Source: Epithemia pelagica
Lineage: Eukaryota > Protista > Bacillariophyta
DNA length: 64,000 nt
NCBI GenBank assembly: GCA_946965045.2
Contig: OX337232.1
Coordinates: 558,001 to 622,000, forward strand
Direction of reading: 5' to 3'
Shown here: positions 1 through 64,000 of the stretch, in pieces
Position numbering within the stretch: position 1 is the first letter of the stretch
Layout of the letters: the number at the start of each line of letters is the position of its first letter
The notes under the pieces: generated by a model
The model's input: only the letters and a program-made list of their open reading frames with translations
Told to the model about the DNA's origin: nothing
The model's database searches: none
Made by a program: the position numbers and the translations under genes

Positions 1-56
1 CTACTTAGCCGAACATGGATCTCTGTTTTTTGGTGAGTGTTGTATCACAAAAATTT

Positions 57-229
57 GACATACCTCAATGTATTCGAGGTCAGAGGACGACGTATTGGTT
101 TCGTTTGCAGAGCTCATGATGTTGGATGCTGTTCGGAATGTTCGGAATTTTGAACAGCATTCAACACCATGAGCTCTCCAAACGAAACCAACCCGTCGCC
201 TTCTGCTCTGGAATACGTTGAGGTATGTC
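57..229. repeat. Inverted duplication of family-A exon 1 (78-nt arms 57-134 / 152-229, 17-nt spacer)
   Basis: The arms align without gaps, 11 mismatches in 78 nt by hand. The left arm reads MSSANETNTSSSDLEYIE|gtatgtc on the minus strand and is not followed by the conserved intron. Confidence 0.9.
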
Positions 230-731
230 ATTTCTGATCATTGATTGAAGAAAACTGACAAATGGTTATATCCCGCATCATGCTCTTCTGGATGAAACGG
301 GTGGAAGGTGGGAACGGATTCAGTGCAATATATTCTTGCTGTCGAACCTGGCGGGAATTGGGAAGAGGGAACCACTGCTGAGAACAGTTGACAATCGCAC
401 GGAATGGAGCTGCACCTGTCTCTCCAATATCTTTTCCAATTTCTCTCACCCGGCTTTTGTCTTGCTGCAATCGACACAGAAGCAAATGATGCAATGCATC
501 AAGGAATCCAAACAGGCGTCATGGCCGTTTGGCCCCATTGCCAAGGGTTCCAGCACACTTGCTTGTGCCCATTTTGCAGTAGCGAAGGCTCATCATCACA
601 TCGGAAATGCTCATGACAAAATTTCGAATTCCATGGTATCGTCCTCCTGGATTGCCGGCGGCGCGCTCGTGTTGTCCTCTTTAATTGCGGGGGGCGCCAT
701 TGTGGCATCCAGATTCATTGGTCGTAGCTAA
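169..731 (+). CDS. Small tail-anchored protein, family A copy 1 (exons 169-222, 480-731; 101 aa)
   Basis: ATG at 169, exon 1 MSSPNETNPSPSALEYVE, donor GTATGT at 223, acceptor ...acacAG at 478-479, phase-0 join to KQMMQCIKESKQASWPFG...; C-terminal hydrophobic helix WIAGGALVLSSLIAGGAIVA followed by SRFIGRS*. The same structure recurs in four paralogs in this window. Confidence 0.75.
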
Positions 732-828
732 GTTCTAATGACAGAGGGGAACGAACTGGAATCCCGGTGGAATCTCCGGTTCCCATCTGCCACTAGTACT
801 TAGCGGCGACCAAATAAACTGGATGCCA
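703..828. repeat. Inverted duplication spanning the stop codon of family-A copy 1 (arms about 703-752 / 779-828)
   Basis: tggcatccagattcattggtcgtagctaagttctaatgacagaggggaac against the reverse complement of 779-828: 9 mismatches in 50 nt. The inverted piece resembles the 3' ends of the paralogs at 37071-37130 and 41746-41800. Confidence 0.85.
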
Positions 829-859
829 TGCATCCCTTTGGCTGCTGCTGCTGGAGTCG

Positions 860-1140
860 CCACACGTTCCAGTCCCATCCGTTATTCGTGCAGCATAGAC
901 GACGATGATGACGACGACGGCAAAAAGAATCTTGCCGCCACCATTTTGACGACGACGACAGTCGACGATCCATAAACCGAGAGTAGCACCTGCGGTCGTT
1001 GCTGCGCCGGCGGCTGTGTCGCTCCTTTCTCCTTCTCTACTCCTTGGTGGTAAGGCATGTCATGGAGAAAGGAAACTGCCCAATGGTTCTATCTTGTGAT
1101 TCCGTCCATTCTTTTTGTCGAACCTGGCGGGACTGGAAAC
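860..1140 (+). pseudogene. Family-B (degenerate paralog) 5' segment and truncated intron
   Basis: Similar to the minus-strand segments at 29330-29720, 36230-36720 and 40820-41300. Contains g|gcatgtcatggagaaaggaaactg, which aligns with the family-A donor g|gtatgtcattgatgaagaaaactg. Breaks off at about 1140. Confidence 0.6.
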
Positions 1141-1359
1141 GAACCCTTGTCATATTGTAGAAACGGGGTGGAAGGGTGCCAACATTCCGTTCATTTGCTA
1201 TGAGGCGCAGCTACCCGACCCGATATAGTTGAGACGGGAAAGGAATAGTTCCAACTCGCTTCGTCCGTCGACATGAAAAGCAGTTCTAGTTTTCAAGATT
1301 TTGACTATTGATCATTCTTACTCTACTGGTGTATCCGTGAAATCTTTACGAGATTGACG

Positions 1360-3087
1360 CTAAGCCTTGAATGTGTGAGATCGACCACCTTTCACACCTT
1401 CCATAATGAAAACATCATCCATGAACTGGTTGTCCAAGTCACTTTCATTGTCACTCTGCTCAGACTCCATGGTTGTGGCTCGTTCCTCAGGAAGGGGTGC
1501 CATTGGAGGCACTGGCAGTTTGACCTTGTGGGTAGATATCATTTCAGGACGACCGACACTAGACAACAGTGCACTTCGGTACGAAACCATTGGCTTTCCA
1601 GAGACAAGTGTAAAGGAAGAGTCAGTCGAAACGACATCCCAACAGTCGGATGAAGAAGAGCCATGATCACCATTGACAAGTTCTGGAGCATCCTCCACGA
1701 CGACAAAGTCAGCGCCGGACGTCACGTCAATGGACACTTCCTCCTCGTTCTTGTCCAAAAGGTCAAAAGAAACACAAGAATTTGCAGTCCGGAGACTTTG
1801 TTCAGTGGCGAGCTCAATCATATCATCCTCACTAATCTGTTGATCTGGAACAACTGACAAACTCAACGCAAGCGCCATGGCCACATCTTCGTCTTCTGGA
1901 TTGGAATACAGCGCCTTTTTGCAGGGCGACTCATTGCCGTCCGTCTTTGGGAGTTGAACGGAATCCTCCCAATTTGGATCGTCATATTCAGAATAGTCTT
2001 GATCTTCATCCAAGTAGTCGGTGCTCTCGTCCATGCGGTCCGATCCTTTTCCTACACGAAATCCAGGCTTGGTCGAACTTGGCTTGGCACGGGTTTTGCG
2101 AAAGAGGTAGTGGTAGTTGATTTCCAAGTAATGTGTGTAACGACAAACCAGAGTTTTCACATACAAACTGCCATTCATGAGACAAATGGAATTACCATAG
2201 CCCCACAATTCACGCAAGTTGAATTTCTTGGAACGCATGACATGTCTTGTTTCTTCGTTCAACGCATTAAGGATACAAACCTCCATATCCTCTGGTCGAA
2301 AACCATCAATATAACCAAGCTTATCCAACCATTGTTGGAGAGTCAGACTCTTGTTGCCATCCAGATTGCGCTTGTTGGAGACGTTACAACGATCCATGAT
2401 CAACAGGCACAAAAATAGTCGGACAATATCCGTTCTTCCGGTCAGAGCAGCAAAGTAAATGGCAGGACGCTGCTCAATATTTCGAGTGAACAAACAGTCA
2501 ACAAACCGTCGGAACGAATTTCGCGCCTTATACTTTTGGTCCATCATTCCTTCAACAACGGCAAGAACAGAGAGGAGATTCCCACGTTTGACCTCGACTT
2601 TGAGATCTTCGGCATTGTGCCTCTCTCGAACTCTGGAAGCTCTGAGGTCGGTGGATTTCGCCGATTTCTTGCTCGTCTTGTCCAGGCCCTTGGAAAGTGA
2701 AAGCTGCTTCCCAGAAGAGGTCCTGCTTCGTTGATGTGCAGGGACTCGAACAACCACACCGTCGACGCAATAGCCGAGATAGCTTTGTGGAATCTTCACC
2801 ATCTTGGTTGCTTTGTTATGCACTTGGGATGATGCTTGATTTGATTTTATGAGAGCATTGTGGAGAGGAGGTGCAGGACAAACAAGATGACTTCGTTGGA
2901 TTTTTTGCAGACGTGCGCAGATCCAAACGTGAAAAAAGCAATCACGACTGAAAAGTAACGGGTTTGACAGCGACCCACACGCGGATAGAAATGGGTTCGA
3001 TTGTCCGTGTGTCGCCCGGCTAAGATGGATACGGCTAGCGAGATTGGAAGGCACGATAGATTTCAAGGAACACTGGATCGGGAACAT
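1360..3087 (-). CDS. Protein with an ankyrin-like repeat and two UIM-like motifs in an acidic C-terminal region
   Basis: 575-aa ORF. PAIYFAALTGRTDIVRLFL is ankyrin-like; EDEDVAMALALSLS and EDDMIELATEQSLR are ubiquitin-interacting-motif-like. The true start may be the internal MVKIP. Confidence 0.6.
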   Translation of the reverse strand: MFPIQCSLKSIVPSNLASRIHLSRATHGQSNPFLSACGSLSNPLLFSRDCFFHVWICARLQKIQRSHLVCPAPPLHNALIKSNQASSQVHNKATKMVKIPQSYLGYCVDGVVVRVPAHQRSRTSSGKQLSLSKGLDKTSKKSAKSTDLRASRVRERHNAEDLKVEVKRGNLLSVLAVVEGMMDQKYKARNSFRRFVDCLFTRNIEQRPAIYFAALTGRTDIVRLFLCLLIMDRCNVSNKRNLDGNKSLTLQQWLDKLGYIDGFRPEDMEVCILNALNEETRHVMRSKKFNLRELWGYGNSICLMNGSLYVKTLVCRYTHYLEINYHYLFRKTRAKPSSTKPGFRVGKGSDRMDESTDYLDEDQDYSEYDDPNWEDSVQLPKTDGNESPCKKALYSNPEDEDVAMALALSLSVVPDQQISEDDMIELATEQSLRTANSCVSFDLLDKNEEEVSIDVTSGADFVVVEDAPELVNGDHGSSSSDCWDVVSTDSSFTLVSGKPMVSYRSALLSSVGRPEMISTHKVKLPVPPMAPLPEERATTMESEQSDNESDLDNQFMDDVFIMEGVKGGRSHTFKA

Positions 3088-3111
3088 GTTCCAATAAATC
3101 GTGCAAGTCCA

Positions 3112-3125
3112 GCAACTTCCGGTAA
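3112..3125 (-). promoter_or_regulatory. 14-mer TTACCGGAAGTTGC upstream of the minus-strand gene
   Basis: Exact reverse complement of 3721-3734; lies 24 nt upstream of the ORF start at 3087. Confidence 0.4.
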
Positions 3126-3295
3126 TGGACTCAAAACGTACGAAATCTTTCTACTTCTCAGAGTATCGTCACGATAAAACAACCGTTTTCATATAGCGTT
3201 ATCACACACCAATATATCTGATATGATCATATTAGACACAGATTCTTTCGATATGAGGCATGAATCCCGAGTCACGGATGTCGGGGGACATTGTA

Positions 3296-3577
3296 GATGT
3301 CTTTTGATGTCGTTTGATGTCGTTTGATGTCTTTTGATGTCGTTTGATGTCGTTTGTTTTTATATCGCCAAAAGAAGCTCTACTCTCCAGCAGTTAGTAT
3401 TCTTCAACAGAAAACACACCACTGATTGACGGTAGGCCCATCGCTGAATCAACTGAATGCGCACCGCTTGATTTTGACTCAAACCATGTTTCCGCGCGAG
3501 CCCGAAACGACATCAAACGACATCAAACAACATCAAACGACATCCCTCACGACATCAAACGACATCCCTCACGACAT
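3296..3577. repeat. Two inverted arrays of the 10-mer GATGTCGTTT / AAACGACATC
   Basis: Six units GATGTC(G/T)TTT at 3296-3355 and about seven units AAACGACATC (two with a CCTC variant) at 3505-3577, about 150 nt apart. Confidence 0.9.
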
Positions 3578-3720
3578 TCCCGTTTCTTCCATACTAGAGA
3601 TTGGGAAACCATACTCTATGGTTGCATAATACGTATTTTGTAGTAATATCGATCCTTTGTCGAAGAAGTTCTTGGTCTTGTCCTCTGGGTATTGCTAGCG
3701 GATATGGGACTCACGGGTAG

Positions 3721-3734
3721 TTACCGGAAGTTGC
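3721..3734 (+). promoter_or_regulatory. 14-mer TTACCGGAAGTTGC upstream of the plus-strand gene
   Basis: Perfect inverted partner of 3112-3125 across the divergent intergenic region. Confidence 0.4.
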
Positions 3735-3994
3735 AGCTTTCTTGCCAAACATCTTTGACCAACGGACAATGGGGAACTATATGACAGCCATGATATGATG
3801 GGAGCAGGGGAGAACACGCCAAACAACCAACAATGTACGAGTGAAACATGCGTGTTTCTCACGATCCAAACATTCTAGGTAGGAGGAACGAACACAACTC
3901 GCTCGATTTGGAGGAACGGCCCTCCAAATCTTTTGTTTCTAAAATCCATAAAACAAAAGCTTTGCACAGTCAGAAAGCCTTTGAAACCAGCAAC

Positions 3995-5008
3995 ATGAAC
4001 AACGTGTTACGCCTCTCGCTAACGGTTGCCCTCGTGATGTCATGCTCCGTTCTACAAGCTTTGGGAGACCGAGTAAGTGAATAGAAACTCCCTAGAAAGC
4101 TTGCACCACAGAAAGCTCTCACTTGGATCGATCTCCCATATCCTGTTTTACCTAGGAACCTCGTGTGATTCGACGACGTCTCAATGAGGATGAAAACGAA
4201 GAAAAGTCATCTGGCAAAGGAGGAAAGGGCAAGAAAGACACGGTACGTACTGACATGCTATCGCTGGTAGAGTATACGCTTTGAACCGCCGTTGTGACTC
4301 ACAAGTTCTTTACCAAAGTTGGAACCCAGCGATAGTTCGGCTCCCTCGGATGCTCCTAGTAGTAGTTCTATCCCGAGTTTGATTCCCAGTTCTTTTCCCA
4401 GCACGTTGCCGTCTTCCGTGCCCAGTTTCCTACCTAGCAGTGTTCCGAGTGCTATTCCAAGCGCCTTGCCCACTTCGTTGCCCAGCGCTTCTCCCAGTGC
4501 TTTGCCCAGTTCTTCTCCAAGCGCTTCTCCCAGTTCTTTGCCCAGTTCTTTGCCCAGTACTTTGCCCAGTTCTTCTCCAAGCGCTTTGCCCAGTACTTCT
4601 CCCAGTTCTTCTCCAAGCGCTTTGCCCAGCTCTTCACCAAGCGCTTCGCCCAGTTCTTTGCCCAGTACTACACCCACTTTGTCGCCCAGCACTACGCCCA
4701 GCGGTACCCCCAGTGTTGGTCCAAGCACGAATCCCAGTGCAACTCCGAGTTGGGAACCCAGTGGAAGCCCCAGCCGCAGTGCCGTACCGTCGGCGGTTCC
4801 CAGTGTTTCGGCTCCCCCGACCCAAAAGACGGAACCTTCGTCGTCGTCCTCTTCTGGTACGTAGAATGTGTTTGTGTGTGTCGTGTGTGTGGGGTCTCGT
4901 CGGCGACACACACACACCTTTCAACTCACTCGTTGTCTTGGATCCAAACGGCTCCCATTGTTGTAATGGTGGTCTCTATTGCCACTTGTAGGAAAAAAGC
5001 GCGTGTGA
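3995..5008 (+). CDS. Secreted Ser/Pro-rich (PSxxPS repeat) mucin-like protein; exons 3995-4072, 4156-4242, 4319-4856, 4992-5008
   Basis: Signal-peptide-like MNNVLRLSLTVALVMSCSVLQA; phase-compatible GT-AG introns; RRL motif then KSSGKGGKGKK; long PSALPSSSPS repeat tract; predicted end ...SSSGKKRV*. Confidence 0.75.
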
Positions 5009-5549
5009 ACCAGCATCGTGAGGAGAGTGACGGAGAATGCAGCGTCAAAAAGCTAGGAGTCGAACGTGTTTTTCCAAAGAAGAACCATCCGGCGAATCGT
5101 CCCTTTGAGCCTCATATCATTCTATTTCTCTAGAAATTTCTACTATATTAGGAAGTAAAAAGAGATGTCATTCCTGCCACGACGACAATCCACAGGAACA
5201 AGTAGTGTTCAAAGCATTGGAAAAAATGATTCGATTCAATGGATACCTCCATATGATCCATGATGTTTGGTGGCGTTCAAATCCCGGAAAACTTTTCCGA
5301 TCGCGGCACATTCTCCCTGTAACGGATCCCCCGGCTCGCTGGGGGACGTTGAACCTAAGTACAAGCTGATATTGTGCTATTGCCTCATCGAGCCGTCCCG
5401 TCCGCTTACTCCTATCACGATCAAATACTTAGAGACCCTACGGATACTATTGAGACCAGCATCGATTCTTCTTCTTTTGCGATAACCCACGAGAGAGAAC
5501 ACACGAGCAAACAACAACCACAACACAACCACACAAGAAGAGCCATTCC

Positions 5550-7209
5550 TTGATTGCCAACGGATTCCTCATTCTTATCCACAGAGGTGCATCAGAGATC
5601 CAGAGTTTGGGTTTGTGGAAACAGAACCCTCCTCGTTTCCCGAAAACCAATCTACTAGCCGTTGGGTTTGCGTACCAGATCCATTCCAAGCTATTCCGAG
5701 TACCCTTTTGTTCTTCCTCCACTGTTCCCATAAAAAAAGAGAGAGAGAAAGATAGCAGCCGCATCATCATGGTCTTTCGATTTGCCGCTCCCACGTCATG
5801 GATGACCCAGACCAACAACCAGTCGTCCAAGGCCCACACTCGCAGCAAACCGCCGTCTCCGAGCAGCAACGACACCAAATCACAATCACAATCACGATTG
5901 GGACTGATCATGTTGTCTCCCGAGCAGCGTCCGTCGCACAGTCGTCAAAGCAGCAGTGCCACCAGTCAAACCTCGCAAAGCTCGTCCCTCTCGTCGTCCC
6001 ACAACAGCAATAGCAGTAGCAGCAGCATCCATTCACGAACCAGCCACACGGCGTCGCCTCGCAATAGCACACTCCCCCAAAAGAAGAACAAGAACAAGAA
6101 TCACAACACGCCGTCCTCTTCTATCAAACAACAACCGCAACCGCAACACCGCACACCCAAATCCTCGTCCCGGCGAACGCCGCCCGCACGGTCCTTGACG
6201 CGTCGCTCGCGGTCCAGCCACAAACCACAACCGCAACAACAACCAGAACAAGCCAACGGGTCGCCCTGGACCAGTCGCAACACTCGAACGCCACCCGCTC
6301 CCATTGTTCCCGCCTCGTCCTACTTGACCGACGCTTCTCCGCCGCCGCCGCAGCAGCACCAATCCGTTGCCGAGCCCGTGACAACGCCCCGATCCGTCCA
6401 CTCTAGCAACCAAAAGGCTGGGCCCGTGGACCAGCCCTCAAATCCTCCCCCAACACCCTCGCCACAGAATTCAAATGACGACGACGAAGACGACAAGGAG
6501 GACGTCAAACGGACACCACGTGACAATGGATTGGCCCAAGCCATGTCCATTATTGGACATTTGGAAACGGAAAATGACGAGTATCGCCGCGAGGTGATTC
6601 ACTTGCGCCAGTGCATGACGCAACTCACTCAAGAACGGGAGGAGGAACGGAACGAGCTCCAAAAGCAACAACGACAAGGTCGCGGGGGATCCAGCCGGTC
6701 GAGCAGTACGAGTAGTTCGTCTCGGTCGGAACGCGCCTGGCAGGAGCGATTGCACAAACTCGAAACGACCAATCGCAATCAAAAGGACTTGTTTCAAACC
6801 GCCCTGGAAATCAAGGAGGTGGAACTCCAAATTGCCCACCGGGAACGAGATATTTTGGCCCAACGACTCCAAGAAATCAAACAGGCGCGGTTGCAAAATC
6901 AGCACAAATCATCACCGAAATCATCATTACCGGCCATTCCCCGCACCGTCTCGCTCGGCGACGATCCCGTCGACGGTACCTCCTCCAGTCCCACGGCCCA
7001 ACCATCCCCACCACGCCAACACGACACGGAACAAGCCATGGCGCAACTGGAACGCGCCTTGGCCCAAACGCAACAAGAACTGGCCGAAATGGAGGAACGG
7101 GGACGCTTGGAAACGGCCATGATGCGGCGAGTCATGGACGAACGCGTTCAAGAATACGAGTCGAGTTTGCAAGCCAAGGACCAAGAAATTCAAGCGCTCC
7201 TCCTGGCGC

Positions 7210-7271
<62 letters not shown>

Positions 7272-7538
7272 GAGACTGCAGTGGCACCCACCCCTTCTGT
7301 AGCGTTGCGACCACCTCCCATTCAGGTATCTTGCTCGGAAGGCCACAAGGAACGGCTGCAACAATTGCGCCACCGACGAAGCTCGGTCGAATCCTTGATG
7401 CGATCCAACGTCGAACGCATTCGTCAACGTCATTCGTCCTTGTCTGTAACCAGTACGACGGCCGAGGAACCGACCCCGACGGCCACGGTCACGCCCACGT
7501 CGGCCACCGGCACGGCTGCCGAAATTGTGGCCATTTAA
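5550..7538 (+). CDS. Low-complexity Ser/Pro-rich, coiled-coil and polyQ protein of unknown function
   Basis: 662-codon ORF with E/Q/R-rich heptad-like segments and a Q21 tract. The real start may be MLSPEQ at 5910. Confidence 0.65.
7209..7271 (+). repeat. (CAA)21 microsatellite encoding polyQ
   Basis: Uninterrupted CAA run. Confidence 0.95.
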
Positions 7539-7989
7539 AGAGTTCCACAAGACAGAAAAAAGGCTCTCTCTATCAAGGGAGGAGGTCTATTGCGTTGAAT
7601 TGGATGGTATGTGTGACAGTCGCATAGGGGGTGGTGCGACGGTCGACCAGCTCCAAGCATTTTGATAGACAGGTAACTTCATAACACTGCATTATTCTAT
7701 GGTATATCTGGGTTTGTTTGCTTTGTTGGGGATTGGGAGGCAAACGTCTTGCATTGACCGTCAGGTTCGATTCTCCGAGAATGCGATAACGTCGCTCCCC
7801 TGACAAGAGAGAGGTGATTGTGGTTCCTCCTCTATAGATAGCCTGGATCAAACAGAATCTGTTGGAGTACCATCAAAGAAGGCTGACAACAAACGACACG
7901 ATGCGTAGCAGTGGAGGTTTTCCATGTTTTTTCATTCGAGAGACTGTGGACGACATGGACGGTCTCATCTTCGTTCTTGGCCGAGACAT

Positions 7990-8431
7990 AACACGTGTTC
8001 GACAACCTTCTCGTCGTCGATAAGGGTGCTGACATAAACCTGATTGCCTCCAGTTGACAAGGGAAACTTTTTCGCGTCGCATGAGGACAAAAATGACATT
8101 GTTCAATCTGTCTGATACGCCTCGTATAAGTCAACTTCTAAAAGACTGCTGAGCTCTATGAAAAAACGAAATGTGAATTTCCACTTTCAAGTAAATCGAT
8201 ACCAATAGGAAGTCCGATGGGGTGTCGGAAGGAAAAACGGAAGAAAACGAATCCAAACCACTGCCACTGAAAGAGATGGAACAACCCAAAACAGAAACAA
8301 ACAAACTTGGTTTTGTGGACAACAACAACAATAATGACGATGACCAGGACATGGATCCAGTCCTGGAGTCCAATCTAGAATCCATTGACAACCACCAGCC
8401 AAAGGGGGCAAATGTTCGAGACAAGAATTGA
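7990..8431 (+). pseudogene. Decayed ankyrin-repeat gene fragments
   Basis: Plus-frame peptides NLLVVDKGADINLIASS*, FFASHEDKNDIVQ and KGANVRDKN* resemble ankyrin consensus pieces, broken by stops and frame changes. Confidence 0.45.
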
Positions 8432-8583
8432 AACCATTGATCCAGTAAGTTCAAGTCAAAGGGATCAAATTCCAATGTCGCCAGTGGACAATGCGATCCA
8501 CTTCCTGTGCGGTCAAATACTCGTCAAAGGTTGAGTGAGCGGCGCGCCATGGCCAATGACAGCCGCAAACCATGGATGGTTAA

Positions 8584-8675
8584 TCATGGCAGGGTTGGCC
8601 TGTTCGCAGAACCAGTTCGGCTTAACCCTAACATTGAGACGAACTGGTTCTGCAAACAGGCCAATCCTGCCGTGA
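8584..8675. repeat. Long stem-loop (about 41-bp stem, 8-nt loop)
   Basis: 8584-8619 pairs with 8640-8675 (1 mismatch, 2 G-U on the + strand); after a G.A mismatch cttaa/ttgag closes the loop CCCTAACA. Confidence 0.9.
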
Positions 8676-8848
8676 CTCCAAGGACCGAAGGAGGAGGGTT
8701 CGTCGGTGGGAGGACGAAATTGAGAATCCAAATCTTGAGATTGTCAAGGTCTCGGCCCACGACAGCCATCCCCCATGGGCAGGAATCGCAACCCCCATTC
8801 ATGGAATTTGGAGGCAGCAGGGCGCCCATAGAAGCACCATCAGCAGCG

Positions 8849-8970
8849 GCGGCCTTGTCCCAAAATTGCTGCAAACCAGCGTCATTCTATCCAAAGATTA
8901 TCTTTGGATATCCAAAGATAATCTTTGGATAGAATGACGCTGGTTTGCAGCAATTTTGGGCCAAGGCCGC
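8849..8970. repeat. Spacerless 122-bp palindrome with nested internal palindromes
   Basis: Arms 8849-8909 and 8910-8970 are reverse complements with a single mismatch; the centre is GGAT|ATCC. The inner ends form TATCCAAAGA-TTA-TCTTTGGATA and TCCAAAGA-TAA-TCTTTGGA hairpins. Confidence 0.95.
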
Positions 8971-9029
8971 TGCAACTTGGCGAAGATGAACCCCCCCCCC
9001 CTCTTGTCTTTGGATGGAATGAGGCACAA

Positions 9030-9220
9030 AACATGTTCGACAGCCTTCTCGTCGTCGATAAGGGTGCTGACATAAACCTGATTGCCTCCAGTTGACAAGC
9101 GATACTTTTTCGCGTCGCATGGGGACGAAAATGACATTGTTCAAACTGTTTTCTACGCCTCGTTTTCTCGTAAGTCAGCTTCTAAAATGTGTGTTTTCCA
9201 CTTTCAAGTAAAGCGGTATG
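9030..9220 (+). repeat. Direct repeat of about 7993-8200 (ankyrin-like fragment)
   Basis: gttcgaca.ccttctcgtcgtcgataagggtgctgacataaacctgattgcctccagttgacaag... and ttccactttcaagtaaa occur in both places. Confidence 0.85.
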
Positions 9221-9252
9221 TGGTATCCTGATTGAGATTCGGGCATCATAAC

Positions 9253-9968
9253 AGTTGAAGGTGGGTAAAAAGCTAACTCTAGACGATAGGGTTAGATACA
9301 GTAGTTTCTCTAGGTCAACCTATATGCACAATAGACGATGGGGCCCTCACCTTCTATCAGCGTAATAGGTCGACTTCTCCGTTACAAAGCAAGTTTGGTT
9401 ATCAAACTGGATGTTTATAAAGAAGTGAGATTAAACTAAAGATTGTGTTTTTCATCTTGAGATGGTTTGGCTCTTCTCGGATCGTTCGGCCATCATCCCC
9501 CAAAATCTAGTCGTACATGAGGAACGTATTCCTTACTTCAGTGGACAAGTACTATGGAGCTACGATTAGGGACTAATAGAACTTGTTCTACTCCATAGAG
9601 GAATGTGTTCCATCTTGGGTTGGATCTCCTGTTGATGAAGATCAAGTTCTATTCTCGAGGATCACGTTCTTTTCTCGATCCTCGATTTATGTAGCCCTTA
9701 CTTCCGAGTGTAGCTCGTCCAGCGTACATCTCTTCCGAATAGTAGAGGGCATAGTTATTCTTATTCACAAATTCCTGTTGCGGGTCCATCTGTCCGTTCA
9801 ACGGCCTACTTCTATTTAAGTACACGTAATGAATCTTAGATACACGTCAAGGTTTTGTGTCACAGACAGCGGTTTGTAACAGATGTCTCAAACCTGAACG
9901 ATAAGCTTGGTGTGCTAGCTGGACTAGTTGATCGGATACAGACGTTGTAGAATAGCTATGTCTTAACT
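9253..9968 (-). repeat. 3' LTR (716 bp)
   Basis: Nearly identical to 18859-19574 (four substitutions seen by eye); termini AGTT...AACT. Confidence 0.95.
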
Positions 9969-9977
9969 CTCCCTCTC
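9969..9977 (-). other. Short polypurine tract (GAGAGGGAG) abutting the 3' LTR
   Basis: Purine run on the element sense strand immediately before the LTR start. Confidence 0.55.
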
Positions 9978-10041
9978 ATGGAGTGATTTCTCAAATTGCG
10001 ATATGCCTCGAGATGTCGGAGAGCAGAAAGAGAGAGAGGAG

Positions 10042-11136
10042 TTACCATCCTTGATTAAGTTTTTGGCAACGTTCGAATAGGTCACGTGCTTGACACTTTG
10101 TAAAGTAATCAGCTCGTTGTTCTTCTGTGCTCACCATGCTGACCTTAGTTCCTCCTGGGTGATCGCCAACATGTTCCCAAAAGAAATGAAGGTAGGTGTT
10201 GAAATGTTTTCTTCTAGGCGTCAACCTTTGCTTCGTTGCAAGATAGAAGGCACCAGAATTATCTTCGAATACCTCTGAGTAGATTGTAGGCTTTTCGAAT
10301 GGAAGGTCCAGATTAGTCAATAGCTCCTCTACTACACGTCGGGTAGCTATGACGCTACGCATGGCTTGTGAGAGGGCATGGTACTCGGCTTGGAGAGTAC
10401 TTAGGGCTACTGACGACTGAAGCTGGGAACGCCAAATTAAAGGGCACCCAGAAAGACTCAGAATATATCCTGTGCGGGATTTGGCGCTTATAGGATTATC
10501 TTGTGGTTCTCGTCCGTGTAGACCGGCGAAATCGGCATCTACATAACAATCCAACTTAAAGTCTTTAGTAGGGGTGAAAATCGTCCCCTTGTCTTTAGTA
10601 CGCACTAGGTATCGGACTATAGTTTTGATTGCTGCTGCGTGAGACTTCTTCGGAGCTGTACTAAATCTTGCTACTTGACTAACTGCAAAGGCTATGTCGG
10701 GTCGCGTGTTAGTGGCCAGGTACAGTAGCATGCCGACAATGGACCTGTATTGCCATTTTTCTTGCATAGGTTCACCATCTGGATCACTTCCGAGTGCCAG
10801 TTGTGTGGCTGGTGTCCAGTTGGGCTTACAGTCTTGTAGTCCTGTAGCTTTGATTATTTTGTTGATCAGGCCCTTTTGGGTCATTGTAATTGACTTGGTC
10901 TTTTCGTCATGTACAAAATTGATGCCTAAGTAATCAGTGAAGTTTCCTTCTTTTTGCAAAGATAGTCCTTTCTCTTTCAGCCGTTCAATAAGGTCGTCTA
11001 CAAGTTTCATTGTAGGGGCACATTCACCACAGTCATCTACCCAGAGAAAGATAATTATGTCTTTCTTGTACAGTAGACATTTATCATGCTTACTCATTTG
11101 GAAACCATCTTCCAATAGGGCCTTTACTAGGTGATC
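10042..11136 (-). pseudogene. Copia RT C-terminal half and RNase H, cut off from pol by an in-frame TAG
   Basis: LW*DHLVKALLEDGF continues in frame across the stop at 11137-11139; motifs FLWVDD, YVDADFAG, STLQAEY, EDNSGA. Confidence 0.9.
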
Positions 11137-14100
11137 CTACCAAAGTCTAGGTGCGGATGAGAGTCCGTATAGACTCTTAAGAAGCCTGAGGCACATAGTT
11201 CCAGGTGATAATGATCTGAAGCCTCTTGGAAGGTGAATCCAGACAGGTTCATGGAGTGTTGCTTGCACGAATGCATTGTTGAAATCGATGCAAGCAAGCT
11301 CCCATCCTAGAAATAGACTAAGGACAAGCACTATTCGAATTGTGCTCCAATTGACAACAGGAGAGTAATTTTCTTCTTCGGTTTCCTGTAGGTCTCCTCG
11401 TACACAGTACCTAGCTTTGTATTTTCGTATCTCTCCATCTGGAGAGCGCTTTCTTTTAAAGACCCATGTTCCAGGTAGGATTCTTGTAGTTGCCTCGGAT
11501 TTCGGCACTTCCGTCCATGTTCCTTTCCCTTCTAGTTCCCTAATCTCATTTTCGGCCGCTTCTTTCCACCTATCTATGTCGTTATCTCGCATTGCTTCGT
11601 CATAGCTCAATGTGTCCGGGTCGGAAATCGACGCTTTCATCATTGAAAGCAGATCGTTAGGCTGATAGGACGGAGCTAGAGAGGCTAGGTTAGCATCCTG
11701 TACATAGCGTTGCGGTGGACAGATAGTTCGTCCGGAGCGTCGGCTGGTTCTGAAAGAACTAGGTGGAGTCGGTTCCGGAGGAGGTTGTTCCCTCTTAGGA
11801 GTGACGGATTTTAAGGGGGTCATAACAGGGGGTGAAGGAGGATCCTGCTCTGCGATTGGCGTTAAGACGGTGTTCTCCCTCTGAGGAAGGGGCGCTGCAA
11901 CAGGGGTGTGTGGAACTCCCTCTGAAGGCAGTGTCGGTTCCGCTACGGGAGCAGAGTGAGAAGAAACAGGAGGCAAAGTGGGAGGAGTGGGTATGGGTAA
12001 AGGATCGTCGGGAATATGTCGATCCATGGATTGATGGATATGATCCAATCGATTTTCATATTTGGATCGATGAACCTCATTAGTTGCCGTAGGCGATTCC
12101 ATATTTTCTTCTGTTTCGTCTTCAGTATATTGATATCGAGATTCTCCGAATAATTGGTCCCATTCAGTACTAGTGAAATCTGGAACATCCTCAACGGAAG
12201 TGGCTATTGTAGAAAACCAATCATCGAATACCACATGGAATTGCGGTGTGATATATCCTGTAGAAGGGTTTAAAACTAAAGGTACAGTTGTTGCGTGTCG
12301 ATTACTCAAGCCCATTAGTATACACCGTGTGGAACGTGGCTTCCACCTAGGTAGCTTCTTTCCATCTGACATAGATTTGTCCAGTACGTAGACAGGGCAG
12401 CCCCACACGTGTAAGTCGTGGAACTTTCGCTGCTCCCATCTAGTGCTAGTGAATAAATCATGTGGGCTTATTCCGGTGGCGGTGTTAGGGACATGGTTAC
12501 ATAAGAAGGTAGCATGGGACACAGCCATGGGCCATAGTGAGAGATCAGCCATTTCTGGCCAATGTATAGCGGTGTGTAGCATCATGGTGCGCGCTATAGA
12601 CATAATTGTTTGTATGGCCCGCTCGGCTATACCGGCGTGATGATGAGCCCCTACTCCAGCAAAGCGGTATGTTTGAGCAAAAGTTTGTAGGGACTCTGTA
12701 TATTTGGCAGAGGTGAATGCCGATCCATTATCGGTTAGATACTGAGAGGGCATAACTCCAACGTCTCTACAAAATAACTCGAAGGAATTTTTAACGTGTA
12801 GAGTTTCATGAGTATTTAAGTGGCTCTGAAAGCCAATCCAGGTGTAACCCGAAGCGTGGTCTACGAATATTGCTCCACCCATATACATATCTTTAGACGT
12901 GGATGAACCCCGAGTATTAAATCTTCTTCCCTTAGTAGAGCATACGAAATGATCGACACTGACACATTGTCCAGGATACAAATTTTCTGCTTTTGTTATC
13001 CCCTTGCGATCCTTCACAATGGAACTTGTGGTTCCAGGTGATGGTCTTCGCTTTTGTTTGCCATATTGACAGGCTGCACAAAGAGGTAAGTTCGTGAGAG
13101 TGGATGCTTTGATGTGGAGTCGACGCTTGTGTTCACTGGTTGCAAGCACTCCGGTTCTCATAACGAATTGAACTTTTCGAAACGACAGGTGGCCGAAGCG
13201 ATTGTGCCAACGTACCAATTCTTGTTGCGCTTCGCTTAAATTCATGTTGTGCTGTGATGTTTCTGAAATGATGAAGCTGAGAGCGTGTGCGCTTTTCTTT
13301 ACTTCTTTGTGGTCGTACCCATACGACATGGGCAGGTTGTTGGACGGATTGATGAGAATTGTGATTTGCGTTCGTTTCTTGTCACCGGGCATTCCTGTAA
13401 GCACCATTGTCTTTCCATCTTGGATGATTTTCTCACCGTCGTATGTTTGGAGTAGACTTTGTGTTGACAGGAGTCTTGCGTTGGTCTTTGGCACAAGAAA
13501 GGCAGGGAGTTTGAGCCGTCTGAGCTTCCCTTCAGTGTCGAGCACAGACCACAAGACGAAACCTCGGCCCGTTGCCTTCATCCTGTTGGCGATTCCTTTT
13601 ACATTGAAGTTTGGCAAGGGCTGGATTGTTCCGATGAAGTCTTGAGTCTGGTTTGTGATCAAGATGCTGGCTCCGCTGTCCCAGATAATTGGATAGGATG
13701 CATTGTGTGGCATGGCGCTTCGTAAAGCGAGAGGATCCTGAAGGCAAGCTTGGAGTCCAGCTTGTGTAATTTGATCCCATTGGTGGTGTGGTGTGCTCCC
13801 CAAGGTCCTGAAGACATCGCAGAGTGTGGGTCCCTCAAGGCACGCTGCAAGAGCAAACATTTCTCGTTCCCTTGCAGATCGTGTGTTCCTGAAGATGTCG
13901 ACAGGATTTGTCGACGGGCGGTTATTAGAGTTCCTATTCCGATGATGGTTCATCGGGTTCGATGGATGGTTGGCGCGATGGGGGTTCTGATAGCGGTCCA
14001 TGGGTGTGGTACAGTATACCTCTTGTGGGTTGCGTCGTTTCTTGGAATGGATTCGTTGTTGACGAAGTCGTTGTTGTAAGGGTTGACGGTTAACCCGTGT

Positions 14101-17100
14101 CAGTCGAGTCCGCATTTGTGCTCGCTTGGTGACTGGAGCAGGGTGAATTGGTCGGAAAACGGATTTGCGTTTGGGACCGGCTCGTCGAGGGGACAAAGGT
14201 TGGTGTTCTCCCTCTTTCGAGCGATTTGCCCTGCCAGAAAGCAACAATTTACCAACAGACACAACAATCAAACGAAGGCAGTCGAAGAGAACACGGCCAT
14301 TAAGGATGGATCCAACAATGTTGCACCAGAAGGTGTGGAAGAGAAGCGTGTTCCCAAACAAAGGGGTTTGAGCTTGGCGACGTGGGTGGAGATTGACTCG
14401 GAAATGGTTGACAGTGGGTGGGCGCTGTGGCTGGGGTGAGAATAAAGAACGGATAGGGGCAGTGTGTGCCACGCTAGGCGATTCCCAGGGTGCAACCATG
14501 AAGGCAGCCAACCAACAGCACAACCAGGTGAAGAAAGCAGGTTGGCACGATGGGTGAATAAGAACACTCCAAACAAGGGCAGACCCGCCGTAGGTCAAAT
14601 CTCGGATTCCCAAGTACAGATGGGTCATTCCCGACCAAATAGACTTAAAACCTGAAATAGTTGCATTGTTTGCATGTTCCAGAGGGTGTGGAACAGGTAG
14701 GATCCAAAGGATACTGGATAGGACCACAAGAAGGGTCGTGAAGCTAGCCGCAAACATGTGCCAAGGGAAAGCAGGAATTGTGGTGGTCTCACCCTGCGTT
14801 TGTACCGACCCGACAGGCGCAGTGTGGTTGCTTGCACGTGTAGGGCCACGCGTATCTCCGGGCGTGGTGTCCGAGAGAGTACTATAAGGTGCATAGTTCA
14901 TTTCGAACTGATCGAAATCCGGAAAGTCTTTGCTAGGGTCACGAGGCGTCTGTGATTGTGATGGATAGACTGTACTGCTAGATCCATCAGAACGGACACG
15001 ATCAGGGCAGACCGGCGTCGGGATGTCAGGAGCAAGGTCGCCGGCCGCTAAGTTCCAAGCAAATTCGTGAATGAGAGTCAAAGGCAGACTCCGATTGGAA
15101 TAGGGTGATCCTTCAACCTGTTCACGTTCATGAGTGTAAGTCCATAGTTCTTTAACAAGCTCGCCTTGGTTGTGTAGCTTGATTTCCAGCTCTCCACGTG
15201 TGGCTGGATCAGACTCACGGTTGAATGCAAGACGTGTTGTCACTAATTCCTCAGTCGCGTTGGTTATGAGGACGTCCATCTTGTCTGGATCTTGGTCAAA
15301 CTCGTGCTTCGCCAGTACATTATGGATCACAGTAATACTGTGGGGGACACACGTGAGGTATTGGATGATACTGTCACAGAGTGAGACAAAAGGGGACTCG
15401 TTGTTCTCGTCGATCTCATCTTCACTTTCCAAATTTTCGTTTGCATCAGTCATCTCTTCGTCGTCGGAGCTCGAGTCCGAGTCAGCAATCTCAATGAGTG
15501 CCATCTTGGCATAGTATTGCGCAAAGGGATTGATACGTGGGTAAGTGATATCTGTTTCGTTTGTTGTGTGAGAAGCGTCAGTGGGAACGTATTGTTCTCC
15601 AAGATTGCTTGTGTCGACAAACGACGTCGAGGAGAAGGATCGTTCTCCATCCGCTGTGTCAGCCATGTCTTCTGCTTGCTGTTCCAAAGTCTCACATGCC
15701 TTGCTTCTTGAACTGAGATTTACAGAGGGCGGATCTGAGATATTGACTGGTGACGGCGTGGTGTTGCTTTGATTGAGAAGGGCAACAAATTGTGCATGGT
15801 ATCCTCGTTCAATTGGTCGATGTTCCATGATGCGAGCCCGAAGAAGGCAAGGTGGCGGATCGGATTGAATCTCGAGTCCAGGCCAGACAGGAGCTGGATT
15901 TGGGTGGTGTGGGATCCTCGTACCATCCAAATACCATCCAAGGTACCATTCTTCGTTCTTTACTCTTTGGTAAGCCTGTGCGATGGTAAGTTCCGGCTCT
16001 TGGTGTTGCAGAGCGTAAACGGTGTACTGCGCTCTCTCATAACGCATTCCATCTCGTCTTGCTTTTGCTGCTTCTTCCTCTATGGAGATCCGTGGATCTG
16101 TTGCAGGAGGACGCAGTCCTGGTTGAAAGCTTCTTGACCATTCTTCCAAAGTTCTCACAGAAGGACGAGGTTGGAGATTGAGTCGAGGAGGTGAAGTGTG
16201 GTCCATCTGGATAGGTGAGATATCTGGTTGCATTGCTGCAGGTTTCCTATCCTCTTGTTCCTCATCACTTGCAATCTCTCCTCTCTGCAAGTTCTTGAGA
16301 GGGGTCATTGAGATATTGTCATCGCTCAAAACCGAGCTGTCCTGTGTTGTATCGAGGATCGAGCCCATTGTTGTGTTGTGGGAACGCATATGTGTGTCGT
16401 CACTGCCGAGGTTGAGTTGAGAGCTGTCAAAGCTCGCTTCGTGTGCAGCTGTGTTTGCTTCAACAGTTTGGATGGCCATGCTTAGATCCGTGTCCATATT
16501 TTGGTTCTTGTTTGATGTGTCATACCAGGAGTTGATGTCCTCCCATTCGTCAAAATACAATGTATTTGCTTCTGCTTCTGTCTCACTATCACACCTCTTT
16601 TCACAGCAATGACGACGTACAAGAGGTGGTAGAGAAGAGAAGGACTCATCGGATGCAACAATTGACTCTCCAGACCCAACAATCAACCCCAGAGGAGTTC
16701 CTTCCTCTGTTTTCCGTTCTTCGGTGATGTGGTCCACACAACAATTTGTTTCTTCTTGGTTCTGTGGAGGATCCTTATTTGAATGGGAGGACCATTCCAG
16801 AGAGGACGTGTCTGCCGAGTGGTGATCAAAGTTGGGATTGTTGACTGGGTGCTGAATCATGTTGGAAGAATTGGAGGTTCCGTGTACTTCCATGAAGTCG
16901 CATTGCATGACAAAGGCGCACAAGTCGAAGTCCTGTGTATTGGTATATCCTTTGTCGTCTTCTTCAAGAGACATGCAATCTGGAAGATCTTTCCAGTCGT
17001 TGGTATTGCAGTCTTGGTCATTACAAAGTACACAACAATCAAACTCTGTTTTCCAAGCGGACACATCAAATTCGAGCTTGTGGGCTCGGGATTCCTTGGT

Positions 17101-17280
17101 GCCGTGCTTGTTTTTCTTGTATCCAACAATATGCTTGGCGGTCCCATGGGTGTCATTCCATCGTTTACAGATGGCACACCAATAGTACATAACCCCGTCT
17201 ACGATCATGGATTCAGGTTCATGAGAGGCCGGAGGCACAAGCCTCCACGGATGCGCCTTTGAACGGTCAACTCGAGTCAT
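11137..17280 (-). CDS. Copia gag C-terminus and pol (knuckle, long linker, protease, integrase, RT N-half)
   Basis: YYWCAICKRWNDTHGTAKH knuckle; IIWDSGAS protease; WHNRFGHLS and CAACQYGK zinc motif; VSVDH, LTDNGSAF, AERAI integrase core; PGTWVFKRK, YKARYCVRGD, DFNNAFVQA, SLYGL RT motifs. Confidence 0.93.
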   Translation of the reverse strand: MTRVDRSKAHPWRLVPPASHEPESMIVDGVMYYWCAICKRWNDTHGTAKHIVGYKKNKHGTKESRAHKLEFDVSAWKTEFDCCVLCNDQDCNTNDWKDLPDCMSLEEDDKGYTNTQDFDLCAFVMQCDFMEVHGTSNSSNMIQHPVNNPNFDHHSADTSSLEWSSHSNKDPPQNQEETNCCVDHITEERKTEEGTPLGLIVGSGESIVASDESFSSLPPLVRRHCCEKRCDSETEAEANTLYFDEWEDINSWYDTSNKNQNMDTDLSMAIQTVEANTAAHEASFDSSQLNLGSDDTHMRSHNTTMGSILDTTQDSSVLSDDNISMTPLKNLQRGEIASDEEQEDRKPAAMQPDISPIQMDHTSPPRLNLQPRPSVRTLEEWSRSFQPGLRPPATDPRISIEEEAAKARRDGMRYERAQYTVYALQHQEPELTIAQAYQRVKNEEWYLGWYLDGTRIPHHPNPAPVWPGLEIQSDPPPCLLRARIMEHRPIERGYHAQFVALLNQSNTTPSPVNISDPPSVNLSSRSKACETLEQQAEDMADTADGERSFSSTSFVDTSNLGEQYVPTDASHTTNETDITYPRINPFAQYYAKMALIEIADSDSSSDDEEMTDANENLESEDEIDENNESPFVSLCDSIIQYLTCVPHSITVIHNVLAKHEFDQDPDKMDVLITNATEELVTTRLAFNRESDPATRGELEIKLHNQGELVKELWTYTHEREQVEGSPYSNRSLPLTLIHEFAWNLAAGDLAPDIPTPVCPDRVRSDGSSSTVYPSQSQTPRDPSKDFPDFDQFEMNYAPYSTLSDTTPGDTRGPTRASNHTAPVGSVQTQGETTTIPAFPWHMFAASFTTLLVVLSSILWILPVPHPLEHANNATISGFKSIWSGMTHLYLGIRDLTYGGSALVWSVLIHPSCQPAFFTWLCCWLAAFMVAPWESPSVAHTAPIRSLFSPQPQRPPTVNHFRVNLHPRRQAQTPLFGNTLLFHTFWCNIVGSILNGRVLFDCLRLIVVSVGKLLLSGRANRSKEGEHQPLSPRRAGPKRKSVFRPIHPAPVTKRAQMRTRLTRVNRQPLQQRLRQQRIHSKKRRNPQEVYCTTPMDRYQNPHRANHPSNPMNHHRNRNSNNRPSTNPVDIFRNTRSAREREMFALAACLEGPTLCDVFRTLGSTPHHQWDQITQAGLQACLQDPLALRSAMPHNASYPIIWDSGASILITNQTQDFIGTIQPLPNFNVKGIANRMKATGRGFVLWSVLDTEGKLRRLKLPAFLVPKTNARLLSTQSLLQTYDGEKIIQDGKTMVLTGMPGDKKRTQITILINPSNNLPMSYGYDHKEVKKSAHALSFIISETSQHNMNLSEAQQELVRWHNRFGHLSFRKVQFVMRTGVLATSEHKRRLHIKASTLTNLPLCAACQYGKQKRRPSPGTTSSIVKDRKGITKAENLYPGQCVSVDHFVCSTKGRRFNTRGSSTSKDMYMGGAIFVDHASGYTWIGFQSHLNTHETLHVKNSFELFCRDVGVMPSQYLTDNGSAFTSAKYTESLQTFAQTYRFAGVGAHHHAGIAERAIQTIMSIARTMMLHTAIHWPEMADLSLWPMAVSHATFLCNHVPNTATGISPHDLFTSTRWEQRKFHDLHVWGCPVYVLDKSMSDGKKLPRWKPRSTRCILMGLSNRHATTVPLVLNPSTGYITPQFHVVFDDWFSTIATSVEDVPDFTSTEWDQLFGESRYQYTEDETEENMESPTATNEVHRSKYENRLDHIHQSMDRHIPDDPLPIPTPPTLPPVSSHSAPVAEPTLPSEGVPHTPVAAPLPQRENTVLTPIAEQDPPSPPVMTPLKSVTPKREQPPPEPTPPSSFRTSRRSGRTICPPQRYVQDANLASLAPSYQPNDLLSMMKASISDPDTLSYDEAMRDNDIDRWKEAAENEIRELEGKGTWTEVPKSEATTRILPGTWVFKRKRSPDGEIRKYKARYCVRGDLQETEEENYSPVVNWSTIRIVLVLSLFLGWELACIDFNNAFVQATLHEPVWIHLPRGFRSLSPGTMCLRLLKSLYGLSSAPRLW

Positions 17281-18649
17281 ATTCTTTTTGCGTTGGGGTT
17301 TCTTCTTTCCCCCTTGTTGCGGTGACCGGTCAAAGGATTGCGTGGTCCAGTGGATGGAGAAGGGGTGGGATTATGGCCAGGAGGGTGTTTCAGCGAATTG
17401 ATGAGGGCATTCAAGTTTGCCTGGGTCATTGTACCCTTATGACCACCACTGCAATTTTGTCGAGGGGACGGAGTAGTTTTCGCGATTGCTTTGTTTGCTC
17501 CAAATGAGGTAGGTGGCGCTTTGGAGTCAGTGGCATGCTGCTTGGGGCGCCACTCGCCATCCTTGACACTAACCAAATATTTTGTGTTTGCTGTTTCAAT
17601 GATATCGGTATACCACAGCTTTTCTTTTCGCATTTTCAGATCAGCAGTGGTGCGATCCTGGAAGCAAACTTCAATGATGGTGTCATTTAGACTCTTCACC
17701 AAGTACATGAGCTCAAACTTGGGAGTGTCTGGCCACTCGGCACGTAGTATATTGGTCATCAAGCTAGCGGTCAGGGTGTGGTCGTACAACCCAGCGGCGA
17801 TCAACGGTCGCGCCTTCTGCGAGAAGTCTTTGGTGAGTGCCATTATGTCTTGGCCCGGATATTTTTGAGGGAGTAATCCTCTCATATCTTTCTTCACCTG
17901 TTCCCAGTGTTGCGGTGAGTCATGTGTCACTATTTTCACAAGCACCATGAAAAGCTCCGGGAACGATTTGACGTCCCGTGCTTGATCCTGCACTTCCCTT
18001 TTGAATCCCTTTTCAAGACAGTCGAACAGGAAATCTCGTGCGCTCACATCATTGTTGCGATCATACTTATTGTATTGAGTCATCTGCACGTCCATCAACT
18101 CCTTGACCTTGCTGGGAGTGTATTTGGGATGTTCAGTCACAATGAAGAGCATTTCGGTGGGATCAAGGGGATTACGTAAGTACGCGATCGAGTCCATGCC
18201 ATGCATGACAAGTCTCCTTTCTTTTTGTCAAACTTGTCTTCAGGTCCTGTCACTCGGTCCTTGAACCGCTTGTCGTTGAAGGTACGTACTTGAAGTGCAC
18301 GCAAGTATTCTTGTCTTGTGGTTGGGTCTAACCCTTTCCAATCTGCGTTGGATTTCCCGCCAGTCCAGATGACAAACTCATCTCGTTTGCTCTGGAAGAT
18401 GCCGCCAATCTTAGGCTTGGTCGGCTTAAACACAGTGGGTGGAGCGTCCTCCTCCTCGGTCATGCTTGTTTGTCTTGACTCACCAATCAACCCGTCGGAG
18501 TTTTGCAATCTACCGGTTTGTTGGTCGTTGTTGGTGTCCTCCTCGTTGTTTTCAATCCGCGCCCCTGGAACTCCTGTATCAGTGACAGTGGTTTCTTGCT
18601 GGGGTTGTTCGTCGGAATCAAGAGAGGATAGTAAGTCGAAACTTCCCAC
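17277..18649 (-). pseudogene. Copia gag, split by a frameshift near 18200-18225 and out of frame with the downstream ORF at the C5 run 17309-17313
   Basis: ORF 18137-18649 (...GPEDKFDKKKG) switches frame to RRLVMHGMDSIAY (17277-18206). Adding one G at AAG GGG GGA would join it to KKKPQRKKNMTRVD of the pol ORF. Confidence 0.8.
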
Positions 18650-18844
18650 TCCACTGGAGGAGGTTGGGGAGTCTTGGTCGTCAGCCGTATTGGAGCTGGA
18701 GTCAGGGAGAAGCTAGATAGCTTCAGCGCGCAAAGCGGTTGGGTGGACGCAATAATCCACCAGAGCTAGTAGAAGGGACAAGCTCGATGTCTCGTCCTTG
18801 GGATCGATCAACAGATAAAAGCGTAGGGTTTGTCAGCCTCTGTT

Positions 18845-18858
18845 TGGGCTCGATAACC
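18845..18858 (-). other. Primer-binding site GGTTATCGAGCCCA
   Basis: Directly follows the 5' LTR and resembles the GGTTATGGGCCCA-type PBS of Drosophila copia (internal tRNA-iMet priming). The primer tRNA was not verified. Confidence 0.65.
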
Positions 18859-19574
18859 AGTTAAAGGTGGGTAAAAAGCTAACTCTAGACGATAGGGTTA
18901 GATACAGTAGTTTCTCTAGGTCAACCTATATGCACAATAGACGATGGGGCCCTCACCTTCTATCAGCGTAATAGGTCGACTTCTCCGTTACAAAGCAAGT
19001 TTGGTTATCAAACTGGATGTTTATAAAGAAGTGAGATTAAACTAAAGATTGTGTTTTTCATCTTGAGATGGTTTGGCTCCTCTCGGATCGTTCGGCCATC
19101 ATCCCCCAAAATCTAGTCGTACATGAGGAACGTATTCCTTACTTCAGTGGACAAGTACTATGGAGCTACGATTAGGGACTAATAGAACTTGTTCTACTCC
19201 ATAGAGGAATGTGTTCCATCTTGGGTTGGATCTCCTGTTGATGAAGATCAAGTTCTATTCTCGAGGATCACGTTCTTTTCTCGATCCTCGATTTATGTAG
19301 CCCTTACTTCCGAGTGTAGCTCGTCCAGCGTACATCTCTTCCAAATAGTAGAGGGCATAGTTATTCTTATTCACAAATTCCTGTTGCGGGTCCATCTGTC
19401 CGTTCAACGGCCTACTTCTATTTAAGTACACGTAATGAATCTTAGATACACGTCAAGGTTTTGTGTCACAGACAGCGGTTTGTAACAGATGTCTCAAACC
19501 TGAACGATAAGCTAGGTGTGCTAGCTGGACTAGTTGATCGGATACAGACGTTGTAGAATAGCTATGTCTTAACT
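18859..19574 (-). repeat. 5' LTR (716 bp)
   Basis: Matches 9253-9968; followed on + by the TSD ATAAC. Confidence 0.95.
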
Positions 19575-20273
19575 ATAACCCAAAGAAATTGTTAGAGGAG
19601 TAGTCGCTGGAAGAAACGGTTAGTACTCTATAGGAGTACTATCGATCGACTCAGTATTCTTGTTCTAGGTAGATTCTAGGAGAAGTATCAGATGAAATGC
19701 GAGGATGATAATATACTCTGTGTTGAGGATACTGCTCGCAAACGTTGCCAAGGTAACACCAACCAAAAGACCATCATCACCATTCTCTCCCCAGCGACAA
19801 AACGGACACGGCAACAATGTATGCGTGGTAGTGGTTGTAGGAGCCCTTGTGGTTGAATGAATCTTCCCTGTTGTTCCATGTTGATATATTTTGGTGGTTG
19901 TTTCAATTCCATTTGCAGCCCAAAGGGTAAGGTAAAGGTATGTGCCATCCGTTCGTCCAATTTGTATCCCGGCTGGTGGATGTGTCGTCGGGCGTGCGTC
20001 TTCAACGGATGCGGCCTGCGCTTTTTTCGAGCACCAGACAGACGGAATCTTGAAAAGATTCTCTCCTTCTTTTCTTTGCGAAGATGGATGTTCTCTTTCA
20101 TTTTGGTTTTCCCAACTGATGGTGGTTGTCAGCAACAGACGACACTATTGAATGCATCATCTGGAGTTGCCGTCATACCGTGAACGAACTCCTCATTGAC
20201 TGTGTGATCCTTCCAATTTTTTTTCCTTTTCCGAGGTCGTGTCTGCCTATAGTCAAGGCGTCGCATCCTCTCT

Positions 20274-22325
20274 TTGGCGAGCCCTATTGCCGCCAAGTCT
20301 CTTCGTTCGGGGAACGCTCGGATCTTTCATCATTATATCATGTCCTCCCACGCAGACACTTCCTTGATTTGGATGGCGGCTGAAATTACCACATTTGTGG
20401 TATCTTCTTGGATTTTGTCTCGGGCATCCTCCGCCTGGTCCACATCCAAGAACAAGGAGGACGACGATCCACTCGTTCGTCCACCACAAGAACGACAAAG
20501 ACGACGACGACGATCGTCCTTGGACGAGGTCCATCAAACCTTGGGGACCGGTCCTCCCGCCAAGGAACGAGTCCGCAAACTACGACAAGCATCCTTTTCC
20601 AAACGTCTCAGTGTGTCCTATGCCAACTCCGATCCTCTCATGATCATGAAGGTACGTACTGCCTGTACATACGGTACATGCATACACAAACCAACATGCA
20701 CCCATGGCAAGAGTCGGTCATGGATGATTGGAGGCAGTGTGCATGGCGCTTTCATCGTTGTGTTCGAGTCGATTCGACTCATGCAACTTTTGGATTTTGC
20801 TTCTTGTGTTCTTTTGGTGCGGCCTTCTTTATTCTCTTTTTTCATTGTGGACTCTCTCTCTCTCTCTTTTTCTCTCGCTCGCTCTATACTACTAATAATA
20901 CTATAGGGCATTGGGAGTCGGTTAGTGGACGAATCGGGTGTGAGTTATTTGGACACCCGCAACAATGTGGCTCATTGTGGGCATTGTCATGAGCATGTCG
21001 TGCAAGCCATTCAAGAGCAAGTTGCCCTCCTCAATACCAATACCCGCTATTTGCATCCCAACATGACTCTGTTGGCCCAACGCTTGTTGTCGCAGTATTT
21101 TCCACCCACACTCAACAAGATTTTTTTTTGCAATTCGGGCAGTGAAGCCAATGACATGGCCCTTCGATTGGCCCGAGCCGTGGCGGGGGGATCCACCAAT
21201 ACCATTGTCGTACAAGGTGCCTATCATGGTCATACCTTGGCCGTGTTGGAAATTTCACCCTACAAATTTCTCAAGGGAACCGAATATCCCACACAACCGC
21301 AACCGACGGTACCACCACCCGCCGGCAAGGACGACAAAAAGAACACAAAGAAGAAAACGAACACGAACCACAACAACAACAACAGAAACCACAAAGACAG
21401 TAAGTCATTGCCACCACAGTTTCAAACGCCGGGTCCTCACATTTGGCAAGTACCGGTCCCCGATGTCTATCGTGGACCGCATCGCGATCCCGCCACTGCC
21501 GGTGCCGACTATGCCCACTATGTGGAAGAAGCCTGTCGGTATTATACCGAACTCAAACAAGAAAAGGTTCGAGCCTTTATCATGGAAGGAGGATTGAGCA
21601 TTGGCGGTGTCGTGTTACCGCCCAAGGGGTATTTGGCCACATGCGCCAAGGCCGTCCGAGCCGCGGGGGGAGTGTACATTGCCGATGAAGTCCAAACCGG
21701 ATTTGGACGCTATGGTTCCTCCTTTTGGGCCTTTGAACACAACAACAATACCAATGACGACAATGATGATGTGGTCATTCCCGACATTGTCACCATGGGC
21801 AAACCCATGGGCAATGGCATGCCCTTGGCAGCTGTCGTGTGTACCGAAGCAGTGGCACAAGCCTTTGAACAAGTCGGAGTGGAATATTTTAATACCTTTG
21901 GCGGCAATCCGGTATCCTGCGCGGCCGGATTGGCCGTCTTGGACGTGTTGGAACAAGAAGGTTTGCAGCAACATGCTCTACAAGTGGGAACCTACATGAA
22001 ACAAGAATTCCAAAAAGCGGCGGAACGGGTCCCCCTCATTGGCAATGTGCGTGGATCGGGCTTGTTTTTGGGTGTCGAATTGGTCAAGGACCGTACGACA
22101 TTGGAACCGGCCACGGCCGAAACACACTTGATTTGTTCCATTTTGCGACAAAAGTACCATGTCTTGACCAGTATTGATGGAATTCATGACAATGTCTTTG
22201 TCATCAAACCACCCATGGTATTTAGTAAAGACGATGTGGATTACTTTGTCCAATCCTTTGTGCAAGCCGCCTTGATTGATTTGCCCACCCACGACGCCTC
22301 CAACTTTGTCGTGACACCCACATGA
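20274..22325 (+). CDS. Class-III PLP aminotransferase, ETNPPL/PHYKPL (AGXT2L)-like; exons 20274-20651 and 20907-22325
   Basis: AAG|gtacgt donor, actaat branch point and tAG acceptor join PLMIMK to [26 protein letters not shown]. Motifs [26 protein letters not shown] (PLP lysine), NTFGGNP. The start could be 20274 or 20340. Confidence 0.9.
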
Positions 22326-22694
22326 CGACACTGTGGTATCGTAATAAAGAGACCTTGTCTTCGGTGGTGGCAAGGCACATTGACTTAGAGTGTCGCAATG
22401 AAAACGATCATAATTGATGTATATAGTATACATAAAGATACTCTATTTGTTACAAGTAATGCGAGATATAAAAAGTATCATCCGGTGTGGTTTCTACACA
22501 TGGTTGCACTTCACACTGATAGACAGCAACAAACAGAGACATATCGAAAATTGGATTGCCGATTGCAAACAAGACAAATCCAATAGAAGAGACATGCATT
22601 GAGTCATCACCAAGGACTTTGAAACTGGTACAGATGAGCTCAATCATTCTTGATCAATCCAGGGAGGTAGTCGCGATGCCCTGAATGTCATGGA

Positions 22695-23702
22695 TTAACG
22701 GTAGTAGTCATCATCTTTCTTTCCACCAGACTTGTCCATTTTGCTCTTCTTGCTCTTGTCCATCTTGCTCTTATCCATCTTGCTCTTGTCTTTCTTGCCA
22801 CTATAGTCGTCATCGTAGCCCTTGCCCTTACCCTTAGTAGGAGGTTCCGGTTCGTAGCCCTTGCCCTTACCCTTTGTAGGTGGTTCCGGTTCGTAGCCCT
22901 TGCCCTTACCCTTTGTAAAAGGTTCCGGTTCGTAGCCCTTGCCCTTACCCTTTGTAGGAGGTTCCGGTTCGTAGCCCTTTCCTTTGCCCTTTGTAGGAGG
23001 CTCACTGTAGCCTTTTCCTTTGCCCTTACCCTTGGCAGGTGGTTCGGGTTCAGATCCCTTGCCCTTACCCTTGGCTGGAGGTTCTTCCATCTCGTATCCC
23101 TTGCCCTTACCCTTTGTAGGAGGTTCCATTTTGTAGCCCTTTCCTTTTCCTATGGTAGGTGGCTCTTCGTAGCCCTTTCCTTTTCCTTTGGAGGGAGGCT
23201 CTGGTTCATATCCCTTGCTCTTCATCATCATCATCATCTTGCCAGATTCCTTCTTTCCTCGGCTGCTGTCATCATATCCCTTGCCCTTGGCGGGAGGTTC
23301 CATTTCGTAGCCCTTGCCCTTTGACGGTGGCTCAGCTTCGTAACCCTTTCCTTTACCCTTGCTAGGAGGCTCCATTTCGTATCCTTTGCCTTTACCCTTG
23401 GCTGGTGGTTCAGGTTCGGATCCCTTGCCTTTGCCTTTTGCAGGAGGCTCCATCTCGTAACCCTTGCCTTTTCCCTTGGAGGAGTCCATTCCCTTGCTTG
23501 ATTCCTTCTTTCCCTTGCTGCTGCTATCATCATCATATCCCTTGCCCTTACCCTTGGCCGGTGGTTCAGGCTCGTATCCCTTGCCCTTGGTAGGATATAC
23601 GGGGTCGGCCTTGAGGTCACGGAGATCAAACTCTGCTGTATCGGCCAGTACGCCACTGTTCAAAAGCAAGGAGAGTGTCACGGCTGCGAACGAGTACTTC
23701 AT
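22695..23702 (-). CDS. Secreted Lys/Gly/Pro/Tyr repeat protein (KGKGKGYEPEPP), paralog 1
   Basis: Signal peptide MKYSFAAVTLSLLLNSGVLA, RDL motif, many KGKG(KG)YExEPP units, C-terminal KMDKS repeats and KKDDDYYR*. Confidence 0.9.
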   Translation of the reverse strand: MKYSFAAVTLSLLLNSGVLADTAEFDLRDLKADPVYPTKGKGYEPEPPAKGKGKGYDDDSSSKGKKESSKGMDSSKGKGKGYEMEPPAKGKGKGSEPEPPAKGKGKGYEMEPPSKGKGKGYEAEPPSKGKGYEMEPPAKGKGYDDSSRGKKESGKMMMMMKSKGYEPEPPSKGKGKGYEEPPTIGKGKGYKMEPPTKGKGKGYEMEEPPAKGKGKGSEPEPPAKGKGKGKGYSEPPTKGKGKGYEPEPPTKGKGKGYEPEPFTKGKGKGYEPEPPTKGKGKGYEPEPPTKGKGKGYDDDYSGKKDKSKMDKSKMDKSKKSKMDKSGGKKDDDYYR

Positions 23703-23758
23703 GGTGATGAATCCAAAAAAAGAATGTCGGGGTGAGGAGGCTTGGTTCGAGATTGATC

Positions 23759-23777
23759 GAAACCTGAAATTATGAGA
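23759..23777 (-). promoter_or_regulatory. Shared upstream motif TCTCATAATTTC(A/C)GGTTTC, copy 1
   Basis: 18/19 identical to 26416-26434; about 57 nt upstream of the paralog-1 ATG, while the flanking DNA is not obviously similar. Confidence 0.5.
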
Positions 23778-24580
23778 CCGACCATCCGGTCTTTGTCGTT
23801 TCGCACCTCTGGGTTCCTCTCTCGGGATGGTTTGAATTTGGTGGGTGTGCAGGCGTTCTCAGTTTTTAAATATCCCTGAACAACGTTCATGTTCACGAAA
23901 TATATACGACCGGCGTGCGTGTATCAACGGACCACATGAAATCAGTCGTTCCTAATCCTCTTATGCAAGATGGATAACGGAGCACGTGTATCCTTACGTT
24001 CGAGTCGTCACATTTTTGGAGGTGCACGCAAACGAGACCGACATGGAACACAAGCTCTCAAATCTCATCCAATCCAAACTCACACGAGTGTACAACAGAC
24101 AACAGACAACAGACAACAGTTTGATTTCGATCGATGGTTCATATTCATATGCCTCCCACTCCCACTCCCACACATACATCAGGTTTGTTTAATTTGACCT
24201 TGTGTATATGGACACGTTTGAACTCATCGTGTCTCATAAGAAAGAAGAAAGGCGAGCGTGGCTTTGCTTGTGCGCCTCCAAACTACAAACAAAATACAAC
24301 TGTCAAACGACGGAGTTGTTGTGGCTTCGACCTGCCTGAACGACTGAACAGTCATCTGTTTCGACTATCGCGCCTCTGCATTTGACTTTGACGGAGTAGA
24401 GAGATATTGGTCGGAACCAAACTCGTAATTCAAAACAATCTCTTTCGTTGTTTGGAATAGAGTCTGAGGTATCACCACCACTTGCAAGTTTCCGCCTGGA
24501 GTAAAAGTGTGGAACGAGCAAAAAAGGTCGAACTCGATGCCTCAATGCGTTCCGTCCAACGTTGTGCTTCAGTAGCAATG

Positions 24581-24642
24581 ATCAGTCGTACGGCCTCTCG
24601 ATGGATATCAATAATCAGTCGTACTGCCTCTCAATGGATATC
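24581..24642 (+). repeat. Tandem 29-bp direct repeat with a 4-nt spacer
   Basis: atcagtcgtac(g/t)gcctctc(g/a)atggatatc at 24581-24609 and 24614-24642. Confidence 0.85.
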
Positions 24643-25482
24643 CTCGTAGCAACATTGGAGGAAAACGGTTGTCTCCTAAACTCCTAAAATCCCAAACGTT
24701 TTGGACGATCGAAGCCTGATCCAGGAAAAAGCAGTCGGTTATCGTAAAAAAGAGTCCTTATCATGCTAGACTAAAGTCATAATTTGTCTGAACGCCATGC
24801 GATTTGGTGATTACTGATCGGTTAAAAAAAGGATTTTGGGATTAACCGTTTTCCTCCATTGTGTGTCAACTTACCTAGGCTTTCTTTGGTGGGAGACTTT
24901 GCCACAACGGAACGAATTAGGAAAAAAGAAAGAACAACGAGTCCACCCGAAGAAAGAGCAATGTCCTAGTCGTTGCAGTAGAGCATTTCGTAGGCATGTG
25001 CAGCTGATCGAAATATTCTACACATCACTAGATACTCCTACCTTGAGTCTGCACACTGCAAAGACGTACTGAGTGTTGCTAATCGATGATACTTCGAATC
25101 CTGCTATGAGACTTGATCAGAGCTCGTACAAAGAGAAATAAAATGGGAAGACTTGTTGATGTGAAGAAAAGTAGAATTCTAGAGTATACTTAGAAATGAT
25201 ACAATACTCCAGTCAATTGCCTTCCGAGTGAAGGAGAAAAAGCGGATCCCAGTGCCGCAGCACACATGGGTCCACAGATGATAGTAGTCGTACAACAAAG
25301 CGTCATAGAGCAAAAGGATTGCGTCCCACAACAACGCCAGTCATTTATTCCTTTGGTAACAGTGCCCGAGCACACCGTTCCAACAATGCCTCTAAACCTT
25401 GTCAGCAACCATTCCATGGTCGTTTCACAGCTGGTCTCCTTGTTCCAGTCCACCAATTACTCCGTCACTGTCCATCCACAGT

Positions 25483-26376
25483 TTATCGGTAATAATCGTC
25501 ATCCTTCTTGCCGCTGTCCTTCTTGCCGCTGTCCTTCTTGCCACTGTCCTTCTTGCCACTATCGTCTTTGTCGCCCTTCTCCTTCTTGCCCGACTTCTTG
25601 TCCTTCTTGTCGCTGTAGTCGCTATCATCGTATCCCTTGCCCTTACCCTTGGAAGGTGGTTCAGGTTCATATCCCTTGCCCTTACCCTTGGCAGGAGGTT
25701 CCGGTTCGTATCCCTTGCCCTTACCCTTGGCAGGAGGTTCGGTGTATCCTTTTCCTTTGCCCTTGGCTGGAGGTTCGTATCCCTTTCCTTTGCCCTTGGT
25801 GGGTGGCTCGGTGTATCCTTTTCCTTTGCCCTTGGCTGGAACCTCGGTCTCATATCCTTTACCCTTGCCCTTGGTAGGAGGTTCGGTGTATCCCTTGCCC
25901 TTTCCTTTAGCAGGTGCCTCGGTTTCATATCCCTTGCCCTTTCCTTTGCCCTTGGCAGGAGCTTCAGTTTCATATCCCTTGCCTTTTCCTTTGCCCTTGG
26001 CAGGAGCTTCAGTTTCGTATCCCTTGCCCTTACCCTTGGCAGGCGGTTCTGGTTCGTATCCCTTGCCCTTACCCTTGGCAGGAGGTTCTTCCATCTCGTA
26101 TCCCTTGCCCTTCATCATCATCTTGCCAGATTCCTTCTTTCCTCGGCTGCTGCTATCATCGTATCCCTTGCCCTTGGCCGGCGGTTCCATTTCGTAGCCC
26201 TTGCCCTTGGTAGGTGGCTCGGTGTATCCCTTGCCTTTGCCCTTGGCCGGTGCCGGAGTGGGAAATTGGGGATGGGCCTTGAGATCACGAACATTCAAGT
26301 CAGTCGTAGAATCGGCCAATACACTGCTGCTGCTTAGGGCAAGCATGAAGGCGACGGAGGCAATGGAGTACTTCAT
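25483..26376 (-). CDS. Secreted Lys/Gly/Pro/Tyr repeat protein, paralog 2
   Basis: Signal peptide MKYSIASVAFMLALSSSSVLA, RDL, KGKGKGY units, shared block SSRGKKESGKMMM, C-terminal DSGKK x4 and KKDDDYYR*. Confidence 0.9.
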   Translation of the reverse strand: MKYSIASVAFMLALSSSSVLADSTTDLNVRDLKAHPQFPTPAPAKGKGKGYTEPPTKGKGYEMEPPAKGKGYDDSSSRGKKESGKMMMKGKGYEMEEPPAKGKGKGYEPEPPAKGKGKGYETEAPAKGKGKGKGYETEAPAKGKGKGKGYETEAPAKGKGKGYTEPPTKGKGKGYETEVPAKGKGKGYTEPPTKGKGKGYEPPAKGKGKGYTEPPAKGKGKGYEPEPPAKGKGKGYEPEPPSKGKGKGYDDSDYSDKKDKKSGKKEKGDKDDSGKKDSGKKDSGKKDSGKKDDDYYR

Positions 26377-26415
26377 GGTGTTTGGTGGGGTGTTGTAATG
26401 GTTTGAAGTGGAGAT

Positions 26416-26434
26416 GAAACCGGAAATTATGAGA
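26416..26434 (-). promoter_or_regulatory. Shared upstream motif, copy 2
   Basis: About 40 nt upstream of the paralog-2 ATG; contains an Inr-like TCAT. Confidence 0.5.
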
Positions 26435-27362
26435 ACACAAGAGTGTGAAGGTTTTGGTTTTGAGTTTTGATGGCATGGATGGGGATGGCGGTTGGAATGG
26501 TTTGAATTGTAGCGCTGGCCGTGCCTGCTTTGTTCACTCTTAAGTATTCTACCAACGGCTCTGAAAGCCGTTACGCTCTTCTTATGATCTTGACAACTGA
26601 TTTTGGGGGATTTGGTCTTGACAACTGCATCCGGAAGACAACGGTCGAAGATTCAAATCACTCGTGACCAACCGAGTTCGGGATCGAAAAACTATGAAGC
26701 TAGCGTAGGTAGCTGGGTAGCTATACTCCTCTATGAAACAGTTCCTCTCTCGAACGGCAAACCTAGAGGTCTCCAAAAGAAACAGATGAAGCGGTACGGA
26801 TACGTTGATTTGGCTCGTCCTTCGACTTGTCCTATTGTATGGGTCCCACACCTCTCTCGGCAAAAGGCGGATGGCACACGACGCTGATAGAATTGGGAAT
26901 GGACGCGCGTTCGGAGGTCCAGCAACAAATAATCACATCCAAAACCCTTGTGTTGGATTCGATTCAAGACGGTACACCTAGGTAACGTAGACGAGGTACT
27001 GGACCATTCTCTCGTGCACAAGATTCTCTGAGTAAGGGGGGCTCCATGTCCGCTCTATTGAATACTACATAATCCTTCCCCTCTCTACTATCGAGGTCGT
27101 CTCGCTCGTTCCGTTTTGAGAGAAAAATTGGTATCCAACCAGACCAGCACACGAAGCAGTACGAACTAGTAGATATCAATGCCGATCCAGTTTCGGTACC
27201 GTGGAGTCAGCATCGAGATGTGGATTTGGTTCGAGGTTGGGATGCGCCAAGACGAGAGGTTCGTCCCGTGCCAGAGAGAGAGTATGGTGGCGTGTCCCAT
27301 TCGAGGTTCCATGGCTCATGTGTGTACAGGCATGCGAGTGTACAGTAGATCGTTTCGCAGCA

Positions 27363-28550
27363 TTACACGCTACTTGTTCTCGTTGTCGTCGTCGTTGTTG
27401 TTGTTGTTGGAACCGAATCCTCAAAATCCATGGTCCTTGTTGTCGAGTCACCGACGACCTCCTGCAATCGAGGCGGGTTCAAATCGGCCCAGCGTACGGT
27501 TCGATATTGACAATTGGCAAAACTGGATTGCAACATCCATTGCATGACGCCATGATGACACACAACGACAATATGCAGTGGTGATTGTGAATCGTTTTGC
27601 TGTGATTGTTGTGCTTGAAAGGCATTTTGCAATTTGTGGTACAAGCGTGTCATGCGATGGTCAAAGACGTCTTGCGGTTCTCCCGGACAGGCATAACGTT
27701 GTCGACGTCCCGTCGGTCGCCATTCAATATAGGAATCCAACGATTGGGGCGACCACCACCAACCACCCGACAAGTCGGTGCCTTGTTGTTGTGGTTCTTG
27801 TTCTTGTTGTGGACAACAGGCGTGAAAATCCACGAAGGGAAATTCCGGTTGCAAGTCGTTGACGGATCGTCCGACATCGGAAATGAGATAGAGACGTTCG
27901 GCCGCTTCGGGCCAGGCGACAATGGATGATTGGTTCGAGTTCTGGTTGTTATTGTTGTTCCATAAGAGGGAATGCAGGTGCGGATGCAACCCGTACGTAT
28001 ACGTTTGCAAGGCTCGTGTCAAGGGACTGACCACCACCAAATCGCACCGGGTCCACGGACTCTTGTCGACGTTGACGGCCACGGCTCGTTCGCGGGCCAT
28101 GCGATCGTTCAAGGCTTGGACTTGGTCCTGACCGCGTGGCGACAAGGGAGCATCGCGATACAGGGACAATGATGTGTCGTCGCCAAAGACATCGGTAAAG
28201 CCGGGCTGTCCAAAGGCCTTGCCACCCCTGGATCCACCCAAGTATTCATTCATGTAGGAACAGCCATGACGGACAAAGGTCACCAGACACTGGTCGTCGT
28301 TCAGTGGCGGTGTGGTGGTTTGAGTGGTTGTCCGGTGATGATTGTTGTTGGAATGGGACATTCCCACCGCCAAGGACGACCGCATGATACGAGACGAGGA
28401 TCGTACCGTAGTTCGTGGTGTTCGTGTCGTCGTCGTCGTTGGGACAAGTACCCACGACCATGCACCACGAGGCATGCTACCGAATCCAAGGAAAACCACA
28501 ACACCCAGGAGCACAAGATTCATCCTCGTCGTTGTCGTCGTCTTCGTCAT
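27363..28550 (-). CDS. Histidine phosphatase / phosphoglycerate-mutase family protein, probably plastid-targeted
   Basis: VTFVRHG catalytic motif, LVVVSPLTRALQT, AER, VVCHHG. N-terminal hydrophobic signal ending AWS-W followed by an S/T/R-rich transit-like segment. Confidence 0.85.
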   Translation of the reverse strand: MTKTTTTTRMNLVLLGVVVFLGFGSMPRGAWSWVLVPTTTTTRTPRTTVRSSSRIMRSSLAVGMSHSNNNHHRTTTQTTTPPLNDDQCLVTFVRHGCSYMNEYLGGSRGGKAFGQPGFTDVFGDDTSLSLYRDAPLSPRGQDQVQALNDRMARERAVAVNVDKSPWTRCDLVVVSPLTRALQTYTYGLHPHLHSLLWNNNNNQNSNQSSIVAWPEAAERLYLISDVGRSVNDLQPEFPFVDFHACCPQQEQEPQQQGTDLSGGWWWSPQSLDSYIEWRPTGRRQRYACPGEPQDVFDHRMTRLYHKLQNAFQAQQSQQNDSQSPLHIVVVCHHGVMQWMLQSSFANCQYRTVRWADLNPPRLQEVVGDSTTRTMDFEDSVPTTTTTTTTTRTSSV

Positions 28551-29039
28551 GATACGGATGAATGGGGATCTGCTGCTTTAGGATATATGTGGCTCTGCTT
28601 TCTTTTGTTTTTGCAGGCAATCGATGGCAATGCCTTTGGATGTGACGAAAAAAAGAGGGGCAATGACGTGTTTTATGTGTGATGACTCCTACTCTATTGT
28701 GCGCGACTCATTTTTGTATTCACTGACCACGCTCGCGTGTGTCGCCTCCATCCACAACCCACAACAACAACGACAAACGACAACCAACACCATGCCTTGC
28801 CATAATACCTACCATCGTCCCGAACAACAACAGCCAGGTGATTGGTCCACAGAGCTCTCCCTCTATGGTCGGCACGAGAATCGAACGAAATGAGGTGCCG
28901 ACACGATCTCGCCGTGGTAGAGGTTTGGCCAAAAGCGCTCACAGTGGCAAAACTCCCCGAACAAAGGGACGACGACAACGACGAGGTGCCCCGACACGAT
29001 CGCCACGGACACCACGAAAGCACGAATCCCGCGATTGGA

Positions 29040-29720
29040 GGAGTGCCTCCTTCGCAGTTTAGTTACTCCTCCCTCGGTTCCATTGGACGAATGGACGAAA
29101 TCCATTGGCACCCTTCGACCCCGTTTCGTTTGGATCCAAAACAGTATGATGATGACAAGGGTTGGAATCATTGGGCAGTTTTTGTGTTCTTCATCGAGAG
29201 GGTTTTCAGTTCTCTCCAATGACGACAACAAGTTGTCATTGAAAACGTCGCACCAAACGGCCAATCCGACTGTTTGGATTCATGGATGCATTTGTGCATT
29301 TCATTCTACAATCGATTGAGAATGATTTGCTCCAGTGCATTGTTGACGAGTCAAAATTGGAGAGCCATGGTCGATTGTTCTCAGCAGCTCGTCCCTCGTT
29401 TCCACCATTCCCGCCAGGTTCGACAAGAAGGAGGGACGGAATCCGTTTCCACCTTTCACCGGTTTCATGCAAAAGAGCATGACGCAAGATAGATGGAACC
29501 ATGTGGCAGTTTCCTTTCTCCATGACATGCCTTGACACCATAGAGTAGGAGAAACGAGCGACACGCAGCAACGACCACAGGTGCTACTCTCGGTTTATGG
29601 ATCGTCGACTGTCGTTGTCGTTGTCGTGGTATCTGCTGCAAGAACAACGAATGATGGGACTGGAACAAGTGGCGACTCCAGCTGCAGCAGCCAATGCCGT
29701 GGCCCACCTCTCCTGCGGAA
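29040..29720 (-). pseudogene. Family-B degenerate paralog downstream of A copy 2
   Basis: GC-type donor gcatgt, conserved intron, acceptor ttgtAG then NEMHKCIHESKQSDWPFG, after which it decays. Confidence 0.6.
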
Positions 29721-30167
29721 CAACTAGTTTTGTGTGACTTGTTCCTAGAGCCGGAAGGATAGTGACATGGATGGGATAGTGACATGGATGGAACTGTTCT
29801 TTCCACAATCTATTATAATCCATTTGGTCACTCGTAGAGACAAAGTGTAGAACACATGCTATATTGAAGGGGTTTCTATTCTACCATGCCAAGAAGCTCA
29901 AACAAGCTCGAGAAGCATTGCGAACCACATCTTCTGCGAAAAAAAGTGGGTGTACATCGACTGAGTCGAACTCAGTCTCGTACAATCATTCCAAGTATCA
30001 TCAAATGGATCAGGGTTTCCTTTGTTGTCGAAAGCCGATACAGCGTAGTCGCCGGCGTGACCAACCATGTTGTACATGGGAATGGGAACGTCGACAGTTT
30101 CCAATCCAGTCAACCTCACATAACGGGAATCCCGGTGGAATCTCCAGTTCCCCTCTGTCACTAGTGC

Positions 30168-30779
30168 TTAGCGGCGACCATATGCAATGGCGAGGCTGAC
30201 AGCTACTGATGACGCAAAGAGTGTTCCGCCGGCAATCCAGGAGGACGTTACCATGGACTTAGATATATTGTCGGAGGACGTTACCATGGACTTAGATACA
30301 TTGTCGGAGGACGTTACCATGGACTTAGATATATTGTCCATAGACTTTGCGGTATTGTCGGTCGATTTTGCCAATGCCAAGTGGGCACAACTAAATGTGC
30401 TGGAACCCCTGGCAAAAGCGCCAAACGGCCATGACGTCTGTTTGGAATCTTCGATACACTGCATCATTTGTTTCTGTGTCGATTACAGCAAGACAAAGCC
30501 GGGTGAGAGACATTGGAAAAGATATTGGAGAGACAGGTGAAGCTCCATTCCCGGTGATTGTCAACTGTTCTCAGCAGTGGTTCCCTCTTCCTAATTCCTG
30601 CGAGGTTCGATAGGAAGAATGAACTGAATCCGTTTCCACCTTCCACCCACTTCATCCAGAAGATCATGATGCAGGATATAACCATTTGTCAGTTTTCTTC
30701 ATCAATGACATACCTCTAAGTGTTCTAAATTCGACGACTCGTTGAGAGTGTTATTGGTTTCGTTTGCAGAGCTGCTCAT
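30168..30779 (-). CDS. Small tail-anchored protein, family A copy 2 (exons 30779-30714, 30473-30168)
   Basis: Exon 1 MSSSANETNNTLNESSNLEHLE (66 nt), GTATGT donor, acacAG acceptor, 3 x 33-nt repeat (DNISKSMVTSS) at 30241-30339, TM helix and YGRR*. Confidence 0.78.
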
Positions 30780-31128
30780 ACAGTGTTGGCTGCTTTTCAC
30801 GATTTTTGTGAAAACCAAAAAGCAAAACGACAACCCGGATATGGAGCCATTATGTGCGACTCCTCATTGGAAACGTTTGTTTTCTTCAAATAGTTTTTGC
30901 ATATATTTGTCCGTTCCGCAAGGGAAGATTCCATTGTGAACAAAGCACGCTGGAGGAGCGCTTGGTCTCCAAGCCTGTCGTTTTCCAACGCCTAGGTAGT
31001 TTATTGTTCCATTTTGAGATTGGATGGGCATAGTATCAAAACCAAATTCATTCAACGAGTCCTCGTCGTCCTGCAAGTGTATTCATGGACAGTCACCATT
31101 CATTCCAAGTACTAGATACACAACCAAC

Positions 31129-33722
31129 TTACTCATAATAATCACTCTCATCGTAGTAGTTGCCGTGGTTGGATTGCAAAGAATCGTCGTAGAATTGCCC
31201 AGAATTGTCGTCATTTTGTATATCCCCTGTAGATGATGACGGATATGGAGACGACGGAGCACTGGACCGATGGGTGGGTTGACTACTACTAGTAGATGGC
31301 ATGGTATCTTTCGGAATGTCTTTGTACCCCATCTGCCGTAGCGCCTCTCGTAAGTTGGGACGATTGACCCAGACACGCTGTCGAAGGATCCATTCGCGAT
31401 ACGAAAGCGGAACTTCTTGCCATTTTAGTCCGGTGTGTTTTCCAAAGTCAAAAACATAGTCCGCGGCCAAAGACCTGTCGGATGGACGCGACGGGACGGT
31501 CCTATGGTGTTGTTGTTGGGAATGCGACTGTGACCGCATCCGGCTCTGAGACTGTTGTTTATCGTAATACTGAGCCATGTTTGGTCGCAGTGGTAGACTG
31601 AGGGATACTGGATGTGGTCTCGTTTCGGGCGGATGCTCATTCACGAAACCACGGTCCAACAGGGCTCGCCAGAGTGCTGGTCGTCCTTTCCATATGTTGG
31701 GGTTTTTGACCACGAATTGAATATAGTCAACGGGCACATCTTCCAAAGGTAACCCACGGTGCTTACCAAAATCAAACACATAGTGTTCTGGCCTCCGATG
31801 CGGTTGTTCGTCCTTTGGAGATTGCAATGGTTGAAAGATATGTTGAATTTGCGCCTGTTTGGACACGAGTGTTTTGGCCAGCCATTCGTCAAGGGTATTC
31901 GGAAAGACGTAATATTGAACTTGAACGCAATGAGGTTGTCCCACACGATGACATCGGTCTTCGGCTTGAACCATGACACCGGGAGACCAATCCAATTCCA
32001 AAAACACGACCCGTGAGGCGGCCGTCAAGGTGAGGCCCACTCCGGCGGCTCGGATGCCTCCCACAAAGACAGATACATGGGGGTCGTTTTGAAAACGTTG
32101 CACGGACTCCATCCGATCCTCCAAAGACATGCCACCCCGAACACAGACGGCTCGCTCTGGCCCAAAATATTTCATCAATCCCTCTATCAAATGAATGTGA
32201 TGACAAAAGACGACCACTTTGGGGGACGGATTTTGTTCCTTGTTATTACCATCAGCAGACTCGCGGGCCTCGGTCAAGGTATGTTCCAACAGCTCCACAG
32301 CTGGTTCCAGTTTTTGAAGCGCTGTTTCTCGTCGGACGCGAGCCAAGATACCCATCAAGCCTTGATCGGAAACTTCCCTGTGGTCACTTTCGTCGTCGCT
32401 CACAGTATAGTTTTGCAAGCATGACGCGGATACTCCAAGGTGGGATTCCAAATAGCTGAGTAAGTGGTGATCGGCCAAGGAACCAAACTCTTGCAAGTTG
32501 GTAGGATTTCTTTCTTCTTCTTCTTCTTCTTCTTCTTTTTCGTCTTGCAAATCAAAGTCCTCCTCCAATGCCCCGTCGGCCGTTGCTTTTGGTACGGCGA
32601 AAGGGGTTTCGTGTTCCAATCCCAAGAGGGCACGGATTCGTTGTCGTTCGCCATGGCCCGTTGTGGACAAGGATGATGTTGTTGTTGTTGTTGTTGTTGT
32701 GGATGTTGGCAGTAACAAGACACACGATCGTACCTTGGGTGGCAATTGTCTTAAGACATTCTCCTTGTGCCGTCGCAACATGATTGGTTGCATACGATCT
32801 CGTAATTCGGACAAGTTGGACGATCCCGAGGTATCCATGCGTACAAATGGTTTACCCTGACTGGATCGACCCATGACTTGTTTGGGATCGCAATAGCGTT
32901 CCGTAAATGCGGTAAAGGATTCGGAAAATTCAAACACTTGTTTGGTCCTGCGGTTGTTGGATGGATGGGACGAGGCATGGGAGGGCCATGGCGAGGAGGA
33001 GGATAACAATGGCTGGGATACCGGGTCGGACGTTGTTGGTTGGGTGGCAGTCTCCCTCGCAATGGCAGACAATAGGGGATAGAGTTCCTCGGGTCGATTC
33101 ATCATGGGTGTCCCGGTCAAAAGCCAAAGGTATCGAGAGGCAATGCCGGGATATTGGGAACTGTCATTGCCGAGAATAGCCTTGGTCCGTTGGGATGTTC
33201 GTGATTTTAGGTAATGTGCTTCATCGCAAATCAGGACATCATAGCACGTCGCTTTCGACGCTCCTGTGATTGGAACTTGTTCGTCGAAATCATCATGATC
33301 AATTTCGACGTCCTTGTCTTGCTCGTTTGTACTCCTCTTGTTGGTTTTCGTTTTCTTCTTGTTCTTCTTTTTTGTCACGGCATGGACATGTCCATTGGGT
33401 GTTTGAATGCGTGTTTTATATTTGTGACACAAGTCGTAATTGATCAATGTAATGGACACGGAGGTTGACCCCGCACTTGAGCTCGTGTGCTCTTGGTCTT
33501 GTTGTTGTTGTTGTTGTGTTTTCGAGGACGTGAGTGTCTGCAGCGTATACGGTACCGTCATCCATTGACTCAATTCACTTTGCCATACTCCCAAGACAGA
33601 TTTGGGACACACAATCAAGACATGCCAAACACGGCCGTCCTCCTCCTGTTCGAGTACCAGTTCATTCAAGGCTTGAATGGATTGCACCGTCTTGCCCAAG
33701 CCCATCTAAGAATGCCGACAAG

Positions 33723-33753
<31 letters not shown>

Positions 33754-34728
33754 GAAGAAGCAGAATCCCATGCCAGCAGAAACGAACCAGGACCGACTAT
33801 GTGTGAGCAAGGGTGACGAGCGCCCACTTTGTGTGTGTGTTTGTGAGTGGTTTATTGGTTCACTCTAGGTACGTACTTCATCCGCCAACAAGACCCGTTC
33901 TTGTCGTTTCAAAAATTCCACTCCTTCTTGTTGAAAGGGGAACAGATGATGATTCTTCTGGTTGTTGTGATTTGTGGTGGTCGTGTCGGTAGTCGTTGGA
34001 GTGTTTGGATCCGGTTCCCAAAAAGACGACGACGACGACGACCTTGTCAACCATTGAGTTGTTGGTTCCTCCTCCCGTGGAAACACGGCAAACCCTCCAC
34101 TCCCGGTAGTAATGGTCCGTCGAGAAGAAACAAAGGGAGGATTCCGGCGCGAAATCGTCGTACGAGGCGTTCCCAAGGCTGCCGCCGCCGCAACACCCTC
34201 CAATACTCCAAATGATTGTTGTTGTGGTTGTGGATATCGTCGTCGCCCTCGCTGTCGCAGTGTCCACGACGACCATGTGGGAATGTCCCGGTGGCCATGG
34301 TACTCCTGGCCCACAACAAGACCAACGGCCTGCGATTGACCCACGGCCGTCGCCGAAACCACACTCGTCGCACTCCACAGCCAATAGTAGCAGTACAGGT
34401 GTTTCCACCAACAAGAAGAAGAAGAAGAATACCACAACCCACAGGGAATCCAACAAGAAGAAGAAGAAGAAGAAGAAGCACAAGTAGTGATTGTTGTGGA
34501 GGGACACACACCAGAGAATGGTACTTGTCGTCGTCGTTGTGGCGGTTGCTTCGCTGTGGTGAATCGTCTCCGCCGCACCGAGCCATGGCCGTGGAAGGAA
34601 GAAGAAGAACCCACACGTGTAGGTCTTATTGCTCGTATCGTCCAAGCTCCGCCTGTGACAACACTCATAGTAGAATGTTTAATTGTTCCTCTCGAGGAAG
34701 ATATGAAAGATGACACCACACACCACAT
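31129..34728 (-). CDS. SNF2-family helicase, SMARCAL1/ZRANB3-like; exons 34728-33877 and 33705-31129
   Basis: The splice joins VLLADE|MGLGKT (motif I); VCPKSV, DEAHYLK, LLTGTP, QAEDRCHRVG. Two C-terminal YVFDFGKH modules. The start codon is uncertain. Confidence 0.9.
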
Positions 34729-35549
34729 CTGGGACGAATGAAAACCGCATCGTTCTTTCGCGTCGGAAGTTGGGGAAATCAGCCCATACTTACAATAGTC
34801 CGTAGCTACCCGTAGAAATCATGCGACCCGGAAGTATGTGCTTAGAATCCATCAGTATATCTTCTTCTCTAATAGAAAGCCAGCAACATAATATCTGTCC
34901 TTTGTGTTTGTTTCCAATGACAGAGAACCTGGCTTATCTTACAACTACTAGCTCTACTCTAGAGAATTCTATAGCCACTCCCCATCGCTATCATTCATTA
35001 TGTTTGCCGTCTTTTCTTCTTCCGCATTTTCCCTATCGTCTGGAATTACCTCAGTTACAATGTTACATATAGTCGAATGGAATATCTACGTTTTACAACC
35101 GCTACTAGATAATCATAAATACCGGGTAATAATCCTTGTTTTCCAGGATTTCAGTGGAAACCCAACTCTTGACGACGTGTGTGCCATGGTTCTGCGAAAG
35201 GGTGTGCCAAATGACGACATGGTGCGCTCAAAGAGCCATTCCGGTTGTTGTTGTTGTGGCGTTTGGAATTCCATTGGCTCCATGGAGCACTGTATAATAC
35301 ATTGTGTGTATGAGGAGGATTGTGGGACCTTTGCCGTACGAGAGTGGTTTGTCGAAACAACCACTGGAGACTGCTGGACCGCCACGTTTGTGCGACAGCA
35401 AGAGGTATAGAATATAATGATGTGGTGCATGTATACGTTTGCCAACTACAACAAAACGAAGAAAAGCAACCTCTCCGTCCAAGCCAAAACCACCTCGATT
35501 ATTCCTGGAGGGATGATTCCTCCTGGTCCTGGTCCTGGCTACGGACTCT

Positions 35550-36720
35550 CTGTATCCCTTGCTTCTCCCCGAGAGAATGACCTCCCACCCAACCGCCGCC
35601 GAAACGACCAAGGGCACCAAACGAGCGACCCAGTCGACGAAGCAACGACCACAGGTGCGACTCTCGGTATATATGGATCGTCGATTGTTGTCGTCGTCGT
35701 CGTCAAGTTTTGGCCGAACGATTCTTGTCGTCGTCGTCGTTGTTGTTTCTGCTGTTACACAGTTACACACGGTGTGTGGTTGTGGGTCGGCTCTCGGAGA
35801 GAAGGCGTGAAATGGATGGGATGCTGCACAGGATACAAGCAACACTCTGTCATTCTTGGTGTCGAACCAATCCCTCAAACCGTGGAATGGGTTTGTGTTT
35901 CGTCGTCGTGTGGCTCTCTAATGGACGGAATCCCTCTATACCCGTTTTGGGATCCTGAACCGTAGGACGACGAGGGATGGAACCACTTGGCACTTTTTTT
36001 CATCCAAGGGTTTTCACATTCCAAGGACGACGACAAGTTGTTGCCATTGTAAAGTCGATGGAGAGTCGGGTGCCGTCCCTAGGACAGCTTCGCCGCCCGG
36101 CTCCATTGACTTGGCAATGGCAAAGTGGGCACAAAATCCGCACTGCGAAAAGCTCGGGAAACTGCGGCAAAGGGCCAAGCCGATTGTTTCGATTCATTGA
36201 TGCATCACTTGTGCATTTCATTCTACAATCGATCGAGAATGATATGCTCCAGTGCATTAACGAGTCAAAAGTGGAGAGCCATGGTCGATTGTTCTCAGCT
36301 CTGTGGTTCCTCCCTCGTTTCAGTCCTGCCAGGTTCGACAAGAAGAAGAAGGGACGGAATCCGTTTCCGCCTTTCACCGGTTTCATCCAAAAGAGCATGA
36401 CGCAAGATAGATAGAACCATGTGGCAGTTCCCTTTCTCCATGACATGCCGTACCATCACCAAGGAGTAGTAGCAATTCGAGAAGGAGAAACGAGCGACAC
36501 AGCCGCCGCCGGCGCAGCAACGACCACAGATGCTATACTCTCGAGGTATATGGATCGTCGACTGTCGTCGTTATCGTCTCGTTTGGGTGGCGGCACGATT
36601 CCTGGTGTCGTCATTGTCGTTGTATCTGCTGCCAGACCCACCCATGGGACTGGAACGAGAGTGGCGACTCTAGCAGCAGCAGCAGCAGCCAAATGGATCC
36701 ATCCATCCCGTGTGGCCCAT
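35550..36720 (-). pseudogene. Family-B degenerate paralog (35990-36720) plus a partial second B 5' segment (35550-35990)
   Basis: GC donor; acceptor then NEMHK*CINESKQSAWPF with an in-frame TGA and a later frameshift. Confidence 0.6.
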
Positions 36721-37113
36721 CTACTGTCCTCAACAAGATGGAACTGTTCTTTCCACAATCTATTCAAATCCATTTGACCACTCATTGAGACAGGGTAAAA
36801 GACATGCTATATTGGAGGGGTTTACATTCGACAATGTCAAGAGGCTCAAACAAGCTCGAAAGCATTGCGAATCGCATCTTCTTTTCAAAAACTGGGTGTA
36901 CAGCGACTCAGTCCAACTCAGTTGAATACAATCATTCCAACTATCATCAAATGGATCAGGGTCTCCTCGGTTGTCCAAAAGCCGATACAGCGTAGTCGCC
37001 GGCGTGACCAACCATGTTATACATGGGAATGTGAACGTCCGCTGTTTCCAATCCACTCGATGCCACATGAGGGAATCCCGGTGGAATCTCCAGTTCCCCT
37101 CTGCCACTAGTTC

Positions 37114-37656
37114 TTAGCGGCGACCAATGAAAGTGGATAGCACAATGGCGACCCCCACAATTGCAGAGGACCACATGAGCGCATTCCCGAGAGCCTCGGC
37201 AGCGGAACGCATTTGATTCCCGAGAGCCTCGGCAGCGGAACGCATTTCTTTTCCGACTTGATTATGAGCTTTCGCAAATGCAAAATGGGAGCCAGCAATT
37301 GAGCTGGCGTGAGCGCCAAACGGCCCAGCCGATTGTTTCGATTCTTCAATCAATTTCTGCATTTCTGTCTGTATCGATTGCAGCAAGAAAAAAGCCGGTT
37401 CAGAGAGATTGGAAAAGATAACTCCGTTCCCTTTGATTGTCAACTGTTCTCAGCAGTGGTTCCCTCTTCCCAATTCCTGTTCGATAGGAAGAATGGACTG
37501 AATCCGTTTCCACTCTCCAACCACTCCATCCGCAAGATCATGACGAAGGATATCACCATTTGGCAGTTTTCTTCATCATTGACATACCTCTACTAGATCC
37601 GTCAAGTCCAATGACGACTCGTTCGGAGTGGTATTGGTTTCGTTGGAAGAGCTCAT
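37114..37656 (-). CDS. Small tail-anchored protein, family A copy 3 (exons 37656-37588, 37368-37114)
   Basis: Exon 1 MSSSNETNTTPNESSLDLTDLVE (69 nt), GTATGT donor, atacAG acceptor, 2 x 33-nt repeat (QMRSAAEALGN) at 37183-37248, TM helix and FIGRR*. Confidence 0.78.
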
Positions 37657-38908
37657 AGCGTTGGCTGCTGTTTGGAATTTTTGTGATAACAAAAAAATGA
37701 AGGTCTCTGTCCAATATCGGCAGCAATTATTGTGCGCGACTCATTCTCTACTCACTGACCGTGTTGCAACTTGCCACACTACCTCTGTCAGTTCCAAAAA
37801 GAATCTCACCATGGCGCTTTCTCTGTGCCGCAGCAAAAACCGGATGGATAGTAACATGGTTCGATCCCGGTTCGAATTTGGACGTCTCACCCATGAGGTA
37901 TATTGATACCTCCTTAAGGAGATGGATGTGTTCTTGTGGTGGGTGGATGGGATGCATATTACAACGATTTGCCATTCGTCGAACTAATCCAAACCCGTGG
38001 AATGGGACAGGTGTGGTTCGTGTGGTTGGTCTAAACATAGCCCGATGGCGTCCCACTCTGTCGGTTGTAACAAGAACTGGGAAAGGAGCAAATGACGACG
38101 ACTCGGCCAACAGCAGCAACAACAAGGAGCTTGCTATGGTGGTGGGAGGAGACGGACACGATTCTATTGAAGTGCTAGAATGGTCATATTCATTGCTTCA
38201 TCAAACGCATGATGCGAAACGCAAAACCAACAATTCTACCACAGGTCGAGTTCGAAAAATGCCCAATCATGAAAAAGAGTCACCGAAATCTGCGCTGCAG
38301 TTACATTCCATGTCATTGTCGACACCCCGTGAACAGCGCATCAACGCTATTCCACAATTAATTCCCAGCAAGCGTCAAAAGATGGAACCCAATTGAGGGG
38401 ATTCCTTGCGCACCACAGTGGCCTCCTGTCATCGACGAGCACAACAAAACAATTGACCGGAAGCAATCCATCATATGGCCCATCTCAGCATATAGTACAC
38501 AATGGTCAAGAGTTGTTCCAGGAGGACGACACGGAGAGGGTAATGGCATCGATAGAACTGGTTTACCATCCATTTTGATCTCTCCTAGAGAAACATGATG
38601 GAAAATATCCTACGGTGGAGGGCTTATATTCTACAAGGTTCCAAGTAGCTGGAGAAGCATTGCAAATCGCATCTTCTTTTCAAAAACTGGGTGTACATCG
38701 ACTGAGTCGGACTCAGTCGAATACAATTATTCCAAGTATCATCAAATGGATCAGGGTTTCCTCGGTTGTCCAAAAGCCGATACAGTGTAGTTGCCGGCGT
38801 GACCAATTATGTTGTACATGGGAATGGGAACGTCGACTGTTTCCAATCCAGTCGACGACACATGAGGGAATTCTTGGATGAATCTCCAGTTCCCCTCTGT
38901 CATTCAAC

Positions 38909-39537
38909 TTAGCGGCGACCAATGAAACTGGATGCCACAATGGTGACCCCCAAAATTGCAGAGGACAACACGAGCGCGCCGCCGGCAATCCATGAGGACG
39001 ATACCATGGAATTCGAGATTTTGTAGGAGGACGAAACCATGGAATTCGAGATTTTGTAGGAGGACGAAACCATGGAATTCGAGATTTTGTCATGAGCATT
39101 TCCGATGTGATTATGAGCCCTCGCCAGTGCAAAATGGGCACAAGCAAGTGTGTTGGAACCCCTGGCAATGGGGCCATACGGCCATGACGCCTGTTTGGAT
39201 TCCTTGATGCATTGCATCATTTCTTTCTGTGTCGATTGCAGCAAGACAAAAGCCGGGTGAGAGAAATTGGAAAAAGATATTGGAGAGACATGTGAAGCTC
39301 CGTTCCCTGTGATTGTCAACTGTTCTCAGCAGTGGTTCCCTCTTCCCAATTCCTGCGAGGTTCGATAGGAAGAATGGACTGAATCCGTTTCCACCTTCCA
39401 CCCACTCCATCCAGAAGATCATGACGAAGGATATAACCATTTGGCAGTTTTCCTAATCAATGGCATACCTCTACTAGATCCGTCAAGTCCAATGATGACT
39501 CGTTCGGAGTGGTATTGGTTTCGTTGGAAGAGCTCAT
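38909..39537 (-). CDS. Small tail-anchored protein, family A copy 4 (exons 39537-39469, 39226-38909)
   Basis: Exon 1 peptide identical to copy 3, GTATGC donor, acacAG acceptor, 3 x 33-nt repeat (KISNSMVSSSY) at about 38994-39092, TM helix and FIGRR*. Confidence 0.78.
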
Positions 39538-40129
39538 GGCGTTGGCTGCTGTTTGGAATTTGTGATAAAACAAAAAATGAAGGCCTATTATCGGCCGCGC
39601 AACCCGGATATGGAGCAATTGTTGTGTGCGACTCATTTTCTATTCACTGACCACGCTCGCGGGTGTTGCCACCACACCCAGTCAGAAAAAGAATCTCGAC
39701 CATGGCGCTCTTTCTGTGCCGCAGGATGGATTGTAACATGGTTCCATCCCGGTTCGAATTTGGACGTTTCACCAGTGAGGTTTATTGATATATCATGCTA
39801 AAGGAGAAGAAGAAGATGCACAATCTATATTCTTGCTTTCTCACAAAGTGTAGCAAATATTACAACCAACAACCACCACAACTGTTCTCCATGGACTGTG
39901 TGACGGTGGTGCAGGTGATGGTCCTTTGTTTTGGATGAATTATTCTGGAATGTTTTGTGGAAAATCTCCGTACTTTTCCGATTTCCCATTATTTCTTCTA
40001 CACGAACAATCCTACTCCTCCGTGTTGGCACAAAACATATTTATTCTTTTGTCGCTTTTGTCTTGTTCATCCTCCGCTTTCTAGCGCCTTGGTCCAACAA
40101 GTGGTGGGTCACATCCCGCCTTGATTCAT

Positions 40130-41300
40130 TTGACGACCATTACGGCGACCTTCTATACCCTTTGGATCAAGAACCGTATGACGACGAGGGATGGAACCAT
40201 TTGGCAGGTTTTTCATCCAGGGCTTTCACATTCCAAGGACGACAAGTTGTTGCCATCGTGAAAAGTCGATGGAGAGTCGGGTGCCGTCCCTATGACAGCT
40301 TCGCCACCCGACTCCATTGACTTGTCAATGGCAAAGTGGGCACCCGCACTGCGAAAAGCTCGGGAAACTGCGCCAAACAGGCAAGCCGATTGTTTTGATT
40401 CATTGATGCACATGTGCATTTCATTCTACAATCGATCGAGAATGATATGCTCAAGTGCATTGACGAGTCAAAATTGGAAAGCCATTGTCCATTGTTCTGA
40501 GCTGTGTGGTTCCTCCCTCTTTTCAGTTCCTGCCAGGTTCTACAACAAGAATAGACGACCGAATCCGTTGGCACCTTCTACCCCCCGTTTGGGGATCCAA
40601 AACAGTATGATGAAGAGGGATAGAACCATTTGGCAGGAATCTTCAGCAACCTCTAAAGATTTTTAATTCCAATGACAACAAGTTGCCATTGTAAAGTCGA
40701 TCGAGTCGGGTGCCAAAGCTCATTTAGACTCTATAATATGCTGGAGGCAGTTTGGGCCACCGCACAAAACGGCCAACCCGACTGTTTTGATTCTTTGATG
40801 CATTGGTGCATTTCATTCTACAATCGATCGAGAATGATATGCTCCAGTGCATTAACGAGTCAAAAGTGGAGAGCCATGGTCGATTGTTCTCAGCTCTGTG
40901 GTTCCTCCCTCGTTTCAGTCCTGCCAGGTTCGACAAGAAGAAGAAGGGACGGAATCCGTTTCCGCCTTTCACCGGTTTCATCCAAAAGAGCATGACGCAA
41001 GATAGATAGAACCATTTGTGAGTTTCCTTTCTCCATGACATGCCGTACCACCAAGGAGTAGTAGCTACTTGCGAAAGAGAAACGAGCGACACAGCCGCCG
41101 CCGCCGGCGCAGCAACGACCACAGGTGCTATACTCTTGGGGTGTATGGATCGTCGTTGTCGTCTCGTTTTGGTGGCGGCAAGATTCGTTGTGTCGTCATC
41201 ATTGTCGTTGTATCTGCTGCCAGACCCACCCATGGGACTGGAACGAGAGTGGCGACTCTAGCAGCAGCAGCCAAACGGATCCGTCCATCCCGGGTGGCCC
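40130..41300 (-). pseudogene. Two family-B degenerate paralogs in tandem (about 40130-40640 and 40690-41300)
   Basis: Exon-2 remnants NEMHMCINESKQSACLFGAVSRAFRSAGAHFA (no TM tail) and NEMHQCIKESKQSGWPF...SIL*. Confidence 0.6.
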
Positions 41301-41786
41301 ATCTACTCTCTTCAACAAACAAATAGTCCACAATGGTTTTGTGTGACTTGTTCTTAGAGCAGGACGACATGGAAAGGATAGTGACATGGATGGAAGTGCT
41401 CTTTCCACAATCTCATAAAATCCATTTGACCACTCATTGAGACATGGTGTAGAAGACATGCTATATTGGAGGGGTTTACATTCTACAATGCCCAGAGGCT
41501 CAAACAAGCTCGAAAGCATTGCGAATCGCATCGTCTTCTAAAAAACTGGGTGTACAGCGACTGAGTCCGACTCAGACAAATACAATCATTCCAAGTATCA
41601 TCAAACGGATCAGGGTTTCCTCGGTTGTCCAAAAGCCCATACAGTTTAGTTGCCGGCGTGGCTAACCATGTTGTACATGGGAATCCATGTTGTACATGGG
41701 AATGTGAACGTCGACTGTTTCCAATCCAGTCGACGACACATGAGGGAATCCCGGTGGAATCTCCACTTCCCCTCTGCCACTAGTAC

Positions 41787-42423
41787 TTAGCGGCGACCAT
41801 ATGCAACGGAGATGCTGACAGCTACTGATGACAAAAATAGTGCTCCCCCCACAATTGCAGAGGACCACACGAGCGCATTCCCGAGGCTCTTATGAGCCTC
41901 GGCAAAGGAACCCATTTGCTTTCCGACGTGATTGGGCGCATTCCCGAGAACCTTATGAGCCTCGGCAAAGGAACCCATTTGCTTTCCGAAGTGATTGGTT
42001 CCCGACGCCCTTATGAGCCTCGGCAGCGGAACCGATTTGATTTCCGAAGTTATAATGAGCCCTCGCAAATGCAAAATGGGCACAAGCAAGTGCGCCGGCA
42101 GCTCGGGAAAAATCGCGTAATTGTCTGGATTCGTTAATTAACTTGAACATTTCCTTCTGTATCAATCGTAGCAAGACAAAGTCCGGGTCAGAGAAGTTAG
42201 AAAAGATGTTGGGCAGCAAGACGAAGAATCATGGTTTGTGATTGTCAAGTGTTCTCAGCTGGGTCTCCATCTGTTCAATTCCTGCCACGTTCTGTACGCT
42301 TCCACCACACTGTGTAATGGACATATTTCATCCAAAAGAGGAGATGCAACATTGATCCACTTTCTCCAATCAATGCCATACCTCGAGCTCGTCCAAATCG
42401 GACGATGAGGTGTTTGGTGTCAT
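41787..42423 (-). pseudogene. Family A copy 5, frameshifted (exons 42423-42382, 42156-41787)
   Basis: Exon 1 MTPNTSSSDLDELE (42 nt) with intact splice sites; 63-nt repeat units at 41875 and 41938; the third unit is 5 nt short, which shifts the frame before the intact TM and YGRR* tail. Confidence 0.72.
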
Positions 42424-42823
42424 GCTCGTTGTTGTTTCGTTGGAGGATCCCATCTCCCAATGAGGTTTTCCAGCAATCCGATTTTATGGAGTGTCAAGAG
42501 CGAGGTTCCGAAAAACCTGACTTCGTCTCTCGTCGACGTTTCCACGATTGCAAAGAATCCCATGTTTCAGAGTGCTGGTTACTCCCTTAGCGATTCGTCA
42601 CGTGAACCAACTCAACACATATATATGTAGTCCACAAGGGCAGCAATGAAGTGTTCTGAGAGGTTCAAAGCAACACGAGATGAAGAGGTAAACCACGTAT
42701 TGTAGCTAGAGCTGCTTTAACAACAATCGATCGATTCATTAGGATGGTAGATTTCATTTGGGAGGAGGAGGATATTCTACTACAGTGTCCAAAAGTTCCG
42801 CCAGCGGAAGACAATTTTAAAAA

Positions 42824-45032
42824 TCACATTGGTTCCCCCGTAGGACTGCAATCTGGTTCGTCCGATTTTCTCCCCGCCGCTTCGACAGCCACCACCAAAC
42901 CCGTCCGTTGTCCGAGACAAATCGATTTTAAGTCTTGCATTCTCTCTTCCCAATCCTCCTCCAACATAAAGGCCATGTAATTGTCCAAGACTTCGTCTCC
43001 GGCTTGGACGGATTGTAACAACACATCCGAGGCGGAGGATTTGGACAAGTACGACCGATCTCCAGCAGGATCAAAGAGGTACTGCAATTGCGGAAACATG
43101 GTGGCCATATCCTCTAGAGTGGCCGTAAGTTCGGTATAGTTGGTGGCCACTCCAACATTGTTGGTCCCATTGCATCCATGATTGGCAAAGGTGGTAATGC
43201 CTGGATCGACCAAGTGTGCTCTCAGACCCCAAAAATCGTCAGGGAATCCGTAGCCTTCCATGTAATTGTCCAAGGCTTTCCACTTGCCTGGTACCAATTC
43301 CAGTAATTCTTGCATAATTTCACTCGTAAAGGGTTTGACAAGCATGCTATGGACTGCCTCTTCGACGGTAAAGTAGGTTCCCTTGGCAAAGGCTCGTTTG
43401 AAAAAGACGCCCCGTCCGGCATTGGCCACACGACTGGTACCAAATTCCAGAGCCGAAACGGGTAAATTCGGCACATTGGGGTCGTACCCCCGAACCACGG
43501 TACAATGCGGCGATTTTGGTGACGTCGTTTGACAATACTGGTTTTCTTGAACGCGGCTGGGGTATTGATAGAGTTGTTGGGTGGTTCCGTCTAGAAACCA
43601 CAGGGATGGTTGTGGTGGTCCACCAGAAGCACTCGAAATCCTCTTGGCCAGTTCGACCTGAATCGAGGAGGCATCGGCATGCCATTCGGCCAAGGCATCC
43701 TCATCCATGAAAACGATACGAAATTCGTGGACACGGTGATCCGAGCGGTGACCACCAAGGAGAATTGATTCGGAATAGGCTGCCATTTTGGTAGCCTCGG
43801 AATTGGTCCAGATACGCGTAAAAAGGTCGAGCGGGGATGAATCCACACCACCTATTGTTCTTGATGTCGTGGCTGTAACGGCTCCGACATGGGCTGCCAA
43901 CACTCCTGTCGGAGAGAGTGCCAAAGCCAAAGCGTCCAGAAAGGATTGGTCCTGCAACATGGGATGAGAGAACAAGTGGTATGGTGTATCCATGTCGCTG
44001 CAAGAAAAAAGGTGTGTCAGAAAAAATGTCATCGTGAGCAGTTGTTGTGAAAGAATCAGACACTCTCGTTCAGTCCGGCGCATGTACGTACAGTAGGGTA
44101 TCCAAAAGAATGACATCCAACTTATTGTCTGTTATTTCCTCCATATCATCATCTTCTTCTTCTTCTTCGTTATCATTCGATGCACTGCCAAAGTGATCGA
44201 GGAACCATGTCCGTGCGGCTTTGAGATTCGTTACCGTGGTCCAATGCACTCGTGGATCGTCCTTCCAATTCGACGACAACACAGACACATCGACATTCGG
44301 GTCCAACGCGTGCTTCTCCTGATTTTCAGTTTCATTCTCTTCACGAACCACCAGGTGCAACACATGACAGTGTTGAACGGTCGTGTGTTTCAAAACTTGA
44401 TGGAGACTCCCAGCCATGTCACTGCTGCTGGTCCGACCGGCCACCACCAGGGCCACCTGCTGAGGAGATTCGTGCGACAGTAAGGCCGGATGAACCAGTG
44501 TTTCGTGATAGAGTTCCAAAGAAGAAGAAGAAGACTCCGACTTGGACCATTCATGATGTTGGTCCCACACTCGCTTGTTTCTCCTTTGCCGTGCATTGTC
44601 ATTGAGACTATCCGTTCCCACCTGTCGTCGACAAACCTTTTCTGGTTCCTCCCTTCCAACGCTTGGATGCTGGGTAGAATGGTCATTTGGCAAAGCAAAA
44701 AGACTTGTTTGGCGGCGCAACACAGTCGAAATTGCAAATGGCACGACCGCTGCAAGAACGAAATGCCAAAGGATCCGGTTCCAAGTCAAACGAATTGCAG
44801 TCAAACCATTACTGTTGTGGACGACAGATTTCTTCATCGTCGTCGTTGTGTTGCATTCGTTGTGGACCGTCGTATTCGTGTCGGCCGGTAGGTGAGCATT
44901 CCTGTTCTTATTGCTCATGACGTGGGGCTTCTCTCTGTCGTATCCAAGGGAGGTTGACGCTGTTTGGTCTTTTTGCTGGTTGTGTTGTGGTCGAAATTTC
45001 TGGAAGCCCCAACTTCCAACTCCAACTTCCAA
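42824..45032 (-). CDS. Membrane-anchored aminopropyltransferase(-like)-SET domain fusion; exons about 45032-44092 and 43997-42824
   Basis: YHETLVHPALLSH, VLKHTTV and DVILLD are spermine/spermidine-synthase-like. NAGRGVF, FANHGCNG and AGDEVLDNY are SET motifs. TM ILWHFVLAAVVPFAISTVL. Phase-2 GT-AG intron 44091-43998. The start may be MSNKNR. Confidence 0.85.
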
Positions 45033-45654
45033 CGTTCAACTTTCCGATGGGGCGTAAGAGTAAAAGCGAGCATGCCGTGCCTATGAGATCGCGTGTCTTC
45101 AAGCGTCCTATATGCGACTGATATTCCCTAAAAAATCTCAGATCGGGAGACGATTCGAGACGTTGAGCACCAACTATGGGGATTTTGGATCGAACACAAC
45201 CATCATTCTGCCTCTGTTTGACGCAGCAGGTAACAGCAACAACAGCAACAACAAGGACGTATGTACACACTTTTCAATCAACTTCAAAGCCTGTGTAATA
45301 CTACTGACTCTGCAGAGGTCTCTACTAGGATTTGGACGTGTGGACACGTGATGGACCACTCGCTAAGACTCACGCACAGGCATGAAGACACATTCGTGTC
45401 CAGTCGTGCTGGAACAGAACCTGCATCCTCGACATTGACGACAACAACCTCATTCACAAACACAGACGCCGAAAGGAAACAACAGCCCATCGCAAACCAA
45501 CAACCACAACATGATGCCCACGGAGGTGCAAGTGTAGGTAGGCACGAGTCAGAATCCTGAATATCTTCTCCTGTTTGCAATTCTGGTTCCGTGTTGTTGC
45601 AAGGTTTTCCATGAATCAAGGTTTTGGGGTCATGGATGTCGAGTTCTGTTTTCT

Positions 45655-47058
45655 TCATGGTGCAATGCGTTGTTGTTGCTGTTGTTGTTGTTTTTCACGT
45701 TGATTTGCTTGTCTTGCCGCCACTTGTCGCGCTTGTTCCATGGCCTGTCGCATTTGTCGACAGGGTCGACCATTCTCTCGATTCCAAATTTCCAAGGCCT
45801 GGGGCAAGTCGTGTTCCAATTGGGCAATCCGATGGGGATGCGACGGATGGGTACTCAAAAATTCGGGCGGTTCCCAGGATGACGACGACGACGCGTCGTC
45901 GTTGCCGTCCAAAGAAGGATGATCCTGGTCGGCCATGTGTCGAAAGACGACCGGTGCGGCTCGCGGATCAAAACAGGCCCGAGCCGTCAAGTGCAACCCA
46001 ATGGCATCGGCTTCTTGTTCTTGTTGGCGACTGTGTGGCAATTCTCGCACCAAGGTCGACACGGCCGGTACCATCCATACGGCCAAGATACCGGAGGGAT
46101 CCAACCACCACGCCACTTGACGCAAGAGGACGGTTACCACTTGACTTGACACGCGTTCGCCCGCATGACGAGCCACATTGTGCGCCGCTTCATGACTCAG
46201 AACCGCCGCCAATTCATCTTCATTGTGCACATAACGGAACAAACCTGTCATGACAAAGACATGATTGCCGGGCAACACAAAGGCATTGGCCGTATCGGAA
46301 CGAACCACCGTATAGGTATAGGGACGATTCAATTGCAAGTCATATTGGTGGTTCTTGTTGCCGTGCTTTGATGATGATGATGATTGTTGCTGTTGTTGTT
46401 GATCGAGGATCCATTCTCGTGAGGCTTGTGCAATGCGGGCTCCCACACGTTGCACAGTGATGGAGGCTCGATGCGTGGGTGGCAAAATATCCGAGTGATA
46501 TTCCTGCAACAAGGATTGGTACGTGGAATCGCCCATTTCTTGTTCCCATTGGGGCGACGTGACAATCCATCGATGACGACCCGTCACGGGTACCACATCC
46601 CATCCACTCCACACCACAGATACAATGACCGTACCTGTTCCAGCCACGGCCATCCAAAGGTACCATGGAACTGGAGCACCAGCACCGCCGTTGCTTCCAT
46701 TGGGACGACGAGGTTGCAAGCGATTGGAAAACCAGCGTATGTGGCCTGACGGTACGAATGGTTGCTGCTTCACGAATGCCCTTCGCATTCCATCACGATA
46801 CAACGAAACGACACGGTTTGCCGTCCTCCAGGAGGAACCACTCAATATTCGACCATGTTGTTGTGTTGTTAGTGGTCTCATCATGATTGGCGGTGGCCCA
46901 GTCATTGTGGATCGATGTCCAACTCGTTGATGATTTGCGACTGATCCACTTGTTCCGCCTGCAATCTTTCGTGAGCTTCGAAGCGCCCCTCCAAGAAGAT
47001 GAGTCGGATGATACAATGGCCTGCTGCTAAAGCAAGAAACGAACGACGACCGCCACAT
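45655..47058 (-). CDS. OMA1: M48 metallopeptidase, mitochondrial OMA1-like
   Basis: VPVTGR, NAFVLPG, AAVLSHEAAH (HExxH), HSRQQEQEAD, FLSTHP; TM segment and an Arg/Ser-rich presequence-like N-terminus. Confidence 0.85.
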   Translation of the reverse strand: MWRSSFVSCFSSRPLYHPTHLLGGALRSSRKIAGGTSGSVANHQRVGHRSTMTGPPPIMMRPLTTQQHGRILSGSSWRTANRVVSLYRDGMRRAFVKQQPFVPSGHIRWFSNRLQPRRPNGSNGGAGAPVPWYLWMAVAGTGTVIVSVVWSGWDVVPVTGRHRWIVTSPQWEQEMGDSTYQSLLQEYHSDILPPTHRASITVQRVGARIAQASREWILDQQQQQQSSSSSKHGNKNHQYDLQLNRPYTYTVVRSDTANAFVLPGNHVFVMTGLFRYVHNEDELAAVLSHEAAHNVARHAGERVSSQVVTVLLRQVAWWLDPSGILAVWMVPAVSTLVRELPHSRQQEQEADAIGLHLTARACFDPRAAPVVFRHMADQDHPSLDGNDDASSSSSWEPPEFLSTHPSHPHRIAQLEHDLPQALEIWNRENGRPCRQMRQAMEQARQVAARQANQREKQQQQQQQRIAP

Positions 47059-48163
47059 GATGATTGGTGATTGGTAAAAAATAGATGATACTATTCAATC
47101 GCTCCTTGTCGTAGTCTCCTTCTGCTTCGAAATTCTCATCCACCCGAACACCGCATTCGCAAGGTGTCAATGATAGTATCTACGGAATTCAGCTTTTGGT
47201 CGCAAGAAGCAGGAGGCTGTAGGCTGTACGGAGAACTGGATGATAGATGCAGCCAGTTCCGACAAAAAGATGCCGAGTCTCGAAAGCGAGAATGGTATGA
47301 TGAGAGCGAGATCGCAAGTCGAGGAGATGCGAACGAAACCAACTGGTGGGTAAGTTAGGACGATGAATGATGACAGTCTTGCAGAGCACCAGCCGGAGAG
47401 ACAGATTGGATCGCCCCCCAACAGCCCATGGCGGATGAGTGACGAGAGAAAGAAGAGAAAGAAGGAAACTACCCCCAGAAATCTCTCCAATTTGAGTTTT
47501 TGAGACGCGCGACCAAAAAATGAGGACCAACACGATTGCAGAATTTGTTCCGACCAACGGTCATGCTGACGGAAAAACACGTTGTTATTAACTGATAAGG
47601 TCCGAAAGAGTGCCAGAAGAAGTCACACAGAAGGCACTTCGGAAGTAGGAAGCAGATGGCTTTTGCTTTGATCGGAGTCTTTGATTGCTTCTCGACAATG
47701 GCCCAAAACGGTTTCATGCGTCAGTCCAAGAAAAAGAGGCTTCTTTCTACTCCTTAGTGGTTTTAGTGGTTTTATGATTAATAAAACTTATTCAAAATTA
47801 GTACCGAGTGTGTAGGTTGTTTCGAAGTTTAGCTCAAGGAAAAGCGACGGCCAAGCGGCGGTTTCAGCTCACTACAACAGCCTACAAGAGTGGACAAACC
47901 ACACGATGGAATCCATCACACGTAGACTTTTGTACCAAGTGGCACGTAGGTGGAATCGGCTCCGCAGCCGTGGACAATGCAAGTCCACAGTTTTTTTTCC
48001 CCGAAGCAAGTGAGCAACCTTTGGTGCTGCAACTTGCATGCCCATATCTCGATACCAGAGAATACTTGAGCACATCTCCCGTGAACGAGAGTGCTTTATC
48101 AATCTGCATAAACTTAGGTAGTTTGTCCATTTCGCACGGCAAACAAAACAACAACAAAATACA

Positions 48164-49463
48164 ATGTGTGTTACGAACACGACTTATCGTCGCCAACAGC
48201 CCATCTCGTTGGTGCCTCCGGCGAACAATGTGTCTGGCTTGACCCAACGTTTGTTGGGAACCTTCCAGCTCAAGGACGCCCCCGCCAAGCCTCAGGAACA
48301 TGTGCCTGCCGCCGCCTCTGCCTTTTCCGCTCCCCTTTCCACGGCGCAACACCACCAAGTTGCCTCGGTTGGCTCCTCCATGGTGGTGACGCAACCGGCC
48401 TGTCCCACCATTCCCAAACCCCGCCCGAAACGCCGCCGCAAACCGCAAAAGCCCGGCAAGACAGCCAAGATGAACGAACGTCATTTTGTCGTTCACAATT
48501 ATCACGATCATGCGGACGATCATGAAGATCTGTCCTATCAGGAAATGGATGAAGAGGAAGAACACTCCCGCCGCAAGGGTGGAGTCGCGATTGCCTTTCC
48601 TCTCAAATTGCACGCTATTTTGGATCAAGTCGAACGGGATGGATTGGGTCATGTCATCTCCTGGCAACCACATGGACGATGCTTTGCAATTCATCAGCCT
48701 AAAGTGTTTGTTGAAACAGTCATGCCAAAGTAAGACTTCTCAATCGCGTTCATGGGCTGTTTCACAAACCAACCAAATCTAACTCTTGTTATTTCCCAGG
48801 TATTTCCGCCAAACCAAGCTTACATCATTCCAACGCCAACTTAATCTGTATGGGTTCTGCCGTCTTACCAAGGGACCTGATTCGGGAGGCTACTACCATG
48901 AATTGTTTCTACGGGGAAAGACATTTTTGACTAAGAAGATGATCCGCACGAAGGTGAAGGGAACCAAGTTTAAGGCTGCAAGCAGTCCTGACCAAGAGCC
49001 TGACTTTTACGCGATGCCCCCTGTTACTATTTCGCCAGAGTCCACTCCCCAGTCCTCTCCCCAACACCAACCTCAAATGCCTAGTGATGGATCATCCATC
49101 TCAGAGGCCTCACTTACACCACCTGTGAGTGATCTTTTTGCTATGTTTAAATCTGCACAGCAAGCTGTCGTGGATGCCAGCCCCTATCAATTCATGTCAG
49201 CGACTGCGGCGCAACCCCCACTTCCCGCTGCGATTGCCATGCCATCGGCTCCTATGCCTGCCCCGGTTGCAGCTCCTATGCCTACGACCCAAGATCAAAT
49301 CTTGGATAAAGCCGTTGACCATTTCTTCTTTACGGGTCCTATGTCAGATTTGGGCGACTTGAATGACTTTGTCCATGATTGGGATCCCAACAACCGGATG
49401 GCGCAAAGCTTGGAAAACGATGTGCAATTGGGTTACATGCTGGACCGTTTGCTAGCGGACTAG
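48164..49463 (+). CDS. HSF-type DNA-binding transcription factor; exons 48164-48729 and 48800-49463
   Basis: [17 protein letters not shown], the spliced join MPK|[28 protein letters not shown]; preceded by the HNYHDH box typical of diatom HSFs. Confidence 0.92.
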
Positions 49464-50276
49464 CGACGTCTCTGTGCGCTTTTCATAGTACTTCCTTTTT
49501 AACGAGAGAAATGATGGATCCTTATTAGTTTACTCTGTCATGGTCTAACAAACGTATCGATTTGGTTACGGCGATGTATTCCTATCAAGTCCTTCGCAAC
49601 ACGGGTGGTGATGGATCGTCGTGGCCATGGAGTGCGTGTTGGTAACAAACTAAACGTCAGTGGTCAGTATGCCTTCGCTGTGCACAAATCCGAACTTGAA
49701 GTGCACAAATGCGATTTCAAATTATTTCAACATCCCACTGATCAAGACAGTAGTCTACTGCTCATAAGAAGGCGACTCTTTCACGACATTCTTCTTGGTA
49801 CTAGTTCCTCTCTCTTCTGAGGACACCGACACCTTCTCGTTCTCACATTCTTACACACTTAGAAAAACTATATTAAAGTACTTGACCAACGCTGTGGGGG
49901 TTATGGCCCCCCACCCAAGGATCCGTAATCGCGCCACAGTCGCAGATCTCCAGAATCTGCTAAACTGTGTTTGCCGTGGGCGAGTGTGTCTCCAGACCAG
50001 AACCCCCACTCCTTATTCTCACAAAGTGAGACCGCATCCTCGAAATATCTTCGCAGCGATGCAGAAGTCAGCTGCAATGAGTTGCCACACTCAAGCAACC
50101 AACCGTGGAGAGAGACTTCCAGTCCATGAAACAGGCCAGCTGACGGACAACAAGCGACCTAGACGTATACCACCGAGGTAGTAGTATAGCCGAGTCATCA
50201 CCCCGTTTGGTCTTTCCTTCAACCTTCGTATTTCTCATTCATAATCCTCTTCCTTTCCTCCTTCTTCCTGTTTTTC

Positions 50277-51734
50277 TTACAAGCCTTCAGAAAACTTTAC
50301 CAACGCCTCGACTGAGGCCTTGGCATCCGAGTATCGCTCGATCATTGACATAGAAGGGAGTATCCCTCTTCCTTTCAGGTGTTTTTTCCATCGGTTGTTC
50401 ATTTCGATAGTATCTTTCGAAATGCCCCGGTTCTGCGCTTCCGTCGTAGCTCCTCTTCGGAACGAACGCCGAGTACTAAACACTTCCTCGACCTTTGTGC
50501 TCTCGACTATTAAATGAGGGTGTCGGTGCTGTACCCTTTTCCAAAGGGCGTGAAACAATATGTCGAGATCTTTCACGGACGCACGCTTGATCTTGCCTTG
50601 TTTTGTAGAGATCCGAAACATCGGACCCGACCTTATCTTGACCTCTTCGAGACTCCGTATTGCTCTTTCCAACCAGACTCTTATTTCAATGCCCAAACTT
50701 GTTCGATCGCACAGCGGTTGGATGTAAATCCGAAAGGTTCCGTTCGTCTGTTTGAAACGTCCAGCAAGGGCCAACGGTACGTGTCTCTTTCGTTGGTAAT
50801 TGAGTCCTTCTTCCCAATATTTCCTCATCAGTCCCACATCAATTTGTGGGATCTCTTCTCCTCGTAGGGCGGCTGAGAATCCAACCACAACCAAAGCACC
50901 TGTCAATGCCACCTCACGCTTTCTCTGACCCGTGACACCACCTTGCCATTCTTCTTCAAGGATTGCCAGCCCAGCCAAAATCTCATCCAAAGTTATGGCT
51001 TGATCCGGAATCCAAACATCTCCCATGCGTCGATGGCAGCCTGCCATGAATCGTCGGAACCAGTAGGAGTTTGTTGAACTGGCGCTAAAAAACAATCCAC
51101 CTCTGTCCCCTTGGCCCACGGCCGACAATCCACTCCCTCCTGGCAACGTGTGGCAGAAATTTGACACCACAGACCGAACCTTCCTGGCCGTCTCAAATTG
51201 AATCCGTTTTGAGTTCCGACCTTCTCGTAAAGTTTTCATCAGCATAAGGCACGCCACATTCAATCCTTGCGTGTCTCCGAGCGGCATTGGGCCTCTATTC
51301 GGAAGAGGGTGATCCAAACCTATCGTGTTCCCGATTTCCAGCAGCCCTTTCATCTCTCTCCAGTTCTTCTCTACCGTGCTCCTTTCTCGCGACCAAAACG
51401 CATCCAAGTTCGCCCGTCGAATACACAACATCAAGATCTTGTCTTGCTCCCGATCCGCAGCGAAACGCCCTTGCAAGTTGTAGAAGGAACACTCGTTGCA
51501 TTGGAAAGGACACATCAGGTCGTCCCCGACTCTCGCCTCCTGAAATCGCCTTGAGTCATCTTCTATCTCTCCATGCAACTCTTCGTCCAACAGCGCATCA
51601 TCCAAATCTGCGGCTTCAAACACCGGGAAGGTATCATGTTCCAATTTTGCGTAACAACTTGCATGCCAAATGCCTTTGCACATTCTACTCGTGCCCCGTG
51701 TATGTCCATAATTTGCGCAACAGATTCCCGACAA
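50277..51734 (-). CDS. Tyrosine recombinase with a Cys/His-rich N-terminus
   Basis: FSAALRGEEI (catalytic R), RSFRRGA (HxxR position), NNRW, MIERY (Tyr nucleophile); CxxC clusters at the N-terminus; overlaps the RT ORF by 50 nt. Confidence 0.88.
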   Translation of the reverse strand: MSGICCANYGHTRGTSRMCKGIWHASCYAKLEHDTFPVFEAADLDDALLDEELHGEIEDDSRRFQEARVGDDLMCPFQCNECSFYNLQGRFAADREQDKILMLCIRRANLDAFWSRERSTVEKNWREMKGLLEIGNTIGLDHPLPNRGPMPLGDTQGLNVACLMLMKTLREGRNSKRIQFETARKVRSVVSNFCHTLPGGSGLSAVGQGDRGGLFFSASSTNSYWFRRFMAGCHRRMGDVWIPDQAITLDEILAGLAILEEEWQGGVTGQRKREVALTGALVVVGFSAALRGEEIPQIDVGLMRKYWEEGLNYQRKRHVPLALAGRFKQTNGTFRIYIQPLCDRTSLGIEIRVWLERAIRSLEEVKIRSGPMFRISTKQGKIKRASVKDLDILFHALWKRVQHRHPHLIVESTKVEEVFSTRRSFRRGATTEAQNRGISKDTIEMNNRWKKHLKGRGILPSMSMIERYSDAKASVEALVKFSEGL

Positions 51735-54700
51735 CGGCTGTACCGGATGACCACAACTCTGACAGTTCCCCGTCCACCGTGTCCAATAAGCCTTTTGCTT
51801 GCTTGACCTGCCAAGGTTTCCTGCTTAAAAAAGGGCACACAAAGGCAACAATCAACGGTTCGTGTTGAGACTTTAACCATAATTCACAACCAACTGGGAT
51901 ATAAAACACAAAGTCGGCGACCTTTCCCAACTTCTTCCTCCAACGATTCGACATGAGCGCGGGGCAAACAAACACATGGGCAGAGTGTGTGCGTACGTGT
52001 CTCGCCTCGCACAATTGATCCACCGCAACATCTGCGATAGCAGGAGGCGGAATCCACACGAAATTTCCTTGCTCAAACGCTTGATCGAACCAATCTTGCG
52101 CAGAAAGAGTCTTCCAGAATGAAAGCGTTGTGGCTTTGTTTGTGATCCAATCCACAACCCCACTCTGCCGTTCTTCAACGGTCTTATTGAGGGGCACATA
52201 CAACAACATGTCACTCCCGGCCATGACTCCTGTCATCAAGTCGCCTCTCGAGAGCCCATCCGTGCCCTGCTCAATCATCCGTGTGCCTGCCACCCAGACG
52301 ACACGAAGGAAAATGCATCCTCGCATCTCCAATCTTTTAGTTCTCAACACTAGTTCATACAACAACTTGGTCGACGAAGTTCCCCTGTAAAAGGCCGTCG
52401 AGTTGTCAGTGAACATAAAGACTTCGGAACCATGCTCAATGGTTCCATTGTCCACCAAGGCCTCGAGGCGCAGAACCAGGTTGTACAACTCGCGGAAATT
52501 CGATGACCTGGCTCCGTATGCCCTTGTCCAAAGCCCATGTTCTGTTTCTACGGTGCTTGATCCATAGATCCACAACGACGAGCCGAATCCCTCTCCAGAG
52601 GCGTCTCCAAATAAAATGGCAACCTTGGAGCCTTTGAGCGGTCTCGCTAAGATTCTTGGTGGTGTTTTATCTTTTGTAAGTTCCATAAGGGCGGCGATAT
52701 CCCCATCATACCTCGGGACCTTTGCGACAGTATCTGGCGGAATCTCACTCGCCTTTTCCTTCCATTCACAAGCTCGCTTTCTGCGATCCTTTTCAGGCAA
52801 TCGCCATCCCTCTTCATCTCGGTCCTGTCTCCATGACTCCAAAGTCAAATGGATTCCCTTAAGATAGGGGACCATAATGTCGTAAGTAAGCGAGACGTAC
52901 ACAAGGAACCCTCTTATACGTTCGAGTTCCTTTCGATTGATCCGTTCTAGCGATTCCGCCCATTCTCTCAATCTTTCGACGTGAGCCTTTGTCTTGTTCC
53001 AGCGATCCTGAGCCACAGTCTTGTATACTCGTCCATCATTACCAGTTTCAACAATGGCTCCAGCCCAAGCACCCGGCGACTTGCTTGGCTCTCTTCTTTT
53101 CCTTGCTGCATCTTGTAACCCAAAGAAAGCCGCACCCTTGGCCATTTTGCTCGCCGCCAGCCAGGCTTCCTCTTCAGAGGGAGCCGTCTCACGTAAGTCA
53201 TCAACGTAAGGGTGGACATCCGCCGCGATGTCTCCATTCCCATTTATCTTGCTGATCCATGGGAGAGACGGGTCATAGTCTGTATTCCCCGGCAAATTCA
53301 ACCTCACGTCAACCCAGCCAAATATGTTTTTAGGATCAGACCGGTCTCCGAAAATTATCCTTTTTACACGTTGGGCACACTGGGTCGTTTGGTAGGGCGA
53401 GGTTGTGAGGCCCATCGCACATCTCGTCCATGCTTCCCAGATTCTTGTGCGTCCACAACGTTCCTTCAATTCCTCTGGAAACAGGTCAGTGATGTCAATG
53501 CCCGTGTAACATCTGAGCTCGGGATGAACCCAAAAGTTAAGGAACATCTCACCAAAATCATTATCTGCTGACCATGTTTTTCCTTCCATCGAACGGAGCA
53601 TAGCGTTCACATTTCCCAGGCCAAACCACGGAGAGAAGAGCGCCGCATTGAGGCCGCTCTTAGTACCGTCATAAACCATACGTATGTCATCCTCCCCTTT
53701 CGGGACTGAGAAAAAACTGGTAAGTGATTTGATGCCTGGAGTTGGCGCGATGTACCCCCGCTTCCTCACTTTAGTCAACTTCTTCTTTTCCAACGCTTTA
53801 CTCTCCTCATTTGGGTTGGCATGTTGACGTCGCCGATATGCTGGTGTCGGTCCAATCCACATGGGGGCAACTCCGTCTCTCATTTCCGTCATCCACCCCA
53901 AATCTGGCATCCTCCAGAAGAAAGGGGAAGAACCCATGTCCCAATCCCACCAGGATGACCTTGCTGCATGATCCAAAGCGCTGAGTCCGGCTTTGATGGT
54001 TCGATCTTGCACCTCTTCCTCGTCATCGTCAAACTTTTGATTCTTCCACCACGACCAGAAATCCACACAGACTCGACGCTTCCAATATCGTAGCGCCCCC
54101 TTGCGAATCGAGTTCAGCGCGTCGACCACTTCCAACCGTTTGCCTTCACTCTGGATTCCCAATTTTTGACAGATACGATTGTCCCAAAGGTAAGTCGGGA
54201 TTTTTGCATCGTCTGATTTTGTTGCTTTCAGGTTTCTGTCCTCACGCCTTTCCTCGGTGTTGAGAGAGCCACCCCCTTCCTCACTGTCGGGAATCGAATA
54301 CAAAGGTATCTCGTCTTCCGTCATTCGTGTTTCATCGGGGCACTCATCCTCTTCTTTGAGTAAGCTGTTTCGCTCCAGAAAACCCTTATCTTTCCTGATT
54401 TTCATATCTTCTGTGAACCCTTCCTTCGATTCTCTCGTCCATTCACGCAATGAATTAACAACTTGCACTCTGACCTTGAAAGGAACCGACACATCATCCA
54501 ACCAACGAGCCAATTCCGAATCCGATCCTCGTTTATGGAGACCAGCCGGAAAGTCCATTGTAATCGCGATTTCCTTCGGAGTAAGTCGCCGTTTTACGAG
54601 GCCTGTCGATGCAAATACACTTGGCAACTCATGCTCTATGAACCTGTCAATCTTCCATCTCAGCTTGCGGTTCACAATCATCGATGAAGGACGAGCTCCT

Positions 54701-55515
54701 CGCACACACTCCACAGATAATTTGCATTCTCTACCGTGGACCGTGGGATCGATCACTCCCCGCATAGTTGTTTTCTTTAAGCCCTCATCGAGGAAATCGG
54801 CCCAACAATCAACAAACCTTGGCATGTCCTTGCACTGTTCCTTCGACGGTCCTTGAGTACGCTCCGCAAAATGGATCCAAGAAACCAAATCGGTGACACC
54901 TCCAAGATCCTGATGTGGAATCTTCATCACCCCTTTTGTCCATTTCTCCAACCGAAGATCCTCCAAAGGAGGACCAGACCATTTTCGACCACCTATCCAC
55001 ACCACTACTTGGACTGTCTCCAAGCTCCAAACTGGGTGTGATGGACCCGGTGACATACCCCCTTCAAAGAAGACAACATCAACTGGCGAGCGTCTATTCC
55101 ACTCCTGCGACTCCTGGAATTCAATTCGCTGTTTTTTCGAACCTCGGTTCTTCGTCAGTTTCTGCTCTAATGGTATCACCAGCTCTCGCCATTCAGATGC
55201 TCCAGTTTCGTCGCCAATGTCATCCACATCCAACACATCAATCCACATTACGCAGCCAAGCGATGTCACCGCCCAAAACCAAAAGGGGGTTCCAATACTG
55301 GCTATGCCTATTCGCCACTTTCCTTTCCCTACTCTCATCCGCCCAGTCTTCTGTTCCGCAACTCCAGTTAGCGACTCGTCACTTGCGTCGATCATTTCTA
55401 CTTTACGTTTCAACAACGAGCTCTTCGCTAACTTTCGGCTTTCCACATTCATTCTTTCGCCAACCTCCCGTCCTCGTTTCCTCTCTTTCTTCTGAGATAT
55501 TGCCACAACCTCCAA
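51685..55515 (-). CDS. Reverse transcriptase - RNase H polyprotein of the YR element
   Basis: DIRMVYDG, DNDFGEMFLNF, AMGLTTSPY, PYVDD; RNase H FGDASGEG, ELYNL, FTDNS, WVAG, DGLSRG. Confidence 0.92.
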   Translation of the reverse strand: MEVVAISQKKERKRGREVGERMNVESRKLAKSSLLKRKVEMIDASDESLTGVAEQKTGRMRVGKGKWRIGIASIGTPFWFWAVTSLGCVMWIDVLDVDDIGDETGASEWRELVIPLEQKLTKNRGSKKQRIEFQESQEWNRRSPVDVVFFEGGMSPGPSHPVWSLETVQVVVWIGGRKWSGPPLEDLRLEKWTKGVMKIPHQDLGGVTDLVSWIHFAERTQGPSKEQCKDMPRFVDCWADFLDEGLKKTTMRGVIDPTVHGRECKLSVECVRGARPSSMIVNRKLRWKIDRFIEHELPSVFASTGLVKRRLTPKEIAITMDFPAGLHKRGSDSELARWLDDVSVPFKVRVQVVNSLREWTRESKEGFTEDMKIRKDKGFLERNSLLKEEDECPDETRMTEDEIPLYSIPDSEEGGGSLNTEERREDRNLKATKSDDAKIPTYLWDNRICQKLGIQSEGKRLEVVDALNSIRKGALRYWKRRVCVDFWSWWKNQKFDDDEEEVQDRTIKAGLSALDHAARSSWWDWDMGSSPFFWRMPDLGWMTEMRDGVAPMWIGPTPAYRRRQHANPNEESKALEKKKLTKVRKRGYIAPTPGIKSLTSFFSVPKGEDDIRMVYDGTKSGLNAALFSPWFGLGNVNAMLRSMEGKTWSADNDFGEMFLNFWVHPELRCYTGIDITDLFPEELKERCGRTRIWEAWTRCAMGLTTSPYQTTQCAQRVKRIIFGDRSDPKNIFGWVDVRLNLPGNTDYDPSLPWISKINGNGDIAADVHPYVDDLRETAPSEEEAWLAASKMAKGAAFFGLQDAARKRREPSKSPGAWAGAIVETGNDGRVYKTVAQDRWNKTKAHVERLREWAESLERINRKELERIRGFLVYVSLTYDIMVPYLKGIHLTLESWRQDRDEEGWRLPEKDRRKRACEWKEKASEIPPDTVAKVPRYDGDIAALMELTKDKTPPRILARPLKGSKVAILFGDASGEGFGSSLWIYGSSTVETEHGLWTRAYGARSSNFRELYNLVLRLEALVDNGTIEHGSEVFMFTDNSTAFYRGTSSTKLLYELVLRTKRLEMRGCIFLRVVWVAGTRMIEQGTDGLSRGDLMTGVMAGSDMLLYVPLNKTVEERQSGVVDWITNKATTLSFWKTLSAQDWFDQAFEQGNFVWIPPPAIADVAVDQLCEARHVRTHSAHVFVCPALMSNRWRKKLGKVADFVFYIPVGCELWLKSQHEPLIVAFVCPFLSRKPWQVKQAKGLLDTVDGELSELWSSGTAVVGNLLRKLWTYTGHE

Positions 55516-55527
55516 CGGACTAACTTC

Positions 55528-58230
55528 TCACGACTTTTCTTTCTTGCTCGCCTTGTTAGTTGCCGACACCGCCGCATTAACCGAACGTTGCAACTTTTCC
55601 AACCGTTCTTCCAGACTTGACTTAAGTGTATCGAATTTCGAACGTGGCGTCGCAAAACGAATCAAGTGTTCGTGCAAAATGAGTGCTATCTTGGGATGGC
55701 CGCTGAATTCGGCAGCTCTGTACTCCTTCATCACGTCATGAGCTTTCAAGGTCCCCCACAACATGCCAGCTGGGGTATTTGATGCTCTACCTGGAGCACG
55801 AGCCTCTCTGAGGCTCTTGAACACGGCCCGCACACAATGCGAGATGAGGATCCAAACCTCCTGCTCGCTGGCTTCACTTTCGGCCTGGACCTGTTGATGG
55901 TATCGTACCATCCAGTGACAAAGGTCATCCCAAAAGGCCTTACTCAAATGCAACATTTCCTTGGCCACACTTGACGGCGCCGTTCCAAAGGCAAACAATG
56001 CACCAATTGCCTGCTCAAGAGTCTGCCTCCCATCCCGTACATGATCAAGGATCCGCTGATGGATTCCCTCGCGCCCGGACGGAGGGTGAAAGTCTTCAAA
56101 CTTCGGAACACCTCCCAGAGCTCGCAAGTTTGTGGTCTGACTCTGATCTGTCCCTTTGCCCAGCAAAGGAGGTACGTCTAAATTGAATGACGCAATGTAC
56201 GCCGTATGATAAGGGGTCTTATCTCTCACCTTTGCTGTTGTTGCGCGTTTGTTGGCCGCTCGATCTTCGTCCAAACTCATATCCGACGTCGCCAACGACA
56301 ACAACGAGACAGCGTCAACGAAAACATGCGGATCGCTTTCTGCGTGGTGCAAGGTAAGCCAAGACACACAGAAGGTACGAGATGGAAACACGATGGATCC
56401 CACCGTAATCGCCTCATTGTCTACTTGCTCCTGCAGATCACTAATACCCATTTTGACTTCCTGCAACTCTTCCTTCATTCGGCGCAGCTCGGCCATAGCA
56501 TCTGCGAGTGCTGAGCCGGTAGATCCTGTCAACAACCCGGTGGCTCCCGTTGGCGCACTTGCAGCCGCTCCAACTGAACCTCCTCCAGACATCCATCCAA
56601 AACTTCCAACCCCACTAGTCGACAATCCACCCGACGGCGCGGTTGAGGCCGAAGCGCCACCTCGCTCCATTGCATCCATTTGCGCTTGGAGATTCTCAAA
56701 CATCTGGGCCCATTTTCCTCCTGGGTCAGCATTGTTACTCGACGACCGAGACAAAAGAGTCAATGTAGGATTCACAAACTGTTGACGAAATTCGCTCTTG
56801 TCAGCGAAGAATTTGTCAAGCTCCCCCTGAACCATCGACTTCGAGGAACCCTGAACAACATCCATCTTGCGTTCCAGCCCCTCAACCTTAGCCAAGAGTG
56901 AAGCGTCCATCCTCTGGTGGCTCTGCTTCTGATTCAACAATTCTCGTAGTGTTTGTACAGTTTCAACACAGTGCTTGAGGACCGAGAACGCCGAATCTGT
57001 TCCAAATTCCGCAGGCCGTACCCCCAACAACGCATGCAACACAGACAGCTTTACGTTCAGCTGTTCAACCGCTTCCTCTTGCATTTCCTCCATTACCTTT
57101 CTCTTGTGGGACGCGCGTTGACAATCGGCTTTGAGATGGTTGACATTCTCTACCAAATTGCTCCACGCCCCACCTTGCAGGACCTTGACCAACGGTGTCG
57201 CTTGCTGTGAGCCAATGTCCAAAGGGACCTCTTTCCATGGAATCGACGAACGACCTGCCGGAGTACGAGGATGGCCTCCCTCCAGGATTTCCATTTCATC
57301 CTCACTATCACTATTAGACACTGTTTCGACCTTGACACGCTTGCTAGGTTTAGGTGTCATGGCTGCAAACTTGACTTCACCCTTCGTGTTTGCCATGACC
57401 TTGGCAGCAATTGTGGGATCCACACCCTCGCCTTCCTCAGATGCGACTTGACGTAAAGAGGCGAACGTGGCCTGCCAACTCTCGAGGGATCGCGGACTCA
57501 GTTCCATCTCACTCCAATCCAAATCACGGACACAAGCTCCCGGAAGAATGGGATGACTGAAAACCGTATCTGCGGTATCGGAATTCGTGGCCACACTACC
57601 GCCCCGAATAAAGATGCATGTGGCATCATCCCCCACCAAAGAAGCCCATTCTTGTTTCCGAGCCGAATGGGACGCAACCGAACAGTCCGAGCGAACACAC
57701 ACACGCTGCCCAGTGCCAATAATGCCCCTACATAACGACTCAAAACTAGATTGTTCGAAACGAACAACACCGAAGAGAGAACCCAAACGAAGGGTCCCCC
57801 CCCCGGTCACAATAGACTCACCTGACGACCCCACAGAGGGTGAAGAATCCGGAGTACTTCCCCACTCAAACTTCATGACGAACACGGACAAGGATGAGGT
57901 GGATGGCACGGTCGACAGGGAGAAAACAACAAAACCGAAGCGAAAGAAGCGAATACACAGAACCAATGGGTGATCAAATCCTTGAAGACTGTGCTCTTCT
58001 TCTTTCCAACAATTTATGATTGCTGAACTTTTGTTGGGACGGTCATAGGAATGACCGTCCCAACCACTTCTTGCTCTTGAGATCTCACTGGGATCGATGT
58101 CCTCTTCATCGTTCGTCCGTCGGTCCCTTCTTGACCGGGGCGGTACGATGCGGGGCTTGCTATTAAGTAAAAAGAAATCGTGTTTGACTTTGGAACTCCA
58201 ATGTCTTTGCTCGAACGAAGGGTACGACAT
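55528..58230 (-). CDS. Gag-like ORF1 of the YR element
   Basis: 900-aa ORF with a Cys/His motif (LCRG...VCVRSDCSVASH) and coiled-coil segments, ending 12 nt before the RT ORF. The real start is probably MKFEWG. Confidence 0.75.
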   Translation of the reverse strand: MSYPSFEQRHWSSKVKHDFFLLNSKPRIVPPRSRRDRRTNDEEDIDPSEISRARSGWDGHSYDRPNKSSAIINCWKEEEHSLQGFDHPLVLCIRFFRFGFVVFSLSTVPSTSSLSVFVMKFEWGSTPDSSPSVGSSGESIVTGGGTLRLGSLFGVVRFEQSSFESLCRGIIGTGQRVCVRSDCSVASHSARKQEWASLVGDDATCIFIRGGSVATNSDTADTVFSHPILPGACVRDLDWSEMELSPRSLESWQATFASLRQVASEEGEGVDPTIAAKVMANTKGEVKFAAMTPKPSKRVKVETVSNSDSEDEMEILEGGHPRTPAGRSSIPWKEVPLDIGSQQATPLVKVLQGGAWSNLVENVNHLKADCQRASHKRKVMEEMQEEAVEQLNVKLSVLHALLGVRPAEFGTDSAFSVLKHCVETVQTLRELLNQKQSHQRMDASLLAKVEGLERKMDVVQGSSKSMVQGELDKFFADKSEFRQQFVNPTLTLLSRSSSNNADPGGKWAQMFENLQAQMDAMERGGASASTAPSGGLSTSGVGSFGWMSGGGSVGAAASAPTGATGLLTGSTGSALADAMAELRRMKEELQEVKMGISDLQEQVDNEAITVGSIVFPSRTFCVSWLTLHHAESDPHVFVDAVSLLSLATSDMSLDEDRAANKRATTAKVRDKTPYHTAYIASFNLDVPPLLGKGTDQSQTTNLRALGGVPKFEDFHPPSGREGIHQRILDHVRDGRQTLEQAIGALFAFGTAPSSVAKEMLHLSKAFWDDLCHWMVRYHQQVQAESEASEQEVWILISHCVRAVFKSLREARAPGRASNTPAGMLWGTLKAHDVMKEYRAAEFSGHPKIALILHEHLIRFATPRSKFDTLKSSLEERLEKLQRSVNAAVSATNKASKKEKS

Positions 58231-58856
58231 TCCCTTGACGTAATCAGATGCACCAATCCGAACCTTCGCTGGTGCACCAATCCGAAGCTTTCTCGTGCAT
58301 TCGGCTCATAAAAGTTGCACATTTCCATCGGAAGGAAGGAAACCAACGACAGGTTTCGCAATGTGCTCTCAGTCGCACAGGGACGTCCCAGACCAATCAG
58401 TCGCAAAGACGGCCTCTAGCTAGAGCGCAAGAGAAGGAGAAGACATTTACCATCTACCAGTCCTAAACGAGCGCGGCGTCTGTTGTTTCCCACCTTCCTT
58501 TTACTCATCGACTGGTTAGTTGTAAAGGATACAGGTCAGGTGAGACACTTTTTGTTGTTGCTCTTTGATAAAGACGATGCTGTCTATCCAATTTTCGGAA
58601 AAGCTGTCTCAACGAAAAACAAGATACATAGGAGTAATGAATCCATTCTATCCTTTTCCGTCTCTTTTCGTTCATGTGCAAAGGAAAGAGAATTTTATTT
58701 CATTCCAAGCAAGAAATGGAAGAGTCTTCCGGTGAGGCTTAGTAACGCTATTTACGGTAGGTCTGTCGGTCTGTCCATCTAGATGGTCCGCTTTCCATGT
58801 TACAGTGTTCTACCCTGTGCTTGCACTCCTTCTTGTCAACGAATAAATAGTCGTCC

Positions 58857-60160
58857 ATGGCGGCCAACCTGCTTTCCTACAAAGATGAGGGGCTCCCTGT
58901 AATGGAAGTTTCCTCTACAAGCAATGGCAATGTGACGTTGAAGTGGGGCGAAGACGGGGCACAGCAAACAACCGCAAGTCTCTCCACCAGAGGTACGCTG
59001 GCCAACCGTATGAGCTTGCTGCCCTTGATTCCTCCGGAAATGAGCCTGTGTTCAAGACGTTCGGCAGTCTCTTGGGCTGCAATGGAGGAAGGATAACTCT
59101 GAGAGGATCCCGATATCAAATTCAGGTAGAGCAGCCGCATCCGACGCCGCTACCGCTGCAGCAAGATCCAAGTGCACAAAAAGAGAAGAAAAGCGCAGCC
59201 TCCTTGTGGTCTGTTGTGAAGGAGGCTGTCAAAGAAGCCTTTGAAGACGAGAAAACTGAAACAGCCATAATGTCGAAAGCGAAACAAGATTTTACGGATA
59301 ACCTGCTAACTGAGCTGGGCTATGCAATTTCCATGAAACCCAGAAGCGAAAAAGGGACTGTGCAACAGCACGAATTTCATTGGGAACCCAGTGAAGAGGA
59401 GAGGACGCCCGCTGCGGGGGAAAGACTCACCGCCCTAATGAAGCCACAAGACATGAAAAAGCCGCTCGAGATTGTCCCTGTGACCGGCTTCAAGCTTCGA
59501 GAAGTCAAGAAAGGAAAGAGAAAGGCAATAGGGGAAACGGACTTGAGGTTGGCTGTCCAGGGATGGACACCGCCGACCAGCAATGTATTTTCGGAGGCCA
59601 GAGGCCTTGTCGAATTGAAGGTCGAAACAAACCCCTTCTCCGAATCGCAATTGCACCTGGAGCTCGTGTCTGTTTCTATGATGTCCGTTTATGGGGAAGG
59701 AGTGGCACTTTTGGCTACTGACTGCCTTCTTCGATGGGGTATTTGGAGTTTTGAGAGTAAACACTCTATCAGAGGAGTGTGGTATCGAGACAGCACAGAG
59801 GCGCTAAAAGATTTCAAGGAGATGATGGAGACTGTAGAGGAACGACGTGACTTACTCCAACTTCCGACGATAAAGGAAGGTGGAGGAGCTGGTGGTGGAA
59901 GCGGAAGCGATAAACCGAATGATGGGAAACCGAGCGGCCCGAAGCCGAAGCAAGGTGGGAGCCCGAACGAGGCAGTTGCTGTGCGATATGAGCAGGACCT
60001 CACTGGCTTCGAAGAAGAAATCGGGACGTCCGAGCTTGAGGCATTCAAGCGAGAGCAGTTCTTGACTGCTTTTGCTACTGCTCTACGCCATGAGATTGGG
60101 GAGGAGTGCTCCGTGCCAGCTTGGGCTCGTGCACACAGGGTTGAGAGTGGGGAACCATGA
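58857..60160 (+). CDS. Crinkler-like protein with a C-terminal restriction-endonuclease-fold domain; N-terminus out of frame
   Basis: GETDLRL...GLVELK (PD-(D/E)xK-like), SQLHLELVSVS, ALLATDCLLRWGIW. ORF 58857-59096 and ORF 58943-60160 overlap with a -1 frame difference near G4 runs at 58945-58959; no phase-compatible intron was found. Confidence 0.55.
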
Positions 60161-60332
60161 CCCTTGACATGTAAATAGTGGGCCCTTGGCTCTCCAATCA
60201 ATAGGGCTTCTCTGTTGCACACACCACTGAGAGACTTCTTGAGAACCAGAGCGATGTGTGTCATCCGAGGTCTTTTGATGGTCAGAATTGTCTTACCAGA
60301 ATGACTGTAGATTTCGGATCATCATCATGTCC

Positions 60333-61777
60333 TTAGCATTGGCGACGAAGGGAACATTCTATCCGTGTGCGGAAACGACAAAGTTGCTTGACCAGAACCA
60401 AACGGTTTGGTTTCTTGGAATCGGTGGCGCCAAGCACGAATTTCGAACTCGAAGACGTGTCAGTGCTGTTCTCACTGCTATTCTCAATAGCCTCTGGAAT
60501 GGTGGGCATATCATCATCCTCCACGTGATGACGATGATGAGAATGTTCTCGATCCGCGTTTGGCAACCATTGCGGTTCCATCGGTTCAATTGCGATGCTC
60601 TCCACCTGGCTTTCTTCAATTTGCTGGACAATGGCGTGTGCAATGCTTTCTACCGTAATACTCTTTCGGAATTGTTTGGACAATTCTTTTGGCAAATTTG
60701 TCTTGTTCAGTTCCTCCATGATGTGGTGCATATCGTCGTGACTTACAGGTTTGCTGACCAATCGATTCCGTTCCGAAGGGGACAAGTGTTTACCAAAATA
60801 ATAGCTGTCTTGTTTACCATCCCAGGGCCGATACCAATCTAATCAAACAGAGAGGAGTGATTTGAGAAACAGCAGTGAGACGACAATGAAGCTCATGAAA
60901 CTGACTAGCGTGGGCGGTAATCTCACATACCTTGTCGTCCAATTTGATCGTTTCGTAAAAAGGCATGCATTACGTGGTCGCTGCTGGTAATCGCATCAAA
61001 AACTGGCAAGCCAGTCAATGCTCGCACAGCATCACTGTAGGGTGGAAGCTCCGTGCATTCAAAGAGAAAGGCTCGTGCTCGTGGATAATCTTTAAGTGCT
61101 TGTTGGCATTTTGCCAAAATACCAGGTGTTGCCCTTGGTACGTCCACTTGCAATCCATGTTCCACTTGGTAGCCAAAGTGGGGGACGTCTTCACAGCCCA
61201 CATAGACATAGTGCATATTATTTTGGCAAATACCACCCACCATGGTTTCAATCAAGGGTTGCATGGGCTTGAGGGAATGGACGTTGGCAGTCACAACAAT
61301 GACTTGTTCCGTCTCTCGGTTCAACGCACCGGAAATGGATGGCAATTGCTGGAGGGGTGACAAAAAAACGGGAAGCGAGGTCAATTTTCGTACTCGATCT
61401 TGGAACCACAACATGAATCCGCAATCTCCAGTAATGGCATTGACATCAGCCTCTTGATCCAACCATTGAATGGCTCGATCCAGTTCGACCGCCACTGCCA
61501 GAGTCAGTTGGCCCGACTGGGCCATTTGAAAGGTAAGACGAGGAACGACACGGTAAATGACGGGATAGTGGTAACTATCCGGGTGATCGACATCGCCCAC
61601 TGCAGCGGGATAATCGTAGTCCAAACGAATGACACCCAAGGTGGGATGTTCTGCGAGTCCTGGAACAAGCACGGGTGGCCAATCATTCTTGTCCGGAACG
61701 TGTGTTGGTTGTGAGGTCGCCGATGGAATCTTGTAGCTACTGGGCGTATTAGAATTGCGAATCAGAGATGCCGGCAT
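60333..61777 (-). CDS. Asp/Glu-racemase-fold protein; exons 61777-60931 and 60838-60333
   Basis: GVIRLDYDYP, GDVD, ITGDCGF and FECTELP keep two Cys at racemase-like positions. A phase-1 GT-AG intron joins GRQ-DWYRPWDGKQDSYYFG. Confidence 0.7.
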
Positions 61778-62436
61778 GTGTAGTTGGTGTATTAGTCAAG
61801 TATAAGGTTTGTAGTCTGATGAGAGAGAGTTTGTGTTGTTGTGAGACGAGGACGCAGGGAGAAAAATGTGGGATCGTCTTCAGCAGTATTTCCCAAGCAA
61901 CAATCGTCTGGCGCACGACTCTAGTAATCCACCTGCGCATCTTCCCGACACAAGACCAAAAGGCGGACGGCGTATTGTACACTACGGATGGCCTGAACGC
62001 TGGCCGACACCAAGCCCAACCGAAAAGCCTGGCATGCAATACGTGACAGCACGCGTCGAATCTGATTATTGGCGGCACATGATTGTTTATCTAGTTAACG
62101 GCAGTGATAAATAAATTACGGACGTACCATGTGCCTCGTCCATGCCCGGCGCGTTCGCGCTGACTCGTTACTAAATCCAATTAACGAAAGTACAATACAG
62201 TTGTCCGAATCTTCCGCTGATTTTGTATTAGATAGCAAAATTTTTTAATGTTGGCGACCGTTGCTCCAGTTTGGGGCTGTAAACAAGATCGAGCAACGGA
62301 TACCAAACCGTATCGGATGATCCATTCTCCCTCCAACCCGTCTCCGAACCTTCATTCTCTCGAAAGAAGAGTTGCAACCATTGCGGTCTCTATTCTCTAT
62401 CGAAAAGAAAATATCCTTCCTTCTGCAATATACACA

Positions 62437-63940
62437 ATGACTCGAAATATGGGAACGTGGATCATCTTGTTGATCCTTAGTGCTGTTAGTTCTGGTGTAT
62501 CGGCCTGGGATGTCTCGGCAAAGTCCACGGCAGGACGCCGCCTCTTGAAGAACGCGCAAAAGGTCGAGTACAACGAATCCGGAGACTTGGTAGTTGCCAA
62601 CAGAAGGCTAGAAGATCAACAACAAGCTGAGGATGATGATGATGACTCCTGGGTCGCCCACATGTCGTTGAAATTTGACGCCTGTTACAACACGGTCATT
62701 CTTTCCGAAAATGGAGGCCAAAATGGACAAAGTCCCATTGTCAATCAAGGTGTCGTCACCTTTCGCCTGTGCCAATCCTACAACTGCGACAAATGTTCGG
62801 AGGGTGGCATTTACGCCATTGATTTGGCTGAGTTTGTATCCGCCTACTCGGCTGCCAAGATGGAAGAAAACCAGTACACGTGCCAAAGTATGCTACAAAG
62901 CTGTGGCTGCTACAACGCAGATGACGAAGAAACCTGTGCCTACAAATGTTGGCAAAAGAATGGCCTAGAATATTGCTTCTACGACGATAATTTCCAATTT
63001 GAAAACTATTTGGAATGTGCACGTAAGTACTGCTTGAGATCTTTTTGTGGCATGACGAACTAGCCCTCGTGGTTGGTCCAAACTAATGTCTCAATCTTGT
63101 GATATTTTATTTGTTCCTACAGAAATGGAAGTCAATAACAACCAGAACAACAATAATCAAAATGGCAACTACTATTACCAATGGCAAAACAAAAATCAGG
63201 AAAACGACCAAAATGGTGCCTACAGTGGCTATCAAATCTATCCCAACTGGAATGGAAACTACTACGTGGGTCCCTACTGTGCCGCCGATGGAGAGTCCGT
63301 CTACTTGGGTGTCTTTTACGATGAAGGATGTTCCGTCAGTGCCGGAGACGGTGCCTATGCCACCATGAATTACGCCCAACTGCCCTATTCGGCTTCTTCC
63401 AAGGATGGTCCCATGGTCCCCTTGGATACTTGCATGTACTGTACCCAACGACAACAAAATGGTGGTGGCAACAACAACAACAACAATCGAGACAATAATA
63501 ATAATCAAGCTCAAGTATCCGAATTTTGTGCCGCCGTCTATGAAGATGCCGCCAAGTGCAACGCTAATGACAGCCAGGGCTGCCATTACATTAAAAAGTT
63601 TTTGCCCAAATTGAATGGTATTCGCTACGTTCGGTACATTGGTGCGCCCAACAACAACGTTCCCTTGGTTTTTGCCATTTTGTTTCTCTTGTCAACCGTT
63701 ACCTTTGGTGGATATTCCTTTTATCTCTATGCCAAGATTAAACGCGGAGAAGTGGAAATTTACGATGAAGATGACGAAGAGCCGCAAGCACAACCAAACG
63801 ACGGTACACCGGTCGTGACGGGACAAGAAAATACATTTGTCCCTCCCACACCCGTCGAACCGGCAGCCCCAGAGGAAGCTGCTGCAGATGTGCCTCCATC
63901 CGAATCACCACAAGAAACTACTGAAGCCAAGATTGTCTAA
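62437..63940 (+). CDS. Silicanin-1 (Sin1)-like type-I membrane protein; exons 62437-63022 and 63123-63940
   Basis: Signal peptide, two RRL motifs, SLKFDAC, TFRLC, DLAEFVSAY, FENYLEC, N/Q-rich inserts, YYVGPYC, LGVFYDEGC; one TM (VFAILFLLSTVTFGGYSFYL) and a cytosolic tail. Confidence 0.88.
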
Positions 63941-64000
63941 AATGCTCCCACAAGAAGCGGACAGTCCTCGGCGTTCTCGCAGAGTATGGGATGGTGGTGA

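Follow-up and report, generated by a model that had tools for sequence, protein, structure and literature searches.

The window, a stretch of 64,000 nucleotides of the Epithemia pelagica genome (contig OX337232.1, positions 558,001 to 622,000), contains five related loci, designated c1 to c5. The preliminary description had assigned them a common two-exon plan, and both paralogy and exact gene models agree with it. In a self-BLAST the loci were found to be real paralogs, c1 matching c4 with 90.8% identity over 411 nt (E 2e-154), c2 with 84.7% (E 4e-112), c3 with 74.7% (E 8e-30) and c5 with 72.7% (E 1e-13). All five have the donor GAG/GTATG and the acceptor ACAG/A in phase 0. Exon 1 measures 54, 66, 69, 69 and 72 nt in c1 to c5 and the intron 257, 240, 219, 242 and 225 nt. 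The exon-1 lengths are thus all multiples of three, as was first described, but that of c5 is 72 nt instead of 42 nt: its frame is open from position 42453 and the earlier figure rests on an internal ATG. Four of the five copies are indeed intact. In c5 a frame change near 41995 was located; the original frame stops at 41953, and the anchor with its GRR tail lies in another frame, ending at 41787. The gene models are as follows.

169..222, forward strand: c1 exon 1, 18 codons, Ser/Asn/Thr-rich and acidic, an open frame from ATG to GAG/GTATG
223..479, forward strand: c1 intron, 257 nt, GTATG to ACAG
480..731, forward strand: c1 exon 2, 83 codons and stop, with head, short stalk, C-terminal anchor and GRS tail
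30714..30779, reverse strand: c2 exon 1, 22 codons
30474..30713, reverse strand: c2 intron, 240 nt, 94% identical to the c4 intron
30168..30473, reverse strand: c2 exon 2, 101 codons and stop, three 11-residue stalk repeats (33-nt tandem offset at 30240-30338)
37588..37656, reverse strand: c3 exon 1, 23 codons, one synonymous difference from c4 exon 1
37369..37587, reverse strand: c3 intron, 219 nt
37114..37368, reverse strand: c3 exon 2, 84 codons and stop, Ala/Glu-type stalk (33-nt repeat at 37183-37247)
39469..39537, reverse strand: c4 exon 1, 23 codons
39227..39468, reverse strand: c4 intron, 242 nt
38909..39226, reverse strand: c4 exon 2, 105 codons and stop, three 11-residue stalk repeats (33-nt repeat at 38994-39090)
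42382..42453, reverse strand: c5 exon 1, 24 codons from the upstream ATG
42157..42381, reverse strand: c5 intron, 225 nt, the most diverged of the array
41787..42156, reverse strand: c5 exon 2, broken (63-nt repeat at 41873-42050)

Five proved too low a copy number. Genome-wide, about 25 family loci were found, spread across four chromosomes, and the window itself also holds degenerate copies, referred to as B relics. Intact copies beyond the window, including some on other chromosomes, are L027, L028, L007, L010, L034 and L036, of which L034 and L036 form a distant subfamily that retains the two-exon plan. c5 and L038 are broken copies, as are the B relics. The dispersed pairs consist of segmental duplications longer than 2.6 kb.

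The distribution of the family was assessed with exon 2 alone, or with each exon separately, as query for the searches and the fold prediction. A profile search of 1.84 billion proteins returned only ORFs of the own genome and proteins of Epithemia clementina, and a word-based protein search with c4, L034 and P0012 as queries added nothing to these. This agrees with the proposed lineage-specific expansion. No named family had been recognised beforehand, and no relative emerged from Pfam (four exon-2 products, E up to 1), from a PDB profile search, which gave designed coiled coils alone (E 0.08 and 0.5), or from a search of the ESM Atlas by features, which gave no usable match. Two longer proteins, P0009 (1127 aa) and P0013 (369 aa), were dropped as relatives, matching via repeats only. 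With exon 2 or single exons as queries, the spliced product was not found in the protein collections searched. The database ORFs P0001, P0005 and P0006 start at the internal Met of exon 2, P0001 corresponding to c1 and P0006 to c3. The family is not wholly hidden, as had been put forward, because its E. clementina members already carry annotations as hypothetical proteins.

The predicted product has the parts that had been described: head motif, helical stalk, C-terminal hydrophobic helix and GRR or GRS tail. Exon 1 encodes a short, acidic, Ser/Thr/Asn-rich N-terminus (mean hydropathy -0.7 to -1.3, net charge 0 to -5). In the head encoded by exon 2, a Cys, a Ser-Lys, a Trp and then a Cys-Ala-His are conserved. 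The stalk is helical with a variable number of in-frame repeats of 11, 14 or 21 residues; head and stalk are both polar. A single, moderately hydrophobic helix, rich in small residues, lies at the C-terminus, with a mean Kyte-Doolittle value of 1.6-2.2 in its best 19-residue window. Behind this window follow 2-7 residues with a net charge of +2 in c0 to c4, L007 and L010, and 24-35 residues in L034, L036, c7 and the E. clementina proteins. Judged by hydropathy alone, no N-terminal signal peptide or second hydrophobic segment is present. An AF2 prediction of the c4 exon-2 product with 16 sequences was all-helix but of low confidence (pLDDT 51), so low that structural matches to this one long helix would carry no meaning.

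By hydropathy, the proteins would have tail-anchor topology, the single helix lying no more than about 30 residues from the C-terminus, in agreement with the preliminary description, although the anchor is only moderately hydrophobic. They would be inserted into the membrane after translation with head and stalk on the cytosolic side, and pairing or bundling is probable for the stalk and the small-residue anchor. Small tail anchors of the mitochondrial outer membrane are known from, for example, Fis1 and OMP25. The Epithemia proteins resemble the tail-anchored class in being small, without N-terminal signal and with one hydrophobic helix at the extreme C-terminus followed by a short basic tail. 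They differ in showing no sequence relationship to it and in an anchor hydrophobicity (1.6-2.2) at the low end, their topology being predicted. Moderate hydrophobicity and a tail charge of +2, the sequence rule for mitochondrial outer-membrane anchors, are both present, but this rule is non-specific, and the assignment to a mitochondrial or other organelle membrane would be conjectural. The suggested comparison with CCDC90/DUF1640 did not hold up: the general outline of head, coiled-coil stalk and C-terminal anchor is alike, but the Epithemia family is much smaller, no Pfam profile matched at E up to 1 and the PDB sequence search gave designed coiled coils only.

Outside E. pelagica, these searches found relatives in E. 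clementina and nowhere else:

P0012, P0014, P0018 and P0019: E. clementina hypothetical proteins KAL7555655.1, KAL7571090.1, KAL7571087.1 and ACA910_006161

Pairwise E-values to the E. clementina protein were 1e-7 and 3e-6. The homologs share the head motif, the variable 11-residue stalk repeats and the hydrophobic helix at the C-terminus with a basic tail behind it, and the gene is annotated with two exons and an intron in the same place and phase. It spans 537 nt with a CDS of 405 nt, an exon 1 of 39 nt and a GT..AG intron of 132 nt, exon 2 beginning 7 codons upstream of the conserved Cys. This model alone is no proof of splicing, because the intron is in frame and without stop. The differences are considerable: identity to the E. 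pelagica proteins is 22-30%, the intron of 132 nt (219-269 nt in E. pelagica) shows no visible similarity, the basic tail has at least 26 residues as against 2-7, and the four copies are nearly identical to one another. One of them is frameshifted at the anchor. The split between the two species is said to date to about 35 My ago (PMC12377750). The same paper describes an Epithemia-specific orthogroup, OG0000250, whose members are enriched in the diazoplast fraction. Like the candidate pair described there, the E. clementina homologs are placed within a short duplicated block, a loose hint regarding OG0000250.

Conserved non-coding DNA and relics accompany the genes in the window.

29760..30165, reverse strand: c2 3' flank, conserved and non-coding, sharing 76-87% identity with the flanks at eight other family loci
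36737..37111, reverse strand: c3 3' flank, conserved
38560..38906, reverse strand: c4 3' flank, conserved
41389..41784, reverse strand: c5 3' flank, conserved
754..1142, forward strand: downstream of c1, the stop/3'-flank junction in inverted copy (754-812) followed by a B-like relic (832-1142)
29150..29760, reverse strand: B relic after c2, intron-like at 29306-29530 with GC for GT, then a truncated exon-2 start
36080..36780, reverse strand: B relic after c3, intron-like at 36223-36448, stop at codon 6
40700..41370, reverse strand: B relic after c5, intron-like at 40818-41043, frame closing after 28 codons
40100..40700, reverse strand: second B relic after c5, intron-like at 40426-40664, a longer frame without anchor

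Degenerate B relics are thus found downstream of c1, c2, c3 and c5. The c2 3' flank occurs almost nowhere besides family loci (9 of 10 genomic matches of the 3' flank are at such loci), and all intron matches examined were at family loci or relics. A coding function of the 3' flank was rejected, as no shared frame and no 3-base periodicity were present.

Coding and non-coding parts have diverged at very different rates. Between pairs of copies, identity is 77-94% in the intron and the 400-nt 3' flank and 37-82% in the exons (Fisher p 1e-3 to 1e-14 for most pairs), and the conservation of the non-coding parts extends even to copies on different chromosomes with exons that can no longer be aligned. 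In pairs with c2 or c7, synonymous divergence, measured at codons for the same amino acid, is 0.5-1.0 against an intron divergence of 0.06-0.2; for c1 and c2 the introns are 92% identical at an exon synonymous divergence of 0.63. Allelic differences are about five times more frequent in coding sequence than outside it. For c0 there are 11 differences in 387 coding sites, with one further 33-nt indel that keeps the frame, as against 6 in 1145 non-coding sites (p 6e-4). Ten of the 11 coding differences change the amino acid and one is silent, a ratio that is not significant alone. The sole difference between the c1 alleles is a clustered c0-like patch in the intron, a conversion tract of about 40 nt on the other haplotype. 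Around the c2 to c5 array the two haplotypes have different neighbouring proteins. The dN/dS among copies gave a divided answer: for the head, diverged pairs give 0.15-0.5, whereas values of about 1 or higher are seen in the anchor, between close copies and between alleles, which is also expected of decaying sequence. The family thus evolves by gain and loss of stalk repeats, by short gene-conversion tracts between paralogs and by exons diverging beyond intron and 3' flank. We read the excess of exon over intron divergence as protein diversity that is kept or driven while conversion would homogenise the non-coding DNA.

Several alternatives were weighed against a spliced coding gene. The start codon could be the conserved Met that forms codon 3 of exon 2, the supposed intron being promoter and 5' leader and exon 1 a uORF or nothing. 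This Met is shared by every A-type copy, by the B relics and by the E. clementina genes, the three database ORFs begin there, a promoter role would account for the conservation of the intron, and the protein collections yielded no spliced product to the exon-2 and single-exon queries. We nevertheless consider this reading unlikely. The exon 2 of L034 is a 148-codon open frame without Met, and a stop codon overlaps the acceptor, so that L034 needs a start in exon 1; in L036 the first Met of exon 2 is at codon 46, and starting there would lose the conserved head. Eleven models, diverged copies on other chromosomes among them, have GT exactly at a codon boundary and retain AG in phase 0. The exon-1 peptide is conserved, and its gap blocks are all multiples of three (5 of 5, against 3 of 15 in the intron); between L034 and L036, exon 2 has gaps of 12 and 42 nt and the intron of 6, 10, 1, 4 and 1 nt. 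The E. clementina gene is, moreover, annotated as spliced. The spliced coding model of the earlier argument is supported by these indels and models, by L034 and by the annotated E. clementina intron; the selection, for its part, is not simply purifying.

Another possibility is that the loci belong to a repeat in decay, as pseudogenes or as a piece of a mobile element, and that their frames are open by chance. The dN/dS near 1 in close pairs and in the anchor, the broken copies and the scatter over four chromosomes fit this, yet it is very improbable. Neutral decay predicts equal divergence of coding and non-coding DNA, whereas the coding part diverged several times faster, and at least 10 diverged copies have both exons open with in-frame indels only; when 20-30% random divergence was simulated, just 5-22% of the trials for each copy left the frame open. 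The architecture is shared with E. clementina across the split put at about 35 My ago (PMC12377750), the dispersed pairs are segmental duplications, and flank and intron are confined to family loci without forming a high-copy element: a test for introners and transposable elements did not find them as many copies in unrelated genes or sites. A further rival would place function in the conserved non-coding DNA, as an intron- or flank-borne RNA or a regulatory element, with the exons a fast-drifting host frame as in snoRNA hosts. Intron and 3' flank are the best conserved parts, even across chromosomes, and a 14-nt intron motif is common to the main family and the L034/L036 subfamily. Against this, no Rfam model matched the window or three loci, either at its gathering score or with the limit relaxed to E 1, and RNAalifold on 13 introns found no conserved fold (consensus -0.38 kcal/mol, 10 pairs, one covarying). 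Interpreting the intron start as box C/D was abandoned, since TGATGA is not retained in L007, L010 or the B relics. The motif was not found by eye in the 132-nt E. clementina intron; open frames, in-frame indels and a head dN/dS below 1 favour importance of the protein, and conversion, of which a tract is visible, could homogenise non-coding DNA neutrally. This rival is judged distinctly unlikely.

The loci thus probably represent a real multigene family of about 25 members, restricted to Epithemia, encoding predicted tail-anchored proteins with diversifying exons and homogenised non-coding DNA. Exons varying beyond introns and flanks, conversion tracts and large allelic differences are well known in toxins and immune genes; we know of no description of the exon-over-intron pattern in diatoms. 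In MHC genes, variable peptide-binding exons are combined with homogenised introns. In scorpion venom toxins, exons coding for the mature peptide vary more than introns and leaders (PMC2651877). The Epithemia family resembles both in coding sequence that diverges faster than intron and flanks, in amino-acid changes dominating between alleles, in conversion between paralogs and in tandem arrays with relic copies, but its product would be neither secreted, nor a toxin, nor an immune receptor. A bolder interpretation, unlikely at present, is a diversity-generating diatom locus, where selection would keep the cytosol-facing exons of an anchored coiled coil different, while short conversions shuffle variants and homogenise introns and flanks. 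The B relics would then possibly be conversion donors.

On this bolder interpretation, because the family is confined to a genus housing a nitrogen-fixing endosymbiont, its proteins may lie on the membrane around this endosymbiont, or may face a pathogen. Should selection drive the exon diversity, an unknown interaction partner would be implied. ORF-based calls can miss such short spliced genes, the databases holding only the ORFs from internal starts. The family would add about 25 small predicted membrane-anchored proteins to the gene set of a host model for nitrogen-fixing organelles, and genus-restricted families of this kind are natural candidates for lineage-specific biology.

The five two-exon loci in the window, designated c1 to c5, are located as follows:

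169-731 (+): c1
30168-30779 (-): c2
37114-37656 (-): c3
38909-39537 (-): c4
41787-42453 (-): c5

Self-BLAST of the window and scripted gene models confirmed the plan proposed for these loci in the preliminary description and, judged by sequence, they are clear paralogs. Copy c1 showed 90.8% identity with c4 over 411 nt (E 2e-154), and 84.7%, 74.7% and 72.7% with c2, c3 and c5, respectively. In the scripted models, exon 1 starts with ATG, comprises 18–24 codons and ends in GAG/GTATG, the introns of 219–257 nt contain stop codons in all frames, and exon 2 opens after a phase-0 acceptor (ACAG/A) with 83–105 open codons. The earlier account was accurate except for exon 1 of c5, whose open frame begins at a more upstream ATG and gives a length of 72 nt; a frame change is present in c5 near 41995. 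Ordinary genes lie between and around the copies (SNF2-type helicase, histidine-phosphatase-like protein and M48 peptidase; 31129-33705, 27363-28550 and the neighbours of locus L044), hence the array is interspersed and not a pure tandem block.

Other elements were also observed in the window. Direct repeats of 733 bp, 98.9% identical (9238-9968 and 18843-19574), enclose long minus-strand ORFs (10042-18649), an arrangement resembling an LTR retroelement some 10.3 kb in length. Two repeat-rich ORFs were recognized by their self-match pattern:

22695-23702 (-): repeat-rich ORF
25266-26376: repeat-rich ORF

Many staggered matches within and between them (22784-23600 and 25596-26250) give them the appearance of genes with internal tandem repeats.

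A search of the genome (60.5 Mb, 23 contigs), in which the window covers C5:558001-622000, with a profile of the exon-2 products located the family at about 25 loci over C5, C6, C7 and C8. The five loci described at first are real, and the genome-wide family is larger.

Family members outside the window.
L027, C5:531.7k: intact, same two-exon plan (copy c0, upstream of the window)
L028, C7:877k: intact, same two-exon plan, extended C-terminus
L007, C6:3.79M: intact, same plan, short form, head without the Trp-Pro-Phe-Gly part
L010, C5:644k: intact, same plan, short form, head without the Trp-Pro-Phe-Gly part
L036, C5:1.03M: distant subfamily, exon 1 different, phase-0 intron GTATG...TAG as in the others
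L034, C5:1.53M: distant subfamily, exon 1 different, phase-0 intron GTATG...TAG as in the others
L038, C8: splice donor lost

Degenerate copies (B relics) sit 3' of c1, c2, c3 and c5. Each contains an intron-like stretch, with the donor GT changed to GC in most, followed by an exon-2 start whose frame closes soon. In their upstream parts (29560-29700, 36510-36690, 41105-41280 and 840-1010) a peptide-like frame recurs on the opposite strand, with Met-Asp-Arg-Arg, a Val run and Gly-Thr-Gly-Thr; it is frameshifted between copies and probably represents low-complexity GTC/GTT DNA. Copy c1 is without the usual 400-nt conserved 3' flank and, just after it (754-812), the family junction of stop codon and 3' flank is inverted, forming a tail-to-tail palindromic junction.

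The case for coding and splicing is a comparative one. Among eight A-type copies, all five gap blocks in exon 1 were divisible by 3, against 3/15 in the intron, which bears out the proposed distinction between in-frame exon-1 and free intron indels. The L034/L036 pair has exon-2 gaps of 12 and 42 nt and intron gaps of 6, 10, 1, 4 and 1 nt. In L034, exon 2 stays open for 148 codons and lacks a Met; its acceptor AG lies within an in-frame stop, leaving the exon-1 ATG as the sole possible start for this copy. When exon 2 of c1 or c4 was mutated at random in simulations up to 20–30% divergence, the frame stayed open in 5–22% of trials; at least 10 diverged copies with an open frame stand against this survival rate. 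For the head (36 codons), dN/dS was 0.15–0.5 in well-diverged pairs. Values near 1 in close pairs do not equal decay, since neutral decay would not raise coding divergence above that of introns.

Protein searches and fold predictions were run on the exon products separately. The exon-1 product is hydrophilic and acidic, with 31–55% Ser/Thr/Asn. The exon-2 product has a single Gly/Ala/Ser-rich hydrophobic window (mean hydropathy 1.6–2.2), beyond which a C-terminal tail of 2–7 residues carries a net charge of +2. This profile corresponds to a tail-anchor topology, as predicted from the C-terminal helix and short basic tail; the mitochondrial target membrane suggested with it would follow solely from a non-specific sequence rule. 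Repeat units of 33, 42 or 63 nt (11, 14 or 21 residues), all in frame, make up the stalk and vary in number among copies, alleles and species. The AF2 model, of low confidence, shows one short and one long helix. No named relative was found in Pfam, PDB, ESM Atlas or two kinds of large protein search. Matches of the profile among 1.84 billion proteins were limited to E. pelagica ORFs, Epithemia clementina proteins and two repeat-only matches, in agreement with the suspected lineage-specific family: outside its own genome, non-repeat matches came from E. clementina only. The database protein P0009 (1127 residues, on a 31-kb ENA contig) was rejected as a relative, as it matched the stalk profile via its repeat alone, an 11-residue Ala/Ser/His unit in about 50 copies.

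The E. clementina genes are annotated as two-exon, with a 39-nt exon 1, a 132-nt GT..AG intron and an exon 2 beginning 7 codons ahead of the conserved Cys. This annotation was made by BRAKER2 with RNA-seq hints (PMC12377750). As the 132-nt intron is in frame and stop-free, the annotation supports splicing but is not decisive. Members L042 and L041 (contig JBGMNV010000082.1) and L040 (contig 582) share a repeated block with a gene of 563 residues located some 2.8 kb downstream; the block is present in at least two copies on one contig and recurs on a second contig. An orthogroup found only in Epithemia, and including members enriched in the diazoplast fraction, has been reported (PMC12377750).

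The two haplotypes of c0 (L027 and L043) differ at 11/387 coding sites and by an in-frame 33-nt indel, against 6/1145 non-coding sites. Ten of the coding differences are protein-changing, although 10 amino-acid changes to 1 silent change are by themselves not significant for positive selection; several variant residues are identical to those of other paralogs. Homology between these haplotypes starts only 110 nt upstream of the ATG, and beyond this point their sequences show no relationship; expression of both alleles would require a promoter that is compact or allele-specific. The c1 haplotypes differ only in seven clustered intron changes, which reproduce the c0 intron and constitute a conversion tract. 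The family copies are mosaics: for example, exon 1 is almost the same in c3 and c4, yet their stalks are of different types, and in c0 a head resembling that of c1 is joined to a stalk resembling that of c3.

Between copies, intron and 3' flank are 77–94% identical, versus mostly 37–82% for exon 1, head and anchor, a difference that reaches significance for most pairs (Fisher p from 1e-3 to 1e-14). Alignment of copies on other chromosomes with those in the window is confined to intron and flank. In pairs with c2 or c7, another family copy, synonymous divergence at codons for identical amino acids was 0.5–1.0, above the intron divergence of 0.06–0.2. The 3' flank, considered as possible coding sequence, proved to be non-coding and is nearly confined to family loci. 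On the favoured reading, concerted evolution through conversion keeps the non-coding parts alike, while the coding parts are held or driven apart between copies. That constraint acts on the non-coding DNA itself is a live alternative; the intron showed neither an Rfam match nor a conserved fold.

A comparable pattern of diverging coding parts is known from MHC exons. In toxin families, coding parts likewise move apart while non-coding parts stay alike (PMC2651877). These loci are best explained as real members of a family that is confined to the genus and encodes small, putatively tail-anchored helical proteins. The earlier interpretation seems largely right; although the family itself is new, it falls within a known protein class. 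Its most interesting feature is the evolutionary pattern, in which exons vary beyond the non-coding DNA.
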